The notes beneath the pieces are model-generated. The model saw nothing but the letters and a program-made list of their open reading frames with translations. It was not told where the DNA came from and did not search any database. Below are positions 1 to 64,000 of a DNA stretch of 64,000 nucleotides, piece by piece. The translations under genes were made by a program, and so were the position numbers. The stretch comes from an uncultured Bacilli bacterium (GTDB taxonomy: Bacteria > Bacillota_I > Bacilli_A > RF39 > UBA660). The stretch lies in assembly GCA_934120715.1 (NCBI GenBank), contig CAKOUW010000001.1, positions 262,599 through 326,598 of the forward strand. Reading direction: 5' to 3'. Each line of letters begins with the position of its first letter. The first letter of the stretch is position 1.

Positions 1-12
1 TATGGCAGTAGT

Positions 13-717
13 ATGCATATTTTAAGTGATGGTGATGATGGCTATAAAATTAAGTGTGGTGGTTATGTCGATTTATTTTCAAGGATTATGAGGAAAATGA
101 ATTTATCTTCAAAGCCTATGATTTTATCAAATATCGAGGGCAATTTTGGTCATGTTGTTAGTTTAGTAGATATTAATGATGAAAAATATGGAATTAATGA
201 TACTTTCGTTTGTGATTTACGCTCTGATTCTGATTCTAGGGCTCATGTAGAAGCAGAGGAAAGAAAAGATATAAGGGATTCTGAAAGTTATTGGGGATTT
301 AATAGTCTGGGCTATTTTTGTATGAATTGTGACGATCTTGTTGCTCTTTTAGGATTAAATAAGTTTAATTCATCAATCATTTATTCATTTGACTTAGTTA
401 ATTCATATAGTGATTGTGAAAATTTTATTTCGAAGGAAAGGATACCTATTGATTCAATAAAAAAGGCTTTAGGTGCAGTTTACAGACATATGTATTCTAT
501 TAATGATAATTTTGATGATTACTTAAATGGGGGAGTGCTTGATAGAATGAAATTAGATGTTAATAGGGAAATAGATTTTGTTAAAAAAATGAGGGAAATA
601 GCTGATAGCAATATGTCTAATAGTAATTTAAGTGAACTAAACGATATGGTTGATAAAAATGCTTCAAATAAAAACATAAACAATGGCAATAATGGAAAAA
701 ACGAACAAAAAAAATAG
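13..717 (+). CDS. hypothetical protein (234 aa); may be N-terminally incomplete at the window edge
   Basis: Long ORF with coding-like codon usage, followed by a hairpin plus T-run terminator at 720-745. No recognisable motif. Confidence 0.4.
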   Translation: MHILSDGDDGYKIKCGGYVDLFSRIMRKMNLSSKPMILSNIEGNFGHVVSLVDINDEKYGINDTFVCDLRSDSDSRAHVEAEERKDIRDSESYWGFNSLGYFCMNCDDLVALLGLNKFNSSIIYSFDLVNSYSDCENFISKERIPIDSIKKALGAVYRHMYSINDNFDDYLNGGVLDRMKLDVNREIDFVKKMREIADSNMSNSNLSELNDMVDKNASNKNINNGNNGKNEQKK

Positions 718-764
718 GGTAGTGATACCCTATTTTTAATGTCTATAAAAAGGGGATTGGTACC

Positions 765-998
765 CTATTTTTCTTCATCTTCTTCATCATCTGAAGTTAC
801 TTCATATTCATTGTCTGTTATTGGACTGCCTGTGTTTTCAAAACTTTGACATACAGTTTCTTCAACACACTCACATTCATCATTATTACATGTACAACCT
901 ATACTTACTGAATCAAGTTCACAACAAGATGTATCTTTATTATTGTGCTTACAACTATCAACGTCACATTTAATACTTTTATTATCTTTCTTAGGCAT
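765..998 (-). CDS. small cysteine-rich acidic protein (77 aa, 14 Cys, D/E-rich C-terminal tail)
   Basis: Strong RBS (GAGGAGGA) 7 nt upstream of ATG. Pattern C-x4-C-x9-CC-x8-C-x-C-x4-C-x-C-x5-C. No ferredoxin CxxCxxCxxxCP signature. Confidence 0.5.
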   Translation of the reverse strand: MPKKDNKSIKCDVDSCKHNNKDTSCCELDSVSIGCTCNNDECECVEETVCQSFENTGSPITDNEYEVTSDDEEDEEK

Positions 999-1398
999 TA
1001 ATATATCCTCCTCTCTAATTAGTAGTTTGCTACAAATTTAGTAAATTATACAGAGTGCTGTAATTTAATTTTAGGTGAATAATTATCCATCTTTTAATAA
1101 TTAAAACGCTCAAAATGCATTCTAAAAATTTAACTAAAATGAATTTAGGGGAGTTTACGTATTTATTTTTATATATAAGTTAAGTGTTAAAACTAATATG
1201 GTAAGTTGTTAAATGAATAACTAGAAAATATTATTTTATTAATATATAATATTATAATATATAAATGATTGTAATATAAATAATTATATATATTGGTATT
1301 AGATAATGTTAAATATAATAATATGATGAATGTAGTAGTATAATATTATTAATATAAATTCAATTTATTTATAATTATATAGTACAAAATTATTAGTA

Positions 1399-1632
1399 TT
1401 ATATATTGTATAATGTAATTATTAAAATAAGTTGTTTTATAGAAGTTAACATAATATCAATTATAGGAAGTGATTGAGCAACCTCAATTGAGCAATCTAC
1501 CTTATCAAATCTGTTATAATATGATAGTTTCTCATCTTTTAGATACTCTTCTAATGTTAATGCTTCCCATAAATAATCGTACTCTATTTTAGGCTTTTCT
1601 AAGTTCCTAGAATACCAATACCTTAGTTGCAT
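1399..1632 (-). CDS. hypothetical small protein (77 aa)
   Basis: ORF only; weak support. Confidence 0.25.
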   Translation of the reverse strand: MQLRYWYSRNLEKPKIEYDYLWEALTLEEYLKDEKLSYYNRFDKVDCSIEVAQSLPIIDIMLTSIKQLILIITLYNI

Positions 1633-1884
1633 ATTTACTTATATAATTAGAAACTTTTTCTTGGTCTTGTATTTCAGAAATTGTCGTAAAACCTAATTTA
1701 TAATTTGTTAAGTTATATATTTGCAAACCATTTTTCTTAATTAAGCATCCACTTAGTGTGTTCTTGCTTTCTCAAACTTTCAATTTAGTTAATAAATCAA
1801 TACCTTTTTCATACGAGTACATCCCCTACTTTTACTTGTCATAAAAATTTGGACAAATAAAAAGAAAAGTATATTGTTAATGTT

Positions 1885-2652
1885 TTATACTTTTCTTGAT
1901 TGTATTTCTGCAATCTTTTCTAGTACTTCTTTGGCATTATCTTCATTTATTTCTGTATATCCTAATTCTCTTAATGCCTGCACTTTTGCGGTATTTAGTT
2001 CTTGCGTTCTAGAAAGCCTTTCCTCATTTTTATGCTCGATGTCTTCTACAAAACGTTTATGTGTTTCATTTAATCTATTTTTTGAAGCACCACCATTGTT
2101 GTATAGTGTCATGGCACTGAACATAATACTTTCAAATATGAATTGTTTTTCCTTATTAAAGGCAAATTCTAGAGGCTCTGTAAATCCCAAAGATTTTGAT
2201 ACATAAGCTAACATATATTTTAATTCATTACTAGTTTCCATGGATTGTAGGAAATGGTGTAGATATAAATAAGTGTTATATGTGTTTTTAGTTTTATCTG
2301 ATGATAATTTCTCCTTTAATAGATTTATAATGTCTGATAATAGTTCTTGCTCTTTTTTATTAAATCCCTTTAGATCAGAAATTAATTCTTTATTACTATT
2401 ATCTTTTACCCCTTCGTTTAATCTTTTTTCGATGCCAATAATATAATCACCAGTTATTTTTAATGATCCAAGTCCTTCTATTGATTCAATGTTTAGCAAG
2501 TTTAATAATTTTGCAGCTTTTTCCTTTGGCCATTTATTTAAGTTATCTAAGGCTAAATAATTATATAGCATTTGTCTTGATACACCCAAATATTTTGCTA
2601 AACGCACTTTACTAATTCCGAGTTCTGTTAAGACATTGTTTAATTCTTTCAT
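1885..2652 (-). CDS. XRE-family helix-turn-helix transcriptional regulator (255 aa)
   Basis: N-terminal HTH segment LAKYLGVSRQMLYNYL, typical of Cro/C1-type DNA-binding domains. Confidence 0.6.
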   Translation of the reverse strand: MKELNNVLTELGISKVRLAKYLGVSRQMLYNYLALDNLNKWPKEKAAKLLNLLNIESIEGLGSLKITGDYIIGIEKRLNEGVKDNSNKELISDLKGFNKKEQELLSDIINLLKEKLSSDKTKNTYNTYLYLHHFLQSMETSNELKYMLAYVSKSLGFTEPLEFAFNKEKQFIFESIMFSAMTLYNNGGASKNRLNETHKRFVEDIEHKNEERLSRTQELNTAKVQALRELGYTEINEDNAKEVLEKIAEIQSRKV

Positions 2653-2732
2653 TTCTCTACCCTCCTAATATAATTATAGACATTTTAGTGTAAATAATCA
2701 AGTGTAAATTTACACTTTGTAGAGAATATGTA

Positions 2733-3332
2733 TTATAAAATTATTTTTAGTATATTTGGTATTAAGTAAGCTTCAATAACTGAAGATATACTGTAGGCAA
2801 TAGTGCAAATAATTAATGTTTTAATATACCTTTTGACTATGATACTTCTACTATATTCTTTTTTTCTAAAATAATAATTAAATATCATTATAGAAAATTT
2901 TATAGCGTAATAAGATAAAACAAATAGTAATAATATATTAATAATATGAGGAATAATATATATAATTCCCCATAATATTCCTTTTAATTTGAAATTATAA
3001 ATGAAACTGACAAGGGTAAAGCCCAATACGAAGCTTTTAATGCCTAAAATTAATATTATAATTGGTATTCCTATTATTGATATTCCTATTATCCATACTA
3101 ATGTATTTATTATTATGTTATTACTAAGACTTCTATATAATGTATTAAGATTATTTTGTTTATTATTTTTAATTGTATCTATAAAGTTATTTAAATTAGT
3201 CAGTATTAATTGCTTATTTTCGTCACTTAAGAAGGCTATAAATAAGCATCCCAATATAAAAGTTATTAATAATATAATTATGAGTATATATAGTGTTTTA
3301 TTGTGTTTAAACTTATTTATTATTTTTTTCAT
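2733..3332 (-). CDS. SpoIIM-like (DUF95) integral membrane protein
   Basis: About 200 aa with five predicted TM segments. Segment IIGIPIIILILGIKSFVLGFTLV resembles the conserved SpoIIM core. Located in a sporulation-rich genome. Confidence 0.5.
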   Translation of the reverse strand: MKKIINKFKHNKTLYILIIILLITFILGCLFIAFLSDENKQLILTNLNNFIDTIKNNKQNNLNTLYRSLSNNIIINTLVWIIGISIIGIPIIILILGIKSFVLGFTLVSFIYNFKLKGILWGIIYIIPHIINILLLFVLSYYAIKFSIMIFNYYFRKKEYSRSIIVKRYIKTLIICTIAYSISSVIEAYLIPNILKIIL

Positions 3333-3442
3333 AATAATTATATCATCTCCAATTAATTATACTTATTAGGGATATTTTTAATGTTAAAAAGCAATTTACT
3401 TTTTTCAACATATATTTTATAATTATTATTAGAGGTGAAATT

Positions 3443-3532
3443 ATGAACAATAAAGTTACAAAGGCTGTATGTATTATTTTAATTTTAGCAATGTTATCAG
3501 GATTTTTAAGTTTGATAATTTCTTTATTTTAA
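3443..3532 (+). CDS. possible 29-aa hydrophobic membrane peptide
   Basis: RBS AGAGGTGA 6 nt before ATG. Single TM-like peptide MNNKVTKAVCIILILAMLSGFLSLIISLF. Not in the ORF track because of its size. Confidence 0.25.
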   Translation: MNNKVTKAVCIILILAMLSGFLSLIISLF

Positions 3533-3556
3533 AAAACAAGCTTACGCCTGTTTATT

Positions 3557-3871
3557 TTAATATCTTTGCATTTTATTTATATAACCTTCTATTTCTGGGG
3601 TTATTTTTTTTACTAAACCATTATTTAAATTATATTTATTAGCAATATCATTTATACGGTCAATGTCATTGGCTAGATAAAGCATTAGTATTCCACATAT
3701 TCTATTTGCAGTATATTGACTCAATTCTATATATTCATCTTTTGTAATATTATATTTACTTATTATGGTATTAATAGGTCCGTATGTGTATATATAGTTA
3801 GTTAAAGACTTGCTTATTAAATCAATTTGAGGGTCTCTATCTTTTATTTGAACTTTTGTCCATACTTTCAT
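3557..3871 (-). CDS. hypothetical protein (104 aa)
   Basis: ORF only. Confidence 0.35.
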   Translation of the reverse strand: MKVWTKVQIKDRDPQIDLISKSLTNYIYTYGPINTIISKYNITKDEYIELSQYTANRICGILMLYLANDIDRINDIANKYNLNNGLVKKITPEIEGYINKMQRY

Positions 3872-3933
3872 ACTAATTCCTTCTTTCTTTGATTACTTAT
3901 AATATCACATATTAGAGCAAAAAAAAAGAAAAA

Positions 3934-4458
3934 TTATTTTAAAAATTTATTATTTTCTTTTTCGTATTTTAATGTTGTTTTCTCACCGTGGCCTGGGTAC
4001 AAGATTGTATCATCTTCATAGTTTTTAAGTTTTTCGATACTTTTCTTTAGGTCATTTAGGTCACCACCTGGTAGGTCATATCTACCAACTGATTCTTTAA
4101 AAATAAAGTCGCCTACAAACATTACTTTTTCTTCTCTAAAATAAAATGATACTGAGTCTTTTGAATGACCTGGAGTATATAAACATTCAAAGTTGAATTT
4201 ACCTATTGTATATTTATTTTCCATTAGATTACTTTTTTTAAATATTTTTATACTTCTTTTGGTTAAAAAGTTTCTAAGAGCTCCAATGTGGTCAAAGTGT
4301 GAGTGAGTTATTAATACGCCTAACACTTTATTGTCTCCTACTGCTTCTTTTATTTTTAAATAATCGTCCCCAGGATCTACTACTAAGCATTCTTTATTAT
4401 TTATTAAAACGTAACAATTTTCATCTAAAACACCTGTTATAATTGTCTTTATTTCCAT
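3934..4458 (-). CDS. MBL-fold metallo-hydrolase (174 aa)
   Basis: HxHxDH zinc-binding motif (THSHFDHIG), plus downstream His/Asp ligand pattern of the metallo-beta-lactamase fold. Confidence 0.7.
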   Translation of the reverse strand: MEIKTIITGVLDENCYVLINNKECLVVDPGDDYLKIKEAVGDNKVLGVLITHSHFDHIGALRNFLTKRSIKIFKKSNLMENKYTIGKFNFECLYTPGHSKDSVSFYFREEKVMFVGDFIFKESVGRYDLPGGDLNDLKKSIEKLKNYEDDTILYPGHGEKTTLKYEKENNKFLK

Positions 4459-4468
4459 AAGTTCTCCT

Positions 4469-5248
4469 TTATTGTTCTATATATTTATTTTCAAGTATAT
4501 AGTTATAATTCATGTCTAATTTAAATACGTAGATATATTTACCGCTTTTTAAATTGTTTGGTAGTTCTATGCCTTCATTACCATAATATTTTACATCTTC
4601 TGTTAAGTATATTCTGCCATCTTTAGTATATGCTTTTGTTAACTTTTTATCTACTCGGAAGGTTGTGGTATAAGCACTGGTACATTGACCTTCTACATAC
4701 TCTCCTCTTTTCTCAATGTATTGATAACCACCGATACAATTATTTCCTAATTGAATATTTCTATCTATTAAATTATTGTCGCTTCCAAACAGCTCACTAT
4801 ATGCTAAATGAAGAGATTCAACTTTAAAGGCTTGAGGATGAGTTTCTTCAGTTTCTATACATGTATATGAAACCATACTTGTGTCACTGAAAAGATTACA
4901 ATTTGAATCATAAAACTTACTATTTGGAATTTGTCTAAAGGCAAGATATAATTTATAATTGTCGTCCATGGTACTAGATAAAGCAAGGTCCTCCCTTATA
5001 TTGGTTGAAACTTTATTGTATAAGGATTTAACTATGGAAGAATCTATTTCTAATTTTTTTTCTCCTTTATCACTAATGGGAGTACAATTGTATTTTAACT
5101 GAGCTATTTCCTGTTGGTGCTTAATGTATATATAGCAGGTAAAAAAACAAAACATAGATATTAGTAATAGTATAAAAATAGTTTGTGAGGCACTTTTTTT
5201 ATAAATGATTTTTGTGTCATTGTTCATCTTTATCACCCTTTTATTCAT
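4469..5248 (-). CDS. membrane-anchored or secreted hypothetical protein (259 aa)
   Basis: N-terminal TM/signal anchor followed by a hydrophilic, Tyr-rich extracytoplasmic region. Confidence 0.45.
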   Translation of the reverse strand: MNKRVIKMNNDTKIIYKKSASQTIFILLLISMFCFFTCYIYIKHQQEIAQLKYNCTPISDKGEKKLEIDSSIVKSLYNKVSTNIREDLALSSTMDDNYKLYLAFRQIPNSKFYDSNCNLFSDTSMVSYTCIETEETHPQAFKVESLHLAYSELFGSDNNLIDRNIQLGNNCIGGYQYIEKRGEYVEGQCTSAYTTTFRVDKKLTKAYTKDGRIYLTEDVKYYGNEGIELPNNLKSGKYIYVFKLDMNYNYILENKYIEQ

Positions 5249-5291
5249 TAAGTAAATTTTAATATATTTTTATGTTATTTACAAGTAGAAA

Positions 5292-5632
5292 GTAGAACAA
5301 AAGAATAAAAATTAAAATAATTTTAAATTTTTATTCGCATTGGTCGTCACCGATCAACATTCCTACTTCATAGATAGAGTATTCTCTATTCTCCATAGGC
5401 TTAAATTCCGATAGTCGCTACCGTACTTTTTTATTTTACTTTTCTTCTTCTTAATTATTTTAACAATATATTTTTAATCCTTTAAACATAATATTTACAC
5501 TCATATTTATATCTCTATCATTTTCATAACCACAATTTATATATGTAATGCACCTCCATAATCTTGTCTTACTATAATAATGCACAAACATTTGTTTGCC
5601 AATACATTTCTTTAAATATATACCATTAGTTA
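5292..5632. repeat. copy 1 of a ~330-bp repeat; inverted with respect to copy 2 at 27386-27715
   Basis: The reverse complement of 5292-5632 aligns to 27386-27715 at roughly 95% identity (few substitutions, one ~12-nt indel). Contains an imperfect 16-bp palindrome GCAAACAAATGTTTG(T/C)GC and a terminal AT-only palindrome. Confidence 0.75.
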
Positions 5633-5680
5633 ACACTGTTCTTTATAAAAAAAATCCTTATAAATAAAAAAGGAAGAATT

Positions 5681-7498
5681 TTACTCTTCCTTTTCAAACT
5701 GAGAATTATATAAATTAGCATAAAAACCACCTTTTTTTAGAAGTTCTTCATGATTTCCTTGTTCAACAATATCTCCTTCATTCATGACTAAGATTAAGTC
5801 AGCATTTTTAATAGTTGATAATCTGTGAGCAATTATGAAACTGGTTCTTCCTTCCATTAATTTATCCATGGCGTTTTGAATTAGAATCTCAGTTCTGGTA
5901 TCTACACTACTAGTTGCTTCATCTAAAATTAGTATCTTAGGGTTAGCAAGTATAACTCTAGCTATTGTTAATAATTGTTTTTGACCACCGGAAATATTAT
6001 CAGCTTCTTCATTTAAAACCATATCATAACCGTCAGGAAGCGTTTTGATAAAATGATCGACGCTGGCTGTTTTGCAGGCTTCAATTATTTCGTGATCATC
6101 GGCATCTAATTTTCCATATTTTATATTTTCTTTTATTGTGCCATTAAATAACCATGTATCCTGTAGAACCATTCCAAATAATTTTCTTATTTCATGTCTA
6201 TCGAATTTTGTTATATCTTTACCATCTATTAAAATTTTTCCATCATTTAATTCATAAAAACGCATTAGTAATTTTACGATTGTAGTCTTTCCTGCTCCAG
6301 TTGGACCTACGATGGCAATTTTTTGACCACTTTTAACCTTGGCTGAAAAGTCTTTGATAATTATTTTATTTTCATTATAACCAAATTTTACATGATCAAA
6401 TTCAATATTACCTTCAATGTTATTTATTTTTAATGGATTAGTTGGAGCGGCCTTTTCTTCTTCAGTTTTTAAGAAGTCAAAAACTCTCTCACTTGCGGCT
6501 ACTGCAGATTGAATATTACTCATTACTTGAGATAATTGATTTATTTGTTGGGTGAAATTTCTAACGTATTGGGTAAATGATTGAATTTCTCCAACTTCTA
6601 TCTTATCAATAATAACCATGTATCCACCTAAAATAGATACTACTACATAACCTAAGTTTCCAATAAATTGCATTATTGGATGCATAGCTGTTGATAGGAA
6701 TTGGCTTTTCCAAGCACTATTATATAAAGTTTGGTTTAATTCTTTAAACTCGTCTATAGCTTGATTTTCAGCATTAAATGCTTTTACTATATCATGACCA
6801 CCATATATTTCTTCTATGTGTCCATTTAAATGTCCTAAATAGTCTTGTTGCATGGCAAAGTATTTTTGACTCTTTTTAACGATTTTACCTAGTACTAGGG
6901 AACAAAGTGGTATTATTAGAAGACAAGTAATTGTCATTGTCACATTTATTGATATCATCATAATTGTTATACCAATTATTGTTGCTATACCGGTTATTAT
7001 AGTTGTGATTGATTGATTTAGACATTGTGTTAGCGTATCAATATCATTAGTTATAATTGATAAAACTTCACCATGAGTTTTATTATCAAAAAAGCTCATT
7101 GGCAGGCGGTTAATTTTCTCACTTAGTTGATTTCTTAATTTATATGATAAGTCATTTGATACATCACTCATAATTATTCCTTGTATTCCTGAACATAAGG
7201 CGCTAATTATGTATAGTATTACTAGTAATAGTGATGTTTTTCCTATGTAGTTAAAGTCTATTCCTCCGGTATTGGATATTTTCTTAATTAGACCATTAAA
7301 TATTTCTGTTGTTATATTTCCTAATATTTTAGGACCTATTATAACAAATACTGTTGATAATATAGCAAAAAAGATAACGATTGCTATTTTTAACTTGTAC
7401 TTTTTTAAATAAGAAAGAAGTTCTAAGAGAGTGCTTTTAAAATCTTTAGCTTTTTCTGAGGTATGATTTTGACCTGGTCCATGTCCAACTTTAGGCAT
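5681..7498 (-). CDS. ABC transporter, fused permease/ATP-binding subunit (type I exporter, 605 aa)
   Basis: Six-TM N-terminal domain, Walker A GPTGAGKTT, ABC signature LSGGQKQ, Walker B ILILDEATS. Confidence 0.85.
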   Translation of the reverse strand: MPKVGHGPGQNHTSEKAKDFKSTLLELLSYLKKYKLKIAIVIFFAILSTVFVIIGPKILGNITTEIFNGLIKKISNTGGIDFNYIGKTSLLLVILYIISALCSGIQGIIMSDVSNDLSYKLRNQLSEKINRLPMSFFDNKTHGEVLSIITNDIDTLTQCLNQSITTIITGIATIIGITIMMISINVTMTITCLLIIPLCSLVLGKIVKKSQKYFAMQQDYLGHLNGHIEEIYGGHDIVKAFNAENQAIDEFKELNQTLYNSAWKSQFLSTAMHPIMQFIGNLGYVVVSILGGYMVIIDKIEVGEIQSFTQYVRNFTQQINQLSQVMSNIQSAVAASERVFDFLKTEEEKAAPTNPLKINNIEGNIEFDHVKFGYNENKIIIKDFSAKVKSGQKIAIVGPTGAGKTTIVKLLMRFYELNDGKILIDGKDITKFDRHEIRKLFGMVLQDTWLFNGTIKENIKYGKLDADDHEIIEACKTASVDHFIKTLPDGYDMVLNEEADNISGGQKQLLTIARVILANPKILILDEATSSVDTRTEILIQNAMDKLMEGRTSFIIAHRLSTIKNADLILVMNEGDIVEQGNHEELLKKGGFYANLYNSQFEKEE

Positions 7499-9665
7499 TT
7501 TCTAATTCCTCCTTACTTAATTGTGATTGAGCTATTTCCTTATATATTTTACATTTTTCTAATAGTTCTTTATGTGTTCCTATACCAACTATATTGCCTT
7601 CATTTAAGACGACTATTTTATCTGCATTCATAATGGTTGATATTCTTTGAGCAACTATTAGTACTGTTTTATTTTTAGTTATTTTAGCTAGCTCTTTACG
7701 TAATTTTGCATCTGTTTTAAAGTCTAGGGCTGAGAATGAGTCATCAAAGATGTAAATATCTGGATTTTTAGCGATGGCACGAGCTATAGATAACCTTTGT
7801 TTTTGACCACCAGAGACGTTAGTTCCACCTTGAGCTATTTGATAGTTTTCTTTTCCTTTTAGCTTTGAAACAAATTCAGTGGATTGAGATATATCTAGTG
7901 CTTTTTTTACCATTTCATCTGTTATATTATTGTTTCCATATTTTATATTTTCTTTAATTGTTCCAGTGAATAGAACACCCTTTTGAGGAACAAATCCTAT
8001 TTTATCACGTAAGCTTTTAAGACTTACTTCTTGAATGTTTGTATCATCTATTAAAATTTCACCACTAGTTATATCATAGAATCTTGGAATTAAATTTATT
8101 AGAGTAGATTTCCCAGAACCGGTTGAACCTATAAAAGCGGTTGTTTCACCACTTTCAGCAGTGAAGTTGATGTCTGTCATTACATCATAATCAGCATCTG
8201 GATATCTAAAAGAAACATTTTTAAATTCTATTTTATTAGTGCCATTTTTCTTAAATTCTATCGAGTTTTCTGGATCGGTAACAGTATTTTTAGTTTCTAA
8301 TACTTCCATTACTCTTTTAGCTGATACGTTGGCTCTTGGTAACATGATTGACATCATAGAAATCATTAAGAAAGCCATGATTATTTGCATTGTATATTGG
8401 ATGTAGGCCATAATATCTCCTACTTGCATGCTTCCATTGTCAACACCTATTGCTCCTTTATAAATTAGGGCAATACTTACAAAATTCATTATTAGCATCA
8501 TAAGAGGCATCATAAAACTCATTACCCTATTTACGAATAAGTTTACTTTAGTTAATCTTAAATTAGCATCATCAAATCTTTTTTCTTCGTGTTTTTCATT
8601 TGAAAAAGCTCTAATAACTGGTAGACCTGATAGTATTTCTCTAGTTACTAAGTTAAGCTTATCTATTAGCTTTTGAATCTTTGTAAACTTTGGCATTGCT
8701 ACTATGAATAAAGTAATGATTACCACTAGGATTGATAAGATGGCAAGCCCTATAATATAGGTCATAGAGGCATTAGTTCTAAGCGCTTTTATTACACCAC
8801 CTATACCAATTATTGGAGCGTAAAATACTACTCTAAATAGAAATACTATTACCATTTGAACTTGTTGAATATCATTAGTTGTTCTGGTTATTAATGATGC
8901 CTGCCCTAAGTTCTTCATTTCACTTTTTGAAAAACCAACCACTTTTTTGAAAACTTTATCACGCAATGTTTTAGATAGTTTAGCTGCCATTTTTGAACCA
9001 ATATAGACTGTTAGTATACCATCTATCATTATAAGCATTGCTATCAAGATCATTATGGCTCCAGCTTTTATAATGTATAAAGTTTGGATCTTATTAACAT
9101 CAATATTAATTCTTTTATATTCTGTTTTAACATAATTTACAGCTGCTTGATCAATAATTGTCGTTGGATAATCTGCCATTTTTTCATCAAATGTTTTTAA
9201 CATTTTATTTTTTTCTTCTTCTGGCATTACTTTTAATAATCGATATATATCAGTACCCTTTGGAATATTAAAATTTTCTGTTGACTTATCACTTTCCTTA
9301 GCTTGATCAATGAAACTGATTATAGTCATTGGTTTTCTTAATATATTATTAATTTTTGTAGTATCTTTTTCATCTTTTAACTTATAAATGACTTCGCCGT
9401 TTGCTTTTTTATTTGATTTGTAGTAGCTATCATTTATATATTTTTGGTCACTTTCGGGCATAAATAATAGTATTTTGTCATAGCTTGTCTGCCCTATTTC
9501 TGTGATAGCAGCATTTTCTATTCCAGACTGTTGTATTCCAATGTTTACAATTTTTGATGTATAGTCTGGTAAAGTTAAATCAAGCCCAGCTTGAACAACA
9601 AGTAAAAATATGATGGCGAGACAAGATACAACTGAACTTTTCAAATATTTAAATACTTTAATCAT
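7491..9665 (-). CDS. ABC transporter, fused permease/ATP-binding subunit with large extracytoplasmic loop (724 aa); heterodimer partner of 5681-7498
   Basis: Walker A GSTGSGKST, signature VSGGQKQR, Walker B IYIFDDSFSALD. About 140-aa hydrophilic insert after TM1. 8-nt overlap with the downstream gene. Confidence 0.85.
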   Translation of the reverse strand: MIKVFKYLKSSVVSCLAIIFLLVVQAGLDLTLPDYTSKIVNIGIQQSGIENAAITEIGQTSYDKILLFMPESDQKYINDSYYKSNKKANGEVIYKLKDEKDTTKINNILRKPMTIISFIDQAKESDKSTENFNIPKGTDIYRLLKVMPEEEKNKMLKTFDEKMADYPTTIIDQAAVNYVKTEYKRINIDVNKIQTLYIIKAGAIMILIAMLIMIDGILTVYIGSKMAAKLSKTLRDKVFKKVVGFSKSEMKNLGQASLITRTTNDIQQVQMVIVFLFRVVFYAPIIGIGGVIKALRTNASMTYIIGLAILSILVVIITLFIVAMPKFTKIQKLIDKLNLVTREILSGLPVIRAFSNEKHEEKRFDDANLRLTKVNLFVNRVMSFMMPLMMLIMNFVSIALIYKGAIGVDNGSMQVGDIMAYIQYTMQIIMAFLMISMMSIMLPRANVSAKRVMEVLETKNTVTDPENSIEFKKNGTNKIEFKNVSFRYPDADYDVMTDINFTAESGETTAFIGSTGSGKSTLINLIPRFYDITSGEILIDDTNIQEVSLKSLRDKIGFVPQKGVLFTGTIKENIKYGNNNITDEMVKKALDISQSTEFVSKLKGKENYQIAQGGTNVSGGQKQRLSIARAIAKNPDIYIFDDSFSALDFKTDAKLRKELAKITKNKTVLIVAQRISTIMNADKIVVLNEGNIVGIGTHKELLEKCKIYKEIAQSQLSKEELENA

Positions 9666-10253
9666 TTAATCCTCCTTATATATTCCATAACATATTATGT
9701 CTAGCTTTTTTAGATATTGAACTTTTATTTCTTCATTTAACTCATTTTTAAAACATTCTGTTATTGATAAAAATAAATTATGTATAAACATACTAAATAT
9801 AAATTCTAAATCACAACTTTTTATCTTGCTGCTATCAATATCTTTTTCTATGTATAAAAATAGTAGATGCCCCAAATTTTTTCTTAAATTACTATGAATA
9901 TTGTAGAAAATAGAGATATTTTTTAAAACCCCTTGATAACTATTATCAAAAATTAAAGTTACTGCTTTATCATATAATTTTATAAATGTATTTCTTAGTT
10001 CACCTTTATTTTCTATTAACATTTCTTTTACTATGTCATTTAATTTTTTGTTGTATTCGTCTATTATATATAAAAATAAATCATCTTTATCTTTAAAGTA
10101 CATATAAAAGCTACCCCTTGGAATACTTGCCTTAGAAATGATTTTATTTATAGACACATCATAGTAATTATTATTAGAAAATTCTGTAATAGCGGCTTTT
10201 ATTAATTTTTGCTGCTTTTTAATATCTAAATTTAGAAATGTTTTTGTGGGCAT
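9666..10253 (-). CDS. TetR/AcrR-family transcriptional repressor (195 aa)
   Basis: N-terminal TetR HTH (AAITEFSNNNYYDVSINKIISKASIPRGSFYMYF). Immediately precedes, and is translationally adjacent to, the ABC pair. Confidence 0.75.
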   Translation of the reverse strand: MPTKTFLNLDIKKQQKLIKAAITEFSNNNYYDVSINKIISKASIPRGSFYMYFKDKDDLFLYIIDEYNKKLNDIVKEMLIENKGELRNTFIKLYDKAVTLIFDNSYQGVLKNISIFYNIHSNLRKNLGHLLFLYIEKDIDSSKIKSCDLEFIFSMFIHNLFLSITECFKNELNEEIKVQYLKKLDIICYGIYKED

Positions 10254-10308
10254 AATTATTTTCCTTTCTAGCTATAACATAAATATATATTATGCTATAT
10301 AATTATAT

Positions 10309-10323
10309 TATGACAAGTTGTCA
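10309..10323. promoter_or_regulatory. perfect 7-1-7 palindrome ATGACAAGTTGTCAT between -35-like TTGACG and the -10 region upstream of the TetR gene; candidate TetR operator
   Basis: Seen directly in sequence. Position is typical for autoregulated TetR operons. Confidence 0.4.
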
Positions 10324-10384
10324 TGCGTCAACCAAAATTTTGCAAAAGAAAAAACTTGGGAACACCAAGTCTTGAATTATTATA

Positions 10385-10461
10385 TGGTAGCCTGTACGGA
10401 ATTCGAATCCGTGAATGCTGCCTTGAGAGGGCAGTGTGTTAAGCCACTTCACCAACAGGCC
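10385..10461 (-). tRNA. tRNA-Glu (anticodon CUC)
   Basis: Cloverleaf folded by hand: acceptor GGCCTGT/ACAGGCT, anticodon stem CTGCC/GGCAG with loop CTCTCAA, T-loop TTCGAAT, encoded CCA. Own TTGTCA-17-TAAAAT promoter. Hairpin plus T-run terminator downstream. Confidence 0.8.
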
Positions 10462-10562
10462 ATAAATGTCTCTAATTAAAAGACATTTATATTTTAACAT
10501 TTTTTTATTTTTTTGACAATAGAATTTATGATATTTTGGAATTATCTTTTTAAATATTCTCT

Positions 10563-13199
10563 TTATATTATAAATTTAATTAGCCAGATCAATATAACAA
10601 TTACATATAATACTATTGCTCCATAAAATAATGTGCTATAAGTATAATAGGCAGCTGTTTTTAAAAACTTGTTACTAGTGGCCTTTTTAAAGTCAATTGA
10701 TAATATAACAAATATTATAGTTGCAACTAGAGATATTATTATTCCTTTTTTTAAGTCTTTGTTTTTATATGTATATACAATACTACTATGCCCCTTTTCT
10801 ACTTTAACACCTAGTAATCCTCCAAACATCTTAATAGTGTTTTTATTTTTGTTATTGACTAAAACATTGTAGTTACCACTATAAGATACTGGTATAACTA
10901 AATAGCCATCTGTATTGGTAGTAACATCAATCTTTATTTTATTTTTATCAAATAAAATATTATAATTTAACTTATTATTTTTAATAAAATCTTCATATTT
11001 GCTAATACTCATGGTAGAAATAGTTAGTTTAGAGATATCAATTGGTTTAATTAATTTGATTTTTATATTAACATTTTCATTATCATAAACTCCTAAACTA
11101 TAAGTACCATTACTAGTTTTAGTGGGATAGGAATCACTATATAGTTTATCATTAATATAAATAAGAGCTATGTTTTTAAATTCACCTTTAAGGCTTTCAT
11201 CTAAAGTTTTTAAAAGATCTAAATATAAAATAGACTTTTCTCTAACTTTGATGTCATACTCTATATAATTATCATTACTTTTGATAACTGTTCTTCCACT
11301 TTTACTAGTAGAAATGCCCTTAATATTCTTTGCTTGATAAATGCTAAATAAGTTATCATTAGAAGTGATACTATTATATATTTTATTTTGATAAGTAAAA
11401 GTATCGTCTTTATCTATATTAAAATTATTTTTAGCTAAATACAAATAATTTAGGTCATAATTTAACTCATAGAAGTTATATCCGTATTTACTATCTTTTA
11501 AAGTATAAAAATCACTTTCTATATCTTTATCTGTAAGAAAATATTTATTGGAAAGAATAGTGTCTGTAAATAAAGTACCACCATTAGAAAATATCATTGT
11601 CCAAAAGCTAGAGTAACCTAGTTTCTTATAAAATACTAAAGAGTTTCTATTTACCAGAGAGGTAAAATGATCAATTGACTGATAATTACTAACAATTCCA
11701 TCATTAATAACAAAGTCTGTCATATCTGAAGTTTCTGTCTTTAATTTATAATAATTATTAGAATTTTTATTTTCTATATTATTTAAGACTGTATAAGAGT
11801 TTTTAATTATACCTTGATAATTTTTAATCCCAATATATAAAAATGTATTAAATATGATATTACTAATAATGACTATATATATTATAGGCTTGTATATTTT
11901 TTCGTTTCTAAATAGATTTAATCCTACATTGATAATAAATATTACTATTGATAATAAAGTAAGTATTATAAAGGCTTTTTTGGCATAAATCATTGTAATA
12001 TTATAGACTGCTGTTTGTATATCTCTATATACCAATTTAAATGTAATAATGTAAATACTTATTAATAGGAAAATGCTTAATACACTAATTATTTTTAAGA
12101 TTTTATCAGATAACGAAATATTAATTTTGATATTTTTAATATTAAAGAGATAACTTCCACCTAAAACTAGTAAGTAAAATAGTATAAAACCATATCTATT
12201 AGGGAAAAATGAATAAGACATAAAATGAAATATTTTATTTAATGGTTCTACTATGTAGGGAATAATTAATATTAAGATTGCTGGTATATACCATTTAAGA
12301 AATTTTTCATTATTCTTTCTATTAATTATTAATAAGCAAGTAAAAGTAACTAATAAAATAGATATATTAAAGAAATTTAATTTATCAAATAAACAGCCAA
12401 GTAAATTATTAAAGATATTATTAGAAGTATTGGAACGAGCTGATGAAAATATTTGTCTAAGTGTTGGATAAGAAATGAATGAAGTCATTATCATTGGCAA
12501 TATTGTAAATATACCTAAACTAAGCATTACTTTTTTTTGCTTTTCCTTAGAGACATTACACTTGATATAAATAAATGCTATTAAAAATATAAATATAAGC
12601 ATCATATATGATAAATAGAATGAGAAACATATGGCTAAAAATAATGTAATGCCATACATATATGGTTTATCTTCATCAATTAATTTTTTAAGTCCTACTA
12701 CAATTAATGGAAACATATACACAACATCCATCCAAGCAGTGATTTGATAATTAATAAGACTATATCCACTAAAGGCGTATAATAATGCTAACGGAATAAA
12801 CATTTTATTATCTTTTTTAAATAAATATTTTAGGGAATATAAACAAGTAATAGCAGAAAGGACAAATTTTACCATAACAATTAAAGAAATGGCTAGATAG
12901 ATATCATTTCTTTTAAAGAAGAGAATGATAAAATTAATTGGACTTGCTAAATAGTAAGAAAATATTCCAAAGAAGTTTTCTCCACCACCTGATGTATAAT
13001 CTACAAGTAAAGATCCACTTTCTAAAATCGTATCCCATAAATGATAAAAAAGAGCTGATATTTGTGTATACAGGTCTCCTGTTAAGACTGTATTTTTACC
13101 AAATGGATAAATTCTAAGAATTAAGAATAAAATTACTAATATCCCTACTGAAATACCTCCAACAATGAAATAATCTTTAAATTTCTTCATAATTACCAC
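10563..13199 (-). CDS. YfhO-family polytopic membrane protein (878 aa), putative glycosyltransferase
   Basis: N-terminal motifs IYPFG...LTGDLYTQ...F and YYLASPINFIILFF match the conserved YfhO N-terminus. More than 12 TM segments plus a large C-terminal extracytoplasmic domain and final TM. Confidence 0.7.
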   Translation of the reverse strand: MVIMKKFKDYFIVGGISVGILVILFLILRIYPFGKNTVLTGDLYTQISALFYHLWDTILESGSLLVDYTSGGGENFFGIFSYYLASPINFIILFFKRNDIYLAISLIVMVKFVLSAITCLYSLKYLFKKDNKMFIPLALLYAFSGYSLINYQITAWMDVVYMFPLIVVGLKKLIDEDKPYMYGITLFLAICFSFYLSYMMLIFIFLIAFIYIKCNVSKEKQKKVMLSLGIFTILPMIMTSFISYPTLRQIFSSARSNTSNNIFNNLLGCLFDKLNFFNISILLVTFTCLLIINRKNNEKFLKWYIPAILILIIPYIVEPLNKIFHFMSYSFFPNRYGFILFYLLVLGGSYLFNIKNIKINISLSDKILKIISVLSIFLLISIYIITFKLVYRDIQTAVYNITMIYAKKAFIILTLLSIVIFIINVGLNLFRNEKIYKPIIYIVIISNIIFNTFLYIGIKNYQGIIKNSYTVLNNIENKNSNNYYKLKTETSDMTDFVINDGIVSNYQSIDHFTSLVNRNSLVFYKKLGYSSFWTMIFSNGGTLFTDTILSNKYFLTDKDIESDFYTLKDSKYGYNFYELNYDLNYLYLAKNNFNIDKDDTFTYQNKIYNSITSNDNLFSIYQAKNIKGISTSKSGRTVIKSNDNYIEYDIKVREKSILYLDLLKTLDESLKGEFKNIALIYINDKLYSDSYPTKTSNGTYSLGVYDNENVNIKIKLIKPIDISKLTISTMSISKYEDFIKNNKLNYNILFDKNKIKIDVTTNTDGYLVIPVSYSGNYNVLVNNKNKNTIKMFGGLLGVKVEKGHSSIVYTYKNKDLKKGIIISLVATIIFVILSIDFKKATSNKFLKTAAYYTYSTLFYGAIVLYVIVILIWLIKFII

Positions 13200-13482
13200 C
13201 TAACTGCTTAAATAATACATAAAACAACTACTACTCTTTTGATTTTACATTATTTACTTATTTATTAAACTTTTTAAAATATAAATAAATCTAAAGTAAT
13301 TATAACATGATATATTATTAAATTTCTATAGAACATTTGACAATATATTTTTTACCATTCAAACATAATATTTATACTCGCAACTTTTTTAATTTATATT
13401 ATAAAAAAAGAAAATCAAGTTTATTGTATACTTGACCTTCTTTCTTAGACTTTTTTATGATAATCTATGTGTTACTTTAATT

Positions 13483-14421
13483 TTAAAATTTTTCTTTCTC
13501 AAAATAGTTGAATAAATAATCTAGAAAAGCTTTTTCAGTAGCATTTAAGTAGTGTTTGTCATAGGCAATGCTGAATTTTGTTTTTGGTGTGTCAAAGTCT
13601 ATTGGTAGAATGTATATATCTTTATCATTATCTAATTCTACTATTTTTTTTAGGCCCCATCCTATTCCTAGGCCTTCTTTTACCAATTGCTTGGTTAATT
13701 CTAATCCATAAATTGTTAAATCATTTTTTATTGTCATATTTTTTCTTTTAAACATTTCTTCTAATGCATTTATATCATCATAGCCTCTAGTAGGTAAAAT
13801 CAGAGGATATTCTACGATTGATTTGTTGTTTTTAACGAACGAATCATAATAATTTTTATTTGTAAAAAAACAATTTTCCATTTCACAAAGTATTTTTTCA
13901 GTATAAATGTTACTATTCATAAAAATTGGATATTGTAAGATAACAAAATCTAATTCTTTATTTTTTAACTTTTCTTTTAATTCACCAGTACTGGAAAGAT
14001 ATATTTCAAATTTAACTTTTGTATGTAGGCTTTTAAATTCTTTAATTAGTTTAGGCATCATTAGTAAAGATATGTGTGAATATATTCCTAACCTTATATT
14101 TCCAGTTAGTTCTTTACTGCTTTCTTGAAGAGCTTTTTCAGCCACAATAATATTGTTAAAGGCTTTCTGTACATATGAGTATAATTTTTCACCAGTTGTA
14201 GTTAATTTTATATTGCGGTTTTCTCTTACAAATAATTGACAGCCTAGTTGTTTTTCTAATTCCTTTATAGTGTGACTAATTGCTGGTTGAGTTATGTGTA
14301 ATAATTCAGTCGCTTTAGAAAAACTGCGACACTCTGCTACGGCATAGAAGGTACGATATTTATTAAAATCAAATTGGCTATTATATATTCCCATACTTTC
14401 TCCTTTTTTATATAATAACAT
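13483..14421 (-). CDS. LysR-family transcriptional regulator (312 aa)
   Basis: N-terminal LysR HTH (FYAVAECRSFSKATELLHITQPAISHTIKELE) followed by a substrate-binding-domain-sized C-terminus. Confidence 0.8.
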   Translation of the reverse strand: MLLYKKGESMGIYNSQFDFNKYRTFYAVAECRSFSKATELLHITQPAISHTIKELEKQLGCQLFVRENRNIKLTTTGEKLYSYVQKAFNNIIVAEKALQESSKELTGNIRLGIYSHISLLMMPKLIKEFKSLHTKVKFEIYLSSTGELKEKLKNKELDFVILQYPIFMNSNIYTEKILCEMENCFFTNKNYYDSFVKNNKSIVEYPLILPTRGYDDINALEEMFKRKNMTIKNDLTIYGLELTKQLVKEGLGIGWGLKKIVELDNDKDIYILPIDFDTPKTKFSIAYDKHYLNATEKAFLDYLFNYFEKEKF

Positions 14422-14422
14422 A

Positions 14423-15601
14423 TTACGATTTTTTTACAAGTATTTTACTTTGTAGTTCCCTCTTTTCAGTTGCGTCTACCTTTCCATCGATTACTATATT
14501 AGCTGGTATTTCTAATCTTTCATTTTGTAAATTCTCTTCTAATTCTAAAGTTGTAAAATCTTTATAGAAGTTGATTTTATATGGCTGTTTATTTTCTACA
14601 AAAGTTAATTCTGTTCTTTCGACAACGCCCTTAATGCCAAAGGTTGCTAGAAGCTCTGCACGTCTTTTTAATGTTATTTGTTTATGATATAAGTCTTCTA
14701 CAGACTCTTCTCTTTCTCTTCTTATTGAAAACTGATATGATTTTTTATTCTTATAAGTACTTTCTGTTATAACAAAATCTAAATATGGTGCTTCATCATT
14801 TTTTAAATATATTTCTTTTATATCAATTTTTTTAGAATTATCATCATTATATACTGAAAGATCGGAATGACATGTATCAACATAATATGTTTGAATGTTT
14901 TTTGTTACTGTTCCATCTAATATGTCATCTACATAATCAATTACTCTATCTATTTCTTCTTCTAGCGATATATTACTGTTAAATACTTTAATATTTTTGT
15001 GGCCTATCCAAGCTTCTATAGTTTTTTGATCTAGGACTATTGCTTCTTCAAGACTTTCAAAACGGGCGGTGTTTGATGTTAAATTATATTTTTCTTTATT
15101 ACAAGAAGCTAAAGAAAATAGATTAATCACATAGTCATAACTGTCTAATAAGCTAATTTCATTATCGTTATATTTTAATAATAAGTAGTCAAAATCACTT
15201 TGACTTGGTAAGTAGGCTTTGTTGTCGATTAATGCTCTATCAAACAGCATTATACAAGTTTTTTCTCCTTTATTAATATCTAGGGCTTGTTGTGCCATCT
15301 CTTCTTTACATTTTTGTAAGCTATATAGGATGTCTTGAAAGTCTATTATATTTTGGGCTTCATATGGCTTTACTCCCCAATTAATTAGTTCAGTTGCTGT
15401 TTCAGCAACAGCTATTAGTTTTACGTCTTTTTGACTTAGATGTTTTTTTAGTGCTTCAAGTATTTTTGTCTTGCCAGCACATGGCCCTCCTGTTAAAACT
15501 ATTTTAATTAAATTCAAACAAATCCTCTTTCTAAAAAGAAATATTTTTAGGCCTAACTTCTTTTCAACTTTATAGTAACAGGATTTTTTTAAAATATCCA
15601 A
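14423..15601 (-). CDS. P-loop NTPase of unknown function (392 aa)
   Basis: Walker A VLTGGPCAGKT near the N-terminus. C-terminal ~150 aa of unknown fold. Confidence 0.5.
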   Translation of the reverse strand: MDILKKSCYYKVEKKLGLKIFLFRKRICLNLIKIVLTGGPCAGKTKILEALKKHLSQKDVKLIAVAETATELINWGVKPYEAQNIIDFQDILYSLQKCKEEMAQQALDINKGEKTCIMLFDRALIDNKAYLPSQSDFDYLLLKYNDNEISLLDSYDYVINLFSLASCNKEKYNLTSNTARFESLEEAIVLDQKTIEAWIGHKNIKVFNSNISLEEEIDRVIDYVDDILDGTVTKNIQTYYVDTCHSDLSVYNDDNSKKIDIKEIYLKNDEAPYLDFVITESTYKNKKSYQFSIRREREESVEDLYHKQITLKRRAELLATFGIKGVVERTELTFVENKQPYKINFYKDFTTLELEENLQNERLEIPANIVIDGKVDATEKRELQSKILVKKS

Positions 15602-15642
15602 TTCTTATTTTTTATATTATATATTAATGTAATTTATATTAA

Positions 15643-16335
15643 TCAGTTATAACTTACCATCGCTTTTAGACGTTTAATAACCTTTTTTTCAATTCTTGAT
15701 ATATATGATTGAGAAATACCTAATTTTTCGGCTACTTCTTTTTGCGTTAGTTCTTTATAACCTAGTAGTCCATATCTTAATATCATTATGTCTCTATCTC
15801 TTGGTTTTAAGTGTAATACTTCATTAATCATTAACTTCCTATCATCTTCTTGCTCTATTTCTTTTGTTACTATATCAGCATCAGTTCCTAAAACATCTTC
15901 AAGGTGTAATTCGTTACCTTCTCCATCAAATGATAAGGAGGCATCAATACTAACCTCTGTTTTAATTTTTTTATTTTTTCTTAAATACATAAGTATTTCA
16001 TTATCTATACATCTGGATGCATAAGTTGCTAGTTTGATATTTTTATCAGAACTAAAGGTATTTATTCCTTTGATCAAGCCAATAGTTCCGATGCTTACTA
16101 AATCTTCTAAATCAATCCCAGTATTTTCATATTTTTTAGCAAGAAAAACAACAAGTCTTAAATTATGTTCAATCAAAATATCTTTAGCTTTTAAATCACC
16201 ATCATTTTTAAGTTGTACATAGTACTCTTCCATTTCCCTTGATAATGGTTCTGGAAGCATATCTGTTGCTCCTACATAGAATATACTTTTGGCTTTGTAA
16301 AATAATTTTTTTAAAAATTCTATTATTTTTTTCAT
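15643..16335 (-). CDS. sigE: RNA polymerase sporulation sigma factor sigma-E (pro-sigma-E)
   Basis: Regions 2 and 4 conserved (NLRLVVFLAKKYENTGIDLEDLVSIGTIGLIKGINTF; KLATYASRCIDNEILMYLR; GISQSYISRIEKK). N-terminal pro-sequence present. Overlaps the upstream spoIIGA stop by 4 nt. Confidence 0.85.
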   Translation of the reverse strand: MKKIIEFLKKLFYKAKSIFYVGATDMLPEPLSREMEEYYVQLKNDGDLKAKDILIEHNLRLVVFLAKKYENTGIDLEDLVSIGTIGLIKGINTFSSDKNIKLATYASRCIDNEILMYLRKNKKIKTEVSIDASLSFDGEGNELHLEDVLGTDADIVTKEIEQEDDRKLMINEVLHLKPRDRDIMILRYGLLGYKELTQKEVAEKLGISQSYISRIEKKVIKRLKAMVSYN

Positions 16336-17102
16336 AGTTCCTCCTTTAATTTATTTGGCAAGATACAGTCTATATCAGATAATTCAAATTTTTCTTTACT
16401 AATACCAACTAAATAATTATTGTAAATTTTGTTATTTACTTCAAACTTGTCAGGAATATAGCATTTTATAAGTCCATTAGTATTTAAAGCTTTGTATGGA
16501 ACATAAATATATTTTTCTTTTTTTATATTAAAGCCTTTGTTAATAAGCACGACGGGTCTTTTTTTATATGGATCACTTAAGTGATTTCCAGTATCTATCA
16601 TTCCTTTCATAATATATGTTTTATTATTTATAGTTAGTTTTACATTTAAAATATTTGAGTAAGTGTTTTTATAACTTTTGTTCTCTTTGACATAACTAAT
16701 TATAATTATTGGTATAGCTATAATAGATACTATAAAGTTTAAATGCAGGCCATTATTTATAAATAATATGCCTTTACTATTATAAGAAAAGCTAATATTT
16801 AATAAATAAAGACTTCCTCCTAGAAAAATACTTATTAAATAGAAGTAACTAATATTTTTTAAAAAGCCTCTTTTACCAAAGGCTGTATATATTATTAAAA
16901 TACTAATTACTACTTTAAATAAAAATAATTCTAGGGAATTTAAATTAAAAAAAAGTAAAAATATAGATGTTGATGCTACCAGGCTTCCAAGTAATAATCT
17001 TTTTATTGATGTTTTATTTTTAAGTATTTTTTTGGTTGCGAAGAGGATTAGGTAATCAATAAAAAAATTAAGAATAAATACTAAATCTAAATATACTTTC
17101 AC
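16332..17102 (-). CDS. spoIIGA: sigma-E processing peptidase SpoIIGA
   Basis: Polytopic membrane N-terminal domain plus C-terminal aspartic-protease motif GMIDTGN. Likely GTG start (VKVYLDLVFILNFF, resembling B. subtilis MKIYLDVIWLLNF) with RBS AGGTGA; the track's TTG start at 17126 is less likely. Confidence 0.8.
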   Translation of the reverse strand: MKVYLDLVFILNFFIDYLILFATKKILKNKTSIKRLLLGSLVASTSIFLLFFNLNSLELFLFKVVISILIIYTAFGKRGFLKNISYFYLISIFLGGSLYLLNISFSYNSKGILFINNGLHLNFIVSIIAIPIIIISYVKENKSYKNTYSNILNVKLTINNKTYIMKGMIDTGNHLSDPYKKRPVVLINKGFNIKKEKYIYVPYKALNTNGLIKCYIPDKFEVNNKIYNNYLVGISKEKFELSDIDCILPNKLKEEL

Positions 17103-17164
17103 TGTATCACCTATTTTAATATACAATTAAAAAAACGACTTATCTGTCGTTTTACGGTACTAAT

Positions 17165-17479
17165 TTAAATTTTTTTCTTATGAATGAATATTTTAATTAT
17201 ATAAGATAAGAAGATTATCATTATAATTACAAAAGCCCATTTAAAGATGAGATTTATTGTTCCTGATGAATATTTATCTATAATAGAAAATATACTTTCA
17301 GGTAAATATTTATTAATAACGTTTCTAACATCAGGAAGACCAATATTATTTTTAATGAAACTTACTATTCTTAAAAATATATCAATAATGGCCATTAAAA
17401 AGACAAATGATGAAAATCTTTTGAAAAACATGATAACTACTAATATTAAAATAATTAAAACTATTAAATCTATATACAT
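17165..17479 (-). CDS. small two-TM membrane protein (104 aa)
   Basis: Two hydrophobic segments. Hairpin plus T-run terminator downstream. Confidence 0.4.
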   Translation of the reverse strand: MYIDLIVLIILILVVIMFFKRFSSFVFLMAIIDIFLRIVSFIKNNIGLPDVRNVINKYLPESIFSIIDKYSSGTINLIFKWAFVIIMIIFLSYIIKIFIHKKKI

Positions 17480-17531
17480 ACTACATATCCTCCAATTATA
17501 TTAGTATTGTATCATAGATTATTAATTTTAG

Positions 17532-18248
17532 CTACTCTAAAACATCTTTTGTTTTTATATTTTCATTTTTATTATATATTGTTAAAGTATTGTCTTTATA
17601 GGTTGCTAGTAAGATATTTTCGTATGTAGTATAGCCTTTAATTTTTAATTGTTTTATGAACCATTCTAAGGATTTGTCGGTGTTTTTGATGTTTTCTTTC
17701 ATAAGTTTTGTATCAATAATTACGTTTGAGGTTAATGAGTCTTTTACAGGTTTTAATGATAAATCATTTTTAGTAGGCTTTTTATATTTATCTTTTTCTA
17801 AAAAACTTATTTTACCATTTGCTTCCATAATGGCGTATGAAATTTCTCCAATATCAAAATAGCCTGATATTCTAGCTTGTTCTAGGAGATCGTTTATGTC
17901 AATTTTTACTTTTTTCATGGAGTTCATTAATATTTTTCCATCTTGAATAATTACAGTTGGTACTCCAAATATATATCTTCTTAGGTTAATATTTTTCATA
18001 GAAAGGTATGATACTAAAAAAGAACTTACACCAAAGGTTGCCATGGCTGTTAGACCTTGAAAATATTCATTTAAATCGTCTAAAATTATTTCAGCAGCAA
18101 AGTTTCCTATTGATATACCAATAATATAGTCGAATAAACTAAGTTCTGATACTTGTTTTTTACCAACTATTTTTGTTACAAAAAATAACACCACTATTGA
18201 AAAAAGACTTTTTAATATAACGTCTATATATTCCATTATGATCACCAT
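17532..18248 (-). CDS. DUF421 (YetF/YdfS-like) membrane protein (238 aa)
   Basis: N-terminal TMs with the conserved KKQVSELSLFDYIIGISIGN segment, plus a C-terminal soluble domain. Confidence 0.6.
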   Translation of the reverse strand: MVIIMEYIDVILKSLFSIVVLFFVTKIVGKKQVSELSLFDYIIGISIGNFAAEIILDDLNEYFQGLTAMATFGVSSFLVSYLSMKNINLRRYIFGVPTVIIQDGKILMNSMKKVKIDINDLLEQARISGYFDIGEISYAIMEANGKISFLEKDKYKKPTKNDLSLKPVKDSLTSNVIIDTKLMKENIKNTDKSLEWFIKQLKIKGYTTYENILLATYKDNTLTIYNKNENIKTKDVLE

Positions 18249-18299
18249 TATTAGTATTAGTAAAATATTAAATTATATACAAAAAAGGCATTAAGCCTT

Positions 18300-19280
18300 T
18301 TATTTTTCACCTTCTTCTAACATTGTAGTTATAAAAACACCATATCCTTTCGCTGTTGAATTAACTATAACATAATTGACAGCTCCAATAATCTTGTTAT
18401 CCTGAATTATAGGTGAACCACTCATTCCCTGAATAATACCACCCGTTTTTTCTAATAACCTGTTATCAGTAATTTCAAATAATATGTTTTTAGTTTTACT
18501 GTATTCATCTAGTCTTAAAATGTTAATTGTAAATTCTTCTACTTTATCATCCTCGATGACAGTTCTTATTTTTGCTTCTCCAGTTTTAACATTTGAACTT
18601 TTTCCAACTTCTAATTTATTATCCGTATTAATATCATAATTGTATTTTCCGAATATTCCTGATATTTCATTTTCTTCTATTATACCTTTAATAATATTTC
18701 TATTATAATTGGCATTTTTTTCACCAGCTCTTCCATCTCTACTTTTTACTATACTTGAAACTTTGGCATCGTATATTTTCCCATCTTTAATTTCGAATTT
18801 TGAGGCTGTTGTTGACTCGATAATTTCATGGCCTAATGCGCCGAATATTCTACTTTCAGGATCAATATAAGTAAGTGTTCCTACACCATTTATTTTATCT
18901 TTTACATAAAGTCCCGTTTTTAAGACATTATTTTCATCTTCTGATAAATTTAATTTTATTTCTTTAGTGATGTTATTTCTCATGACGGTAAAAGTTGCTT
19001 GTTTATTTGATTTTTCAACTTCTGATACCATAGAATTGATATCTTCTACTGTTTTATCATTGACTTTTGTAATAACGTCTCCAATTGCAAATCCGGCATC
19101 TTTGGCTATAAAAGAATTATTAATTTTATAGAAACCAACAACTAGAACTCCTTTTGAATTAACTTCAATACCAATAGTTTCTCCACCTACGATTACGTAA
19201 TTGGAATAAGCAAAGATATTTAAGGGAATAATAAGAAGAAGAGTAAAAAAACTAATTAGTAGTTTGTTTTTAAATTTCAT
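18300..19280 (-). CDS. spoIVB: SpoIVB peptidase (S55 family), PDZ-containing sporulation signalling protease
   Basis: N-terminal signal anchor, PDZ-like region, catalytic-Ser motif GGIIQGMSGSPI near the C-terminus. Confidence 0.75.
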   Translation of the reverse strand: MKFKNKLLISFFTLLLIIPLNIFAYSNYVIVGGETIGIEVNSKGVLVVGFYKINNSFIAKDAGFAIGDVITKVNDKTVEDINSMVSEVEKSNKQATFTVMRNNITKEIKLNLSEDENNVLKTGLYVKDKINGVGTLTYIDPESRIFGALGHEIIESTTASKFEIKDGKIYDAKVSSIVKSRDGRAGEKNANYNRNIIKGIIEENEISGIFGKYNYDINTDNKLEVGKSSNVKTGEAKIRTVIEDDKVEEFTINILRLDEYSKTKNILFEITDNRLLEKTGGIIQGMSGSPIIQDNKIIGAVNYVIVNSTAKGYGVFITTMLEEGEK

Positions 19281-19447
19281 AAAATCACCTCTTTAAAAAC
19301 TTACTACATTAATATTATCAACTATATATAATTAATTATTTCTATAAAATTTTACCAATTTTTAAATATCATTATATATAAAGGTTCATATAAAATTGCC
19401 TATTTTTGGATATTAAATTTAAAAAATATAAATAAAAAAGAGTTTAT

Positions 19448-19675
19448 TTACTCTTCTACTTTAAAATCTTCTATACTTCCATCAGCATTTACTATTTTAG
19501 TAATTGCTTCTTCAGCATTTTTTAATTTTTGATCACAATTTTTAGCAAGTATCATTGCTTCATTAAATTCTTTTATGGCATCATCTAATGGAACTTCTCC
19601 ACTTTCTAATTTTTTTACAATTTCTTCTAATTTTTTTAAACTTTCTTCAAAATTTAATTCTTTTGTAGTAGCCAT
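19448..19675 (-). CDS. xseB: exodeoxyribonuclease VII small subunit
   Basis: 75 aa with LESGEVPLDDAIKEFNEA motif. Directly downstream of xseA. Confidence 0.8.
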   Translation of the reverse strand: MATTKELNFEESLKKLEEIVKKLESGEVPLDDAIKEFNEAMILAKNCDQKLKNAEEAITKIVNADGSIEDFKVEE

Positions 19676-19686
19676 AGTTACCTCCT

Positions 19687-20940
19687 TTATAATACTTCTA
19701 CTTTAATATTACCATCAGTTAATGATAAGTCTAATTGGTCTTTTTTCTTTACTTGATTAATACTAGTTATTACTTTGTTATCTTTTTTAGTAATAGTATA
19801 TCCTCTTTTTATTGTTTCTAAGGGACTTAATGTTTCAAGCTTTGATATTAATTGTAAATACTTATTAGATTTATTATCTATTATACTAAATGGTTTAGTA
19901 AGAACGTATGAATTTTTAATATTAATTAATTTTTTTTCTTTAATATTTAATAGTGATGTAGCACTATATTTTAGTCTATCTATTAAATTATCAAATTGTT
20001 GTTCTTTTACTTGATAAATATTAATTGGGTTTTTAAAAATATATCTATCTGTTATTTCTAAAAGTCTTTGTTTTTCAATATTTAGTTTGTGTTGCATAGT
20101 TTTATTTATGCGAATTTTTAATTGATTTAAGTAATTTTTAACATCAGCTATTTGTGGTACAGCTAATTCTGCTGCTCCTGTTGGAGTTGGAGCTCTTAGA
20201 TCAGCTACAAAGTCGGCTATAGTAAAATCTATTTCATGGCCAACAGCACTAATTACTGGAATATTACAATTAAAGATAGCACGAGCTACTATTTCTTCAT
20301 TAAATGCCCATAAGTCTTCAATAGATCCTCCGCCTCTTCCTACTATTAAAGTATCAAGGTTATAGTTTTGGGCATTTTCTATTTGTCTAGCGATATCTTC
20401 TTTAGCAGCTTCTCCTTGTACTAGGGCTGGGAAAAGATATACTTCAACTAGTGGCCAACGTCTTTTTATGGTTGAAATGATATCTTTTATGGCTGCTCCT
20501 GTTGGAGCTGTTATAACACCAATTCTGGTTGGAATCTTTGGGATAGCTTTTTTATATTCTTGACTAAATAGTCCTTCTAGTTCCAATTTCTTTTTTAATT
20601 GTTCATAAGCAATATATAAATTACCAATACCATCTTCTAACATATCATTAACATAGATTTGGTAGCCACCATTAGCTTCAAAGACACTTATTTTACCTGT
20701 TACTAAGACTTTCATTCCGTCTTGAGGTGTGAATTTGACTTTTTTAGTTGCTGATGAGAACATTATGGCATTAATTCTACTATTTTCATCTTTTATTGTG
20801 AAATAGAAATGACCTCTACTATGAGCTTTAAAATTAGAGATTTCTCCTTTTAGAAAGACTTCATTTAGATTGGTATCATTATCTATTTTATATTTTATAT
20901 ATCTTGTTAATTGAGTAACGGTTATATATTTTTCGTTCAT
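19687..20940 (-). CDS. xseA: exodeoxyribonuclease VII large subunit
   Basis: 417 aa. N-terminal OB-fold (ISNFKAHSRGHFYFTIKD) and conserved catalytic core (IVGRGGGSIEDLWAFNEE). Confidence 0.85.
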   Translation of the reverse strand: MNEKYITVTQLTRYIKYKIDNDTNLNEVFLKGEISNFKAHSRGHFYFTIKDENSRINAIMFSSATKKVKFTPQDGMKVLVTGKISVFEANGGYQIYVNDMLEDGIGNLYIAYEQLKKKLELEGLFSQEYKKAIPKIPTRIGVITAPTGAAIKDIISTIKRRWPLVEVYLFPALVQGEAAKEDIARQIENAQNYNLDTLIVGRGGGSIEDLWAFNEEIVARAIFNCNIPVISAVGHEIDFTIADFVADLRAPTPTGAAELAVPQIADVKNYLNQLKIRINKTMQHKLNIEKQRLLEITDRYIFKNPINIYQVKEQQFDNLIDRLKYSATSLLNIKEKKLINIKNSYVLTKPFSIIDNKSNKYLQLISKLETLSPLETIKRGYTITKKDNKVITSINQVKKKDQLDLSLTDGNIKVEVL

Positions 20941-20956
20941 ATATATTTATCTCCAA

Positions 20957-21358
20957 TTAGTTTTCTTCATCATGATAAATTTTATCTAGGACACCATTAA
21001 TCATTTTTATAACTGATTCATCAGAATATTTTTTGGCTAACTCTATTGCTTCATTTATCGCAACAATGCTTGGAGTGTCACTATATTTTAACTCATAAAT
21101 TCCTAAAGATAAGATAGCTTGATCTACTTTGCTAAGACGATCAATTGTCCAATTATTTAGATATTTATTGGCTAATGTTTCTATTTGTTTTTTATTTTGC
21201 AATATTTTCTTTACTGAGGTATTGACAAAGTCATTTTGAATTTCTGTTTGTTCTAAAATTAATTTATCAATATCATATTCTAGATTTGCTTCTTCTAAAA
21301 TACTAACTTGATATATTACTTTAATTATTATATCTCTTAATTCACTTCTATTTCTCAT
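20957..21358 (-). CDS. nusB: transcription antitermination factor NusB
   Basis: 133 aa with NusB-like helical repeats. Synteny nusB-xseA-xseB as in Bacillus. Confidence 0.75.
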
Positions 21359-21412
21359 TTTATCACCATCCTAATTTTATCATAATAGAGACTGTATTGT
21401 CATTAATTTATT

Positions 21413-23965
21413 TTAGTCTCTTTTTTTAGCCTTTTTATTTAATTCATAGAGAAAATTCATAGCTTCCATTGGACTCATTTCGAGTGGATTAATATTTCTT
21501 ACAGCTTCTTCTATTTCATTTGGTTTTGTTTTTATTTCTTCTTCTGTTAATTCAAAAAGCGATGTTTGTGTAAATGTTTCCTTCTTTATATTTTTCTTTT
21601 CATATATGTTTAAAATCTCTGTTGCTCTATCTATTAGAGACTTTGGCAGTTTTGCAAGAGATGCTACATGTATACCATAACTTTTATCTACTGCACCATT
21701 TTTAACTTTATGGAGGAATGTTATTTTGCCATTTTCTTCAACGGCTGAAACGTGAACGTTTCGTAAATCTTTTAGATCTTTTTCTAAAACGGTTAATTCA
21801 TGATAATGAGTTGAAAACATTGTTTTAGCTTTAATATTATCATGAATATATTCTAGTATTGCTTGAGCTAGACTCATTCCGTCATAAGTTGCGGTTCCTC
21901 TTCCTAATTCATCGAAAAGAATAAGACTATTTTCAGTAGCTTCACTTATTGCATAGTTGGCTTCTTTCATTTCGACCATAAAAGTAGATTCACCACTTAC
22001 TAAATCGTCACTGGCTCCAATTCTTGTGAAAATTTTATCAAAAATTGGCATTGAACAGCTTTCACAAGGAACAAAACAACCTATTTGAGCCATTATTACT
22101 GTAATAGCACATTGCCTCATATAAGTTGATTTACCTGCCATATTGGGACCAGTAATTAGTAGGATATTAGAGTTTTTGTCCATTATTATGTCATTGGCTA
22201 TATATTTATCTTTCATAACTTTTTCTACTACGGGATGACGGCAATTAATCATTTTTACTACTCTTTCAGTAGTTAAGACTGGTCTTACATATTTATTACT
22301 GTCACTAACAATTGAGAATGCTTGAAGCATATCTACTTCGCTAATTATTTTAGCTGTTAGTTGTAGATTTTTTATATATCTTTTTACTACTTCTCTTATA
22401 TCCATAAATATTTTATATTCAAGATTAATAATTTTTTCTTCAGCACCTAAAATAATGCTTTCTTTTTCTTTTAATACAGGCATGGTAAATCTTTCACAAT
22501 TGGCTAAAGTTTGACGTCTTTCATAACCATATTCTTCTTTTATAAGGGGAATTTGTCCTTTACTTATTTCAATATAGTATCCAAATATTTTATTAAAGCC
22601 TACTCTTAAGTTTTTAATACCTGTTCTTTTTCTTTCGTCTTGTTCTAGTTCTAGTATAAAGTCTTTTGAACCGCTACTAATTTCTTTTAATTCATCCAGT
22701 TCTTTACTATATCCAGGTTTAATTAAATGACCTTCGTGTAATGTGAATGGAGCATCTTCTAAAATGGTATTTTCTAGGAGTTGGTATAGATCAGAAAAAT
22801 CTATTATTTCTTTATCATAATTTAATTCTTTTAATATTTTAGCTATATTTGGTAATACTTTTAATGAATTTTTTAACTGTAATAAATCTTTGGCATTTAA
22901 ATTACCATAGGTTATTCTTCCACATAGCCTTTCTAGATCGTAAACATTATCAAGCTCTTTAATTAAATCATCTCTTAGAATAAATTCAGTAGAAAGTTTC
23001 GATACAAGGTCATATCTTCTTTCTAGTTGTTCTTTACTGGTTAAGGGGTTTTCAATATTGTATTTTAAAAATCTTGAACCCATGGCTGTTTTATTTTTAT
23101 CAAGTAACCAAAAGAGACTAAATTGTCTTTCTCTATTTCTAATAGTCTCTGTTAATTCTAGATTTTTCTTTGTATTTATATCAAATTCTAGAAATTCTTT
23201 TTGTTTTATTATTTTACATTTTTGAAGATGATGTAAGTCTCCTTTTTTAGCGTCAATAATGTATTTTAGTAAATGCTTGATTGTAGTTACTATTTTGGCA
23301 TCTTCTATATCTGAATATATATAGTTATAGTCTTCATTATCAAGAGTTTCTTTAGTGATGGTTACTAACATATCATAATTGGTTCTAAGAATGGAAATTA
23401 TTTCTCTATCTATTGATTCGTTGACAATTACTTCTCTAAAATTATTCTTACTTATTTCTTTTATTACTTTATCTTTTTCGCCTTCAACTAGTAAGGCATA
23501 GACTTCTCCAGTTGAAATGTCGATGTAACTTACTCCATAGCAATATGAAAAGTCATAGATGTTTGCGATATAATTGTTGGTTTTAGAGTCAATATTGGCA
23601 TCTAGCCTAGTTCCTTTAGTAATTACTTGAATGACGTCTCTTTTAACCATACCCTTGGTTTCCTTTGGATCTTCTAGTTGTTCACATATAGCTACTTTGT
23701 AACCTTTATCTATTAATTGATCAACATATGAAGAATAAGCGTGATGTGGAACACCGCACATTGGAACTCTTTCATCAAGTCCAGCTTGTTTTCCTGTAAG
23801 AGTTAATTCTAATATTCTTGAGGCTAGGATGGCATCATCAAAAAACATCTCATAAAAGTCTCCAAGTCTAAAAAAGATAATGCAATCTTCATAATTATCT
23901 TTAATTTCCATATATTGAGCCATCATAGGGCTTAATTTTGTTCTATCTACTTCACTGCGTCTCAT
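21413..23965 (-). CDS. mutS: DNA mismatch repair protein MutS
   Basis: Conserved N-terminal LSPMMAQYMEIK...FFRLGDFYEMF and Walker A GPNMAGKSTYMRQ. Probable ATG start (MRRSEV) with a TATAAT just upstream. Terminator of the upstream gene at ~24000-24025. Confidence 0.9.
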   Translation of the reverse strand: MRRSEVDRTKLSPMMAQYMEIKDNYEDCIIFFRLGDFYEMFFDDAILASRILELTLTGKQAGLDERVPMCGVPHHAYSSYVDQLIDKGYKVAICEQLEDPKETKGMVKRDVIQVITKGTRLDANIDSKTNNYIANIYDFSYCYGVSYIDISTGEVYALLVEGEKDKVIKEISKNNFREVIVNESIDREIISILRTNYDMLVTITKETLDNEDYNYIYSDIEDAKIVTTIKHLLKYIIDAKKGDLHHLQKCKIIKQKEFLEFDINTKKNLELTETIRNRERQFSLFWLLDKNKTAMGSRFLKYNIENPLTSKEQLERRYDLVSKLSTEFILRDDLIKELDNVYDLERLCGRITYGNLNAKDLLQLKNSLKVLPNIAKILKELNYDKEIIDFSDLYQLLENTILEDAPFTLHEGHLIKPGYSKELDELKEISSGSKDFILELEQDERKRTGIKNLRVGFNKIFGYYIEISKGQIPLIKEEYGYERRQTLANCERFTMPVLKEKESIILGAEEKIINLEYKIFMDIREVVKRYIKNLQLTAKIISEVDMLQAFSIVSDSNKYVRPVLTTERVVKMINCRHPVVEKVMKDKYIANDIIMDKNSNILLITGPNMAGKSTYMRQCAITVIMAQIGCFVPCESCSMPIFDKIFTRIGASDDLVSGESTFMVEMKEANYAISEATENSLILFDELGRGTATYDGMSLAQAILEYIHDNIKAKTMFSTHYHELTVLEKDLKDLRNVHVSAVEENGKITFLHKVKNGAVDKSYGIHVASLAKLPKSLIDRATEILNIYEKKNIKKETFTQTSLFELTEEEIKTKPNEIEEAVRNINPLEMSPMEAMNFLYELNKKAKKRD

Positions 23966-24035
23966 ATACTTCACCACTACATATTATAGCAAAAAAAGTT
24001 ATTCAAAGAAAGAAAAATAGTAAAGTTTATCTTTA

Positions 24036-25226
24036 CTACTTTAAATACATAACATCAATATCAACACTTCCATCAATACCATCAATTTCTCCATTTTCAC
24101 ATAGTTGCCATAATAGGTAATCTTTTGTATAGTTTGTTTTCTCTGTATAGTGGGCTAGCCAGGTTTTATGTTTTGTTTTTAACCATATGTTTTCTAGATA
24201 ATTTTTACTACTGTAAAGCATAGAATCATAGCCTGATTTTTCCAATTCATTCATGAAAGCGTTAGCAATTTCAGTTAATTCATAAAAACTAACATTATAA
24301 GTATTGAAATTTGTCCAATCTTCCCAATCGTAGGCAACTGGTAAGTCTATATCATAATTTTCAATTTGTTTTACTATCCATTTGGCATCCTGTACGGCTT
24401 GCTTTTTGGAATTAGCGTAAGAATAGAAATATAAGCCGACTGGAATATTATACTTCTTTGCCTCTTCAATGTTTCTTTGAAATTTTTCATCTATAAAGTA
24501 TTCGCCACCTATTCCTCTAGTTCCACCTATCCTAATTATAACAAATTCTACTCCAGCTTCTTTAATCTTTTTAAAATCTATTTCTTTTTGCCATTTAGAT
24601 ACATCTATTCCAATTTTTGTTTTTGATGTTTTATGTTTTTCTACTATATCAGAAAAAATTGTTTTTGAGTTGTTGCTTGTTCTGTTTTTTGGCTTTTCAT
24701 AAACATTTAAGGTGAAATTAACTGATGAGGTATTATTACTTGAATCTATTGCTTTATATACTAAATTGTATTCTCCGGGCTCATGTAGATTATAGTTACC
24801 TTCAATATAACATTTGGGATTACTATCATAATTATCACCACACATTATGGAGTTGGCTAAATCATCTGTACTATCTACTGGTATATTATATCTTGAATTT
24901 AACCAAATAAGTGGTGGCGTTGTATCTACTACTTTATAATTAAATGAATAGGATACTTTTATATTATTGTCATTTATATAACTAAATTTTATATTATTAT
25001 CTCCTAATTTTAATGTGTTAACATTTTTATCATTAATAATTTTACCGTTTATTTTCTTTATAAACGAGGATATTTTCCTTTTTTCGTTAAATTCTACTTC
25101 TAAATTATTATTTAAAACTATTTCTACTTTAGCTAGTACTTTATGCCTAATCACTAATATTACTACTATGGCTATTAAAAGTATTACTACGGATAATATT
25201 ACTGTTATTTTTTTCTTCATGAGCAC
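24036..25226 (-). CDS. membrane-anchored GH25 muramidase (lysozyme)
   Basis: N-terminal TM. C-terminal GH25 motifs GIDVSKWQKEIDF, FVIIRIG, DWEDW. Confidence 0.7.
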   Translation of the reverse strand: MLMKKKITVILSVVILLIAIVVILVIRHKVLAKVEIVLNNNLEVEFNEKRKISSFIKKINGKIINDKNVNTLKLGDNNIKFSYINDNNIKVSYSFNYKVVDTTPPLIWLNSRYNIPVDSTDDLANSIMCGDNYDSNPKCYIEGNYNLHEPGEYNLVYKAIDSSNNTSSVNFTLNVYEKPKNRTSNNSKTIFSDIVEKHKTSKTKIGIDVSKWQKEIDFKKIKEAGVEFVIIRIGGTRGIGGEYFIDEKFQRNIEEAKKYNIPVGLYFYSYANSKKQAVQDAKWIVKQIENYDIDLPVAYDWEDWTNFNTYNVSFYELTEIANAFMNELEKSGYDSMLYSSKNYLENIWLKTKHKTWLAHYTEKTNYTKDYLLWQLCENGEIDGIDGSVDIDVMYLK

Positions 25227-25279
25227 CTCTTATATTATATTAGATTCAAATATGTAAAAAGGAATACGTATTATATTCC

Positions 25280-26938
25280 TTATTTATTAATATATTTTTT
25301 ATATAAGTTTATTCTAGCTTTTATTCTATCTTTGCCTAATATTTTCATGATTGAAAATAAATCTGGTGATTTACTTCTTCCTGTTACCATTACTCTTAGT
25401 GCTTCACAAATATCACCAACATGGCCTTTATATAATTCAGGATTTTTCTTATAATCTTTTGGACTAGCTGCATATCCATTTTTAGTTGCGAAATCCTTAG
25501 TCATATTAAACCACTCTTCATTAGTAGCATCTAGATCTAATGCTTCTAGATAATCTAAGGCTAAGTCAATATCATATTCTTTGTCACCATCATATTTGGA
25601 ATAATTTTCTTTAATAAATAAACTGTCAATAGCATAGGAAAATTCTTCCTTAACATCACTGTATTTTGAAATATCTTTTCTTGGTCTTGGTCCTTCTTTT
25701 TCAATATTTAAGAATTTTTGCATATCATCTTTATTAGCTTTTAATAATTCAGCATATTCTGGATCATATTTATTAGCCCAAGATAGCGTTTCATTATAAA
25801 CTTCTTCACCTTTTTTTCTAGAAAAATAAGTTTTACATATATTGTTGAATTTTGCTTCATCAAAGCTTGTACCACCTATTGCTTGCTTATCAAAACTAAA
25901 TGTGAAGTCTTTTATACTCTTCTCTTGATTTTCTAGATACCATTCTTCAAAATTTGTATTTGCAATGGTTGCTAGATAAAGGTGTAGAGCTTCTATTGGT
26001 ATTCCACCTTCCTCATAGAATTTTACACCAGCCCAAGGGTCTTTTCTTTTACTTATTTTTCTGATTGCGCCTGTTTCTTTATCTTTTATAGTTATTGGGG
26101 CAATGTGGGCATATTCTGGTCGCTTAAAGCCTAATATTTCAAAAAGTTGAATATGTAGTGGTATACTTGAAACCCATTCATCACCACGGATAACATGAGT
26201 TGTATGCATTAAGTGATCATCGATTGCATGAGCAAAGTGATATGTTGGGATACCATCTTTTTTTAGTAATACTGTATCTACATCATGTTCAGGAAATTTC
26301 ATTTTACCTTTAATACAGTCTACTATTTCAACTTGCTTTGTAGGATCGCCTGGAGATTTTAGTCTTATAACGTATTCTAAGCCTGCGGCTATTTTTTCTT
26401 TTACTTCAGCAAGGGACAAATCACGATCAACTGCGTATTGACCATATATGCCAATTTTTGTTTTATTAATTTCTTGTTCTTCTCTTATTTCGGCAATTTC
26501 TTCTTCTGTCATAAAGCATGGATAAGCATATCCATTTATTATTAAATCTTTTACGTATGTTTGATAAATTTCTATTCTTTCGCTTTGCCTATATGGACCA
26601 TAAATTCCATCAAAACTATAACCTTCGTTTGGCATTATATCAAAGCCATGTAATACACCAACTATATTTTCAATTCCACCCTCAACCATTCTTTTTTGAT
26701 CGGTATCTTCAATTCTTAGGAAGAAACTTCCATTTGATTGTCTGGCATAAACCATATCGCAGAAAGCTGAGAATAAGTTTCCTAAATGAACACTACCAGT
26801 TGGTGATGGTCCATATCTTGTTACCATTGCTCCTTCTGGAAGATTTCTCTCTGGGTATTTTTCTTCAAAATAACTACGACTATGTTTTATATTTGGAAAT
26901 AATAATTCAGCTAATTCAATTCTTTCATTTTTTTCCAT
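25280..26938 (-). CDS. gltX: glutamate--tRNA ligase (GluRS family, 552 aa)
   Basis: Class I motifs PSPTGSVHLGN (HIGH-type), RIEDTDQKR, KISKRK (KMSKS-type). Longer than typical GluRS. Confidence 0.8.
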   Translation of the reverse strand: MEKNERIELAELLFPNIKHSRSYFEEKYPERNLPEGAMVTRYGPSPTGSVHLGNLFSAFCDMVYARQSNGSFFLRIEDTDQKRMVEGGIENIVGVLHGFDIMPNEGYSFDGIYGPYRQSERIEIYQTYVKDLIINGYAYPCFMTEEEIAEIREEQEINKTKIGIYGQYAVDRDLSLAEVKEKIAAGLEYVIRLKSPGDPTKQVEIVDCIKGKMKFPEHDVDTVLLKKDGIPTYHFAHAIDDHLMHTTHVIRGDEWVSSIPLHIQLFEILGFKRPEYAHIAPITIKDKETGAIRKISKRKDPWAGVKFYEEGGIPIEALHLYLATIANTNFEEWYLENQEKSIKDFTFSFDKQAIGGTSFDEAKFNNICKTYFSRKKGEEVYNETLSWANKYDPEYAELLKANKDDMQKFLNIEKEGPRPRKDISKYSDVKEEFSYAIDSLFIKENYSKYDGDKEYDIDLALDYLEALDLDATNEEWFNMTKDFATKNGYAASPKDYKKNPELYKGHVGDICEALRVMVTGRSKSPDLFSIMKILGKDRIKARINLYKKYINK

Positions 26939-27028
26939 GCTACACCTCTTCTCAATTCATATATAATAATATAATAAAATGTAATAAAAAGCAAATAAAA
27001 AAGTCCTTATTAGGACTATTAACAAATT

Positions 27029-27103
27029 TGGCTGCCCCAGTTAGATTCGAACTAACGCGTCGTGCGGTCAGAGCGCACTGCCTTACCGCTTGGCTATGGG
27101 GCA
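27029..27103 (-). tRNA. tRNA-Gln (anticodon CUG)
   Basis: Hand-folded cloverleaf: D-arm AGCCAAGCGGTAAGGCA typical of tRNA-Gln, anticodon stem GTGCG/CGCAC with loop CTCTGAC, encoded CCA. Hairpin plus T-run terminator at ~27000-27025. Confidence 0.8.
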
Positions 27104-27234
27104 ATGTGTTATGTTGAACACATATTAATTATACCAAATATAATTTAAATGTCAAAATAAATTGTGTGAAAAATAAAATTTATGTATTGCCAAGAATAAA
27201 AAAGTATGTTATCATTTATTTGTTGACTGTTTAT

Positions 27235-27311
27235 GGCGCTGTAGCTCAGTTGGCTAGAGCAATCGGTTCATACCCGATAGGTCGTGAGTTCGAATCTCTC
27301 CGGCGCTACCA
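27235..27311 (+). tRNA. elongator tRNA-Met (anticodon CAU)
   Basis: GGCGCTGTAGCTCAGTTGGCTAGAGCA...GGTTCATACCCGAT...TTCGAATC...CGCTACCA. TTGCCA-17-TATCAT promoter upstream. Terminator 27322-27352. Confidence 0.85.
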
Positions 27312-27321
27312 AATTTGTTAT

Positions 27322-27352
27322 AGACTCAAGCCTTTGCTTGAGTTTTTTTGTT
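27322..27352 (+). terminator. rho-independent terminator after tRNA-Met
   Basis: ACTCAAGCctttGCTTGAGT hairpin followed by TTTTTTT. Confidence 0.7.
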
Positions 27353-27385
27353 TATAAGGATTTTTCTCCTTATAAACAATAGTAT

Positions 27386-27715
27386 TAGTTAATGGTATAT
27401 ATTAAAAAAAGTATATTAGCAAACAAATGTTTGCACATTGTTATAGTAAGACAAGATTATGGAGGTGCATTACATATATAAATTGTGGTTATGAAAATGA
27501 TAGAGATATAAATACGAGTATAAATAACATTAAAAATATATTGCCAAAATAATTAAGAATAAGAAAAGTAAAATAGAAAAGTACGGTAGCGACTATCGGA
27601 ATTTAAGCCTATGGAGAATAGAGAATACTCTATCTATGAAGTAGGAATGTTGATCGGCGACGACCAATGCGAATAAAAATTTAAAATTATTTTAATTTTT
27701 ATTCTTTTGTTCTAC
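27386..27715. repeat. copy 2 of the ~330-bp repeat (inverted partner of 5292-5632)
   Basis: See copy 1. Ends in an AT-only palindrome, followed by a separate GC-containing bidirectional hairpin at 27728-27757. Confidence 0.75.
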
Positions 27716-27796
27716 AAAATTCTAAAACTGCAAACAGTGGTGCTTGCAGTTTTAGAAATTGATTTTATGTTTTAGTTTTATACGAGCATTAACTTA

Positions 27797-28327
27797 CTAT
27801 CTGATCTTATCCATTACTTTTTGCTTACATTTCTTAGAAAATGATAGCTTTTGGGGAACCGGCATTTCTATTATGGTATATACAGGCTCTTTCCTAGTAA
27901 TGTCTGTGCTTTTAGCCATGTTATTGTCTGAATTACGAACTAAAATTTTTCTTTTTCTCTTAATATCTAGAATTTCATTATATTGTTGTTTTTGATGCCT
28001 TGCTTTTTCATACTCATGATCTAATTCTTTATTATAAACCATCTTTTTCATTTCTTCTCTTAATAATTTAATATGTGCTTTTATTTCTTCTTCTGATTGC
28101 TGGTTGGCTTTTTTATAATCTATAATCCAGTCAATAGACTCAAAAAAGGCTATTTCTTCTGAAGCTTCAAATCCTACAAATTCTTTTTCATCACAGTCTA
28201 TACTATCTAATGTTTTAGCTTTAACTGTTGATGGCATAATTGCAGCATTAATATTAGCTAAAGCTATTAAATCACCTACTTGTACATAAACTTTTTTACT
28301 CTCGTGTTCTTTATAAAATACTTTCAT
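27797..28327 (-). CDS. hypothetical protein (176 aa), charged/coiled C-terminal half
   Basis: ORF only. Confidence 0.4.
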   Translation of the reverse strand: MKVFYKEHESKKVYVQVGDLIALANINAAIMPSTVKAKTLDSIDCDEKEFVGFEASEEIAFFESIDWIIDYKKANQQSEEEIKAHIKLLREEMKKMVYNKELDHEYEKARHQKQQYNEILDIKRKRKILVRNSDNNMAKSTDITRKEPVYTIIEMPVPQKLSFSKKCKQKVMDKIR

Positions 28328-28511
28328 ATATTCCTCCGATATTTTATTGATTTTTATTTAAACTACTTATATTTTTACATAATGTTTTCTCTTACTCCAC
28401 ACACATATTGTATATGGGTAAGAGCTATTTTCATATATCTCCTCCTGCTTAATTTGTTTGTTTTTATTGTAGCATAAGCTTTTTTCTATTTCAATCATAA
28501 TTATGTAGCTA

Positions 28512-29876
28512 TTATTGCCTTTTTGAATATTCAACTATGTTATACCAAGTTACTGGTTCAATAACACCGGTTGGCTCGGTATTAGATAGGCTTTGAATTT
28601 TCATAACAGATGACTCCATTAGATTATCAAATATACCACTTACTCTAACACCTGGTATATTGCCAAATTTCTTACATATTTTTAGTAAAAATCTTTGAAT
28701 TGTTTTTACATCATCACCACTCATGCCTAGGGCTAATATTCTTCCTGGGAAAAATTCATCTTCATATTGGGCGTATTCTTCTGGTATATTATTTATTGTT
28801 TGACGGTATATTTTTACTAGCTTATCCCATGTAGCAGCATCTACTATACCGGTGGCAGGAAGATTATATTTCTTTTGGAAGTTTATTACCATGGCTTTTG
28901 TATTATCATTAAATACACTATTTAATCTTAAACTAGGCAGATCAGGATCAAAGTAAGCTATTACAGATAATACATAATGTAATACTTGTACTCCTAGACC
29001 AGTATCAGAATATTTTAATTCATTTCCGTAGTCAAATACTTCTTCTTCTTCAGCAATACCTTCTGAATAAATATCATTAACCTTTTTTACGGCATTATAA
29101 ATATATTTAATTTTATACCATGTGGAATAGTCCACTATACCTGTTGGTGACAAGTTAAATATTTGTTGAAATACTTTGACTGCATCTTCTGTATATTTAC
29201 CAAAAACGCCATTAATTCTGGGAATTTTTGGAATAGCTGGGTAATTATTTGATATTCTGTTTAATTCTCTTTGAATAACTCTGACCTTATCACCGGCGTT
29301 GCCTAATTCTATAGGATATCCCGGATAGGCACCTACTAGTTCACCTGTCGGAGCATCTTCGAAGATATTTACGTCATTTCCATAATAATATCTTAATATT
29401 TCTATAGGCGTTTTTTTATTTTTGGCTAACTCTACGCTTCCCCATTGTGATAATCCATCACATTTTGTAACTCTTCCATCACAATAAACTGCATTTAATG
29501 GCTGAATCTGACCTTCTCTATAAATATAATTGTTAAATATTTTATCTACTTTTTTAGAGATTATGTCAAATATTTCTCGATCATCTGTATATTTTTGATC
29601 ATATGCTGGAAGTGATGTTATATCAAACGAATAGCCTCTGCTTGGATACCATTCATTATATATTCTATTTAATGCAAAAGAAATTTCAGCTAATATATTT
29701 GCTTCTATGGCACTATCTGGCCAACTTGGATATATTTCACTTGAGGCAACATTTTTTATGTAATCAATAAACGGAATACTAACATTTTCGCTTGCTTCAT
29801 TTGGTGCTCCTAAATGAACAACTATTTCAGTGGGAATAGTTGGATAATTAATAATATTATTTTTCATTATTATCAC
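28512..29876 (-). CDS. peptidoglycan-binding-domain protein, possible spore cortex-lytic enzyme (SleC-like)
   Basis: Three repeats resembling PG_binding_1 (GDKVRVIQRELNRISNNYPAIP..., GMSGDDVKTIQRFLLKI...). N-terminal ~250-aa domain unassigned. Confidence 0.45.
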   Translation of the reverse strand: MIIMKNNIINYPTIPTEIVVHLGAPNEASENVSIPFIDYIKNVASSEIYPSWPDSAIEANILAEISFALNRIYNEWYPSRGYSFDITSLPAYDQKYTDDREIFDIISKKVDKIFNNYIYREGQIQPLNAVYCDGRVTKCDGLSQWGSVELAKNKKTPIEILRYYYGNDVNIFEDAPTGELVGAYPGYPIELGNAGDKVRVIQRELNRISNNYPAIPKIPRINGVFGKYTEDAVKVFQQIFNLSPTGIVDYSTWYKIKYIYNAVKKVNDIYSEGIAEEEEVFDYGNELKYSDTGLGVQVLHYVLSVIAYFDPDLPSLRLNSVFNDNTKAMVINFQKKYNLPATGIVDAATWDKLVKIYRQTINNIPEEYAQYEDEFFPGRILALGMSGDDVKTIQRFLLKICKKFGNIPGVRVSGIFDNLMESSVMKIQSLSNTEPTGVIEPVTWYNIVEYSKRQ

Positions 29877-30264
29877 TCTCTTGTTGACCCACTATAGGAA
29901 ATTTTACGGATTGTATTACCTTCATTCCATCGAATATTGCAATTTCATATTCCCTTATTGTTTTTGTTTTGGGACCAGTAGCTTTTAAATTATAATTTGT
30001 GTATACAATGTCTTCGACAGACTCAATATCTTTCTTTGCTGGTTTAGCTGGTAAATAAATGTCATCAATTATTCCACTGGAATTTGTTTTCCCTGTAAAA
30101 AAAATTACTTTGTCTCCATTTATTTCTTTTGATATTTCAATATCAACATTTTCAACAGGATAAGCTTGATCTGCTACAAAAGCTTGAATCTTTAAAGTTC
30201 CAACTCCACTATTTGAATTAGTAAAATCTGGATACTTTTCAGTATCAAATGTTTTATTATTCAT
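29857..30264 (-). CDS. hypothetical protein (135 aa)
   Basis: ORF overlapping the start of 28512-29876 by 20 nt, suggesting operon coupling. Confidence 0.4.
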   Translation of the reverse strand: MNNKTFDTEKYPDFTNSNSGVGTLKIQAFVADQAYPVENVDIEISKEINGDKVIFFTGKTNSSGIIDDIYLPAKPAKKDIESVEDIVYTNYNLKATGPKTKTIREYEIAIFDGMKVIQSVKFPIVGQQESDNNEK

Positions 30265-30278
30265 ATTTTCCTCCCTCT

Positions 30279-31151
30279 TTATATAATTAGTTTTTGGCCA
30301 ATACTTAGCATGTTACTGGTCAAATTATTTTTACTTTTGATGTCATTTACTGTTGTATTAAATTTTGCCGCAATACTATAAAGGCTGTCTCCTTTTTTTA
30401 CAGTATATGTTGTTTGACTCTTTTGAGTTGGTATTTTTAGAATTTGACCGATTGATAAATTACTACTAGTTAAATTATTAGCGGATATTATATTGTCTAC
30501 CGTTGTATTAAATTGTCTAGCTATACTGTAAAGGCTGTCTCCTCTTTTTACAACATATTCTTGATAATCATTTGATGCTTCATAACCTAAACCATAGCAT
30601 TCTTCTATTTCTTCTTTATTATCAACGTCTTCAATTATTAAGACTTGACCTATACTTAAATTGTTTGTTGTTAAATTATTATTTTTTTTGATTTTATTTA
30701 CTGTTGTATTATATTTGTTTGCGATACTATAAAGACTGTCCCCTCTTTTTACGGTATAAGTAATATAGTTAGGTTTTTCGGGCGTGGTGGTATTGCTATA
30801 ACATGGTATTTTAAGGCGCTGGTTAATACTTAAATTGTTTGTTGTTAGATTATTATATCTTTTTATAGCGTCAACTGTTGTATCATATTTTTGGGCAATA
30901 TTATATAAGTTATCTCCTTTTTTAACTGTATATATAACACATTCAGAAGGATTGGATTCAGTGTTTGCAGAAATTATAAGGGTTTGTGATGGATAAATAT
31001 TATCATCTTTTAAATTGTTTAGTTCTCTTATTTTTTGCATACTGGTATTAAATTGTTTGGAAATGCCATATAATGTATCCCCTTTTTTTACAATGTATGT
31101 GCTATTAGTCATTTTTCTTCCTCCTATCAATATATTATGTTTTAGTTTCAA
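30279..31151 (-). CDS. LysM-repeat protein (5 LysM domains), spore coat/cortex-associated type
   Basis: Five repeats of YxVKKGD(T/S)LYxIAxKxNTTVxxIxxxNNL. Confidence 0.8.
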   Translation of the reverse strand: MKLKHNILIGGRKMTNSTYIVKKGDTLYGISKQFNTSMQKIRELNNLKDDNIYPSQTLIISANTESNPSECVIYTVKKGDNLYNIAQKYDTTVDAIKRYNNLTTNNLSINQRLKIPCYSNTTTPEKPNYITYTVKRGDSLYSIANKYNTTVNKIKKNNNLTTNNLSIGQVLIIEDVDNKEEIEECYGLGYEASNDYQEYVVKRGDSLYSIARQFNTTVDNIISANNLTSSNLSIGQILKIPTQKSQTTYTVKKGDSLYSIAAKFNTTVNDIKSKNNLTSNMLSIGQKLII

Positions 31152-31249
31152 TATTATTTAAAATATGAAGTTAAATTTTTTCTTTTCTATTTTCTTAAAA
31201 GAATGTATAATATATACTGTACGTTATATATTGATTAGGAGGTGAATTT

Positions 31250-31609
31250 ATGAAAACGGTAAAAATATATGAAGGCAATAAAAAAATATGCTATATTAAA
31301 AATTTAAGTATTGATAATGGGGTAGCTTGGGTTGAAACTGATTATAAATTGATTAAGCAACAACCTTCAGAGTTTTATTTTAATGTATTTCACGTATTAG
31401 TAGGTATTGATGGAAATTTAGTACTATCAGCATCAGAGGCTGATTCTTATTTGAAACATGTAATTAAAACAAACCCAGAGGCTGAAGGCCTTGAGAATAT
31501 ATGTTGCCCATGTGTTAGTCCGGAAGAATTGAAGTATTCAAGAACTATCCCTGCAAAAGAGCTTAGAAAAATTAAAAAGGAATATAGGGCTAAAAGAAAA
31601 AACAAATAA
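31250..31609 (+). CDS. hypothetical protein (119 aa)
   Basis: ORF with basic C-terminal tail. Terminator at 31684-31722. Confidence 0.4.
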   Translation: MKTVKIYEGNKKICYIKNLSIDNGVAWVETDYKLIKQQPSEFYFNVFHVLVGIDGNLVLSASEADSYLKHVIKTNPEAEGLENICCPCVSPEELKYSRTIPAKELRKIKKEYRAKRKNK

Positions 31610-31683
31610 TACATAATAGAGTGATCTATAAATGATTCTGCTTTTGAGTTTCATTTTTAGATTGATAAAAAATAGCTTTAACA

Positions 31684-31722
31684 AATAAACCTCGTTTCAA
31701 ATATAGGAAACGGGGTTTTTAT
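31684..31722 (+). terminator. rho-independent terminator
   Basis: AAACCTCGTTTC...GAAACGGGGTTTTT hairpin plus T-run. Confidence 0.65.
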
Positions 31723-31942
31723 ATGAATAAATAAGTTATGAAGATAAAATGGTTTATCTAATAATAATTAAACTAGATATTTTTATAGAAAAAGGGCCTT
31801 ATTTATTTTAGTGACCTATTACCGGCTTAGTTATACGCTCTATTCCTAATAAATGGCGCCAATCACACTCCATAATTTTTCTGCTTTTGTTTACATTTTA
31901 ATTGTACTCTTTCAAAGTGAAAATATTTAAAATTCTTAAAAA

Positions 31943-32593
31943 CTATTGTTTTGCTTTTTTATTAATTCGTATTCTATTTATGATGCTTGTATATACTATT
32001 AGATATGATATAGATATTAAAAAACCAGCTAGAACATCACTTGTATAGTGTACACCTAAATATATTCTACTTATTCCTATTAATAATGGTAGAAGAAGTA
32101 AAACTATGATTAATATCCATTTAACGTATTTATTTTTTATATTTTTGTAAATTAGATATGCTAGAAAGCCATAGAAAGCCATACTTATCATGGAATGACC
32201 GGAGGGAAAACTATAACCACTTTCATTTACAATTCTAAACTCTGTTGGTCTTGGTCTTTGCAGTATGAATTTTAATAATTGATTTATAATTGTTATAATA
32301 GAAATATTGATTCCAATTAAAGCCCCTACTCTTTTGTTTTTTATAGTAACAAATAGTATAAGTGTAAGAGAGATTAGACAGTAGGCACTTCCAAACCATG
32401 TTATTATTTTCATAATTGGTGTAATGTTATCTCTAATTAAGAATTTGGATATGAGCTCATAGCCTATAATATCCCCTTTCATTATATCGTGGTTAAAAAC
32501 ATCTTCAGCTAGTGCTAAAAATCCTATTAAACAGACAAAACAAATAATTAATTTATAATTACTTACTATGGCTTTTTTAACTTTTTTATACAT
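31943..32593 (-). CDS. PAP2-family phosphatase (undecaprenyl-diphosphatase/BcrC-like)
   Basis: PAP2 motifs KxxxxxxRP (LQRPRPTE), PSGH (YSFPSGHS) and SRxxxxxHxxxD (SRIYLGVHYTSDV). Polytopic membrane protein. Confidence 0.75.
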   Translation of the reverse strand: MYKKVKKAIVSNYKLIICFVCLIGFLALAEDVFNHDIMKGDIIGYELISKFLIRDNITPIMKIITWFGSAYCLISLTLILFVTIKNKRVGALIGINISIITIINQLLKFILQRPRPTEFRIVNESGYSFPSGHSMISMAFYGFLAYLIYKNIKNKYVKWILIIVLLLLPLLIGISRIYLGVHYTSDVLAGFLISISYLIVYTSIINRIRINKKAKQ

Positions 32594-32796
32594 ATAATCA
32601 CATCCTATATTATTAAGTATATATATTTATTTTATCATATTGTAAGTACTTATTAACAAAAACTATTCTTTATTTTTACATTTGACATTTTATTAATTAT
32701 GTTTGGTTATTTTATAAATTAAATTTATGGCATTTATTAATATTTTTCATAAACTTGTGAAGTTTTCCATGTTATAATTTCTTTGGAGGGATACTT

Positions 32797-33507
32797 ATGA
32801 TTAAAAGGTTGGAAGAATTGAATGAAATTAATAAAAAATATAATCATGAAAAGGACAAGCTATATCTTGAAAGATACTATAAGAAGATGGATATGGAAAA
32901 AAAGCAATTAGATGATTTTGAAGAAAAATTATTAGAGTTAGATGAAAATATTCATTCTAGGGAAGCTGCAGTTGATGAAATGTATGCAGCAAGCATTTCT
33001 GAACACGCTCAGTTATTAAGGGATATATATATTAGCTCTGAATTTGAGATTGAAGAAATTGGACCTATTCTTGCTGAACTAATTAGCAGATTTGAGGGAA
33101 AAAGATTTACTTTTGAGAAAGGATTAGTTCCAGTAAAGCTTATTAGGCTTTATGAACAATATGAAATGCCTATTCCGGGTCATGCATATACTTGTGCATT
33201 AATTACGGATAAATCTTTGTCTGAACTTAAAAAGAAAGATATTGAGTTATATCCATATGAAGATTCTTTAGAAGGAGCAATAGATAAAAGTGGACTATTA
33301 TTGTATTCTGGTATTACTGATGAACGTTATATGACATTTTATGATATAAATGGTAAGTACGCATTTGATGAAAAGTACCCATATATTAAGGATTTTATAG
33401 ATACATTGATAGTAAGTAGAATTGATAATCCATATAATTTTGATCCTAACAACGAATTGAGTAAATTTGTAGAACAGAGAGGCCCAAAAGTGAAAAAGAA
33501 CAATTAG
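32797..33507 (+). CDS. hypothetical protein (236 aa)
   Basis: ORF only. Confidence 0.4.
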   Translation: MIKRLEELNEINKKYNHEKDKLYLERYYKKMDMEKKQLDDFEEKLLELDENIHSREAAVDEMYAASISEHAQLLRDIYISSEFEIEEIGPILAELISRFEGKRFTFEKGLVPVKLIRLYEQYEMPIPGHAYTCALITDKSLSELKKKDIELYPYEDSLEGAIDKSGLLLYSGITDERYMTFYDINGKYAFDEKYPYIKDFIDTLIVSRIDNPYNFDPNNELSKFVEQRGPKVKKNN

Positions 33508-33541
33508 CGATTATAAAAAATTAGAGGAATATTTAAGGTGA

Positions 33542-34471
33542 TTAAATATTCCTCTTTTCTTTATCTATTTTGATTTTCTTTTTTATCTTGCCTAGTTGCA
33601 TGCTTACAGATGTGATTTTTTTATGTTTCTTACCTAATATTTGATCTACTTCAAAAGCTACGTTTTTAAAGCTTGCCTTCATAAAATGAACTAATACATA
33701 TTCAACACTGTTTATATCTTTTTTGTACTTATAGCAAAATTCTCTTATTGGGGCTGCGATAGAAAACACCCAAATTGGTGATACTATTATTATTTTTTTA
33801 TATGATTTTAAATCTATATTTATATCTTCTATTGGCATTGGCCATTTATGCATACCATATCGACCACACCACCAGAAGCCAGATGTGTTTTCTGTTTTTT
33901 CTTTTGGATTCAACATTATAATATCTGCTTTTTGTCTTTCAGCTTCTTCATAAGCTATTTTTTTCGTATAGCCCATTCTCGAAAAGTATACAACTAATAT
34001 ATCTTTATTTTTACCAATGTTTTGATAGTCATTTATGTTAAATTTAAATTGTTCTTGCATATAAAATACATATGTCATATAACCAGTTAGGAATTGAATT
34101 AAACCAATTATAAAATAGCTAATTGAAAGTACATTGGTTGGTAATATTATAAATTGTACAGTGATCCAAAGCATTAATGTAAGTCCGAATATTGTTCCCA
34201 ATATAATTCCTATCTTTTTATTTTTTAGCAAGAGGCAGACTGCTGTTAAATTTGATATTCCATTAATGATTAATAGTAATATTCCTGGTATGAGATAGTT
34301 TTGGAAAAGTATATTGCTAAAGGGTAAAACTTTAAAATATGGTAATATGGAATGCATTTGTAATATGTTGCCCGTTGGATCAATAAACATACATGTACTA
34401 CCAAATACAGCCCCAATGCCTACAAATAAACACCAAAATATTAAAAATTTTTTTGTAATTTTATATCTCAT
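33542..34471 (-). CDS. membrane protein with C-terminal flavodoxin-like domain (309 aa)
   Basis: Four N-terminal TMs. C-terminal segment VVYFSRMGYTKKIAYE...IIVSPIWVFSIAAPIREF resembles a flavodoxin fold. Confidence 0.45.
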   Translation of the reverse strand: MRYKITKKFLIFWCLFVGIGAVFGSTCMFIDPTGNILQMHSILPYFKVLPFSNILFQNYLIPGILLLIINGISNLTAVCLLLKNKKIGIILGTIFGLTLMLWITVQFIILPTNVLSISYFIIGLIQFLTGYMTYVFYMQEQFKFNINDYQNIGKNKDILVVYFSRMGYTKKIAYEEAERQKADIIMLNPKEKTENTSGFWWCGRYGMHKWPMPIEDINIDLKSYKKIIIVSPIWVFSIAAPIREFCYKYKKDINSVEYVLVHFMKASFKNVAFEVDQILGKKHKKITSVSMQLGKIKKKIKIDKEKRNI

Positions 34472-34680
34472 TCTCTACTCCGTTTTATAGTTATATTAAA
34501 ACTCAAACTATAAAAGTTTGAGCAACTATCAATCTGATGCTCTAAGAGAAAAAGTACGACAACTTTTGAGCAGAATTTAATAGTTAGCAATAATATTAAC
34601 TGGTATAAGTATATCATATTCTTTATTAATTTTAAAGAATCAAAAAAAGTTAGTATCAAATATATAACTAACTCCTATAA

Positions 34681-35157
34681 TTATTTAGTTTTCTTCTTTG
34701 CTTTGCCCTTTTCTTCATTATAACAATTTATAACAGCATCTAATGTATAACCAGCATGTAACATAATTTGTTGTTCAGAATCATGCATACCGCAAACTAT
34801 TTGTCTAAAATTAGCACCACTTAGCCTTCCAACAGCCCCGGTACCAATTGCAATTGTTGCAATTGGTTCTCCATTAGCAGGTATCTTATCGAAGCATTCT
34901 TTAATAACTTCTGCTTGATTTTCACCCCAACCATTATGTAAAGAGTGACAAACTAATGCATGGAATGTTTTATCCCCAACAGTTTTTGACAATACAGTAC
35001 CTATTTCATGTTCTCCACAATTTGCTAATTCATTCCAATATTTTCTTGATACTTGTCCGGCAAAACCAGAATCATTATAACCTTCAGTATTAACAGCAAA
35101 TGCTATATGTTTTGCTTCTGAATTGAATATATCATCTTGAACAGTTTTAACCACCAT
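34681..35157 (-). CDS. hypothetical protein (158 aa), possibly distant macro-domain-like
   Basis: Weak resemblance to macro-domain glycine-rich segments (IAIGTGAVG). Low confidence. Confidence 0.3.
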   Translation of the reverse strand: MVVKTVQDDIFNSEAKHIAFAVNTEGYNDSGFAGQVSRKYWNELANCGEHEIGTVLSKTVGDKTFHALVCHSLHNGWGENQAEVIKECFDKIPANGEPIATIAIGTGAVGRLSGANFRQIVCGMHDSEQQIMLHAGYTLDAVINCYNEEKGKAKKKTK

Positions 35158-35280
35158 AACACGCTACCTCCTCAATCGAAAGTTTATTATACACTAACTA
35201 TAAATAAAAATCAATTGCTTTAGCCAATTAAATCAATCTAATTATGTTAAGCATTAACAAAATTCTCTATTTAGATATAA

Positions 35281-35600
35281 CTTTAGCTATTGTTTCAAAG
35301 TCACATTTTGAATTAATTGCAGGTATATGAATAAAGGCCATTTTTATATCTAAGGACTTATCTTTAATATATTTCATATTTTCATAATAGATATTGTTGC
35401 TCAAATAATTTCCAGCATTTGTTGGTAAAAAATATACACTGTTGTTTTCTTTCGAAAATTCAACAAATTTTTTCTCTTTATTTCCAAATAGTTCTATATA
35501 AATATGGTCGCAATGATGTTTTTGCCCAAATGAATTATATATTTGTATCTATTTTTGCTAATTTTATTTTCTAATTCTTTTACTTTATTCGTAAAACTCC
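35281..35600 (-). pseudogene. degraded gene remnant at the left border of the island
   Basis: GAGGAG RBS followed by ACG (not ATG) and about 25 in-frame codons. A frameshift then leads into an ~90-codon open frame (HHCDHIYIELFGN...AFIHIPAINSK). No intact ORF in the track. Confidence 0.3.
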
Positions 35601-35777
35601 TCACTTTCCTTATAACAAAAAAACTAGACGGTAATTCTAGTTAATATTTATTACTACTCAAAAAGTTCGAGCTATCAATCAAATCTGGTGCGATAGTTAA
35701 GATAGTCCGAAACCATCACAACAAATAAATAAACAATTTAATTCTATAACCATTATAACACATTTTTAATTAATTGC

Positions 35778-36563
35778 TTATGAATTTTGCATTTCTGTTA
35801 TGGTTTTTTCTTTTATATGATAGTCAATATTTCTTTCTTCACAAAACTTAATAACTTGATTTGCTAGATTATTATAATATTCTTTATAACCTTTATATTG
35901 ACTAACAAGTTTATTATAATGAAGTCTGCCAAATATTATTTTATCTACAAAAGAAATAGAATTTAGTATTTCTTCAAAATTTTGATCAATTATATTTGGT
36001 GTAGGATAAGGTTCAATACTAACCCAAGTTTTACATCCTTTATCATGAAGTTTTTTTAAACTATTAATTCTATCTAAATATGGTGCTGACCCAGGCTCCA
36101 TCTTTTTTCTAAATCCTTCATTTAGAGATATAAGAGTTATACCATAACTATTGTCTTTACTCAAATCTGCTAATTCTATTGGTAATACTCCTTTAGTTAA
36201 AGCAGTACATGGCAAATTATAACTATTTATTAGTTTGATAACATCTATTGATAAATTGCATATATCTTCATATCCATACATAAAAGGATCTGTGGTAAAG
36301 CATAAATGAACACTTTTTATTTTATCTTTTAATTTAGGTAGTTCTTTATTTAAAAGTTCCATTGTGTTTGAAACAATAACTGGACAAATCCATTCTTCAT
36401 AAGTTTTTACAGTTCCAAATCTTTTGGCTAACATTGAGGCATAACAAGGATACTTACAACCATGTGAACAACCTTGAACATGATTTATAGTATAATCACC
36501 ATATTCTACACCTGTTTTATATAGAAGAGATTTTCTAGTTAAAGATTTACTACAACTTCCCAT
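35778..36563 (-). CDS. SPL/photolyase-like radical-SAM homolog with atypical CX3CX3C motif (261 aa)
   Basis: N-terminal NHVQGCSHGCKYPCYA. This matches the COG1533-type GCxHxCxYCYA motif but has one extra residue between the second and third Cys. Confidence 0.6.
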   Translation of the reverse strand: MGSCSKSLTRKSLLYKTGVEYGDYTINHVQGCSHGCKYPCYASMLAKRFGTVKTYEEWICPVIVSNTMELLNKELPKLKDKIKSVHLCFTTDPFMYGYEDICNLSIDVIKLINSYNLPCTALTKGVLPIELADLSKDNSYGITLISLNEGFRKKMEPGSAPYLDRINSLKKLHDKGCKTWVSIEPYPTPNIIDQNFEEILNSISFVDKIIFGRLHYNKLVSQYKGYKEYYNNLANQVIKFCEERNIDYHIKEKTITEMQNS

Positions 36564-36597
36564 AAGTATTACCTCCTTATTATCTAATACTATTATA

Positions 36598-37743
36598 TCA
36601 TACTTTATCGTTAATTTTATATTTACTTTCTTTATAGTTATTTTTTCTTACACCATCTGGTGTAATTTTTTCTAATATACCATCTGCTAATAATGGATTA
36701 ATAATTGGTTTTATGATATGTGAATCTTTTAATAATGAATTTTCTAGGACATAAGTTTCAATCTCTTCATAAGAAAGTTCACCTTTCTCATATGCAAGTT
36801 TAATTATTGATTCTTTCATAGGACCGCTATATGTACTTATTAGTAAATCATCCGTATTAAATAATTTTAATTGAGATTTATCTATATCAATTTGTTTTTT
36901 AAAAGATTCTTCACCATTAAACACTTCCCATATACTCTCTTTAATTAATTCTAAACCTCTCTTGTTTGGTGTAAAGAAAATAATATAATATAACTCTGCA
37001 TTATTTGTATTATTAAAGCGATAAGCAAATGAATACTTAATGTTTTTTGTATCCTTATATGTATTAATTAATTTATTTAATATTTCCTTATTTTCATCAT
37101 CATCTATATTAATATCAGTTATAACTGAACTTAGCTCATTTTTGATTGTAGACATTTTGTTTTTCGCAGATGTATTATTTTTATTTCTTGTAACATCACT
37201 ACTAAAATAATTAAATAATAATTCACAATAAAACTCATCAATAAATCTTTTAATAGTTGTTAATAGATTTGGTATTCCAAAGTTATATGGATCAGTATAT
37301 AACAATGTGAAGCAAGAATTACTAAATGTATTTTTTTTAATTAGCAAAGATAGATATTCTACAACATCTTTATCTGTAATATTAATCCTCAAATTATTTG
37401 GTATATTATAATTACTTATTAATTCTTTTAATACATTAATCTTATCTTTATCATAATCATTTAAAAACACATAAAATTGTTTAGCATCGTTTTCTTTAGC
37501 ATATTCAATAAATAATTCAATAACTTCTATACAAGTTCCTTTTATTCCATTTTTATAAATTCCTGCATTACACATGCTATCTATAAAAACAATATTTCTT
37601 TGTCTATAATTTACGGCAACATTCAACCATCTTCTAACATAATCCTTAATATATTTTATTTTATATTGTGTATGTAATTTTGCTTCATCTAAATACTTTT
37701 CGTTTTCTTTTGCTATTATTTCTAAATCTAAAACTTTATCCAT
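36598..37743 (-). CDS. partner protein of the three-Cys radical-SAM-like enzyme (381 aa), function unknown
   Basis: Same strand, 34-nt gap to the downstream gene. No catalytic motif recognised. Confidence 0.45.
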   Translation of the reverse strand: MDKVLDLEIIAKENEKYLDEAKLHTQYKIKYIKDYVRRWLNVAVNYRQRNIVFIDSMCNAGIYKNGIKGTCIEVIELFIEYAKENDAKQFYVFLNDYDKDKINVLKELISNYNIPNNLRINITDKDVVEYLSLLIKKNTFSNSCFTLLYTDPYNFGIPNLLTTIKRFIDEFYCELLFNYFSSDVTRNKNNTSAKNKMSTIKNELSSVITDINIDDDENKEILNKLINTYKDTKNIKYSFAYRFNNTNNAELYYIIFFTPNKRGLELIKESIWEVFNGEESFKKQIDIDKSQLKLFNTDDLLISTYSGPMKESIIKLAYEKGELSYEEIETYVLENSLLKDSHIIKPIINPLLADGILEKITPDGVRKNNYKESKYKINDKV

Positions 37744-37826
37744 TTTTTCCTCCTAACTACTAAAAAAGAGCATAGTATTAGTTATCATATTAATAAGTCT
37801 CTACTAGCCCTTATTTACAATATTAA

Positions 37827-38729
37827 TTATTTTAATGTTTTTTGTACTGGTTTTTCTAATAAATCTGTCCAATGTCCACTAGGCATAAATGCTGATGTGT
37901 CTTGACCATTTCTTTGTGCTTGTTGAAATGCATTCCGTTGTTCATCAGTAAGAACATCTTTAAAATGACTTGAATAGAATTTATACCATGCATTGTAAGA
38001 TGGTGTTGCAGTGATATGTTTATCAATTTCAGGGGCTGATAATTCTACACCAAATTTTGTTGTTTGATATACCATATATTCTAATGCATATTGTTCCTCA
38101 GTTAAATCAATTTCAGGTATTCTTCCATGAGCCATATCATGTCTACATCTCCAAATATGACCACCCATAGCATCAATTGCAAAATATAAATCAACTTCAC
38201 TTAAATTATTAATTCTTTCTACATCTTTAATACTACCTGGATCTATTCCGTAGATTCTAGCATTCTTAATTCTATCCTCTTTTTCTTGCTCGCTTTCTAA
38301 ATAATCAGAAACTTCTTTTCCATTATATAATTTTAAGTTTAGAACTTTTGCTCCATTAGAAAATGCTCTACCATTAACAATTTCCTTAATTCTATTTTCA
38401 GGTGCAACTACATCCCACTCAATAGTAGGCATAGCATCTTTTTCTTCATCTCCTGAACGTTGTAAATCATAACTGCAAATTGGATTTACACCACCCATAA
38501 CTTCTGTTAAAACCGGTAATAATTCATCTAATACTTCTTTTGTGGATGAAGCAGTTGATATTAACAAATATTCATCACCACTAAATGTTATACTTATTTC
38601 TTTTGAATCTAATGTTCCTTCAACACGACCCATTAGTGCAGCAAATGGATGTGTATTTAATCTTTCACCATATTTTTTCTTCAATAATTCATCTAACTCA
38701 CTAGAAGTAGAAATTAAAGTTTTTGCCAT
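37827..38729 (-). CDS. hypothetical protein (300 aa), first gene of the cargo operon
   Basis: ORF with an RBS. Contains His/Cys cluster HIWRCRHDMAHG. No family recognised. Confidence 0.45.
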   Translation of the reverse strand: MAKTLISTSSELDELLKKKYGERLNTHPFAALMGRVEGTLDSKEISITFSGDEYLLISTASSTKEVLDELLPVLTEVMGGVNPICSYDLQRSGDEEKDAMPTIEWDVVAPENRIKEIVNGRAFSNGAKVLNLKLYNGKEVSDYLESEQEKEDRIKNARIYGIDPGSIKDVERINNLSEVDLYFAIDAMGGHIWRCRHDMAHGRIPEIDLTEEQYALEYMVYQTTKFGVELSAPEIDKHITATPSYNAWYKFYSSHFKDVLTDEQRNAFQQAQRNGQDTSAFMPSGHWTDLLEKPVQKTLK

Positions 38730-38841
38730 TTTTAAAACCTCCCTTTGTCTAGTTATTCATTATAGCATACTTTTATATTATTGAAACAAAAAACTACATT
38801 TTTACTAATTATTCATACAAAAAACTACATTTTTTTCTAAA

Positions 38842-40188
38842 TTATCTTTCGTAATCATCTTTTTCTTTGCTTAAATCTAAATCTTCAATGTCATCATCAT
38901 CTAAAACATTGTCTTCATACATTTCATTAACAACATCAATGTATTTATCGTCTTTATCATACCAACTATGAAGTTTATCATGTAAGAAAGACATTAGTTT
39001 CTCGAACTTATCTTTCCAATAGTTTAGTGTATCCTTTAAATCATTTATTTTAGATTTTAAAAATGATATTTCATTATCTTTTTCTTTTATAGTATCATTT
39101 AAAGTCTTAACTCTTAAATTAAGTGCTTCATTATTTTCAGTAAGAGTTCTAATTTTATCGTTCTTATCTTTTAATTGTTCATGGGCATTAACTAATGTAT
39201 TAGATAAGGTTTGTATTTTATCATATTCTTTACTAGTATTATCTACTTGTTCGATAAAGTCGATAAAAGAATCTTTATCTTCTTTTGATAAAATATAATT
39301 ATCTTTATTTAGTTTAGATGTTTTTAATTTATCAATTTTATCTTTTATATCTTTGTAGTTTTGTTTTAACTCTGAAGATTTTTTATTTGCTTGTTTTAGA
39401 TTTTCAGTATTTTTTTCAATTTGTTTCTTCATCTCAATATAGTTATCCATATCGGACACATGAATATCTCTGTTTCTACCTTTTTGTTTTTTCTTTAAAG
39501 TAGATTCTAACCTATATACTTGGTTAAATTCTTCAATACATAATGTTCTCATTTTATCTTGTAATCTTATTAGAGATTCTTTTGTAAATACATCGGATTT
39601 ACCAACTTGTTTTTCCATTCCATTTTTATTCTTATATTTAATTGGAACACCAACAATATGTAAGTGTGGACTAGTCTCATCATAATGGATTATAGCACTA
39701 GCTACTTTAAAATTAGGAACTAATAATTCTAAATCATTAACTTGTTTTTTATAGACTTCTGACATTTTCCTTTTAAAATCTTCATCTTTGGTATCCCAGT
39801 ATTCTTTATCTCCAAGTTCAAGAATTATTTCACAAGCAAGATCCTTTTTCTCATTATTAGATACATTATCAAAATAATTATCTATCATTCTACTAGGTCT
39901 AGATTGTTTAGAATTGTATTCAAGTCTTACTTCTTCAAACTCACTTAAATATAATTCTTTTACATCATCAAGTGGAGAAGAAGTTCCTCTTACTATTTCA
40001 ATTAGTTCTTGTTGATTATCATATTTTCTATAATTATGTTTATCTACCTTTGATAATTGTCTTACATTTTGAATTGCATTATTTGGTAAAGAAGTTGTTC
40101 CACTTAAATTATTTTTACCATTTTGTTTAGATATATTTTTTCTATTTTTATCACTACCTAAATGTAGGGAATAAGCAAGTTCTGACAT
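38842..40188 (-). CDS. Mob/Pre-family (MobM-like) plasmid-recombination relaxase
   Basis: HxDExTPHxH motif (HYDETSPHLHIV) in the N-terminal relaxase domain. Long coiled-coil C-terminal half typical of MobM/Pre. Confidence 0.7.
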   Translation of the reverse strand: MSELAYSLHLGSDKNRKNISKQNGKNNLSGTTSLPNNAIQNVRQLSKVDKHNYRKYDNQQELIEIVRGTSSPLDDVKELYLSEFEEVRLEYNSKQSRPSRMIDNYFDNVSNNEKKDLACEIILELGDKEYWDTKDEDFKRKMSEVYKKQVNDLELLVPNFKVASAIIHYDETSPHLHIVGVPIKYKNKNGMEKQVGKSDVFTKESLIRLQDKMRTLCIEEFNQVYRLESTLKKKQKGRNRDIHVSDMDNYIEMKKQIEKNTENLKQANKKSSELKQNYKDIKDKIDKLKTSKLNKDNYILSKEDKDSFIDFIEQVDNTSKEYDKIQTLSNTLVNAHEQLKDKNDKIRTLTENNEALNLRVKTLNDTIKEKDNEISFLKSKINDLKDTLNYWKDKFEKLMSFLHDKLHSWYDKDDKYIDVVNEMYEDNVLDDDDIEDLDLSKEKDDYER

Positions 40189-40204
40189 AGTTTTCCTCCT
40201 TTCA

Positions 40205-40315
40205 AGAAGTGACCACTTGAGTGGTCATTTTGGCCATCCAAAATTTCTAACCCCCTAGGAATTTTGTACGTTCCATACAAAATATCCAGTGGGCTAAGGT
40301 TTAACACCTTAGAAT
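40205..40315. promoter_or_regulatory. candidate oriT: cluster of three inverted repeats just upstream of the relaxase gene
   Basis: TGACCACT-TG-AGTGGTCA (40210-40227); ATTTTGTA...TACAAAAT (40261-40283); CTAAGG...CCTTAG (40294-40312). Confidence 0.35.
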
Positions 40316-40438
40316 CCGTTTACTTTATTCCGTAATAACCAAAACTTCGTAATGGTTAAAACTACATAAAGTATTAATTTTTAAATTGCTATCGCCACTT
40401 ACAAAATTACTTTGTAATTTCATAACGTGCCACGCATT

Positions 40439-42298
<1,860 letters not shown>

Positions 42299-42513
42299 TC
42301 AACTCCTTTTCCTACAAAAAAGGGAGTCAAAAATACTAGTTAAAACTAATACCTTTGACTCCACTTAATTTCATATTATATTTTTTATTAATTGTGCTTT
42401 TGACCATAGTGTACCTCCTTTTTAATAAAAGACGGATACTGCTTGTCATTTATTGGTTTTATATAATATACTCAAAAATCCATTTTGTCAATTCCCTGAT
42501 TAGAGTATAGATA

Positions 42514-42795
42514 TTAGTTATGTTTTAAATAATTTTCTAATTCAGATAGTTTAATCTTATTATTTAAGTTTTCAATAAATATCTCATTAGAATAATTAAA
42601 AGCTAGAAAGGTTATATCGTTAATTATAATTCTATGTGGTTCTAAATATATAAGATTAGTTTTATCTATTGTCCTTAAATTACCATTAATAATAATTGGT
42701 TTAACACTACAAAACTCACAAATAAATTCTAATCTCTTTTTTAATGATTCTTCCATTCTAACTTCTTGCTTGATAACATTTACCATTTTAATCAA
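42514..42795 (-). CDS. hypothetical protein (93 aa) upstream of the recombinase
   Basis: ORF only. Could be an accessory or directionality factor, but there is no motif support. Confidence 0.35.
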   Translation of the reverse strand: MIKMVNVIKQEVRMEESLKKRLEFICEFCSVKPIIINGNLRTIDKTNLIYLEPHRIIINDITFLAFNYSNEIFIENLNNKIKLSELENYLKHN

Positions 42796-42904
42796 TCCTT
42801 TCTTTGAAAGACTTTTTTCTAAACAAGAAAAAAATCAATCCTAATTTAGAATTGATTGTCTATTTATTCTCGAAACTATAAAAAGTTCGAGCGGATTTCC
42901 CTAT

Positions 42905-42977
42905 GGTGCCGAAAGACAGAATTGAACTGTCCGCTGATCCTTACCAAGGACCTGTTTTACCACTAAACTATATCGGC
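42905..42977 (-). tRNA. tRNA-Thr (anticodon GGU)
   Basis: Hand-folded: acceptor GCCGATA with one mismatch, anticodon loop TTGGTAA, T-loop TTCAATT, encoded CCA. Confidence 0.7.
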
Positions 42978-43009
42978 AACTATTCATATTATATTATAGA
43001 TGATTTTTT

Positions 43010-43729
43010 TTGAAAAGGGGTATTATGAAAAATATTGATTATTTAAAGGGGCTAACTATCGCCCATAGGGGTATTTATGATAATATTGAAGTCCCAGAAA
43101 ATTCTTTTTTGTCTTTTCTTTTAGCAAAAAAGGAGAAATTACCTATTGAACTGGATGTTAGATATACTAAGGACAAAAAATTGGTTATATTTCATGATAA
43201 TAATTTATATAGAATGACTGGCATAAATAAAAAAGTAAATAAATCTACATTTGATGAAATAAAGAATTTTTCTTTAGCTAAAACTAAATATAAGATTCCA
43301 CTACTAGAAGATATATTATCTCTTATTAATGGTAATGTATTATTAAACTTAGAAATAAAGGAGAAAAATACTGATATATGTTTAGAACTTGTTAAAATAC
43401 TTGATAATTATAATGGAACTTTTATTATTAGTTCCTTTTATCCAAATATTATTAGTTGGTTTAGAAAAAATAGGCCCAACTACATTATTGGTTTGATTGT
43501 TGGAGTGGATTTTTCTTCTAGATTTGGAATTTTTGATTATTGTAAAGCTGACTTTATAGCTATTTCTAAAAAACAAGTAAAATTTAAAAAAATACAAAAG
43601 AAGAGAAATGCTGGTACCATTATATTAACTTGGACAATTCAAAATAAAGAAGAGCTGCTTGAATATAGTGATTACAGTGACTCTTTTATTGCAAATATTA
43701 AACCTAATCATTTATTTATTAAACATTAA
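43010..43729 (+). CDS. glycerophosphodiester phosphodiesterase (GDPD family)
   Basis: N-terminal HRG motif (IAHRGIYDNIEVPENS) and ELDVRYTKDKKLVIFHDNNL, characteristic of GP-PDE. Confidence 0.75.
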   Translation: MKRGIMKNIDYLKGLTIAHRGIYDNIEVPENSFLSFLLAKKEKLPIELDVRYTKDKKLVIFHDNNLYRMTGINKKVNKSTFDEIKNFSLAKTKYKIPLLEDILSLINGNVLLNLEIKEKNTDICLELVKILDNYNGTFIISSFYPNIISWFRKNRPNYIIGLIVGVDFSSRFGIFDYCKADFIAISKKQVKFKKIQKKRNAGTIILTWTIQNKEELLEYSDYSDSFIANIKPNHLFIKH

Positions 43730-44635
43730 GTCGATAGCATCACTATATATTAACTTAATTTTATTACTAATTTCCTTGTTTTCAATTAATAAATTTTTCA
43801 TCATTACTCCACTGTTGATTTCTAATACATAGTATGAATTTTTATTTGTTTTTATAATATCTATAGAACAGAATATTATATCCAATTTACTTGTTATTTT
43901 TTTAATTATCTCTTCAATTTTATTTTTAGTTTCACTATCAATTTCTAATGAAGCTAGTGCACCAGTAGATAGATTAAATTTCCAACTATGCTTATACTCT
44001 TCATTTTCTTTTAATACTACATCTTTATTTAAACCATTATAGTCTTTAAAATAGTTATAGTTATACTTTTTAAGTAACTCTTTAATTGTTGATTTACCAT
44101 CGCCATAGATAATTGGCAATATTTTCTTATAAATTAGTCTTATTTCATTGTTTAATACAACTACTCTATACTCATTCTCTATATTATAAAATGGGCAAAT
44201 ACTATATGATTTTTCGCCACTTAGTTTGTTATAAAACTTTTTTATTTCAGCAAGATTTGCAAAATGTTTAACGTTTTTACCGCATGTTCCTTTATTTATT
44301 TTGATAACTATATCTTTATTATAATTTTTGTAGATATTTTTTATATATTCATAATCATTCATACAGTTAGCATAGTCATTTTTATTGGTCTTTGTGTATA
44401 GTAATTTGTGTTCAATAACTGGTATATCATATAAATTTAATAATTCATATGTAGCATATTTATCATCAAATATTTTCGCAAGAGATGCTTTATTTAAATC
44501 AAACTTGTATCCTGTTATTGTTCTTACTTTTTTATCTTTTTCTAAAACAGTTACCCAATCATTAGAGATAAATGTACATTTTATATCTTTTTCATTACTA
44601 ATTTCTTTAATTAATTTTTGAATTATATTGATCAT
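43712..44635 (-). CDS. putative ATP-grasp-fold protein (307 aa)
   Basis: Domain order and glycine/lysine-rich central region resemble ATP-grasp ligases. Weak. Confidence 0.35.
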   Translation of the reverse strand: MINIIQKLIKEISNEKDIKCTFISNDWVTVLEKDKKVRTITGYKFDLNKASLAKIFDDKYATYELLNLYDIPVIEHKLLYTKTNKNDYANCMNDYEYIKNIYKNYNKDIVIKINKGTCGKNVKHFANLAEIKKFYNKLSGEKSYSICPFYNIENEYRVVVLNNEIRLIYKKILPIIYGDGKSTIKELLKKYNYNYFKDYNGLNKDVVLKENEEYKHSWKFNLSTGALASLEIDSETKNKIEEIIKKITSKLDIIFCSIDIIKTNKNSYYVLEINSGVMMKNLLIENKEISNKIKLIYSDAIDLMFNK

Positions 44636-44748
44636 ATGATATCACCTTTTTAAATAAGACTTTTTATTTTTAAATTATTTTATAATCTATTTTAATTGTT
44701 GTATTTATTTTTATCAATATATTTTGAAATAATTGTAATTATTCCTGT

Positions 44749-45255
44749 TTTATATAGTTTAATATTTTAGAGACTAATGGTTTAAATATTGAATACAGTA
44801 TATAACCAATAATTCCACCAATAACATTTGTTATTATATTTGTTATATCGGAAGTTCTAGCACCATTTATTAATGACTGTATAATCTCAATACTTAGACT
44901 TAATAGGAAGTATAGAGAATCACTTTTGGTAGTCCTATTTTGTCTTTTTTTATTAGCGGTAGTAAAAAACTAAATGGTATTGTCATTATTACATTTAAGC
45001 CAATTTGTCTTATAAAATTACCTCTACCATTTAAAGCATCAATAAATGGGGTTAAATTCATACTGATATATGGATGATTAAATATAAATGGTAAGGAAGT
45101 TATTATTGGCATTAAGGTAAATATAATACAAATGATAAATATATATACATCGTAGTGTTTATAAATAATACGTCCTTACCTTTTTCTTTCCATTGTTTAT
45201 AGAATATTGTACTATATAAAATAGCTAAGGCTGTAAAATCTATTATTTCTTTCAT
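44749..45255 (-). pseudogene. VanZ-family membrane protein gene disrupted by frameshifts
   Basis: Three consecutive reading-frame pieces. They carry the VanZ-like DALNGRGNFIRQIGLNV motif and the C-terminal DITNIITNVIGGIIGYILY motif. Confidence 0.45.
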
Positions 45256-45681
45256 ATCTATCTCCTATATGTTACTATTTTGGGTATAAGAAATTATATC
45301 CTGTATCTTTTTAGTGAGTAAACCATCTTTATTACAATAAGCATATATTACTCCATGCTCGCTTTTTATTAATCTAGCTTCAGGACTTTGTTCTGGATAT
45401 AGCTTAACTAAATTTGTTCTAGTAGATTTTGCATAAGCAATAAATGATATGTAATGTTTTTTACTAATTTCGTGATTGAACCTTACAAAATATTTATTTA
45501 ATTTTAGCAGGAATATTTCACAATTAAAAGTGATTGATTCTTCAATTTATTTTTTTCTCTTAATTTTTTTATTAGTTTACTTGTTGTGTATATTGCATAA
45601 ATTTTTTTGATGATTAAACTAAAACGACTTTTGACAAGTCGCTTAACTTATAGTACTCAAGAAAAATTAATTTTTATTTTT

Positions 45682-45757
45682 TGGTGCCGAATAAAGGACT
45701 TGAACCTTCGACCTTTGCATTACGAATGCACTGCTCTACCAACTGAGCTAATTCGGC
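45682..45757 (-). tRNA. tRNA-Thr (anticodon CGU)
   Basis: GCCGAATTAGCTCAGTTGGTAGAGCA...CATTCGTAATG...GGTTCAAGTCC...TTCGGCACCA. Hairpin plus T-run terminator downstream at ~45620-45650. Confidence 0.75.
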
Positions 45758-45770
45758 AAATATGTTGTAT

Positions 45771-46169
45771 TTATTTACAACATTTTATATTAATTAAACG
45801 TAGCCTTTTTCTATCAAGAATACCATCTATGATATCATCAACTTGACTTTTGTGTTCATCACTATATCTTGATAGGGTTATGTTTGCTTCATCACTTGAA
45901 AATGGGATAACAATCTGTTCTGGGTAGCTAAGTGCAACTAGAGTACCTACTGTACAAAATACTTTAGCTGGCACTGTTAAATTAATTCGCTCTGCCTCGT
46001 GATTTATGTCAATTTCTTTAAATAGACTAATATACTCTTCATCTAGAGCATATTCATAAAGTCTTTTTTCTAATTTTGGCATATTAAAAATATTTATTTT
46101 TCTTGATGCAAGCTTTGAACAAAATAAGATTAAAAATTCATACTCACTTAGCACTTGTTTTTCTTTCAT
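45771..46169 (-). CDS. hypothetical protein (132 aa)
   Basis: ORF between two tRNA genes. Confidence 0.4.
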   Translation of the reverse strand: MKEKQVLSEYEFLILFCSKLASRKINIFNMPKLEKRLYEYALDEEYISLFKEIDINHEAERINLTVPAKVFCTVGTLVALSYPEQIVIPFSSDEANITLSRYSDEHKSQVDDIIDGILDRKRLRLINIKCCK

Positions 46170-46249
46170 ACTATCCTCTTTCCTAGTCTAAAATTTAATA
46201 CATTTTTATTATATTATATTAGTTTGAAAATGTAAATCATTATCAATTT

Positions 46250-46324
46250 TGGTGTCCAAGACAGGAATCGAACCTGTATCATTTCCTTCGGAGGGAAATA
46301 TTTTATCCATTAAAATACCTGGAC
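46250..46324 (-). tRNA. tRNA-Arg (anticodon CCG)
   Basis: Hand-folded: acceptor GTCCAGG/CTTGGAC with one G-U pair, anticodon stem TTTCC/GGAAA with loop CTCCGAA, T-loop TTCGATT, encoded CCA. Confidence 0.6.
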
Positions 46325-46332
46325 ATGAAGGG

Positions 46333-46830
46333 CTATGACTCGGTACATGTTGTACCAAATTTTTCAGCAAAACTCCTCCATGTTACTACTTTTACTTTGC
46401 CATCTTCAATTACGTTATCTTCACTACCCTCTATTTCTAATAATTTATCAGTATCTATTTTTGCATAATTAATAGTCGTCTCACTGCTTACAGTATTATT
46501 ATTTCTTGTTATGGTATTATCATAATATTTTAGATTTTTATAATTCGCAAAAATATTTTTATAAGCATTTTCATAAGTATCCAATATACTATTATCATCA
46601 GAAGTAATTTCTTCCTTGGAATGTAGCTGGGTAATATATCCATCCTTATAATTTATCTCATAACTAAACTTAGCTGTTCCACCATCTAGTACACCCTCTC
46701 TAGAACACTTTAGTGTGCCTTTACCACTATATAGGGTTACTTTGCTATCCTTTCCACATCCAGTTATTAATACAGGAATGAGTAATAATATAAGTATTAA
46801 ACTAATCTTTTGGTACTTCTTCATCTTCAT
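46333..46830 (-). CDS. lipoprotein (165 aa)
   Basis: Signal peptide with lipobox LITGC. Confidence 0.5.
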   Translation of the reverse strand: MKMKKYQKISLILILLLIPVLITGCGKDSKVTLYSGKGTLKCSREGVLDGGTAKFSYEINYKDGYITQLHSKEEITSDDNSILDTYENAYKNIFANYKNLKYYDNTITRNNNTVSSETTINYAKIDTDKLLEIEGSEDNVIEDGKVKVVTWRSFAEKFGTTCTES

Positions 46831-47413
46831 TTTTTACTTCCTTTTCTAATAGTAATTTTTCTAGCTTTTGTTGGTTTTTAATTATTTCATTTATATGATC
46901 GTGTAAGCTTTCTAAAATTAGTTCACTTTTTAGATCTGTTCTATAATCATTTTGGTTTCTTAAGCTATCTTTTTTAGCCTGTCTATTTTGACTCATCATT
47001 ATAATTGGAGCTTGAATGGCAGCAATGCATGATAAGACTAAATTTAATAATATAAAAGGATATGGATCAATTTGAGACTCTTCGCTTAAAATGGATGTAT
47101 TTAAAATGATCCAAAATACTAAAAAGCCAACAAATAAAAGGATAAATAACCAACTTCCAGCCACTTCACTTACTTTATCGGCTAACTTGTCTTTCCATGT
47201 TAATTTTATTTCTTCTTGCTTATCAACATCTATTGAAATAGGTTGATCTACTAATAGATCTAATAACTCTTCCTCATCTTGAGCATCTAATTCATTATTC
47301 TTTAAAAGCATCTTTACAATTTCTTTTTTAGTTCTTCTTTTTTCCATATAATTTCGAGTTTTAAACTCTATACACCTCACATATATATTATAAAAATATT
47401 TTAATATTATCAA
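46802..47413 (-). CDS. DUF1003-family membrane protein (203 aa)
   Basis: Conserved DPYPFILLNLVLS...MSQNRQ segment typical of DUF1003. Confidence 0.5.
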   Translation of the reverse strand: MIILKYFYNIYVRCIEFKTRNYMEKRRTKKEIVKMLLKNNELDAQDEEELLDLLVDQPISIDVDKQEEIKLTWKDKLADKVSEVAGSWLFILLFVGFLVFWIILNTSILSEESQIDPYPFILLNLVLSCIAAIQAPIIMMSQNRQAKKDSLRNQNDYRTDLKSELILESLHDHINEIIKNQQKLEKLLLEKEVKNEDEEVPKD

Positions 47414-48188
47414 TAACTATTTTATATATTTCTTCATCTAATGTATTTAAAAAGCCATGATTTACTAATTCTAGTTCTAGTATTTTAGATCTATTTTTAC
47501 ATATTTTGAAAAACTCTTTATTCTCTTTATATAGTGGATCTGATGTACCTATAATTATTAGACATTTACTATTATTTTTATAGTTTTCATTTAAAAGAGG
47601 AAAAATCTTGTTTTCACTTTTTGAATATGCAGAAAAGTATGTTTTTAAATTAGATATTAAATTGGCCCTGTAATAAATTTCATTTTCTTCTAGCATTTTC
47701 TTATATTTACCACCAACAGGGGGATAAAATAAAATCTTTTTATTTTTGCATTTAATATTAGCAATAATATTGGCACCAGATGATGCTCCCATTAAAATAA
47801 TATTAGAAGTTTCTACGCCTTCTTCTTTTAATTTAGTAATTAAATATTTTATAGTTTTTTTAGCTAAAATATAAAGATTTCTATATGTTAGTTCATCATA
47901 ATCAAGACTTATGATTAGAGTACCAGTTTTAATAGCTAAATCCTTACAAAAGTCATTTTTATTACTTGGCTTAGTTATTTTAGGATCCTCAGGTATATAA
48001 ATAATTATTTTATCTATCTTTGATACTTTATTTGGATAAAATATTAATAATGGAGATAGATTATCCTCTAATACAATTCTATAATTAGAAATATTTTTTT
48101 TAGAGATGGTTGGATGAATTATTTCGTGCACTGTTCTATATAGCCTATATTTATCTTCAACTTTATTATACGTCATTAACATCACCAT
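47388..48188 (-). CDS. alpha/beta-hydrolase fold esterase (266 aa)
   Basis: GxSxG nucleophile elbow (LMGASSGAN). Confidence 0.5.
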   Translation of the reverse strand: MVMLMTYNKVEDKYRLYRTVHEIIHPTISKKNISNYRIVLEDNLSPLLIFYPNKVSKIDKIIIYIPEDPKITKPSNKNDFCKDLAIKTGTLIISLDYDELTYRNLYILAKKTIKYLITKLKEEGVETSNIILMGASSGANIIANIKCKNKKILFYPPVGGKYKKMLEENEIYYRANLISNLKTYFSAYSKSENKIFPLLNENYKNNSKCLIIIGTSDPLYKENKEFFKICKNRSKILELELVNHGFLNTLDEEIYKIVIDNIKIFL

Positions 48189-48264
48189 TTTAATTTTAAC
48201 ATAAATGAGTTAAGATAATTAGAAAAAACTAGTTACTTGACAGTATTTTAGATTATTTTACATA

Positions 48265-48594
48265 TTAATTATTTACGGCTTTATTTACTTCTTGGAAAAT
48301 GGAATTCATAATTTTATTAAAACCTTTTTCAATATAATTTGATATTTTCATACCCATATGAGATAAATTATTATTATAATTTTTTTCTTCTAATAAATAG
48401 TCTTTAGCATTAATCTTTTTTCCAGCAGAAACATCGGCTTCAAACCTTTTAATAGCATCTTCTGTTAAAGTTGTTTTTTTACTTTCTGTATATTCGTAGT
48501 AGCCACTCATTTGTGTGATATAAAGTGATAGAAATAATACTATTAAGGTTATGCCTAGAATTCTAATAATATTTTTACCCTTCATTTTTTCCAA
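48265..48594 (-). CDS. membrane-anchored hypothetical protein (109 aa)
   Basis: Single N-terminal TM. Confidence 0.4.
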   Translation of the reverse strand: MEKMKGKNIIRILGITLIVLFLSLYITQMSGYYEYTESKKTTLTEDAIKRFEADVSAGKKINAKDYLLEEKNYNNNLSHMGMKISNYIEKGFNKIMNSIFQEVNKAVNN

Positions 48595-49519
48595 TCACCT
48601 CCAAAAAGCAATCTGCAAAAGCAAGGGTAGAATTTAATACTTCTGATGGGGTATTATCTACTCCACCTATTTCAATTAAAATTGCTTGGGGAGAAAAATC
48701 TTGATTATAGACACCGTTTACTCCTACACCGCCTTTTTGATATATCCCTTTTGATAGACCGGGATATTTTTTATTCATCTCATCATTGATCATATTAGTA
48801 AAAGCAAGATTTTTTTCATAATTAGGATTTTCTAGACCAATTAAAAATATGGTTTTAGCATAACTTTTATCATTTATTTTAACGGTAGTTCTTTCCTTAG
48901 TTAGACTATCCCTATGAACATCAATAAAATATATTAGACTTGGATTATCATTTTTAGCCTTTTCCATTAGAATTCTACTTGCTTTATAACTATTGTTGTA
49001 ACGCCAATTATTTTGATTTAATACTTCTTTAATACTAGCTTCCTCAACTATAGTTTTATAATTATTTTTATTAAATACTTCTTCTAAAATGTAGTCATTC
49101 ATAGTAACAGTGGGTTTTATAGTAAAATCAATAAAAGTACTTCCACTATATTCTTCTGTTTGATGTGAATTATAAATATATATTAGAGGATCTGAGGTAC
49201 TATTATTATTAGATAAATTTTTATCTTTATTTTTTATTACTTCTATCTTTTGATCATAGTTATTTTCTATAAATAAAACGGGAGTATTAAGTGTTTCATT
49301 AATAAATGATTTTAATTTCTTAGTTATAGTTGATTCTTTACTAGTATAATTATTACTATTTATTAGTAATTCAACAAATTCTTTATCAGTTATCTTAATA
49401 CTTTGTCTATTAATAATTCTAAAGCTTATATAAATTCCTAGGCAAAACAAAAGAAGCAAAAATAATAATTTTAACTTTCTTTTTTTCTTGGCTTTTTTAG
49501 CTATAAATTTTTTCTTCAT
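48575..49519 (-). CDS. spoIIP: stage II sporulation protein P (SpoIIP-family cell-wall hydrolase)
   Basis: N-terminal TM. Conserved IYNSHQTEEY and FIDVHRDS motifs. Adjacent to gpr as in Bacillus. Confidence 0.65.
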   Translation of the reverse strand: MKKKFIAKKAKKKRKLKLLFLLLLFCLGIYISFRIINRQSIKITDKEFVELLINSNNYTSKESTITKKLKSFINETLNTPVLFIENNYDQKIEVIKNKDKNLSNNNSTSDPLIYIYNSHQTEEYSGSTFIDFTIKPTVTMNDYILEEVFNKNNYKTIVEEASIKEVLNQNNWRYNNSYKASRILMEKAKNDNPSLIYFIDVHRDSLTKERTTVKINDKSYAKTIFLIGLENPNYEKNLAFTNMINDEMNKKYPGLSKGIYQKGGVGVNGVYNQDFSPQAILIEIGGVDNTPSEVLNSTLAFADCFLEVIGKNEG

Positions 49520-49555
49520 ACTATCACCATTATTATAATAGTATATAGGTTTTAA

Positions 49556-50578
49556 TTAATTTGTCGGATTAAATCTTTTATGAATACTTTTATTTATACC
49601 GTTTGCTATTAATAGGGATAATTTTTCTATTACAAAGTCAATTTCTTTGGGAGTTACCATTAGATTATAGCCTATTGGAGATAGGACTTCATATATTAAT
49701 AATTTTAAATCTTCTTCATTCAGAGTTCCAACCATGCCCAGTATTTTTTCTTTTAACTCTTTTGATAAATTAGTTTCATGAGCACTATAATCTTGATTGG
49801 AGTCTGTCACTAGTTTTAGTTTTACGTTGTCAATATTATCAATTTTATAGCTTATCTTTTTTAACATATACTTTAGGGTATCTCCTACTATTGTAACAGC
49901 ATCTACTATAGTTGGGACTCCTATAGCGATAACTGGAATATTTATGGTCTTTGGGCTTATTTCTTTTCTATCATTACCCACTCCACTGCCAGGGCTAATA
50001 CCACCAGTTGATATTTGAATTGTTTTGTTTACTCTTTCTATTGAAGATGAGGCTAGAGCATCTATAACGATTAATATATCGGCATTTATAGTAGTTACTA
50101 GGTTTTTAATCATGTCGCTTGTTTCTATACCTGTACTGCCGGTTACTTGTGGTTTAAAACTGCAAACTCTTTCATAGCCATCTTCTACTTCACCAATTTC
50201 AAATAAATGATTAGTTACTAAAATACTGTCAATTACTTTAGGCCCTAGAGCATCAGGCGTTGATTTAGAATTACCAAGGCCTACTACTAAAATTTTCTTA
50301 CCGGCTATTTTATAATTATCTAATATTTTTTTTAGTTCTGTTATTAATACTTCTTCTACCTTTTTAAAGTTATCTTTATCTGTTACATCCTTAAAAGTTA
50401 TAGTGATATAATCACCACTATTTTTATTAAATTTCCCTTTATTACTATTATCTATTTTTAAGCTATCGACTTTAATACCGTCATAATCTGAATGATTGGC
50501 TTTATCACTTACATTATCCATTTCATCTAAAATAAGATCGGTTCTATAACTATATTTACTTAAATCTATACTATGCAT
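49556..50578 (-). CDS. gpr: germination protease GPR
   Basis: VVGLGNSKSTPDALGPKV motif and overall length. rpsT is divergent upstream. Confidence 0.8.
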   Translation of the reverse strand: MHSIDLSKYSYRTDLILDEMDNVSDKANHSDYDGIKVDSLKIDNSNKGKFNKNSGDYITITFKDVTDKDNFKKVEEVLITELKKILDNYKIAGKKILVVGLGNSKSTPDALGPKVIDSILVTNHLFEIGEVEDGYERVCSFKPQVTGSTGIETSDMIKNLVTTINADILIVIDALASSSIERVNKTIQISTGGISPGSGVGNDRKEISPKTINIPVIAIGVPTIVDAVTIVGDTLKYMLKKISYKIDNIDNVKLKLVTDSNQDYSAHETNLSKELKEKILGMVGTLNEEDLKLLIYEVLSPIGYNLMVTPKEIDFVIEKLSLLIANGINKSIHKRFNPTN

Positions 50579-50679
50579 AATATCACCTATTAATAATATT
50601 TCCTAAATTTGTTATTTTTATTTGCATTTTTTTGTATTTTTTGATAGAATTAATGTGTTTATAAAAGTGAGGTGAAAAA

Positions 50680-50943
50680 ATGCCAAATATTAAAAGTGCT
50701 AAAAAGCGTATGCGTTCAAATGCTAAAAAGACTGATGTAAATACTTTAGTTGTATCTAGTATGAGAACTGCTATTAAGAAGTTTGAAAAAGCTGTAAAAG
50801 CTGGTTCAAAAGATGAAGCTAGTAATTACTTAAATATAGCTATTCAAAGAATTGACAAAGCTATGTCTAGTGGGCTAATACATAAAAATAAAGCTGCCCG
50901 TTTAAAATCAAGATTAACAAAATCTAAAAATGTAATGGAATAA
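50680..50943 (+). CDS. rpsT: 30S ribosomal protein S20
   Basis: MPNIKSAKKRMRSNAKK N-terminus and basic helical protein of 87 aa. Confidence 0.9.
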   Translation: MPNIKSAKKRMRSNAKKTDVNTLVVSSMRTAIKKFEKAVKAGSKDEASNYLNIAIQRIDKAMSSGLIHKNKAARLKSRLTKSKNVME

Positions 50944-51024
50944 AAAACCAATATGGTTTTTTTCTTTTTAGCTACTTTACTTATTTGTCGATATAAGTTA
51001 CAATTGAGTATATTAGGAGGCTGT

Positions 51025-51945
51025 ATGAAGAAAATAGCTACACTGGGATTATTATTAATATTATGTGGAATTATATTTCAGGAGAAAGAAAAGTTTTTAA
51101 TTATTTGGGATAAAATTAGTCCATGGGGAACTAATCATGAAGTGGTTTTAAATAAGAAGAATGAGTACTATAGAAACTATGATTTTGAATTTGTGCAAAA
51201 TACAGATAATTTTTCTCCTTATTGTAAGCAAGACATATATAATATATTCTATACCATTATAAATTCTGGAAATGAATCATTTACTTTTTATTGTCCAAAG
51301 GATTATGAAGAATGTATTTCTGATGTTAAAGAATTGGCAAATGATCAATCAAAATTATCTGATATAAATAATTATGTTCATCCTTTTAATAGTTTTGAAC
51401 ATATAGAGACAGAATATGACACGACTGGTAGAATTACAGTTAGTATTACCAAAACATATAATGACAGTGAAATAAAAGCTATTAATGAAAAAGTTGATAG
51501 TGTTGCTAGTAGCATATTTAATTCTAATAATACTTTAGAAAAAAATATTACTTTAGCTCATGATTATATTATTAATAATAGTAAATATGATACTGATAGA
51601 AGTGATTTAGATATAGTTAATTATAAATCAGATATTGCTTATGGACCATTACTACAAGGATATGGAATATGCGGTGGATATACTGATGCTATGCAATTGT
51701 TTTTAGAAAAGCTTGGCGTTAAAAGTTATAGGGTATCAAGTGAAAAACATATTTGGAATGCAGTTAATCTAAACGATAATTGGTATAATTTAGACTTGAC
51801 ATGGGATGATCCTGTTGTGTCTGATGGTAGTGATGCTTTGGAGTATAATTTCTTTTTAATATCAACTAAAAAAATGCTAGAGATTGAATCTACAGAGCAT
51901 AATTTTGATCAAACTGTTTATTATGAATTAAAAGCCACCGAATGA
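51025..51945 (+). CDS. transglutaminase-like cysteine-protease-domain protein, secreted
   Basis: Signal peptide MKKIATLGLLLILCG after an AGGAGG RBS; the track start at 50953 is probably too far upstream. Catalytic Cys motif GICGGYTDA with downstream His and Asp. Confidence 0.6.
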   Translation: MKKIATLGLLLILCGIIFQEKEKFLIIWDKISPWGTNHEVVLNKKNEYYRNYDFEFVQNTDNFSPYCKQDIYNIFYTIINSGNESFTFYCPKDYEECISDVKELANDQSKLSDINNYVHPFNSFEHIETEYDTTGRITVSITKTYNDSEIKAINEKVDSVASSIFNSNNTLEKNITLAHDYIINNSKYDTDRSDLDIVNYKSDIAYGPLLQGYGICGGYTDAMQLFLEKLGVKSYRVSSEKHIWNAVNLNDNWYNLDLTWDDPVVSDGSDALEYNFFLISTKKMLEIESTEHNFDQTVYYELKATE

Positions 51946-51950
51946 TGGCT

Positions 51951-52823
51951 TTATTTTTTTATGTAATTATAAACTTCTTCTATCGTTTCATTAAAATTAA
52001 TGAAATTTACATCAAACCACTTAACAGTAAATTGATTTCTAAAAAAAGTATATTGTCTTTTAGCATATCTTCTAGAATCTAATTTTACTTTCTCCACTGT
52101 TTTATCTAGTGATTCATCTTCAAATAGATAATTATAAAATTCTTTATAGCCTATAGCTTGGTTTAGAATTCTAGATGTCTTATATTCGTCTTTTAAACTT
52201 TTTATTTCCTCTAATAAACCATTATCTATCATTTGATCTACTCTTTTATTAATTCTATCATATAGTACTTCTCTTTCTGTTGTAAGACCTATAACTTTTA
52301 TAGGATATAGTGGTGTGTCTTTGCCATTAGTAACTTCACTATTATTTTCATATTTATTTAGCTGTCTAATTAATCTTTTTCTGTTATTTATATGAATATC
52401 AATATTTTCATTATACTCTTTTAATTTATTCATTATTTCTAAGTTAGTTAAATTATCATATGAGTTGGCTATTGATTCTTTTTCAAATCTATAGTCATAT
52501 AGGGCTGCTTTTATATAAAGGCCTGTACCTCCGACTATGATAATTCTTTTACCTCTTTTTGATATTTCTTCTATTTTTTGGCGTACTTGTTTTTGATATT
52601 CATATACAGAATACAGATCTTTAGGATCACATATATCAATTAAATGATGAGGGATGTTCTTTCTTTCTTCTACTGTTGGTTTAGCACTACCTATATTAAG
52701 TTTTTTATAGATAGCAACTGAATCACCATTAATAATTTCAGCATCTATTTTTTTAGCTAATTCAACACTTAATTTTGTTTTACCAACACCAGTTGGTCCT
52801 ACTATAACAATTATATCTTTCAT
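51951..52823 (-). CDS. miaA: tRNA dimethylallyltransferase MiaA
   Basis: P-loop IVGPTGVGKT plus conserved DSVAIYK, GGTGLY segments. Confidence 0.85.
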   Translation of the reverse strand: MKDIIVIVGPTGVGKTKLSVELAKKIDAEIINGDSVAIYKKLNIGSAKPTVEERKNIPHHLIDICDPKDLYSVYEYQKQVRQKIEEISKRGKRIIIVGGTGLYIKAALYDYRFEKESIANSYDNLTNLEIMNKLKEYNENIDIHINNRKRLIRQLNKYENNSEVTNGKDTPLYPIKVIGLTTEREVLYDRINKRVDQMIDNGLLEEIKSLKDEYKTSRILNQAIGYKEFYNYLFEDESLDKTVEKVKLDSRRYAKRQYTFFRNQFTVKWFDVNFINFNETIEEVYNYIKK

Positions 52824-52834
52824 GTTTACTCCTT

Positions 52835-54607
52835 CTAGTCTAGTGATCTTTTAAATAGTTTTTCTAGATCATACTTTGTATAAGTAATTATTGTTGGTCT
52901 ACCATGAGGACAAGTAAAGGGATTTTCACATTTTCTTAGAGTGTTTAGTAAATAAACTTGATCATCATAGGAAATATAATCATTGGCTTTTATTGACATT
53001 CTACAAGCCATAGTAGCAGCCATTCTCCAGACAAACATATCAAAGTCAAAGTCTTCTTTTTGACAGACGATATCAACAACTTGTCTAATACATTCTTCAG
53101 CTATATCCCTTGAAATCCAGGATGGATGAGTTCTAACAATTATTGTGTTATGGCCAAACGCTTCAGTCATAAAACCATACTTTTCTAGTAAGTCAAAGTT
53201 TTTTTGAACTATTAAGAACTCATTAGTTGGAAGTTCTATTTTTATAGGTATTAATAAATCTATAATAACTAGTTTTTCTTTTAGGGACTTTAAAACCTTC
53301 TCATAGTTAATTCTTTCAGCAGCAGCATGCTGATCTATAATATACATGCCATCTTCATTTTCAGCAATTATATAAGTAAGATAAACTATACCTCTTGGTG
53401 TCATTTCTTTAATTCGATATTGACTTTTGACTACTGGTTCAGCATCTTCCGACTCTTCTTCAATACTTGGTGTATAACTTTCGTTATTATCAGATACAGT
53501 AAAATCTAATTTTATTTCTTCATAACTAGTAGTATCTTCATTACTAGTATTTAGATCTGTATTTATTTGATTTCTTACTTCATTAACAGATGAGAAGTCT
53601 CTTACAGATATTGTTGGAATTAGAGTTAATTCTTTTAGCTTTTTTTGAATCATTTCTTCAATAAGCATTTTTAAAGTATCCATTTTAGAGAATTTTATAT
53701 CCATTTTAGTAGGATGAATATTTATATCTATTAGTATTGGATCTACATCTATATTTAGAACTATTATTGGGAATTTGTCCTTAGGAATATAGGTGTGATA
53801 ACATTCAACTATTATTTTGTTAAGTTCATTGTTTTTGATTACACGACCATTTACTAAAGTGGTAATTGCTGAACGATTGCTTTTGGTTACTTCTGGATAT
53901 GATATATAACCACTGACATAATAGTCATCATTTTCTCCGGATACATCTATCATTTTTTTGGTAATGTCAGCTCCATATATTTCATAAATTACTTTTAATA
54001 AGTCTCCACTTCCGTCAGTAGATAGGAGCGTTTTATCATTGTTTTGTAAAGTGAATTTTATATTTGGAAATGATAGAGCCATTTTATTTACATAGTCTAC
54101 AATATTAGCTAATTCCACATATAAGTTTTTTAAATACTTTAATCTAACAGGGGTATTATAAAATAAATCTGAAACAGTTATTGTCGTTCCTTTTTGGAGG
54201 TCTCCCCTTTCAACTTTCATGTTTTCTCCGCCTTGAAGAGTTACTATAGTACCTAGATTACCATCAGAGGTCTTTAATTTTACATTAGAAACTGACGCTA
54301 TAGAGGGTAAAGCTTCACCTCTAAAGCCTAATGATTCAATATAGAATAAGTCATCAACATTTTTTAATTTGGACGTAGCATGCCTTAAAAAAGCCATTTT
54401 AGCATCTTCTTCATCCATTCCTATTCCATTATCTGCAACTTCTATTTCTTTAACACCAGAATCTATTAGTTTTATAGTTATTTCATCTGCTTTAGCATCA
54501 ATAGAATTTTCAACTAGTTCTTTAACAACATTCATTGTCTTTTCAACTACTTCTCCAGCAGCTATTTTGTTAGCAAGAACTTCATCCATTACTTTTATTT
54601 TACTCAT
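52835..54607 (-). CDS. mutL: DNA mismatch repair protein MutL
   Basis: GHKL ATPase N-terminus (IAAGEVVE...ELVENSIDA...DNGIGM). C-terminal dimerisation domain with CPHGRP. Confidence 0.9.
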   Translation of the reverse strand: MSKIKVMDEVLANKIAAGEVVEKTMNVVKELVENSIDAKADEITIKLIDSGVKEIEVADNGIGMDEEDAKMAFLRHATSKLKNVDDLFYIESLGFRGEALPSIASVSNVKLKTSDGNLGTIVTLQGGENMKVERGDLQKGTTITVSDLFYNTPVRLKYLKNLYVELANIVDYVNKMALSFPNIKFTLQNNDKTLLSTDGSGDLLKVIYEIYGADITKKMIDVSGENDDYYVSGYISYPEVTKSNRSAITTLVNGRVIKNNELNKIIVECYHTYIPKDKFPIIVLNIDVDPILIDINIHPTKMDIKFSKMDTLKMLIEEMIQKKLKELTLIPTISVRDFSSVNEVRNQINTDLNTSNEDTTSYEEIKLDFTVSDNNESYTPSIEEESEDAEPVVKSQYRIKEMTPRGIVYLTYIIAENEDGMYIIDQHAAAERINYEKVLKSLKEKLVIIDLLIPIKIELPTNEFLIVQKNFDLLEKYGFMTEAFGHNTIIVRTHPSWISRDIAEECIRQVVDIVCQKEDFDFDMFVWRMAATMACRMSIKANDYISYDDQVYLLNTLRKCENPFTCPHGRPTIITYTKYDLEKLFKRSLD

Positions 54608-54641
54608 ATGTACCTCTTCTTTTATCTGTAATTAAACTTAA

Positions 54642-56417
54642 TCAAATCTCTTTTAAATAATTATATAAGTTTTTGGCAACTTCATCTGATAAAACTTCTT
54701 TTAAATCATCTATAGATGCCTCTTTCATCTTTTTTAGAGATCCAAACTTTTTAATTAATTCTTTTCTTCTTACTTCCCCTATTTGTGGGACAACATCTAA
54801 TACTGAAGATAGTAGTCCTTTAGCTTTAATATTTCTATGATAACTTATAGCATATCTATGTACTTCTTCTTGAATTTTACTGAAAAATAGAAATAGATTA
54901 CTGTCAGAGGAAATATTTAGAATATTACCATCTTCATCTATGATACTACTAGTTCTATGTTTATCATTTTTTACTAGGCCAATTATTCTAATATTTAGAC
55001 CGAGTGAAGATATTATTTCTTTAGCTACATTAACCTGGGTTATTCCCCCATCCATAACGATAAGATCCGGCTTTTGTAAGTTTTCCATTAATACTTTATA
55101 GTATCTTCTATATAATACTTCTCTCATGGCACTTAAATCGTCTTTAACATCTGATTGTATTCTATATTTTCTATATTCATCTTTTAATGGTAAGAAGTCT
55201 TCATATACAACCATACCACCTACATAGAAAGTTCCAAATAAATGTGAGTTATCAAATGACTCCATTCTGGATACAGAATCTGTATTTAAAAGCTTTTTTA
55301 ATTCATCTAGGGCTTTATATCTAATATCATCACTCTTCTTTAGGGACTCTTCTTCTTCATGTAATACTTCTTTAGCATTTTCTCGAGCTAGATCAAGAAG
55401 ATTTTTCAATTTCCCTTTTTGAGGTGAAAAGACTTTTATATTTAAATAATTACTTAATAGTGTAGAATCAAGATCATCTGGAATTAATAACTCTTTTGGT
55501 AAAAGACCATCTTTCTCATAAAATTTTAAGATAAATTCTATCATTTGTTCTGATACATCAATATCACTACTTATAATTGTTTTGTCTCTTCCTACTAGTA
55601 GACCATTTCTAATAAAAAAGACTTGAATTGATAAATAGTTATTATCTTGATAATAGTTTACTAAATCAAAATTATGATTACTGTTTAGATCTATTTTTTG
55701 TTTTCTTAAAGTGATATCAATATCGTCTAAAGTATTTTTTAATTCTAAGGCTCTTTCATAATTTAAATTTAGACTAGCTTTTTCCATTTCAGTTTTTATT
55801 TTTTCTTTTATGAGCGTACAGTCTCCTTTTAAGAATGATACAATTTCTTTAGTCATTTTATTAATTACATTTTCATCCACTTTATTTGTACAATATCCTA
55901 AGCATTCATTAATATGATAGTAAAGACAAGGACTCTTCTTTAGAGTTTCACACTTTCGAAGTGGATATAGTCTATTTAGCATATTAACGGTTTTTCTAGC
56001 AGCCATGACGTTGGGATATGGACCGTATAAGTAATTTAATTTTCTTTTTCTTTTAACATTACGTACAACACGTAATCTTGGATATTTTTCTTTAGTTAAT
56101 TCAATATATGGATAGGTCTTATCATCCGTTAACATTATGTTATACTTAGGATCATATTTTTTTATTAAGGTTATTTCTAGAATTAGGGATTCTAATTCTG
56201 TTGATGTAACAATATATTCAAAATCATCTATATCTTCTACAAGCATTCTAGTCTTACCAGTTACTCTACCCGTAAAGTAACTTTTAAGTCTATTTTTTAG
56301 GTTTTTGGCTTTACCAACATATATTATAACGCCATCTTTATTTTTCATTTGATAACTACCAGGTTTATTTGGAACTAAAGCCAATTTTTCTTTAAAGTCT
56401 TTCACTCGTATCACCAC
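54642..56417 (-). CDS. uvrC: excinuclease ABC subunit C
   Basis: N-terminal GIY-YIG (PGSYQMKNKDGVIIYVGKAKNLKNRL), UvrBC-interaction region, C-terminal RNase H-like and HhH domains. Confidence 0.9.
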   Translation of the reverse strand: MVIRVKDFKEKLALVPNKPGSYQMKNKDGVIIYVGKAKNLKNRLKSYFTGRVTGKTRMLVEDIDDFEYIVTSTELESLILEITLIKKYDPKYNIMLTDDKTYPYIELTKEKYPRLRVVRNVKRKRKLNYLYGPYPNVMAARKTVNMLNRLYPLRKCETLKKSPCLYYHINECLGYCTNKVDENVINKMTKEIVSFLKGDCTLIKEKIKTEMEKASLNLNYERALELKNTLDDIDITLRKQKIDLNSNHNFDLVNYYQDNNYLSIQVFFIRNGLLVGRDKTIISSDIDVSEQMIEFILKFYEKDGLLPKELLIPDDLDSTLLSNYLNIKVFSPQKGKLKNLLDLARENAKEVLHEEEESLKKSDDIRYKALDELKKLLNTDSVSRMESFDNSHLFGTFYVGGMVVYEDFLPLKDEYRKYRIQSDVKDDLSAMREVLYRRYYKVLMENLQKPDLIVMDGGITQVNVAKEIISSLGLNIRIIGLVKNDKHRTSSIIDEDGNILNISSDSNLFLFFSKIQEEVHRYAISYHRNIKAKGLLSSVLDVVPQIGEVRRKELIKKFGSLKKMKEASIDDLKEVLSDEVAKNLYNYLKEI

Positions 56418-56498
56418 TACAATTGTACTAAATTTTAAGATGATAGTCTATATTTACTTAATTATTCCAAGAAAAAAACAGTACATAAGTATATACTG

Positions 56499-56708
56499 TT
56501 ATTGATATTTTTCCATGGCTTTCATCATTTGATTTATTTGTTTTTGATTTGGTTTTCTCCCCATTTGCATCATTAAAGCCTTTATCATATCTTCATTAAT
56601 AGGTGGGTTTTTCTTTAGATACTTCTGCATAAAGTATTTAGCTAGAAAAAAGCCTATTACTAGTCCTAATATTAAACCTATTAAAACCATTAATATATCA
56701 TGTAGCAT
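56499..56708 (-). CDS. UPF0154/YneF-family small membrane protein
   Basis: 69 aa with single N-terminal TM. Sequence [32 protein letters not shown] closely matches the YneF family. Confidence 0.6.
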
Positions 56709-56776
56709 AATTTCATCTCCTTTACTATATTCTACTAAATTTAGAGTTGTAAAACAAGATGTTTATTAATTATATG

Positions 56777-57205
56777 CTATAAAGAGGCATTATTTTTATC
56801 AGAAAGAAAGAAAAAATCTTTATTTTTAAAATCACAAGCAAAGTAATTATTAGAATAGTTTTTTAATACTTCAAAAAAGGTAGAATTTGTTTTTTCTTGT
56901 TCTAATTTTATATAGCTGTTTTTAACAATTAACCTACTTATTTCATCTCTGTACATGTTATTTATGTAGTGTGTCATGTTCTTTTTAGAATATGGTATAT
57001 ATTGATGATACTTTATATATATTTTTTGATCTATATAGTTTTTATTAATTTTATTTATTAGTTGATTTAGCAATGTATAACCATATGTTATTTCACTACT
57101 ATCTAAGTAATATATCTGTCTTAGTATATCAAACAGTACTTTTTCATTTTCATGGTATAGGCTTACAAATTCTTTTTTTATATCAAAAATAAAATAGACT
57201 TTCAT
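56777..57205 (-). CDS. hypothetical protein (142 aa)
   Basis: ORF only. Confidence 0.4.
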   Translation of the reverse strand: MKVYFIFDIKKEFVSLYHENEKVLFDILRQIYYLDSSEITYGYTLLNQLINKINKNYIDQKIYIKYHQYIPYSKKNMTHYINNMYRDEISRLIVKNSYIKLEQEKTNSTFFEVLKNYSNNYFACDFKNKDFFFLSDKNNASL

Positions 57206-57260
57206 AATATCACCAATAAAATAGTAACATTATTTTAAGTCTATTTTAGTCGATTTATGT

Positions 57261-59240
57261 TTATTTTAGTAGATTTTCTATTTTATTTTCTAGGCTGTCT
57301 ACATCATACCCATATTTTTTATAGACGTCGTCTTTGGAACCACTAGCACCAAACTCATCTAAAGTAATTAGATATTTGTTGTCAAAAATTAGGCTATTCC
57401 AAGAGAATGATGATGAAGCTTCTACAACGATCTTGCGTATTTCAACTGGAAGAATTTCATCTATATATTCTTTGTCTTGTTTTAAAAATCTTCCTAAGTT
57501 AGGCATTGAAACAACTCTTATTTCTACTCCCTTACTTCTTAGTCTCTTAGCAACTTCTATAACTTGATGAACTTCTTCACCGGAAGTTATTACTATACCA
57601 TCAGCTTTTCTTAAAGATTCAAATACAGTATAGCCACCCTTTTCAACTTCACTAGCTTTGGTTTCTGATAATATATTTAGTTTATTTTTTGATAGTATTA
57701 AGGCACTTGGGCCACTTTTTTTCTCATAAATAGCTTTATATGATCCTATCACTTCATTGGCATCAGCTGGTCTAAAGACATCTAAGTTAGGCATACTTCT
57801 CAATGCTAGTAATTGTTCTACAGGCTGATGTGTTATACCATCTTCGCCAACACTTATAGAATCATGAGTAAAGATATATGTAACAGGTAGGTTTAGAATG
57901 CAAGCAAGTCTAATTGCTGGTTTCATGTAGTCACTGAAAGTTAAGAAAGTTGAACCGTATGGTCGATAGCCACATAGAGCTAATCCATTTAGGATGGCTC
58001 CCATAGCATGTTCTCTTACACCAAAGAAGATGTTTTTTCCTAGGTAATTTGTACTATTATAATCTCCACTATCTTCTATATATGTTTTTGTTGCGGCAAA
58101 TAAATCGGCACTACCACCTAATATATATGGATTATTTTTTACAATAAAGTTAAGAACTTTAGAAGAACTATCTCTTGGTGCTTCAAGTAAGTCCTCTGAT
58201 GGTTCATATACTAGATTGTTAATTGAAATGTCTTTCTCATCACTCATAAAATACTTTAATTCTGTTTTAGCCTCTTCGTCTAGTTTAGAAATATTATCCA
58301 TGAATTTGTCATATAAGTTAGCGCATCTATTACTTATTAGATAAGCAAATTCATCTTTTGTATTTTGAGATATTGAAAAAGGTATGTCTCTTACTTTAAG
58401 CTTTTCTTTTAATTGAGTAATATCTTCTTTAGAAAGAGGAGCTCCATGGACTTTATTAGTACCTTCTAATAATGAATATTTACCTATTGTTGTTTTTACT
58501 TCAATTAATGTTGGCTTATCAGTACTATTTTTAGCTGTTGCTATCGCAGTGCTAATTGCCTTATAGTCTTCTCCATCCTCAACTGTAATTACATTCCAAT
58601 TCATAGCTTGAAATCTCATTGATATATTTTCATTAAAAGTTAATGAAGTTTTACCATCTAGGCTAATTTGATTGGAATCATATAAGACTATTAATTTATT
58701 TAATTTTAAAGTTCCAGCAAGAGATGCTGCCTCATATGATATTCCTTCCATTAAATCGCCGTCTCCACATAAAACATATGTGTTGAAGTCTATTGCTTTG
58801 TTATATCTGGCATTTAAATTAGCCTCAGCCATTGCTATACCTACAGCGGTTGCTAGGCCCTGGCCTAATGGTCCTGTTGTCATATCAACACCAGGAGTAA
58901 CTTTATACTCTGGGTGGCCAGGAGTTATTGAATCAATTTGTCTAAAAGCTTTTAAGTCGTCTAAACTAATATCAAAACCTGCCATATATAAAGTGGCATA
59001 AAGTAATGCTGAACCATGCCCTGATGACATTACAAATCTATCCCTATTAAAGTAGTATGGATGAGCAGGATCTATTCTTAGATGATTAGCATATAGCGAA
59101 TAAAGAATTGGTGCAGCCCCAAGAACAATACCTGGATGACCACTTTTAGCCTTATCAATCATGTCTATACCAAGACATCTTAGTTGAGCTATTATTCTCT
59201 CTTCATTTATTTCTTCTATGTTTATATTGCTTTGTTGCAC
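57261..59240 (-). CDS. tkt: transketolase
   Basis: TPP-binding motifs (GHPG, GDGDLMEGISYEA). Pyrimidine- and C-terminal domains at full length (659 aa). Confidence 0.9.
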   Translation of the reverse strand: MQQSNINIEEINEERIIAQLRCLGIDMIDKAKSGHPGIVLGAAPILYSLYANHLRIDPAHPYYFNRDRFVMSSGHGSALLYATLYMAGFDISLDDLKAFRQIDSITPGHPEYKVTPGVDMTTGPLGQGLATAVGIAMAEANLNARYNKAIDFNTYVLCGDGDLMEGISYEAASLAGTLKLNKLIVLYDSNQISLDGKTSLTFNENISMRFQAMNWNVITVEDGEDYKAISTAIATAKNSTDKPTLIEVKTTIGKYSLLEGTNKVHGAPLSKEDITQLKEKLKVRDIPFSISQNTKDEFAYLISNRCANLYDKFMDNISKLDEEAKTELKYFMSDEKDISINNLVYEPSEDLLEAPRDSSSKVLNFIVKNNPYILGGSADLFAATKTYIEDSGDYNSTNYLGKNIFFGVREHAMGAILNGLALCGYRPYGSTFLTFSDYMKPAIRLACILNLPVTYIFTHDSISVGEDGITHQPVEQLLALRSMPNLDVFRPADANEVIGSYKAIYEKKSGPSALILSKNKLNILSETKASEVEKGGYTVFESLRKADGIVITSGEEVHQVIEVAKRLRSKGVEIRVVSMPNLGRFLKQDKEYIDEILPVEIRKIVVEASSSFSWNSLIFDNKYLITLDEFGASGSKDDVYKKYGYDVDSLENKIENLLK

Positions 59241-59428
59241 AGTGAAATCACTTCCTTACAGTTTCATTATATCATGCTAATACATAAATTGTAAATTATA
59301 CAGATATGTTTTGTTAGGATAGGGATTGCAAATAGCATTATTAATTGACTGTTGCATAAGTATTTTTGTTAATTAAATTAATAGTAGCCTTATTTTTTTT
59401 GTTTTATAGTTTATTATTTATATATTTT

Positions 59429-60229
59429 TTAATTTGATATTATTTCTTTATATCTTTCTTTTATTTTTTTTAAGTCATCATCGTTAAGAAGCCCTATATC
59501 TTTTGCCTTAATGCTACATTTAATAATAAACTCACTGTCTTTAGTATCAATAACTTTTTTTATTAATTTATCCATATCTATATCATTTTGTACAATGCTT
59601 ATAAGCTCAATTAAATAATAATCATCTCTTTTTTCAATGAAATATTCTTCTATATCCGTAAAGTTCATTTCTTTTCCATTATAATTAAAAGCTAGGCGCC
59701 ATAGGGCTTCTCTTTTATCTTTTGAAATGCCTATTTTTACTAGTTCATTAAATGATTCTTGAGTGATATTAGGAGGTATAGGGGCAAAGATATATTGTGT
59801 AATAAATTCTAATAACTCTAAATCAGTCATCTTTTCACAATAATTTATATATACTGAATTATTTACTAATGAATCATATAGTTTTATATATCTTGGGCCA
59901 CTATCTCTTACTTTGAGTTTGTCTTTTAATAAATCATTATACATGTTTTTTAATTTTTGAGCCTCTTCCTTATTATTTGGTTTTACTTTCTCTAGTTTTT
60001 CTAACATGTGATTAATTGCTGCTAGTCTTTTGATTTCTATTTGATCAGTCTCTACTGGAACATTTTTTATGATTTCTTTAACAGTATTTAAAAGCTTTTC
60101 GATTTCAGCTATTTCTTTTTTAGAAAATTTCTTCTTATCAAGATTAGTTAATGATTCTATTAATTCTTCACTATTAATAAAGCGATTTACATAACGATAT
60201 ATTATATTTACTAAATCCATATCATTCAC
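59429..60229 (-). CDS. hypothetical protein (266 aa)
   Basis: ORF only; helical, charged. Confidence 0.4.
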   Translation of the reverse strand: MNDMDLVNIIYRYVNRFINSEELIESLTNLDKKKFSKKEIAEIEKLLNTVKEIIKNVPVETDQIEIKRLAAINHMLEKLEKVKPNNKEEAQKLKNMYNDLLKDKLKVRDSGPRYIKLYDSLVNNSVYINYCEKMTDLELLEFITQYIFAPIPPNITQESFNELVKIGISKDKREALWRLAFNYNGKEMNFTDIEEYFIEKRDDYYLIELISIVQNDIDMDKLIKKVIDTKDSEFIIKCSIKAKDIGLLNDDDLKKIKERYKEIISN

Positions 60230-60324
60230 CTACCATTTAATCATTGCTAATAACATTTTAGCATATTTTTTACTGTTACTACTTTAGAAAAATAAAATTA
60301 CTATAGTTTTCATTATTTCATTTT

Positions 60325-61620
60325 TTAAATATTAATTATTTCATCTATTTTATTTAGCTCATCAAATTGGATTTTATTCTCTTCACCCGTAAGCATATTT
60401 TTAACATTAAATGAATTACTACTTACTTCATCTTCACCTAGAACAATTACATATGGTATCTTTTCTTTATTGGCATAGTCCATGTTCTTTTTAAATTTTT
60501 TCTTACCCATTTCAATTTCAACATTGTATCCTAGACTTCTTATTTCATTACCAATTTTTAAACTTTCTATTTCTGTATTTATAGGGATAATATAAAAATC
60601 AGTTTGTGATTTGGCATTAAATAATTCTCTATTTTTCAATAACTCATATATTGATGATAGTCCAAAACTTATTCCTACAGTTGGATACTCGTTTCCGTCA
60701 TTTATAAAACTACCAATAATTTTGTCATATCTTCCACCGCCACCTATGCTGCCTTTTATTCTTTCATTTTTCTCATATACCTCAAAAACGTTTCCGGTAT
60801 AGTAATTTTGACCCCTAGCTAGACTAACTGAAAACTTACAAATATCAGCAATATCTATCCCTTTTAGATATTTATTTAAATTATTTAATTCTTCTAATCC
60901 TACTTTTATCTTTTTATTTTCAGTATTTTTAAATAAATCAGTTAAATCAGACAATCCCATATTGAAATATTTACTTAACATTGAGATCTGACTTTTGTCT
61001 AAGCCGATTTCACTTAAAAGTTTATTCATTTCCTCTATGCTTAACTTATCTTTTTTATCTATTATTGTTGTGGTCTTTGAAACCAACTCCTCTTGTATAC
61101 CACTTTCTAGGATTAATCCTGTCATTAAATTTCTGCTGTTATATTTAATCACTATATCGATATCTAATTTTTTAAAGGCTTTGGCATATAGTGATAATAA
61201 TTCAGCTTCAATAAATTGTCCTTTAATACCCACAACATCAGCATCACATTGAGTAAACTCTCTATCTCTACCAACTTTGACTGGACCATCTCTAAATACT
61301 TTGCTTATCTCATATCTTTTAAATGGAAAAGAAATATTATTTTTATTTAGTGCTATAAACTTGGCAAAGGGAACCGTTAAGTCATACCTTAGACCTAGAT
61401 CTCTATTTCCTTGATCCTTTAGTCTATATATTTCTTTTAATATGTCATTATTTTCATCATACTTATCTGCTAGCATATCATAATAACATAGTATTGGTGT
61501 TTCAATTGAATTAAATCCATATTCTTCAAAAGTTTCTTTTAATATATTATTAATATAATTTCTTATTCTTTGTTCTTTAGGTAGAAAATCATATCCACCT
61601 TTAACATTTTGGATTTTCAT
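60325..61620 (-). CDS. hisS: histidine--tRNA ligase
   Basis: Class II motifs including motif 3 GGGGRYD. C-terminal anticodon-binding domain present, so HisRS rather than HisZ. Confidence 0.85.
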   Translation of the reverse strand: MKIQNVKGGYDFLPKEQRIRNYINNILKETFEEYGFNSIETPILCYYDMLADKYDENNDILKEIYRLKDQGNRDLGLRYDLTVPFAKFIALNKNNISFPFKRYEISKVFRDGPVKVGRDREFTQCDADVVGIKGQFIEAELLSLYAKAFKKLDIDIVIKYNSRNLMTGLILESGIQEELVSKTTTIIDKKDKLSIEEMNKLLSEIGLDKSQISMLSKYFNMGLSDLTDLFKNTENKKIKVGLEELNNLNKYLKGIDIADICKFSVSLARGQNYYTGNVFEVYEKNERIKGSIGGGGRYDKIIGSFINDGNEYPTVGISFGLSSIYELLKNRELFNAKSQTDFYIIPINTEIESLKIGNEIRSLGYNVEIEMGKKKFKKNMDYANKEKIPYVIVLGEDEVSSNSFNVKNMLTGEENKIQFDELNKIDEIINI

Positions 61621-61640
61621 AATTAATCATCTCCTTTTTT

Positions 61641-61672
61641 TAATTAAAAATGCTACTGCGGCTTGCAGTAGC
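61641..61672 (-). terminator. leader terminator/attenuator immediately upstream of the hisS RBS
   Basis: GCTACTGC-aagcc-GCAGTAGC (8-bp stem) followed by TTTTTAATTAAAAAAAGGAG and the hisS ATG. Confidence 0.55.
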
Positions 61673-61741
61673 ATAATAGAGATTTATCGTTTATTATACT
61701 AGATACAAGCACGACAAACAGCACTTGTACCTACGAATTTT

Positions 61742-61807
61742 TTAATGTCGTATTAACAAGTGCAGACTATTATGATGATGATTAAATTTATTTATTGTTT
61801 TAAACAT
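61742..61807 (-). CDS. candidate His-rich leader peptide (MFKTINKFNHHNSLHLLIRH, 20 aa)
   Basis: AAGGGAGAG RBS 8 nt upstream. 5 His codons in 20. Lies between a TTGACA-17-TACAAT promoter (61833-61861) and the leader terminator. Confidence 0.4.
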   Translation of the reverse strand: MFKTINKFNHHHNSLHLLIRH

Positions 61808-61927
61808 AATAATCTCTCCCTTCGATAGTGAAATTGTAACATATATGATAATTTATGTCAAATTAACGAGAATCGCTTATTTTTCAATGTATATTTTGTA
61901 TAGAATGGTCCTACTGAAATACTTTGA

Positions 61928-62251
61928 TCAGCAGTTACTTGCATTGATATTTTTATTGATCCATTCGATAATATCACTGCTTCCTTTTATTTCATAATAT
62001 GAAATTTCTGGAACTTTATAATTATGAATGTTCTTAATAGTTTGCTCAATTTTATTATATAATGGCTCAATTGTTCTTATTGTTAGACAGTATTCCTCGG
62101 ACTCATTTATTTTATCATCCCACCAATATGATGATTTTGTCTTTGTTATTTGACAGCCTGCTGCCAGATGATCTTTCAATAATTTTTTCTGGATCTGTCT
62201 TATTGTATTTAAATTATTTGATAAAGTAGTTATAACTATACATTTATTCAT
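61928..62251 (-). CDS. cutA: CutA1-family divalent-cation tolerance protein
   Basis: 107 aa. C-terminal H(N/P)Y(K/E)VPE motif (HNYKVPEISYYEIKG) and overall CutA-like pattern. Confidence 0.55.
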   Translation of the reverse strand: MNKCIVITTLSNNLNTIRQIQKKLLKDHLAAGCQITKTKSSYWWDDKINESEEYCLTIRTIEPLYNKIEQTIKNIHNYKVPEISYYEIKGSSDIIEWINKNINASNC

Positions 62252-62255
62252 ATTA

Positions 62256-62534
62256 TTAAGCCTTCTCCTTATAATTAACGTTTTTTATATGTTTTTCCCA
62301 GATTTTTCTTAGAACTTTTAATGACAAGGTTGATAAAGTGAAACCTATGACTGGTACTATTGATGTTAGGAAGATATTATCATACTTTCTAATTAGATAT
62401 GAATATATAATGATTACTATATAAGTTAATATCATTATACATATTCTTCTTGTCCATGATGTTTCCCATGATTTGTCTAACTCTACTCTCTTATTTCTTT
62501 CCTCTATGTTTTTAATCCTTTTGTCTAAATCCAT
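62256..62534 (-). CDS. small two-TM membrane protein (92 aa)
   Basis: ORF with two hydrophobic segments, 4 nt from cutA. Confidence 0.4.
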   Translation of the reverse strand: MDLDKRIKNIEERNKRVELDKSWETSWTRRICIMILTYIVIIIYSYLIRKYDNIFLTSIVPVIGFTLSTLSLKVLRKIWEKHIKNVNYKEKA

Positions 62535-62993
62535 ATACTTCTCCTATCTTCTAATACTATTTAAACACTTTCTTAATATATTATATCAAAATTAAATAAT
62601 TATTTACATGTTTTTATTGTAATGCATAATGATTATGCCATTATGCAAGTGTGGTTTTAAATAGTCATAAATTTAATATTATTTCTTGTATTTAGAGCAG
62701 ACGTTTGTTGCGGTGACAGTGAATATATTTGAAATATATCAGATGCTTTCTCTTTATATTTATCAGCGATAAAAGAAAGGTGGGGGTATTTATGACAAAA
62801 AGGAATTTTCTCTAATTTATTATAATATTACTCCTATTGTTAGTGGTAATTATTTTACTCCTAAAATAGTAAAAGCATCTAATTTCACAACTATGTGATT
62901 TCAGATGCTATATACATAAGTGATTGCATTTGATCAACGACAATCAAATGTATCTTTTTATTTTATGCAAGTTTCCTTGACGTATTCACAGTA

Positions 62994-63026
62994 ACATAAA
63001 AACGACTTTTTACCAAGTCGTTTTAA
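62994..63026 (-). terminator. rho-independent terminator after the tRNA-Leu / tRNA-Ile2 pair
   Basis: AAACGACTTggtaaaAAGTCGTTTTT hairpin plus T-run on the minus strand. Confidence 0.65.
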
Positions 63027-63061
63027 ATTTTTACTCGAAAAGTCCGAGTTTAGTATCAATC

Positions 63062-63146
63062 TGGTGCGAGTAACAGGAGTTGAACCTGCAAGCCTTGCGG
63101 CACTAGATCCTAAGTCTAGCGTGTCTGCCAATTCCACCATACTCGC
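63062..63146 (-). tRNA. tRNA-Leu (anticodon UAG), type II with long variable arm
   Basis: GCGAGTA acceptor, anticodon stem CTAGA/TCTAG with loop CTTAGGA, variable arm, T-loop TTCAACT, encoded CCA. Confidence 0.8.
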
Positions 63147-63151
63147 ATGAA

Positions 63152-63228
63152 TGGTGGACCCTACAGGACTCGAACCTGTGACCGCCCGGTTATGAGCCGG
63201 ATGCTCTAACCAACTGAGCTAAGGGTCC
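63152..63228 (-). tRNA. tRNA with CAU anticodon, most likely tRNA-Ile2 (lysidine) rather than Met
   Basis: GGACCCTTAGCTCAGTTGGTTAGAGCA...CTCATAACC...TTCGAGTCC...GGTCCACCA resembles Bacillus tRNA-Ile(LAU). The elongator Met is at 27235-27311. Confidence 0.7.
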
Positions 63229-63537
63229 ATTGCTATTTAATAATAGCATAATTTTTTTTATCATGCAAGGAAAAATGATAATTTTTTTTAAAAAAATCTG
63301 CAAGTGTTGATAACCATATAAATACAACTGCTTTTATAGTATATTTGGCAAATTGATTTTAGACATATCATATCTTTTTTTAAATTAGTATTAGGAGACA
63401 TTGTGCCATTATATTTCCCAGCAACTATATAGGATTTTATTGTAAATGTATTATAAAAGGGATGATTGAGGAACCATCCCTATTCTACATAAATATTGTT
63501 TTATGCTTTTTGACTATAAATTATATTATAATGTTAA

Positions 63538-63864
63538 TTAACTGTTAAAAATTATTGTCATTTTTTTATACTTTTGCGCTCCTAAATCTTCCTGAGCAGT
63601 TTCTCGATAATCATCTTGTTTATCATCATCAAGTTGTTGCATATAGTAGTTAATTCCATCTATGAATGATTGGCTATCGTTTCTCAATTGCTTTGAGCCA
63701 AATTTTCCATTAAGATGTAATTTATTAGCAATATATCCCTCTGCAAATCCTGTTATTGGAGTGTTCGCACTTGGGTTTGAATATTGATTGCTTCTATATC
63801 TATCACAATTTCTATATCTATCACAATATCCAACACCATCTAAATACGCGTCACTTGTTTCCAT
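63538..63864 (-). CDS. hypothetical protein with tandem CDRYRN repeat; an open frame continues upstream towards the window end, so the gene may start beyond 63864
   Basis: ORF. Contains an 18-bp tandem DNA repeat. Confidence 0.3.
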   Translation of the reverse strand: METSDAYLDGVGYCDRYRNCDRYRSNQYSNPSANTPITGFAEGYIANKLHLNGKFGSKQLRNDSQSFIDGINYYMQQLDDDKQDDYRETAQEDLGAQKYKKMTIIFNS

Positions 63865-64000
63865 AAAACATTTGGTTTGATTTCCTTCGTTTATAGCAAA
63901 TCCTTCTATAAATTCAGCTAGTGCTATATTTATACTTCTCTCCTCACCATCGCATGTAGAAAAATTATCTGAATATCCTTTGTCACGCTGTGCTTCAAAA

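Follow-up and report, generated by a model that had tools for sequence, protein, structure and literature searches.

Two copies of a short repeat lie in inverted orientation on either side of a 22-kb block of genes in the 64-kb stretch of DNA analysed here (the window), which raises the question of whether they are a recombination substrate, a structured RNA or something else. The first-pass annotation had described a pair of about 330 bp and about 95% identity, and a repeat search of the window recovered it as two sets of inverted arms, 5292-5478/27529-27715 (187 nt, 97% identical) and 5492-5648/27370-27526 (157 nt, 90%). Unit boundaries were set by comparison with empty sites and related elements, giving refined units of about 365 bp (Table 1) that differ from one another by 23 substitutions, one 11-nt indel and one 3-nt indel. 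The block between them does consist of core genes, encoding ABC exporters, TetR, YfhO, LysR, sigE, spoIIGA, spoIVB, xseA, nusB, mutS and gltX. All of the motifs listed earlier for the repeat were found: the GCAAACAAATGTTTGYGC palindrome, GGAGGTG, the GC core and the terminal AT hairpin. A 44-nt fragment at 13336-13379 confirms the partial third copy, with 38 of 44 positions matching the element, the maximum in 30 Markov-1 randomised windows being 33 of 44.

The GC-rich core of the repeat is a structured RNA conserved in more than 110 stretches of DNA from uncultured gut Bacilli and 'Tenericutes' MAGs, which bears out the earlier fallback idea of a dispersed structured-RNA repeat family, with a covarying core present in many copies in many genomes. 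More than 115 stretches contain the 19-mer GTACGGTAGCGACTATCGG, nearly all of them gut Bacilli or 'Tenericutes' MAGs and often several times per MAG and at contig ends. A covariance-model search of the whole window returned only the two known copies and no such RNA at 13336-13381. The scaffold consists of helices P1 (CGGUAG/CUAUCG) and P2 (CCUA/UAGG), an inner hairpin P3, and P4, which carries a GNRA loop; in the subfamily of the window copies, P4 reads GAUCGGYGACGACCAA. The covariance analysis proposed in the first-pass annotation, run on 96 homologues, revealed strong covariation. The proposed partners are paired in 89.6% of cells, compared with 32-46% for slid partners, and the covariation score of 0.503 (at most 0.118 with slid partners) was reached in 0 of 500 shuffles. 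Both sides have changed in 17 of the 26 pairs, with covariation in P2, P3, P4 and the pair closing the GNRA loop; P1 is invariant by construction because it lies inside the 19-mer search seed.

Comparison with Rfam 15 matched no curated family, with no match at the gathering score or at E <= 1 and nothing relevant up to E <= 10. The best match, Ref70 (Enterococcus sRNA 70, RF02841), covers the 5' hairpin only (18.5 bits, E = 1.4), and since the window RNA is far below the Ref70 gathering threshold of 115 bits, it is not a member of that family. A full-text literature search for the core sequence found no paper, a viral-contig scan with the 19-mer gave zero matches, and the element had no blastn match among annotated plasmids and phages. 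A metagenome scan with a subfamily-specific 24-mer found two stretches, both without the 19-mer; the one inspected was unrelated sequence of higher GC content.

The neighbourhood of the RNA points to its origin. Upstream lies the 3' end of a gene ending ...CxxCG..NDRDINASINIMFEGLK*, and the RNA is directly 3' of a full tnpB in 35 of the 64 loci that could be judged. The other 29 (about 45%) have no intact adjacent tnpB, 18 having none detectable and 11 a partial one. The intact ORFs of two loci, L046 and L093, contain the Pfam domains OrfB_IS605, Cas12f1-like_TNB and HTH_OrfB_IS605, score 293 bits with NCBIfam guided_TnpB (cut-off 100) and match the ISDra2 TnpB structures 8H1J and 8EXA with E ~7e-62. 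Solo copies with their own promoter and without tnpB also exist, one such locus being common to three MAG species (L050, L067 and L086). In 111 of 116 copies, similarity stops at the same right end, CTTTTGTTC(T), whatever sequence is downstream. Because so many copies follow an intact tnpB and the right end is conserved, we identify the RNA as a TnpB omegaRNA (reRNA) scaffold. The 64-kb window itself contains no intact tnpB. No tnpA was seen beside any copy, an IS1341-like, tnpB-only organisation, and a crude motif scan and a tblastn search with an approximate query found no Y1 tnpA in 932 kb of fetched loci, a weak negative.

The repeat, then, is composed of the left end, tnpB relic, omegaRNA and right end of a TnpB element of the known IS200/IS605 family, in an arrangement resembling that of palindrome-associated transposable elements (PATEs). 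In each copy, a left end that contains the promoter and RBS leads into three start codons joined to the last 24 codons of tnpB; then come an A-rich spacer, a scaffold of about 130 nt and the right-end hairpin, followed by CTTTTGTTCT. The earlier statement that the repeat encodes no ORF holds insofar as an intact gene is absent, but each copy keeps an in-frame relic of about 24 codons from the end of tnpB. In copy 1 this relic was found by tblastn with the L046 TnpB (73% identity at 5466-5564, E = 3e-10), and the left end aligns with that of the intact element L093 (TTGACAAACGTTTGTTTGTATATTATTATAGTAAGTCAAGATGATGGAGGTGTATTACATG). Copy 1, copy 2 and L009 have one and the same deletion junction, whose ATAAATT microhomology occurs at both positions in intact L046. 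The shared junction implies that the mini-element itself is the unit that was copied.

Terminal inverted repeats are absent: when the first 30 nt are compared with the reverse complement of the final 30, 11 positions agree in each copy, the chance level for AT-rich DNA. All homologues have the right-end hairpin, a strong one (-8.2 kcal/mol, z = -4.5). At the left end, copy 2 folds into a strong hairpin and copy 1 into a weak one (-2.2), and intact L093 and L046 show no evident hairpin there; a second conserved palindrome sits in the promoter spacer. Two other interpretations of parts of the element were discarded. The 44-nt module, given as 42 bp in the first-pass annotation, was considered as a promoter or operator that also occurs upstream of yfhO; this idea was rejected, since the module is a coding relic of the TnpB C-terminus (...ASINIMFEGLK...). 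A longer copy 2 tnpB relic ('YISKQMFAHC...'), produced by tblastn extension, was spurious; that stretch belongs to the promoter and palindrome of the left end and has its homologue in the left end of L093.

Table 1. Coordinates of the mini-elements and associated features in the window
Feature	Positions	Strand	Description
Copy 1, complete mini-element (PATE-like, 370 bp)	5294-5663	minus	left end TTATAAGGA... to right end ...CTTTTGTTCT
Copy 1 transposon-adjacent motif (TAM), TTTAT	5664-5668	minus	beside left end; tail of ABC-operon terminator (hairpin 5667-5695)
Copy 1 left end	5545-5663	minus	degraded near-terminal palindrome, promoter-like boxes, tnpB RBS
Copy 1 promoter-like boxes	5597-5602, 5574-5579	minus	TTGGCA, 17 nt, TATTAT; promoter scan 10/12
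Copy 1 palindrome in promoter spacer	5582-5599	minus	GCAAACAAATGTTTGTGC
Copy 1 tnpB RBS	5551-5557	minus	GGAGGTG
Copy 1 tnpB relic	5460-5544	minus	start codon mutated to ATA, then TAT AAA (5536-5544)
Copy 1 tnpB relic, 3' part	5460-5534	minus	last 24 codons and stop, CGYENDRDINMSVNIMFKGLKIYC*; joined at ATAAATT microhomology
Copy 1 omegaRNA (reRNA) scaffold	5295-5426	minus	CM R1 115.8 bits, E = 5e-31
Copy 1 right-end hairpin	5303-5336	minus	followed by UUUUGUUC
Copy 1 predicted guide segment	5276-5293	minus	ACTTTCTACTTGTAAATA; right-end flanking DNA, inferred from TnpB reRNA architecture (PMC8612924)
Isolated tnpB C-terminal coding relic	13336-13381	minus	ASINIMFEW*KIYCQ; adjoining omegaRNA absent
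Copy 2, mini-element (362 bp)	27352-27713	plus	3' of tRNA-Met terminator
Copy 2 TAM, TTTGT	27347-27351	plus	directly before element
Copy 2 near-terminal left-end palindrome	27348-27379	plus	TTGTTTATAAGGA TTTTTC TCCTTATAAACAA; DNA fold -9.9 kcal/mol, z = -7.9
Copy 2 decayed promoter, RBS and tnpB relic	27416-27552	plus	TTAGCA; palindrome 27419-27434; RBS 27461-27467
Copy 2 tnpB relic	27484 to about 27547	plus	11-nt deletion
Copy 2 omegaRNA scaffold	27581-27712	plus	CM R1 114.5 bits; right-end hairpin 27671-27704
Copy 2 predicted guide segment	27714-27731	plus	ACAAAATTCTAAAACTGC; runs into bidirectional terminator 27720-27757

The omegaRNA portion has been conserved to a greater extent than the remainder of the element. 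Between copy 1 and copy 2 it has 1 substitution in 133 positions, compared with 22 in 226 elsewhere (Fisher p = 5e-4), and this single change, GUGA to GCGA in copy 2, keeps the GNRA loop. Within the window, neither predicted guide matches anything besides its own flank with two or fewer mismatches over the first 16 nt. The right-end hairpin and its U-tract resemble an intrinsic terminator and could stop transcription before the guide.

Contigs of the same species from other samples include both empty and filled versions of site 1. BLAST against the empty-site contig L001 breaks exactly at 5664 and 5294, so that copy 1 was inserted precisely, adding 370 bp without target duplication and with a T overlap of 1 nt. 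The flanks of the empty and filled alleles are 99.1% identical (L001 and L002 aligned to the window), which indicates a recent insertion. Five contigs have the empty site (L001-L005); the filled allele occurs in the window, in L139 and L140 and in seven contigs broken within the right end. Contigs from many samples break within the element, which implies that each genome holds several near-identical copies. The filled site has TTTAT and the empty alleles TTAAT or TTGAT, and since TTTAT is one base off every empty allele, the comparison of TAM plus flank is not perfectly clean. Left-end flanks from 15 loci have a T-run followed by A or G and then T, reading TTTAT, TTTGT, CTTAT or TTTTT, and the likely TAM of the family is TTTRT. 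With few exceptions the insertion sites are the T-tract ends of intrinsic terminators, as at copy 1. At site 2, copy 2 is present in two other samples (L009 and L134), and two contigs (L010 and L012) end 30-50 nt inside it; L011 and L013 end 111 nt past the gene for a 176-aa protein, as L012 does. No empty allele of site 2 was found through homologues of this protein, which is species-specific, every contig either carrying the element or breaking in it.

We consider both copies, with a probability of roughly 0.88, to be non-autonomous elements of the PATE type that arose by internal deletion from a tnpB-only insertion sequence of the IS200/IS605 family. Protein-less mini-elements are a known kind of selfish element, neither a new RNA class nor an inversion switch. 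In the mechanism that we propose, a Y1 TnpA supplied in trans would move the element by single-strand "peel and paste", and insertion would occur 3' of TTTRT, in this family almost always at a terminator T-tract end. Transcription from the left-end promoter would cover the omegaRNA, cross the right end and continue for about 16 nt into the flanking DNA. The TnpB of an intact sister element could load the mini-element RNA and cut the vacated site, recognized as TAM plus flank, and recombinational repair after such a cut would restore the element. Given that the window has no intact tnpB and the fetched DNA no tnpA, we infer, rather than observe, use of the RNA in trans. The promoter of copy 2 is decayed in the window strain, as is the left-end palindrome of copy 1.

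Other readings start from particular features of the locus. Two inverted copies of about 365 bp and about 94% identity would in principle be enough for homologous inversion, and the pair could be a functional recombination substrate that flips the 22-kb sigE-mutS-gltX block, whether in a programmed manner or by recurrent RecA-mediated exchange. The site-1 copy of L140 is a mosaic of copy-1 and copy-2 sequence that could reflect gene conversion between the copies, although it may be a short-read assembly chimera. All of the spanning contigs from other samples (L006, L134, L139 and L140), however, have the window's arrangement at both junctions, and gene order is the same in strains without copy 1. 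The GC skew remains negative across both repeats, and the genes there keep to the minus strand. The flanking ORFs scanned had no invertase or recombinase match, the nearest serine recombinase (40439-42292) being part of a separate island. We regard the inversion suggested in the first-pass annotation as extremely improbable; the inverted orientation of the two copies is incidental. It is very improbable, too, that the host uses the conserved RNA as a riboswitch-like cis-regulatory leader whose expression platform is a terminator, or that the RNA is a stand-alone sRNA gene, the link to tnpB being secondary in either case. The terminal hairpin and U-tract, the position of many copies 10-25 nt upstream of an RBS and ATG, and the promoter-driven solo copies, one of them at a locus common to three MAG species, would suit such a role. 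A leader would not be expected to follow intact tnpB at more than half of the judgeable loci, nor to lose similarity at a fixed right end next to mutually unrelated downstream sequences. Copy 2 faces a convergent gene and has no downstream gene to regulate, and the copied unit includes tnpB relics. A terminator follows the RNA, as does a gene at copy 1, an arrangement that had suggested a riboswitch or leader; the idea was rejected because same-species contigs lack the element and relatives have tnpB upstream.

A more credible reading, though one that we still consider unlikely, accepts the same IS605/TnpB-derived identity but takes the copies to be inert fossils, with RNA that is not made or goes unused, nothing to mobilise them, and a site-1 polymorphism that is an old insertion sorted among strains. 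The lack of tnpB in the window and of tnpA in any fetched locus would fit, as would the degraded left-end palindrome of copy 1, the degraded promoter of copy 2 and the plainly decayed third fragment at 13336-13381. Long-dead elements would not be expected to have omegaRNAs nearly identical between copies that have diverged elsewhere, with a sole change that preserves the GNRA loop. The near-identity of the filled and empty flanks argues for a recent event, and the contig breaks for several near-identical copies per genome. Two further readings see more than selfish decay: (a) the mini-elements may be kept for omegaRNAs used in trans, which would supply additional guides to TnpB or to a TldR-like relative with a dead nuclease, and (b) this IS605 subfamily may truly target terminator 3' ends (hairpin plus T-tract) as opposed to being merely tolerated there. 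Part (a) is favoured by the far better conservation of the RNA part and by the solo promoter-driven copies at orthologous loci across species; we regard these two readings as speculative and rather doubtful.

The identification of the copies as PATE-type derivatives replaces a candidate "new structured RNA" or "inversion switch" with a concrete annotation. On sequence grounds, it also defines a previously uncurated TnpB omegaRNA family, with its structure, right end and likely TAM, TTTRT. The family is widespread in uncultured gut Bacilli, and it is useful for annotating MAGs, since the repeats break assemblies, and in searches for compact RNA-guided nucleases and their cognate scaffolds. Site 1, where a single species has both filled and empty alleles, is a natural insertion polymorphism and a possible test bed for the TnpB "homing" model.

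PATEs, which derive from IS200/IS605-type elements, were first described in Haloquadratum walsbyi (PMC3119063), and PATE-like elements encoding omegaRNAs are known in Geobacillus stearothermophilus (10.1101/2023.03.14.532601). Like PATEs, the window copies lack terminal inverted repeats and target duplications, have near-terminal palindromes, of which the left-end one is degraded in copy 1, are too short to encode a protein and are derivatives of tnpB elements by internal deletion at a short direct repeat; copy 1 is also a strain-specific insertion, as PATE insertions are. As in the G. stearothermophilus elements, they carry an omegaRNA that would need TnpB in trans. They differ from known PATEs in their host, an uncultured, low-GC, spore-former-like member of the gut Bacilli, in their end sequences and omegaRNA family, in the poor conservation of the left-end palindrome across the family and in insertion sites that are almost always terminator T-tract ends.

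Among characterized TnpB systems, the reRNA derives from the 3' end of tnpB and the right end, with a guide of about 16 nt from flanking DNA and a TAM (PMC8612924). The intact relatives of the window copies resemble ISDra2 in that their TnpB aligns with it over the full length, and ISGst2 and ISDra2 in where the RNA lies, at the 3' end of tnpB and the right end; the guide, by analogy, would come from flanking DNA. Unlike the case in ISGst2/GstTnpB2 and ISDra2, the scaffold begins 33-90 nt past the tnpB stop codon, clear of the ORF, and no tnpA was seen beside any copy. The TAM of ISDra2 is TTGAT and that of GstTnpB2 is TTTAT (10.1101/2023.03.14.532601), the latter being identical to the motif beside copy 1.

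A repeat search recovered the inverted-repeat pair reported in the first-pass annotation as two arms, 5292-5478/27529-27715 (187 nt, 97% identical) and 5492-5648/27370-27526 (157 nt, 90%). The third partial copy was also found, as a direct match between 5459-5502 and 13336-13379 (44 nt, 86%); 38 of the 44 positions are identical, against a maximum of 33 of 44 among 30 Markov-1 randomisations of the window, which has a GC content of about 26%. The core genes said to lie between the repeats are present as well: two ABC exporters, TetR, tRNA-Glu, YfhO, LysR, sigE, spoIIGA, spoIVB, xseA, nusB, mutS, gltX and tRNA-Gln/Met. Between 1.9 and 31 kb, almost every gene is encoded on the minus strand. Outside the repeat pair, two direct-repeat families (D1 and D2, four to five copies spaced 150-200 nt apart) correspond to five LysM domains within one 290-aa protein; the neighbouring gene encodes a protein that has three PG_binding_1 domains and matches SpoIID weakly.

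Read on the minus strand, copy 1 sits between the terminator of an ABC operon and the gene for a 252-aa hypothetical protein, and its GC-rich core folds and terminates in a hairpin and U-tract. This position and fold suggested a leader RNA, an idea that was dropped because there are same-species contigs without the element. In five of these (L001-L005), chosen as encoding an identical 252-aa protein, only 83 bp separate the ABC gene from the 252-aa gene. When L001 was compared with the window by BLAST, the flanks were 99.1% identical and the alignment broke at 5664 and 5294 with one shared T, which makes copy 1 a precise insertion of 370 bp without target duplication. It is also absent from two more distant relatives, L007 and L008 (82-83% protein identity).

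The site of copy 1 is polymorphic for the element, being filled in the window, in two further contigs (L139 and L140) and in seven contigs that start 27 nt inside the right end, and empty in the five samples represented by L001-L005. The transposon-adjacent motif (TAM) is TTTAT in every filled allele (window, L139, L140), versus TTAAT in all empty same-species alleles (L001 4746-4750) and in L008, and TTGAT in the more distant L007. One base of the TAM tracks the presence of the element perfectly. Since the more distant L008 also has TTAAT, this is probably the ancestral form, and the A-to-T change either made the target or came after the insertion.

We scanned the 19-mer GTACGGTAGCGACTATCGG from the core against one genome per species and found it in at least 115 stretches. 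Among the matches listed, nearly all were from MAGs of uncultured gut Bacilli, "Tenericutes" or Erysipelotrichaceae. A single MAG often had several, and many lay at contig ends; two, in Rhizobium and Alishewanella, were set aside as chance. The element also occurs on six contigs binned as Melainabacteria, Muribaculaceae or Bacteroidaceae (L041, L042, L045, L061, L076, L085), whose AT-rich flanks suggest mis-binned Bacilli rather than horizontal transfer. Nearly all copies end at CTTTTGTTC(T), with unrelated sequence beyond. The sequence 3' of the 19-mer has a common structure with clear compensatory changes, in which we named four helices on a MAFFT alignment of 96 copies: P1 (CGGUAG/CUAUCG), P2 (CCUA/UAGG, alternating with UCUG/CAGA and UCUC/GAGA), the inner hairpin P3, and P4, a GNRA loop closed by a C-G or G-C pair. 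In these 96 copies 89.6% of all cells pair, as against 32-46% when the partners are slid by 1-3 columns, and the covariation score is 0.503 versus 0.118 or less, with 0 of 500 shuffles reaching the observed value; P1 falls within the search seed and is uninformative. The earlier suggestion of a dispersed structured-RNA repeat family was thus borne out. The core matched no Rfam family, nor anything in annotated plasmids and phages, viral contigs or the literature text searched, so that the family is uncurated. In the same window a whole-window Rfam scan at the gathering threshold missed a tRNA-Glu(CUC) that ARAGORN finds and to which a local Rfam scan gives 59.7 bits, which indicates that the fast filters can lose true hits.

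In most loci, the 200-nt stretch 5' of the RNA is the end of a gene, encoding CxxCG, then NDRDINASINIMFEGLK and a stop. The intact ORFs of two loci, L046 (379 aa) and L093 (382 aa), match Pfam OrfB_IS605, Cas12f1-like_TNB and HTH_OrfB_IS605, score 293 bits with NCBIfam guided_TnpB (cut-off 100) and 373 bits with IS200_TnpB, and match solved ISDra2 TnpB structures over their full length (E about 7e-62). The last ~16 nt of the TnpB reRNA, or omegaRNA, come from flanking DNA and serve as guide (PMC8612924). A structured RNA running from just after tnpB to the right end of the transposon is this omegaRNA. It follows a full tnpB in 35 of the 64 copies with sufficient upstream sequence, and none or a fragment in the other 29. 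Three MAG species carry a solo omegaRNA without tnpB but with its own promoter (TTGACG, 17 nt, TATAAT) about 90 nt upstream (L050 4633-4840, L067, L086 7520-7724). The upstream flanks of L050 and L086 are nearly identical and the downstream flank is common to all three, marking a fixed orphan copy at an apparently orthologous locus. The abundance and conservation of such promoter-driven copies lacking tnpB are noteworthy.

Comparison with the left end of the intact L093 resolved the parts of copy 1 (see table). The motifs picked out from the sequence alone each found an identity: the palindrome lies in the spacer of the promoter-like element, GGAGGTG is the tnpB ribosome-binding site, and the "AT-only palindrome" is the right-end hairpin. 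A tblastn search with the L046 TnpB found nothing more than relics, at three places in the window, and the fragment at 13.3 kb is a tnpB coding piece only; a covariance model found no omegaRNA in the window beyond copies 1 and 2.

Features of the mini-element and of other loci in the window
Feature	Position	Strand	Detail
Copy 1	5294-5663	minus	370 bp
TAM of copy 1	5664-5668	minus	TTTAT
Left end, first bases	from 5663	minus	TTATAAGGA
Promoter-like element	left end of copy 1	minus	TTGGCA, 17 nt, TATTAT; palindrome GCAAACAAATGTTTGTGC in spacer
tnpB ribosome-binding site	left end of copy 1	minus	GGAGGTG
Mutated tnpB start	copy 1	minus	ATA-TAT-AAA, fused to last 24 tnpB codons, CGYENDRDINMSVNIMFKGLKIYC and stop
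A-rich spacer	between tnpB relic and omegaRNA of copy 1	minus	33 nt
omegaRNA scaffold	5426-5295	minus	
Right-end hairpin	5303-5336	minus	then TTTTGTTCT
Copy 2	27352-27713	plus	362 bp
TnpB relic	5466-5564		
TnpB relic	13337-13381		
TnpB relic	27412-27525		
tRNA-Glu(CUC)	10388-10461	minus	
LysM protein	30279-31151	minus	290 aa
Segment absent from L009 and L010	35692-42903		7.2 kb
Radical-SAM protein	35778-36563		in 7.2-kb segment
Mob_Pre relaxase	38842-40188		in 7.2-kb segment
Large serine recombinase	40439-42292		in 7.2-kb segment
tRNA-Thr(GGU)	42904-42977		abuts 7.2-kb segment

Copy 2 differs from copy 1 in behaviour: other samples carry it at an identical position (L009, L134), and several contigs terminate 30-50 nt inside it, as expected of a multi-copy repeat. 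At both sites, short-read contigs from many samples start (L141-L147) or end (L010-L013, L131, L132) 27-50 nt inside the element, so that the repeat systematically breaks assemblies of this species. Copy 2 shares its deletion junction with copy 1 and has an additional 11-nt deletion in the relic, a decayed promoter and a well-formed left-end palindrome (-9.9 kcal/mol, z = -7.9). The junction common to copy 1, copy 2 and L009 indicates that the mini-element itself is the unit copied. The two copies differ at 1 of 133 omegaRNA positions versus 22 of 226 in the remainder (Fisher p = 5e-4), and the sole omegaRNA change, GUGA to GCGA, leaves a GNRA loop in place. The pattern is consistent with constraint on the RNA but, as the differences are clustered, falls short of proof.

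The first-pass annotation had also proposed that recombination between the repeats could invert the 22-kb block. Homologous recombination could do so in principle, but nothing indicates that it has occurred: spanning contigs from other samples keep the same junctions as the window, neither GC skew nor gene orientation switches at the repeats, and no flanking ORF scanned matched a recombinase. The only hint of interaction between the copies is the first-site copy of L140 (1790-2231, sample ERZ15610569), a mosaic with a copy-1-like left end and omegaRNA and a copy-2-like middle (the 11-nt deletion, TTGCC, AAGAATAAG). Either the inverted copies have undergone gene conversion, or short-read assembly has produced a chimera. 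Elsewhere in the window, L009 and L010, contigs of the same species, lack a 7.2-kb segment and join 35691 directly to 42904; the segment has the appearance of a strain-specific integrative mobilizable element.

A hairpin and T-run immediately precede the left end in both window copies (5664-5700, 27315-27351) and in L046, L066, L093, L101, L111, L112, L113, L128 and others. A T-run of at least 5 with a hairpin MFE of -5 kcal/mol or lower occurs in 11 of 13 distinct left-end flanks, versus 2.5% of 1500 control TTT[AG]T sites from the same loci (Mann-Whitney p = 9e-9 for MFE and 1e-10 for T-run). This placement of an element subfamily at terminator T-tracts is striking: either the subfamily genuinely targets intrinsic terminators, or insertions there are harmless and survive.

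The element's identity and structure, its exact insertion, the polymorphism and the common deletion junction are demonstrated; its mode of action can be inferred from the established IS605/TnpB mechanism. On that model, TnpA acting in trans would excise the element and insert its top strand 3' of TTTRT. The left-end promoter may drive a transcript through the scaffold into the flank, with predicted guides ACTTTCTACTTGTAAATA and ACAAAATTCTAAAACTGC, for which there is no second target elsewhere in the window. The TnpB of an intact sister element would cut the vacated site, and repair would restore the element. This scheme is weakened by the terminator-like right-end hairpin that comes before the guide, and by the absence of both tnpB and tnpA.

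The kind of element is well known. IS200/IS605 elements are without inverted repeats, make no target duplication, insert 3' of a fixed tetra- or pentanucleotide and have hairpins near both ends (PMC7290912, PMC8612924), and palindrome-associated transposable elements (PATEs) are their protein-less derivatives (PMC3119063). The present element has no terminal inverted repeats, and by locus its left end is preceded by TTTAT (7), TTTGT (5), CTTAT (2) or TTTTT (1). The element shows every feature of this group but two: its left-end hairpin lacks conservation within the family, and no Y1 transposase turned up in the DNA that was fetched, a weak negative. The deletion junction lies within an ATAAATT microhomology that occurs twice in the intact L046 tnpB, near the start and near the Cys motif, and represents the repeat-mediated core deletion described for PATEs (PMC3119063). 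Geobacillus has been noted to harbour PATEs that encode an omegaRNA and would depend on TnpB in trans, and the TAM of its GstTnpB2 is TTTAT (10.1101/2023.03.14.532601), the same as that of copy 1.

Follow-up and report, generated by a model that had tools for sequence, protein, structure and literature searches.

A conserved pair of TcmP-family and radical-SAM genes is the constant cargo of a small mobilizable element beside tRNA-Thr

The stretch of DNA analyzed here, 64,000 nucleotides from an uncultured Bacilli bacterium, is referred to as the window. Three of its open reading frames lie on the minus strand and encode proteins of 261 aa (rSAM), 381 aa (TcmP), and 300 aa (table 1), with gaps of 34 nt between the 261-aa and 381-aa genes and 83 nt between the 381-aa and 300-aa genes, in agreement with an earlier sequence-only reading of this DNA. 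Scans for promoters and terminators were uninformative in this DNA of 26% GC, which held 60 promoter-like sites against 63.5 expected.

Table 1. Features of the mobilizable element and its integration site (positions are those of the window)
Feature	Position	Strand	Remarks
Element end, 13-nt direct repeat GCTCGAACTTTTT, putative att core	35660..35672	-	
Radical-SAM gene, 261 aa	35778..36563	-	Constant, highly conserved module
TcmP gene, 381 aa	36598..37743	-	Variable module
300-aa ORF	37827..38729	-	Variable cargo slot; contains HIWRCRHD
Two 27-nt direct repeats	38777..38834	.	Intergenic, upstream of variable slot; repeat family D5
MobV/Mob_Pre relaxase	38842..40188	-	PF01076, 45.3 bits vs cutoff 25.5; partial NF041497 MobV match
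Large serine recombinase, the element integrase	40439..42292	-	Resolvase, Recombinase, and Zn-ribbon domains
Element end, second GCTCGAACTTTTT copy	42880..42892	-	11 nt from tRNA-Thr
tRNA-Thr(GGT)	42904..42977	-	Integration target adjoining the element

These genes belong to an integrative mobilizable element of 7.2 kb that has inserted beside tRNA-Thr. The Mob_Pre/MobV relaxase, the large serine recombinase, and the flanking 13-nt repeat bear out the earlier description of a mobilizable, recombinase-bearing island. The repeat occurs in exactly two copies in the window, with 0 expected by chance, and homology to sister elements stops at ~35664-35729 and ~42910-42914. The gene content consists only of the recombinase, the relaxase, a variable ORF, TcmP, and the rSAM, and the TcmP–rSAM pair is the only constant cargo. 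A megablast search with the 7.8-kb region gave no match in plasmid and phage collections, and the only tblastn matches of the rSAM there were two metagenomic phage contigs without annotation, with none among the plasmids. Between the relaxase stop and the start of the 300-aa gene, the two 27-nt direct repeats (38777-38803 and 38808-38834) are 93% identical, and their last 18 nt (ACAAAAAACTACATTTTT) are identical. The perfect 18-bp direct repeat that had been assigned to the upstream region of the three genes is thus present, but it belongs to the element backbone and not specifically to the TcmP/rSAM pair, because the region 38733-38842 is still homologous in elements carrying a different cassette. 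It is possible that the 27-nt repeats are an operator or promoter element.

The 261-aa protein matches the Pfam Radical_SAM family (PF04055) with 44.5 bits (cutoff 29.5), yet in place of the canonical CX3CX2C motif it has GCSHGCKYPCYA, that is, CX3CX3C, within the context INHVQGCSHGCKYPCYA (C32-X3-C36-X3-C40). This spacing is common to 119 of the 120 closest homologs and, among the best 150 representatives after clustering at 50%, to 73 of the 89 that bear the motif, so it is not a sequencing artifact and involves no mis-read residue. Sister proteins with 36-51% identity retain GCxHGCxYCYA (CX3CX2C) and lack the one residue, a proline, that was correctly described as inserted between Cys2 and Cys3. 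The CX3CX3C spacing is fixed in this rSAM clade, and the CX3CX2C sisters are found without TcmP. Relatives of the rSAM are numerous: more than 7,900 protein clusters (90% identity) match at E ≤ 1e-5, and relatives are encoded in at least 576 species genomes. Homologs are labeled "DNA repair photolyase" in source annotations.

The placement of this protein in the neighborhood of spore photoproduct lyase (SPL) and COG1533 also stands, given the Pfam match, weak matches to the PA0069 and Rv2578c families, and structural matches to SPL. An AF2 model (pLDDT 88.5, with low confidence at residues 41-60 directly past the Cys triad, cluster geometry included) has a predicted SPL-like three-dimensional fold: all Foldseek matches in the PDB at E ≤ 0.001 are radical-SAM enzymes, and the top six are SPL, with query-normalized TM-scores of 0.66-0.68 and E-values of 9e-8 to 4e-7. 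By sequence, no SPL family model in NCBIfam matched at E ≤ 0.01, and a search of the rSAM profile (A2) against PDB sequences returned no matches and no SPL chain. The near-invariant C88, 48 residues past the third cluster Cys, is a candidate counterpart of the hydrogen-donor Cys of SPL, which we offer only as a lead.

[quoted passage not shown] The statement that the two neighbors of the rSAM carry no recognizable motif is therefore wrong for this protein, in which methyltransferase motifs can also be discerned. Its predicted features are a winged helix at the C-terminus and sequences resembling motif I (FIDSMCNAG) and motif IV (DPY, D151-P152-Y153); a wHTH domain is also present in homologs. 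The conserved residues D55, G61, D96, D126, and D151-P152-Y153 may be read, from the sequence, as motifs I to IV. Searches of PDB sequences with the TcmP profile (A1) gave no matches and with a short-TcmP profile (A3) only non-significant methyltransferase matches, and fold relationships were therefore taken from predicted structures. These suggest a class I methyltransferase fold that is closest to the RlmJ family of N6-adenine methyltransferases. The subtype in the window is longer than the TcmP of the catalogued pairs (381 vs ~280 aa), and SAM binding by it is uncertain because its motif I reads MCNAG, not the FAGxG of the shorter proteins. Since the nearest solved structures are RNA methyltransferases (RlmJ and Trm1), RNA is a possible substrate. 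TcmP is likely the targeting subunit.

Several lines of evidence show that the conserved unit comprises two genes, TcmP and rSAM, and not three. In ~72 of 83 usable loci from many phyla, the gene directly upstream of the rSAM gene, in the same orientation, belongs to the TcmP family, when partners are counted with profile A1 together with TIGR04474 (A1 alone was too narrow and missed about one-third). In the window, the adjoining three-Cys-motif radical-SAM-like protein by which TIGR04474 members are recognized is encoded across the 34-nt gap. Furthermore, TcmP and the rSAM are fused in a single chain, in this order from the N-terminus, in two proteins, P0362 and P0371, which score 170.7 and 109.9 bits against TIGR04474. 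No constant third gene was present among the census loci. The two partners differ in their rates of evolution, with median identities to the window proteins of 68% for the rSAM and 28% for TcmP. At one locus (L013) the rSAM is 97% identical to that of the window and the TcmP, a 413-aa variant, 24%, and at two others (L017 and L018) rSAMs that are 96% identical are paired with a different, 278-aa TcmP type. We propose that the rSAM is the constant catalytic module and TcmP a hypervariable targeting module.

By comparison, the 300-aa gene is an unrelated, swappable passenger in a variable cargo slot, outside the conserved pair. Its product does contain the HxxxCRHD cluster noted earlier (as HIWRCRHD), and it matched no family in any library searched. 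In sister elements (L002 and L004) the slot holds an unrelated 171-aa ORF, exchanged at the ORF boundaries, next to an rSAM 96-97% identical and a TcmP 92% identical to those of the window. The 171-aa ORF was considered as a truncated 300-aa gene and rejected, as the two have no similarity. Homologs of the 300-aa protein are found alone in unrelated contexts, and none in three sampled families has a TcmP or rSAM neighbor. Thus, the three-gene operon of the sequence-only reading is not a conserved unit, and the tight linkage that it described for the 261-aa gene holds for the 381-aa partner but not for the 300-aa gene.

The pair is widespread and, because the 381-aa partner is recognizable as TcmP, already catalogued. 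It was previously put forward as part of an undescribed system, but its partner family has been named by NCBIfam, and PADLOC lists a related pair of TcmP and DUF5131 proteins as PDC-M30. The description of the pair as uncharacterized fits what we found: no experimental study of it turned up in the literature, and searches on TcmP, DUF5131, PDC-M30, PF07505, GMT-wHTH, the three-Cys motif, and COG1533 gave incidental mentions and no functional study.

The neighbors of the pair are often restriction-modification or mobile-element genes. The 124 nearest large neighbors include ResIII (10), N6_N4 methyltransferase (5), D12 methyltransferase (3), type ISP (2), Mrr (2), Eco57I (2), MmeI (1), HsdR (1), and ~12 recombinases or integrases, all of which are raw counts, not enrichments over random genes. 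At three loci (L067, L082, and L086) a type III mod gene begins 4 nt after the pair, followed in L082 by a ResIII gene, and a sister rSAM with the canonical motif lies directly after C5 and N6/N4 DNA methyltransferases in a phage-like cluster. A FokI gene was also seen near the pair, apart from the census of 124 neighbors. That TcmP/rSAM replaces the methyltransferase of this adjacent FokI system (L030) was rejected, given a 665-aa ORF directly upstream of the FokI gene that is probably the methyltransferase of that system. Restriction-modification systems encode the cognate nuclease alongside, and the pair is not a complete system of this kind, as the 7.2-kb element carries no nuclease.

Drawing on the pairing and fusions, the predicted folds, the conservation of motifs, the unequal rates of evolution, and the genomic surroundings, we hypothesize that TcmP targets a nucleic-acid base and the rSAM modifies it, leaving a covalent DNA mark that serves in the arms race of restriction, defense, and anti-defense. 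This is our leading interpretation, to which we give slightly less than an even chance. The functional unit would be a two-protein module of two SAM enzymes. TcmP, with its fast-evolving RlmJ-like amino-methyltransferase fold and winged helix, would recognize a site in nucleic acid, DNA being the likeliest, and present a flipped-out base via its DPY pocket. The SPL-like rSAM would ligate a [4Fe-4S] cluster with its CX3CX3C triad, cleave SAM to form a 5'-deoxyadenosyl radical, and carry out radical chemistry on the presented base or on a methyl group installed by TcmP. The resulting covalent mark on DNA might, for example, protect the DNA of the element or the host, by analogy with orphan methyltransferases on mobile elements. 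It is conceivable, although we consider it doubtful, that the pair is a programmable DNA-modifying enzyme, in which a novel radical-SAM-dependent base modification is placed at sites set by a swappable TcmP and acts as an anti-restriction mark of mobile elements or a host-defense mark; the altered Cys spacing would then be linked to the action of the rSAM in a complex with TcmP. To our knowledge, no radical-SAM-based epigenetic mark used by mobile elements has been described.

Instead of marking its own DNA, the pair could be an anti-phage or anti-plasmid defense effector like PDC-M30, in which TcmP senses foreign or modified DNA and the rSAM damages or cross-links DNA or triggers abortive infection. 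We regard this as rather unlikely. It would accord with the PADLOC matches (E 4e-20 for PDC-M30A, weak for PDC-M30B and PDC-M41B), with the position of the pair among restriction-modification, Mrr, HATPase_c_3, and helicase genes, and with a hypervariable recognition partner, which suits an arms race. PDC-M30 was also somewhat commoner in phage-resistant strains of one Pseudomonas panel (68.8% of 32 strains; PMC10855318), a frequency that would favor a defensive role. However, PDC systems are explicitly unvalidated, the PDC-M30B match is weak and confined to the N-terminus, a sensor or nuclease domain is absent, and the presence of rSAM relatives on phage-like and mobile elements is equally apt for counter-defense.

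Direct reversal of a DNA lesion by the rSAM, in the manner of SPL and with TcmP recognizing the lesion or flipping the base, appears improbable. Although SPL is the best structural match, homologs bear the photolyase label, and COG1533 reportedly comes up in two papers on SOS/LexA regulation, repair would leave unexplained both a hypervariable, swappable partner and the status of the pair as sole cargo of a mobilizable element in a restriction-modification neighborhood; in addition, no SPL family model matched at E ≤ 0.01, and the protein lacks the cluster motif canonical for SPL. We likewise assign little probability to modification of rRNA or tRNA in the manner of RlmJ, Trm5/TYW1, or Cfr/RlmN, which might, for example, confer resistance to ribosome-targeting drugs or retune translation. 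Wybutosine synthesis offers a precedent for a methyltransferase that is followed by a radical-SAM enzyme, and mobile radical-SAM enzymes that modify rRNA are exemplified by Cfr, but with a conserved RNA target one would not expect partners of only 20-40% identity beside near-identical rSAMs, the neighbors are DNA restriction-modification and not translation genes, and the rSAM fold is closest to that of a DNA enzyme, SPL. Participation of the 300-aa HxxxCRHD protein as a third component acting with TcmP and the rSAM is highly improbable: the common strand, the 83-nt gap, and the lack of any terminator-like site found between the genes would fit it, but it is contradicted by the comparative data, namely the exchange of the slot with breaks in homology at the ORF boundaries, the solitary homologs in the three sampled families, and the other census loci, which need no third gene.

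If the model of TcmP-targeted base modification by the rSAM holds, the pair would extend the restriction and anti-restriction repertoire by a new chemical class of modification on DNA (or RNA), made by a modular enzyme in which nearly identical catalytic subunits are combined with exchangeable specificity subunits. For radical-SAM enzymology, it would also supply a large natural family in which CX3CX3C is fixed, for which the canonical CX3CX2C sisters offer a direct comparison, and it would turn a PADLOC/NCBIfam entry without assigned function into a testable system, with its gene content corrected from three genes to two.

Among known systems, TIGR04474/PDC-M30 resembles the pair in having TcmP directly upstream of a non-canonical three-Cys radical-SAM-type protein and in its mobile-element and defense-island contexts. 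PDC-M30 is an unvalidated PADLOC candidate, a pair of TcmP and a DUF5131-like protein that was picked for its embedding among defense genes. PDC-M30A matches the 381-aa TcmP over its full length (E 3.9e-20), whereas PDC-M30B matches the rSAM only at N-terminal residues 16-55 (E 7e-5), and the PDC-M41B match is weak. The rSAM is not a member of the DUF5131/phage Gp37-Gp68 family (PF07505; 22.4 bits vs cutoff 28.9, residues 17-95 on model positions 2-83 of 243), and unlike the DUF5131/PDC-M30B partner it falls in a distinct SPL/COG1533-like clade with CX3CX3C.

The nearest families by sequence are the COG1533-type PA0069, Rv2578c, and rSAM_mob_pairB (TIGR04470, radical SAM mobile pair protein B), which match at E 1e-16 to 1e-12 over residues 23-203, 23-194, and 8-204, respectively, with scores of 58, 50.6, and 44.9 that lie far below the membership cutoffs of 360, 430, and 410. 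They share the GCxHxCxY(P)CYA signature with the 261-aa protein but lack the extra Pro in the cluster loop and have another partner protein. SplB (PDB 4FHC), the best structural match, has a radical-SAM partial TIM barrel of similar size, and the SPL family acts on flipped-out bases in DNA. It differs from the rSAM in its CX3CX2C motif, with ~14% identity and no SPL HMM match, and the rSAM, unlike SplB, is partnered obligately with TcmP and is borne on mobile elements instead of standing in the context of sporulation or repair.

TcmP is ~12% identical to RlmJ/DUF519 (PDB 6QE5 and 2OO3) with no significant sequence match. Its motif reads DPY, compared with the DPPY catalytic motif expected of RlmJ/DUF519 members, and unlike RlmJ it carries an extra helical/wHTH region at its C-terminus and is paired obligately with a radical-SAM protein. 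Finally, in wybutosine synthesis a class I methyltransferase, Trm5, is followed by the radical-SAM enzyme TYW1, both acting on tRNA, and the genes of that pathway are neither fused nor mobile. We take the homology between the rSAM and TYW1 to be at the superfamily level only, and the comparison to be one of analogy.

The neighborhoods of homologs of the 261-aa radical-SAM protein (rSAM) indicate that the conserved system consists of two genes, rSAM and the 381-aa partner TcmP, because this pairing recurs and also occurs as fusions, whereas the slot of the 300-aa ORF varies. Our census comprised 85 rSAM-carrying loci, 83 of which had room for an upstream gene, and in approximately 72 of these 83 a TcmP-family gene lies directly upstream of rSAM on the same strand. 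A profile of our own detected 46–48 of the upstream partners, and the NCBIfam model TIGR04474 (three-Cys-motif partner protein) recognized 18 of another 19 ~280-aa partners, plus 6 of 10 others. Two single-chain TcmP–rSAM fusions were found, P0362 (634 aa; TcmP 170.7 bits over residues 17–257, rSAM at 379–567) and P0371 (592 aa; TcmP 109.9 bits). In P0496 (161 aa), a TcmP N-terminus (profile positions 9–83) is joined directly to an rSAM C-terminus (query residues 175–257); most likely it arose from a pair by in-frame deletion, or is an assembly chimera.

Two loci, L002 and L004, carry elements with the same relaxase and recombinase, an rSAM 96–97% identical and a TcmP 92% identical to those of the window, and in both an unrelated 171-aa ORF (L002, 6228–6743; L004, 1726–2241) fills the 300-aa slot. 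Nucleotide homology between the window and these elements breaks exactly at 38733 and 37833, the boundaries of the 300-aa ORF. The difference is a cassette swap at ORF boundaries, and the 300-aa ORF sits in a variable cargo slot. The gene separating the relaxase from tcmP is the sole difference between these near-identical elements, which retain the intergenic region with its repeats. The 300-aa protein, in which the previously described HxxxCRHD cluster is present, matched no family or domain in the libraries searched. It has ~150 homologs, and in the three families sampled for context (L005, L006–L008, and L009–L010) the gene is solitary, either surrounded by housekeeping genes or within an integrase island close to SduA_C (Shedu-like) and DUF4435 genes; neither TcmP nor rSAM lies nearby. 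It may be an independent mobile defense or anti-defense gene.

The cargo genes are part of a 7.2-kb integrative mobilizable element inserted beside tRNA-Thr. Two copies of the 13-nt repeat are seen against zero expected by chance, 11 nt separate the second from the tRNA gene, and sister-element homology ends at the same points in the nucleotide comparison; therefore we take the repeats as the bounds of the element. A mobilizable, recombinase-bearing island had been proposed from sequence alone, and its MobV relaxase and large serine recombinase bear this out. The perfect 18-bp direct repeat attributed to the operon exists, as the end of the 27-nt repeats, but the region that holds it (38733–38842) is conserved backbone outside the cassette. 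The window has a GC content of ~26%, and the closest relatives among the matches listed are low-GC gut metagenome-assembled genomes labeled uncultured Bacilli or Tenericutes.

Features of the integrative mobilizable element and its insertion site
Feature	Position in window	Strand or location	Basis or remark
rSAM gene, 261 aa	35778–36563	minus	ORF
TcmP gene, 381 aa	36598–37743	minus	ORF
300-aa ORF	37827–38729	minus	ORF; contains HIWRCRHD
Mob_Pre/MobV relaxase	38842–40188	minus, upstream of the three cargo ORFs	family match
Large serine recombinase	40439–42292	minus, upstream of the three cargo ORFs	family match
Two 27-nt direct repeats	38777–38803 and 38808–38834	between relaxase and 300-aa gene	last 18 nt identical
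13-nt direct repeat GCTCGAACTTTTT	35660–35672 and 42880–42892	element bounds	exactly two copies
tRNA-Thr(GGT)	42904–42977	adjoins element	

Just beyond the element lies a 158-aa ORF (34681–35157, minus strand) that matched no family library searched, and no ORF of ≥60 aa was found in the 500 nt between it and the att repeat (35158–35660). At L017, the sequence 3′ of rSAM is similar to window 42592–42892, upstream of the recombinase, and may represent a circular or tandem junction. Beside the insertion site of the sister element at L002 (11654–16526) are a LigD primase-polymerase gene and a DUF4130/radical-SAM gene pair, the latter another putative radical-SAM pair of DNA metabolism; nothing equivalent occurs in the window.

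The cysteine motif of rSAM, INHVQGCSHGCKYPCYA, reads C32-X3-C36-X3-C40. The one-residue insertion noted earlier is a proline between the second and third cysteines, and a misread residue is excluded, as the spacing occurs in 119 of the 120 closest homologs. Of the top 150 representatives (50% clustering), 73 show xGCxHGCx(Y/F)PCYA, 16 show the canonical GCxHGCxYCYA, and 61, mostly short fragments, lack a motif match. The canonical proteins are 36–51% identical to the query and therefore form a sister group. Judged by these alignments, proline is fixed in the predicted cluster loop of a large clade that is both very widespread and very conserved: a search at E ≤ 1e-5 matched >7,900 clusters (90% identity), relatives occur in at least 576 species genomes, and proteins from Actinomycetota, Akkermansia, Parasutterella, Cloacimonadales, Nitrospirota, Spirochaetia, and Calditrichales share 62–70% identity with the window protein. 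The protein passes the Pfam Radical_SAM test (44.5 bits; threshold 29.5) and fails that for spore photoproduct lyase (SPL), and its matches to DUF5131, PA0069, Rv2578c, and rSAM_mob_pairB are weak and sub-threshold. Its AF2 model has a mean pLDDT of 88.5, and SPL provides all six top PDB matches (query-normalized TM-score 0.66, E ~1e-7), ahead of generic radical-SAM enzymes; the earlier designation as an SPL-like homolog holds in this structural sense, but not as family membership. In P0357 (1002 aa), a CX3CX3C rSAM domain (~748–995) is preceded in the same chain by an extended N-terminal region without a TcmP match; that region contains repeated HTH-like segments and an LDYQGMFG stretch and may be an alternative targeting module.

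The 381-aa protein, previously described as lacking a recognizable catalytic motif, belongs to the TcmP family; PADLOC PDC-M30A matches it over its full length (E 4e-20). In an alignment of 49 homologs, D55 and G61 (in FIDxMCNAG), D96, D126, and D151-P152-Y153 are invariant or nearly so. From the general methyltransferase literature, we infer that these residues correspond to methyltransferase motifs I to IV, and D151-P152-Y153 would represent an amino-methyltransferase-type (D/N)PP(Y/F)-like motif IV. In the shorter TcmP type, the motifs take the more classical forms IDAFAGxG and LDPYA, and a Pfam "GMT-like wHTH" domain is present at the C-terminus of some homologs. The two proteins differ markedly in rate: in 41 loci, rSAM has a median identity of 68% to its window counterpart and TcmP one of 28%. 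At L013 the values are 97% and 24%, and at L017 and L018, rSAMs 96% identical to that of the window are accompanied by a TcmP of another type, 278 aa long. If TcmP were a specificity subunit under arms-race selection, one would expect just this combination of a constrained catalytic subunit and a rapidly diversifying, exchangeable partner.

We counted Pfam families in the large ORFs that flank the pair most closely on either side (L019–L090, 124 ORFs), finding ResIII (10), DEAD (8), type ISP (2), Mrr_cat_2 (2), Eco57I (2), MmeI (1), EcoR124_C/HsdR (1), N6_N4 (5) and D12 (3) methyltransferases, HATPase_c_3 (2), UvrD (2), UDG (2), and ~12 integrases, recombinases, or resolvases. Because this census of defense-island context has no matched random control, the enrichment of restriction-modification and mobile genes is qualitative; it agrees with the PADLOC listing of a related pair as a defense candidate. 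At L030, 33 nt separate the end of a complete FokI endonuclease gene from TcmP, which follows it. L067, L082, and L086 (about 3940–12100) encode two different TcmP paralogs (~378 and ~289 aa) ahead of one rSAM; a type III mod gene lies 4 nt beyond them on the same strand, with ResIII next in L082, and this looks like a composite operon. In sequenced phages rSAM is almost absent (2 unannotated metagenomic contigs), and none was found in sequenced plasmids.

Among five sister families sampled at 36–51% identity, two of them on short contigs, three TcmP profiles detected no TcmP beside the proteins (three CX3CX2C and two divergent CX3CX3C); thus, within this small sample, TcmP partnership is particular to the core CX3CX3C clade. 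The wider group is tied to mobile elements, P0379 lying within a phage-like series of small ORFs and P0378 in an integrase element, and in one sampled locus to DNA methyltransferases, where the canonical P0397 directly follows C5 and N6/N4 enzymes in a phage-like cluster. The order there (L099, 571–5924) is C5 DNA methyltransferase, N6/N4 methyltransferase, P0397, a PAPS-reductase-type gene, an N6/N4 methyltransferase fragment, and RusA, which looks like a DNA-modification module.

We tentatively favor a model, plausible if short of probable, in which TcmP and rSAM form a complex that makes a DNA mark. Site recognition would fall to the wHTH domain and variable surfaces of TcmP, whose DPY pocket would present a flipped base, while rSAM would hold a [4Fe-4S] cluster on its three cysteines and cleave SAM. 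Its radical chemistry would act on the flipped base or on a methyl group installed by TcmP, the latter modeled on Trm5 followed by TYW1, and the mark would act in restriction, defense, or anti-defense.

Other explanations appear less credible. That the pair is a defense effector damaging foreign DNA is unlikely. SPL-like lesion repair has the structural matches of rSAM to SPL in its favor, but we regard it as quite improbable. An RlmJ- or Cfr-like modification of RNA seems to us equally doubtful. The original three-gene system, suggested by three same-strand ORFs with gaps of 34 and 83 nt that the coordinates confirm, is hardly tenable given the census and the replacement of the 300-aa ORF. 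The feature is real and the sequence-only observation largely right, with gene content and the label "undescribed" corrected.

That label does not hold since TcmP/three-Cys pairs are already cataloged (PADLOC PDC-M30-like, TcmP with a DUF5131-like protein), although our literature search found no functional study of the pair. PDC candidates were identified by "guilt-by-embedding," without experimental validation (PMC10855318). We class the window module as a variant of this known but unexplained type of pair; in it, TcmP is partnered by an rSAM of a distinct SPL-like CX3CX3C clade.

Follow-up and report, generated by a model that had tools for sequence, protein, structure and literature searches.

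In Firmicutes, the genes for aminoacyl-tRNA synthetases are usually under the control of T-boxes, and a T-box riboswitch (RF00230) precedes hisS in Bacillales, Lactobacillales and Clostridia. Leader peptides that sense amino acids are rare there, but are textbook examples of regulation in Proteobacteria. The enterobacterial his leader contains seven His codons, which lie within the first of its six pairing segments (A-F), and its target is a biosynthetic operon. In Escherichia coli, the pheST synthetase operon is preceded by the pheM leader peptide, in which codons for Phe, the cognate amino acid, are abundant, together with a terminator.

Naville and Gautheret predicted in 2010 that a paralogue of hisS in Bacillus (hisS*) is, like hisZ, preceded by a His leader peptide (PMC2965389). 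In the bmrB-bmrCD system of Bacillus subtilis, efficient translation of the leader blocks the antiterminator and slowed translation permits it, and anti-antiterminator, antiterminator and terminator helices have been described (PMC4191407). A description of the element examined here was not found in the literature, these two reports being the closest. An earlier sequence-only reading of this DNA had regarded control of hisS by a His-codon leader peptide as unusual for Firmicutes. Unusual it is, but the 2010 prediction provides a precedent, and the present leader is therefore a variant of an already known type.

The genetic context of hisS was examined in a 64,000 nt stretch of DNA (the window) from an uncultured Bacilli bacterium, and the features identified upstream of the gene are listed in Table 1. 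All of the elements that had been named earlier were confirmed to be present at 61621..61861 on the minus strand, although some of their details have changed. The near-consensus promoter matches at 11 of 12 positions, carries a TG extension and was the top match in the 2.6 kb region scanned, and the ribosome-binding site proposed for the small ORF is also present. The ORF had been read as 20 codons including five for His; there are indeed five His codons, three of them consecutive, but the ORF is 21 codons long, one His of the three-His run having been dropped. Likewise, the strong terminator is present but with a 10-bp rather than an 8-bp stem, which includes 5 G-C pairs and is closed by a 5-nt loop, and the T-run that follows does not lead straight into the hisS Shine-Dalgarno sequence, as about 9 nt (AATTAAAAA) intervene. 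No other terminator-like site was seen in the 2.6 kb scanned, where 0.4 were expected. Homologues of the downstream gene product carry PF13393 (tRNA-synt_His) and PF03129 (anticodon-binding domain), and HisS shares up to 97% identity with metagenomic proteins and 71% with proteins named histidine--tRNA ligase [Bacilli bacterium].

Table 1. Features of the hisS leader region, with positions numbered from the first nucleotide of the window
Feature	Position	Strand	Remarks
Sigma-70-type promoter	61833..61861	-	TTGACA 61861..61856, 17 nt, TG-extended TACAAT 61838..61833
Leader-ORF Shine-Dalgarno, AAGGGAGAG	61814..61822	-	6 nt before ATG
Leader ORF, MFKTINKFNHHHNSLHLLIRH	61742..61807	-	21 codons + stop
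Predicted sensor, three consecutive His codons CAT CAT CAT	61772..61780	-	Codons 10-12
Segment 1, GCACTTGT	61756..61763	-	Within ORF, codons 15-18; partner is segment 2
Small inner hairpin (ACGAC...TCGT) between segments 1 and 2	61733..61751	-	Loop region contains leader stop TAA 61744..61742
Segment 2, GGTACAAGTGC	61721..61731	-	Partner is segment 1 or segment 3
Segment 3, GTGCTTGTATC + TAGTATAATA	61692..61712	-	Partners are segment 2 (5' part) and segment 4 (most of segment 3; predicted antiterminator)
Segment 4, TATTATGCTACTGCAAGC	61661..61678	-	Terminator 5' arm + loop; partner is segment 3 or segment 5
Intrinsic terminator, ATGCTACTGC-AAGCC-GCAGTAGCAT	61646..61674	-	10-bp stem; hairpin 61674..61650; segment 5 is 61659..61650; T-run ends 61646
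hisS Shine-Dalgarno, AAGGAG	61631..61636	-	Outside every predicted helix
hisS, histidine--tRNA ligase, predicted regulated gene	60325..61620	-	431 aa; ATG at 61620

The window was analysed using Rfam release 15 at gathering thresholds, and no T-box, His_leader or other cis-regulatory match was found; the region 61500..62000 gave no cis-regulatory match even at E<=10. The hisS loci of 40 of the 86 relatives fetched (262 kb) also contained neither a T-box nor any other Rfam regulatory family, and the scans of the window, the leader and these 40 loci returned only tRNAs. Specifically, the RF00230 T-box covariance model was unmatched in the window and in the 40 related loci, and the RF00514 His_leader model was unmatched at the gathering score in the window and at E<=10 in 61500..62000. 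The leader itself has neither the T-box consensus sequence nor the specifier-loop architecture. The absence of a T-box, which had been noted from sequence alone, is thus upheld by covariance-model scans of the window and the 40 related loci, in which no other riboswitch was found.

A covariance model built in this analysis (R1; matches counted at E<=2e-6) identified the leader upstream of hisS, on the same strand, in 61 of 80 loci that represent related species of uncultured gut Bacilli, and the window scores 108 bits. Three further, distant loci (52-54% HisRS identity) have a diverged primary sequence and fold to the same topology. The leader is not in the fetched DNA of 12-14 of the 80 relatives, two of which are cut by contig ends. 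A count of 28 of 80 relatives lacking the leader was found to be wrong, as R1 places it 0.5-2.5 kb upstream of hisS, ahead of intervening genes, in 14; at one locus (L058) R1 also found it directly upstream of hisS, where a first ORF screen had overlooked it. An equivalent promoter, scoring 9-12 of 12 and with the -10 ending 22-34 nt upstream of the leader ATG, was present in 50 of 50 relatives, and a hairpin with a T-run was located 22-84 nt upstream of the hisS ATG, again in 50 of 50. Strain L081, with a HisRS 97% identical to that of the window, carries an identical leader; the similarity starts at the -35 region and the sequence upstream of the -35 differs.

Promoter-like hexamers abound in AT-rich genomes, with 26 observed and 21 expected in the 2.6 kb scanned. 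An unremarkable promoter, a short ORF arisen by accident and a relic terminator could thus have come together by chance and have no regulatory role. However, the leader arrangement is shared, with covariation, by at least 60 species and some 100 metagenome contigs, and the predicted fold of the leader (~210-221 nt, folded as 221 nt) was matched by none of 200 shuffles (z = -5.55). A chance arrangement is hence extremely improbable and is refuted by the comparative data, which indicate that the element is a conserved leader family.

The 21-aa peptide encoded by the small ORF has no match in Pfam or NCBIfam, and the ORF is better annotated as a leader peptide than as a hypothetical protein. In the relatives, the peptide N-terminus is variable with the frame kept open, 7-10 codons preceding the His run, and the stop codon is invariably downstream of the start of segment 1. 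Of 59 instances, 58 have a Shine-Dalgarno sequence and an ATG that open the frame of the His run; for each of the other two frames the count is 0 of 59. Conservation at the codon level is confined to the HHH run, which keeps its three codons in 137 of 149 instances, varies synonymously between CAT and CAC, and is separated from segment 1 by 8 nt in 140 of 149, both counts being biased because the metagenome subset was picked by a pattern requiring those features. The "LHLLIRH" tail is conserved as RNA, and the other two His codons are located in this RNA-conserved sequence. A sensor consisting of all five His codons was considered and rejected, as the RNA sequence is kept but the final two His codons are gone in relatives that have segment 1 in another frame (peptides ending in NNRTC or SNCTC). 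The conservation of peptide and His run that would be expected among orthologous leaders therefore holds for the ORF and HHH, but not for the two remaining His codons.

That much of the C-terminal "peptide conservation" is RNA conservation (segment 1, inner hairpin) would also fit an untranslated RNA switch, such as a tRNA sensor resembling a diverged T-box or a leader bound by a protein; the small ORF would then simply reflect the conserved RNA sequence. Base pairing between the CAU repeats and the anticodon of tRNA-His would be feasible in principle. However, the restriction of Shine-Dalgarno and ATG to the frame of the His run, the N-terminal codons that vary while the frame remains open and the lack of any Rfam match, T-box consensus or specifier-loop architecture in the scans described above all argue against such a switch, which is very doubtful. 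It is also conceivable that the leader is a general sensor of translation speed, for which the His run is incidental and any slowing of the leader ribosome, by antibiotics or global starvation, leads to read-through as in bmrB/bmrCD. The logic proposed below matches that of bmrB, for which ribosome-targeting antibiotics are the signal (PMC4191407), and any stall upstream of segment 1 would suffice. However, the His run, of near-constant length and with synonymous changes, is the sole part of the ORF conserved at the codon level while the N-terminus is free to vary, and the regulated gene is the cognate synthetase, making a general sensor quite improbable. A histidine-specific leader is the preferred reading.

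Five segments based on an alternating CTTGT/ACAAG motif were identified in the leader, and these can form helices 1:2, 2:3, 3:4 and 4:5, of which 4:5 is the terminator. Two mutually exclusive folds result, with 1:2 and 3:4 together (ON) or 2:3 and 4:5 together (OFF). The helices have similar energies in the window, at -15.5 kcal/mol for 1:2, -12.1 for 2:3, about -14.6 for 3:4, which has 17 bp, and about -15.1 for the terminator. Antiterminator and terminator helices of the kind envisaged in the sequence-only reading therefore exist, but they do not overlap the His run, which is 8 nt outside segment 1. A six-segment, his-like reading with TAGTATAATA as a segment of its own was dropped, as the constrained folds and the relatives show segment 3 pairing as one unit with the terminator 5' arm and loop. 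A minimal version with three segments, in which the terminator is formed by 2:3 with the T-run and the antiterminator by 1:2, was found at four GTDB loci and in a dozen or more metagenome matches.

Covariation was detected in all four helices. Helix 1:2 is paired in 96.8-97.3% of alignment cells and shows compensatory changes from G-C to A-U and from U-A to C-G, and the inner hairpin is paired in 83-85%, with both-sided changes at 3 pairs. The values for helices 2:3 and 3:4 are 92-94% and 84-91%, respectively, compared with 18-49% for slid controls. In an 83-sequence alignment, compensatory changes were present at all 11 pairs of the terminator. The ON fold as a whole is paired in 91.8% of cells (slid controls, 21-47%), with 11 double-change pairs and 0 of 500 shuffles as good, and in the 83-sequence alignment, which had been fitted only to the OFF fold, it still reaches 87.8% (22-48%); the OFF fold is paired in 91.8% and 94.4% of cells in two alignments. 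Alignment column 71, in segment 2, covaries with column 24 in segment 1 and with column 80 in segment 3, in the same 7 sequences, and in L023 and L025 a concerted T>C / A>G change extends across all five segments. The retention of Shine-Dalgarno, ATG, His run, alternative helices and terminator in 61 of 80 loci, together with the covariation of both folds, supports the central proposal of the sequence-only reading, namely attenuation by a His-codon leader peptide and terminator. The ORF and its His run are conserved, an antiterminator exists and the scans revealed no T-box or riboswitch, all in keeping with that proposal.

The hisS leader is thus probably a histidine-specific, ribosome-mediated transcription attenuator, and the following wiring is proposed. 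The strong promoter would start the leader, in which the 21-codon ORF with its own Shine-Dalgarno sequence carries the three His codons. If charged tRNA-His were scarce, the ribosome would stall on the His run, ending 8 nt upstream of segment 1, and helix 1:2 would form at the mouth of the ribosome, leaving segment 3 free to capture the terminator 5' arm (3:4) and allowing the polymerase to read into hisS. If His-tRNA were plentiful, the ribosome would pass through segment 1 to the stop codon 7-19 nt beyond, whereupon segment 2 would pair with 3 and segment 4 with 5, and transcription would terminate at the T-run. A leader that is not translated would read through. The switch most likely raises synthetase output when charged His tRNA runs short, and the leader most likely fills the role of the T-box in most related bacteria. 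We infer the choice of each fold by ribosome position from the geometry and from the induction of a synthetase expected on starvation, and likewise the response to histidine and the terminated transcript.

In constrained folds with the ribosome on HHH and the 3' arm unmade, 1:2 was formed and the terminator 5' arm was paired upstream in 50 of 50 leaders, where pairing of at least 5 arm nucleotides was counted and the whole arm was paired in about half. With the ribosome at the stop codon, 2:3 and the terminator were formed in 49 of 50. These predictions are equilibrium folds, and the dependence of the switch on the ribosome is a result of computation. When the full leader of the window was folded free of ribosomes, 1:2 with a local segment-3 hairpin and the terminator was favoured at equilibrium (-40.8 vs about -33 kcal/mol), and read-through would therefore need kinetic precedence of 3:4.

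A ribosome protects about 15 nt counted from the first P-site base, and the stable structures at frameshift sites are located 5-9 nt past the A-site codon; segment 1 should therefore stay accessible whichever of the three His codons occupies the A site. When it is the third, the assumed footprint extends just to the first nucleotide of segment 1. This footprint decides the predicted direction of the switch, and a larger one would weaken 1:2 and reverse the prediction. The same attenuator would then have a classical masking polarity, in which the stalled ribosome covers segment 1 to give 2:3 and the terminator, such that starvation lowers hisS transcription and lack of translation leads to read-through. 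The largest plausible footprint does partly cover segment 1 when the A site holds the last His codon, and in the distant group, which has a 6-nt spacer, the fold flips to 2:3 once the third His codon occupies the A site; moreover, segment parity by itself cannot separate the two polarities. However, the first His codon is the first hungry codon, and segment 1 then starts 14 nt past the A-site codon, the same distance as separates the hungry Trp codon of the E. coli trp leader from its free segment 2. In addition, the 8-nt spacer is preserved in the great majority of the instances counted above, and repression of a synthetase, and of a deacylase operon with the same leader, during scarcity of the synthetase's amino acid makes little physiological sense. 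The masking polarity is consequently unlikely, and a stalled ribosome that spares helix 1:2 is preferred.

The preferred mechanism would also need a ribosome that keeps up with RNA polymerase, and transcription-translation coupling is reportedly weak in B. subtilis, which counts against it. As translation of the leader is apparently needed for termination, the ribosome would have to keep pace with the polymerase, and if this wiring is true, the leader lends itself naturally to testing coupling in Bacilli.

Operons of the GNAT–M20 deacylase and PRTase–SLOG types were also found behind the same leader, and this copy is in some cases the second on its contig. Within the window, there was no second leader copy and no homologue of GNAT, M20, PRTase or SLOG. 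The position of these operons under the same leader suggests that their genes may be tied to histidine supply.

On balance, we lean towards the view that these leaders represent an undescribed family of "relay" attenuators, made of 3 or 5 segments derived from one CTTGT/ACAAG motif and ON by default, with translation of segment 1 required for termination and ribosomes pacing RNA polymerase. The family would stand in for the T-box of hisS throughout a large clade of uncultured gut Bacilli and would control a small histidine-starvation regulon that includes hisS, GNAT with an ArgE/DapE-like M20 deacylase, and PRTase-like with SLOG. The leaders form a well-supported family that is absent from Rfam, has more than 150 distinct instances and a usable covariance model, and probably controls hisS in a widespread group of uncultured gut Bacilli.

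In comparison with known systems, the leader would share with the T-box (RF00230) the regulated gene, the signal, uncharged tRNA-His, and antitermination at an intrinsic terminator. However, the T-box binds the tRNA directly and needs no translation, and its defining sequence and structure are absent here. The bmrB-bmrCD system, also from a member of the Bacilli, has the same predicted logic leading from translation to the antiterminator, but it senses ribosome-targeting antibiotics, has no codon run and carries its terminator inside the leader ORF. In pheST, an aminoacyl-tRNA synthetase is likewise controlled by a cognate-codon leader peptide and a terminator, but that proteobacterial system responds to phenylalanine, is wired in the classical trp-like manner and is unrelated in sequence to the present leader.

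The leader predicted for Bacillus hisS* and hisZ is also from a Firmicute, and there too a gene of the hisS family follows a short ORF containing a tract of His codons and a premature terminator, at a place normally expected to hold a T-box (PMC2965389). However, going by the description in that paper, hisS* is a duplicated paralogue and the main hisS keeps its T-box, whereas no T-box was found here at any hisS locus scanned, and the present leader also drives other operons.

The enterobacterial his leader (RF00514), to which the sequence-only reading had likened this one, shares the short ORF and its tract of His codons, the mutually exclusive hairpins and the intrinsic terminator, with ribosome position reporting the charging of tRNA-His. 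The likeness extends to the class but not to the wiring. The present leader does not match the Rfam model and controls a tRNA synthetase rather than a biosynthetic operon, and it has three His codons in the run and five segments, or three in some relatives, with the run located 8 nt upstream of the first segment. Finally, the stalled ribosome is predicted to preserve rather than mask the first helix, and a leader that is not translated should read through rather than super-attenuate.

The region preceding hisS in the window was examined, and a promoter, a Shine-Dalgarno (SD) sequence, a small ORF with a run of three His codons (HHH) and a terminator were all located on the minus strand (Table), bearing out an earlier sequence-only reading in which a His-codon leader and a terminator precede this gene. 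The ORF has 21 codons and not the 20 described there, as one His of the run had been omitted, and the terminator, the sole terminator-like site across the scanned 2.6 kb, has a 10-bp stem rather than the reported 8-bp one, with a T-run after it. Folding of the 221-nt leader was far above that of shuffled controls (z = -5.55). Rfam 15, applied to the entire 64-kb window at gathering score, identified only tRNAs (seven in positions 1-64000; eight by ARAGORN) and no riboswitch, T-box or other cis-regulatory family, and a permissive Rfam scan of 61500..62000 gave no credible match, with no T-box, His_leader or riboswitch. Nor was a T-box found in 40 of the relatives' hisS loci.

Table. Elements of the hisS leader, other features of the window, and relatives' loci with a distant leader
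Feature	Coordinates	Strand	Remarks
Promoter TTGACA-17-TACAAT	61861..61833	-	11/12 positions, TG extension, top-scoring match of region
Leader ORF SD AAGGGAGAG	61822..61814	-	5' of small ORF
Leader ORF MFKTINKFNHHHNSLHLLIRH	61807..61742	-	21 codons
Segment 1 GCACTTGT	61763..61756	-	within leader ORF
Segment 2 GGTACAAGTGC	61731..61721	-	
Segment 3 GTGCTTGTATC + TAGTATAATA	61712..61692	-	
Segment 4 TATTATGCTACTGCAAGC	61678..61661	-	terminator 5' arm + loop
Terminator ATGCTACTGC-AAGCC-GCAGTAGCAT	61674..61650	-	10-bp stem, then T-run
Segment 5 GCAGTAGCAT	61659..61650	-	T-run comes next
hisS SD AAGGAG	61636..61631	-	3' of terminator
hisS ATG	61620	-	
hisS	60325..61620	-	normal HisRS, anticodon-binding domain present
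CutA1-like gene	61928..62251		
Class I Glu/Gln-type tRNA synthetase gene	25280-27103	-	PF00749, 552 aa
Mob_Pre relaxase gene	38842..40188		
Large serine recombinase gene	40439..42292		
tRNA-Thr(GGT)	42904..42977		
Upstream-leader loci	L001:627-2603; L014; L015/L019; L085:322-1501		
Upstream-leader loci L004, L028, L035-L037, L044, L054	leader ~1360-1570		hisS at 3001

The leader RNA contains five alternating pairing stretches (segments 1 to 5), all variations on an alternating CTTGT/ACAAG motif, which can adopt an ON fold (1:2 and the antiterminator 3:4; read-through) or an OFF fold (2:3 and the terminator 4:5; termination). Helix strengths in the window were -15.5 kcal/mol for 1:2 with its inner hairpin, -12.1 for 2:3, -14.6 for 3:4 and -15.1 for 4:5, and the four helices are predicted to be comparable. 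Constrained folds were computed for 50 leaders with a ribosome placed on the His run or at the stop codon. With the ribosome on the His run before transcription of the terminator 3' arm, 1:2 formed and segment 3 paired with the terminator 5' arm in 50/50; at least 5 terminator-arm nt were paired upstream in every case, and in about half the whole arm was. With the ribosome at the stop codon, 2:3 and the terminator formed in 49/50. Mutually exclusive antiterminator and terminator helices, as expected under the sequence-only reading, were thus found, and are backed by covariation.

The relatives were 80 hisS loci (L001 onward) from a scan in which each species was represented by one genome, with source genomes labelled uncultured Bacilli, Candidatus Coprovivens (Bacilli incertae sedis per NCBI), Clostridium sp. 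CAG:609, "Tenericutes" and others; the nearest HisRS proteins are from gut metagenomes, the few named ones being "Bacilli bacterium". An SD-preceded ORF with HHH lies 60-260 nt upstream of hisS in 50 loci (15-32 codons, mostly 17-21), with a promoter (9-12 of 12 positions) ending 22-34 nt upstream of the leader ATG and a hairpin with T-run 22-84 nt upstream of hisS, each in 50/50. When instances were found by the RNA core first and reading frames examined afterwards, an SD and ATG leading in an open frame into the His run were present in 58/59 species-level instances and in 0/59 for each other frame, so that the small ORF and its His run are kept in relatives. The His run is preceded by 7-10 codons, and the stop codon falls 7-19 nt past the first base of segment 1 in 58/59. 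Among 149 distinct instances, a set biased in that its metagenome portion was picked by a pattern demanding these run-length and spacer features, the run is three codons in 137 (CAT and CAC both used) and the spacer to segment 1 is 8 nt in 140.

The N-terminus of the peptide is freely variable and the C-terminal consensus is HHHN[SN]LHLLIRH. In four loci (L016, L023, L025, L068) the nucleotides in question (GCACTTG...) fall in a different reading frame, and the peptides end ...NNRTC*, ...NNRTCK* or ...SNCTC*, indicating that the tail is conserved as RNA. The His run is the sole part of the ORF conserved as codons, and of the five His codons originally noted in the window, the fourth and fifth are incidental.

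In alignment A2 (MAFFT, 43 five-segment leaders), 91.8% of cells were paired in the ON fold (1:2, inner hairpin, 3:4) versus 21-47% with slid partners; 11 pairs had changes on both sides, and 0/500 shuffles attained the observed value on any of five measures. The OFF fold (2:3, 4:5) was likewise paired in 91.8% of cells (20-49% slid). Segment 2 covaries with segments 1 and 3 alike, as column 71 (segment 2) changes C>U in seven sequences, and those same seven have G>A at columns 24 (segment 1) and 80 (segment 3). In L023 and L025 the five segments all shift in concert at one position (T>C, A>G, T>C, A>G, T>C). A covariance model of the leader, R1, was built from the OFF fold alone; in the alignment of its 86 matches (83 distinct sequences), the ON fold, absent from the model, was paired in 87.8% of cells (22-48% slid) and helix 1:2 in 97.3%, with 94.4% for the OFF fold and compensatory changes at 11/11 terminator pairs. 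The distant loci L078-L080 (52-54% HisRS identity) have a different primary sequence and keep the 1:2 + 3:4 / 2:3 + 4:5 topology, after ...QLHHHRRSL*. Three-segment leaders, in which 2:3 followed directly by a T-run is the terminator and 1:2 the antiterminator, were found in GTDB loci L049 (2860-3003), L052, L057 and L061 and in at least 12 metagenome contigs, with hisS 98-99 nt past the motif in, for example, L101, L114 and L137. The five-segment form resembles this unit to which a duplicate of the hairpin has been added.

The computational data show two alternative folds and a translated His-run ORF, and we infer which fold goes with which ribosome position. A ribosome shields ~15 nt counted from the first P-site base, and frameshift sites tolerate stable structures 5-9 nt past the A-site codon. 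As segment 1 starts 14, 11 or 8 nt downstream when His#1, #2 or #3 is in the A site, helix 1:2 should outlast the stall. A ribosome stalled on the His run would leave 1:2 intact and segment 2 occupied, and segment 3 would then take segment 4, blocking the terminator and permitting read-through into hisS. With His-tRNA plentiful, the ribosome would open segment 1 and halt 7-19 nt on, its leading edge barely short of segment 2, whereupon 2:3 and 4:5 would form and transcription would end. This scheme, ON upon starvation stalling and OFF upon translation through, is the most likely one and would require the ribosome to keep up with the polymerase; the direction of the switch hinges on the footprint assumed for the ribosome. 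In the L078-L080 group, where the spacer is 6 nt, the constrained fold flips already with His#3 in the A site. The equilibrium structure favoured by the complete window leader comprises 1:2, a local segment 3 hairpin and the terminator (-40.8 kcal/mol), so read-through would depend on 3:4 forming first.

R1 identified the leader upstream of hisS, on the hisS strand, in 61/80 species loci (E<=2e-6), in the window (61646..61780, 108 bits), and in L081 and L085/86. Twenty-nine loci had at first been read as leaderless, but in 14 the leader lies 0.5-2.5 kb upstream, ahead of genes preceding hisS, and in L058 it is directly 5' of hisS, overlooked by the first ORF screen. Between leader and hisS are a PRTase-like gene and a SLOG (LDcluster4/PF18306/TIGR00725-like) gene, an ArgE/DapE-like M20 deacylase gene with or without a GNAT acetyltransferase gene, or a gene for a 494-aa protein of unknown function, apparently co-transcribed with hisS; salvage of N-acyl-histidine or peptides is a guess at their tie to histidine. 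L001, the closest species-level relative (80% HisRS identity), has the order leader-GNAT-M20-hisS and the unusual terminator sequence of the window. A core-motif metagenome scan yielded 109 contigs, with hisS immediately past the leader in about a third and, in the remainder, accessory genes or the contig end. Two divergent leaders in L068 (2104-2235, minus strand; 2844-2970, plus strand) serve one hisS and the other GNAT-M20, and of two in L145 (2060-2186 and 4876-4981) one serves hisS and the second, a degenerate copy with peptide ...KHLHHKY*, PRTase-SLOG, suggesting that the leader defines a small regulon. The window has the simple leader-hisS arrangement only, with no GNAT, M20, PRTase or SLOG accessory gene within it. 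A weak R1 match (29.6 bits) immediately 5' of hisS at L073:1609-1698 retains GCACTTGT and a terminator, with no recognisable His-run ORF, and may be a decayed leader.

L081, a strain with 97% HisRS identity, matches the window from SD to hisS ATG except for one inserted base, with a few substitutions in the promoter region. Similarity begins at the -35 box and the DNA further upstream is unrelated (window 61862-61900 compared with L081:1080-1160), with the CutA1-like gene and a 92-aa ORF in the window and a UPF0236 (transposase-like) gene on the opposite strand in L081, indicating a rearrangement breakpoint directly at the promoter. Elsewhere in the window, the PF00749 gene starts ~90 nt downstream of tRNA-Gln(CTG) on the same strand, with no known leader RNA between them. 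The relaxase and recombinase genes adjoin tRNA-Thr(GGT), and 38842-42977 resembles a mobilisable element that has integrated at a tRNA gene.

On every computationally testable feature, the hisS leader is a transcription attenuator of the leader-peptide type. It belongs to neither the Rfam His_leader nor the T-box family, as those models fail to match and the architecture differs. In enterobacterial his and trp leaders the regulatory codons lie within the first segment, which the stalled ribosome masks, whereas here the His run lies outside segment 1 and the stalled ribosome would spare it; the attenuation of enterobacterial his type first proposed was thus right in kind and opposite in this respect. 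As the three-segment form resembles a trp attenuator lacking trp segment 1, an untranslated leader is predicted to read through, not to super-attenuate. Control of an aminoacyl-tRNA synthetase gene through a leader peptide, as proposed for hisS, is known from E. coli pheST. Block of an antiterminator by efficient leader translation has been shown experimentally for B. subtilis bmrB-bmrCD (PMC4191407), and the same logic is predicted here. Naville & Gautheret (2010) remarked on "regular" leader peptides in place of T-boxes in Firmicutes and, for hisZ and a paralogue of hisS in Bacillus, predicted an upstream His leader peptide (PMC2965389), which was compared with the present leader by description only. 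Full-text literature searches turned up no account of this leader family, which is widespread in uncultured gut Bacilli, with predicted control of hisS and a few accessory operons. With its odd-numbered relay topology, the hisS leader adds a new and well-supported variant to the known forms of ribosome-mediated attenuation.
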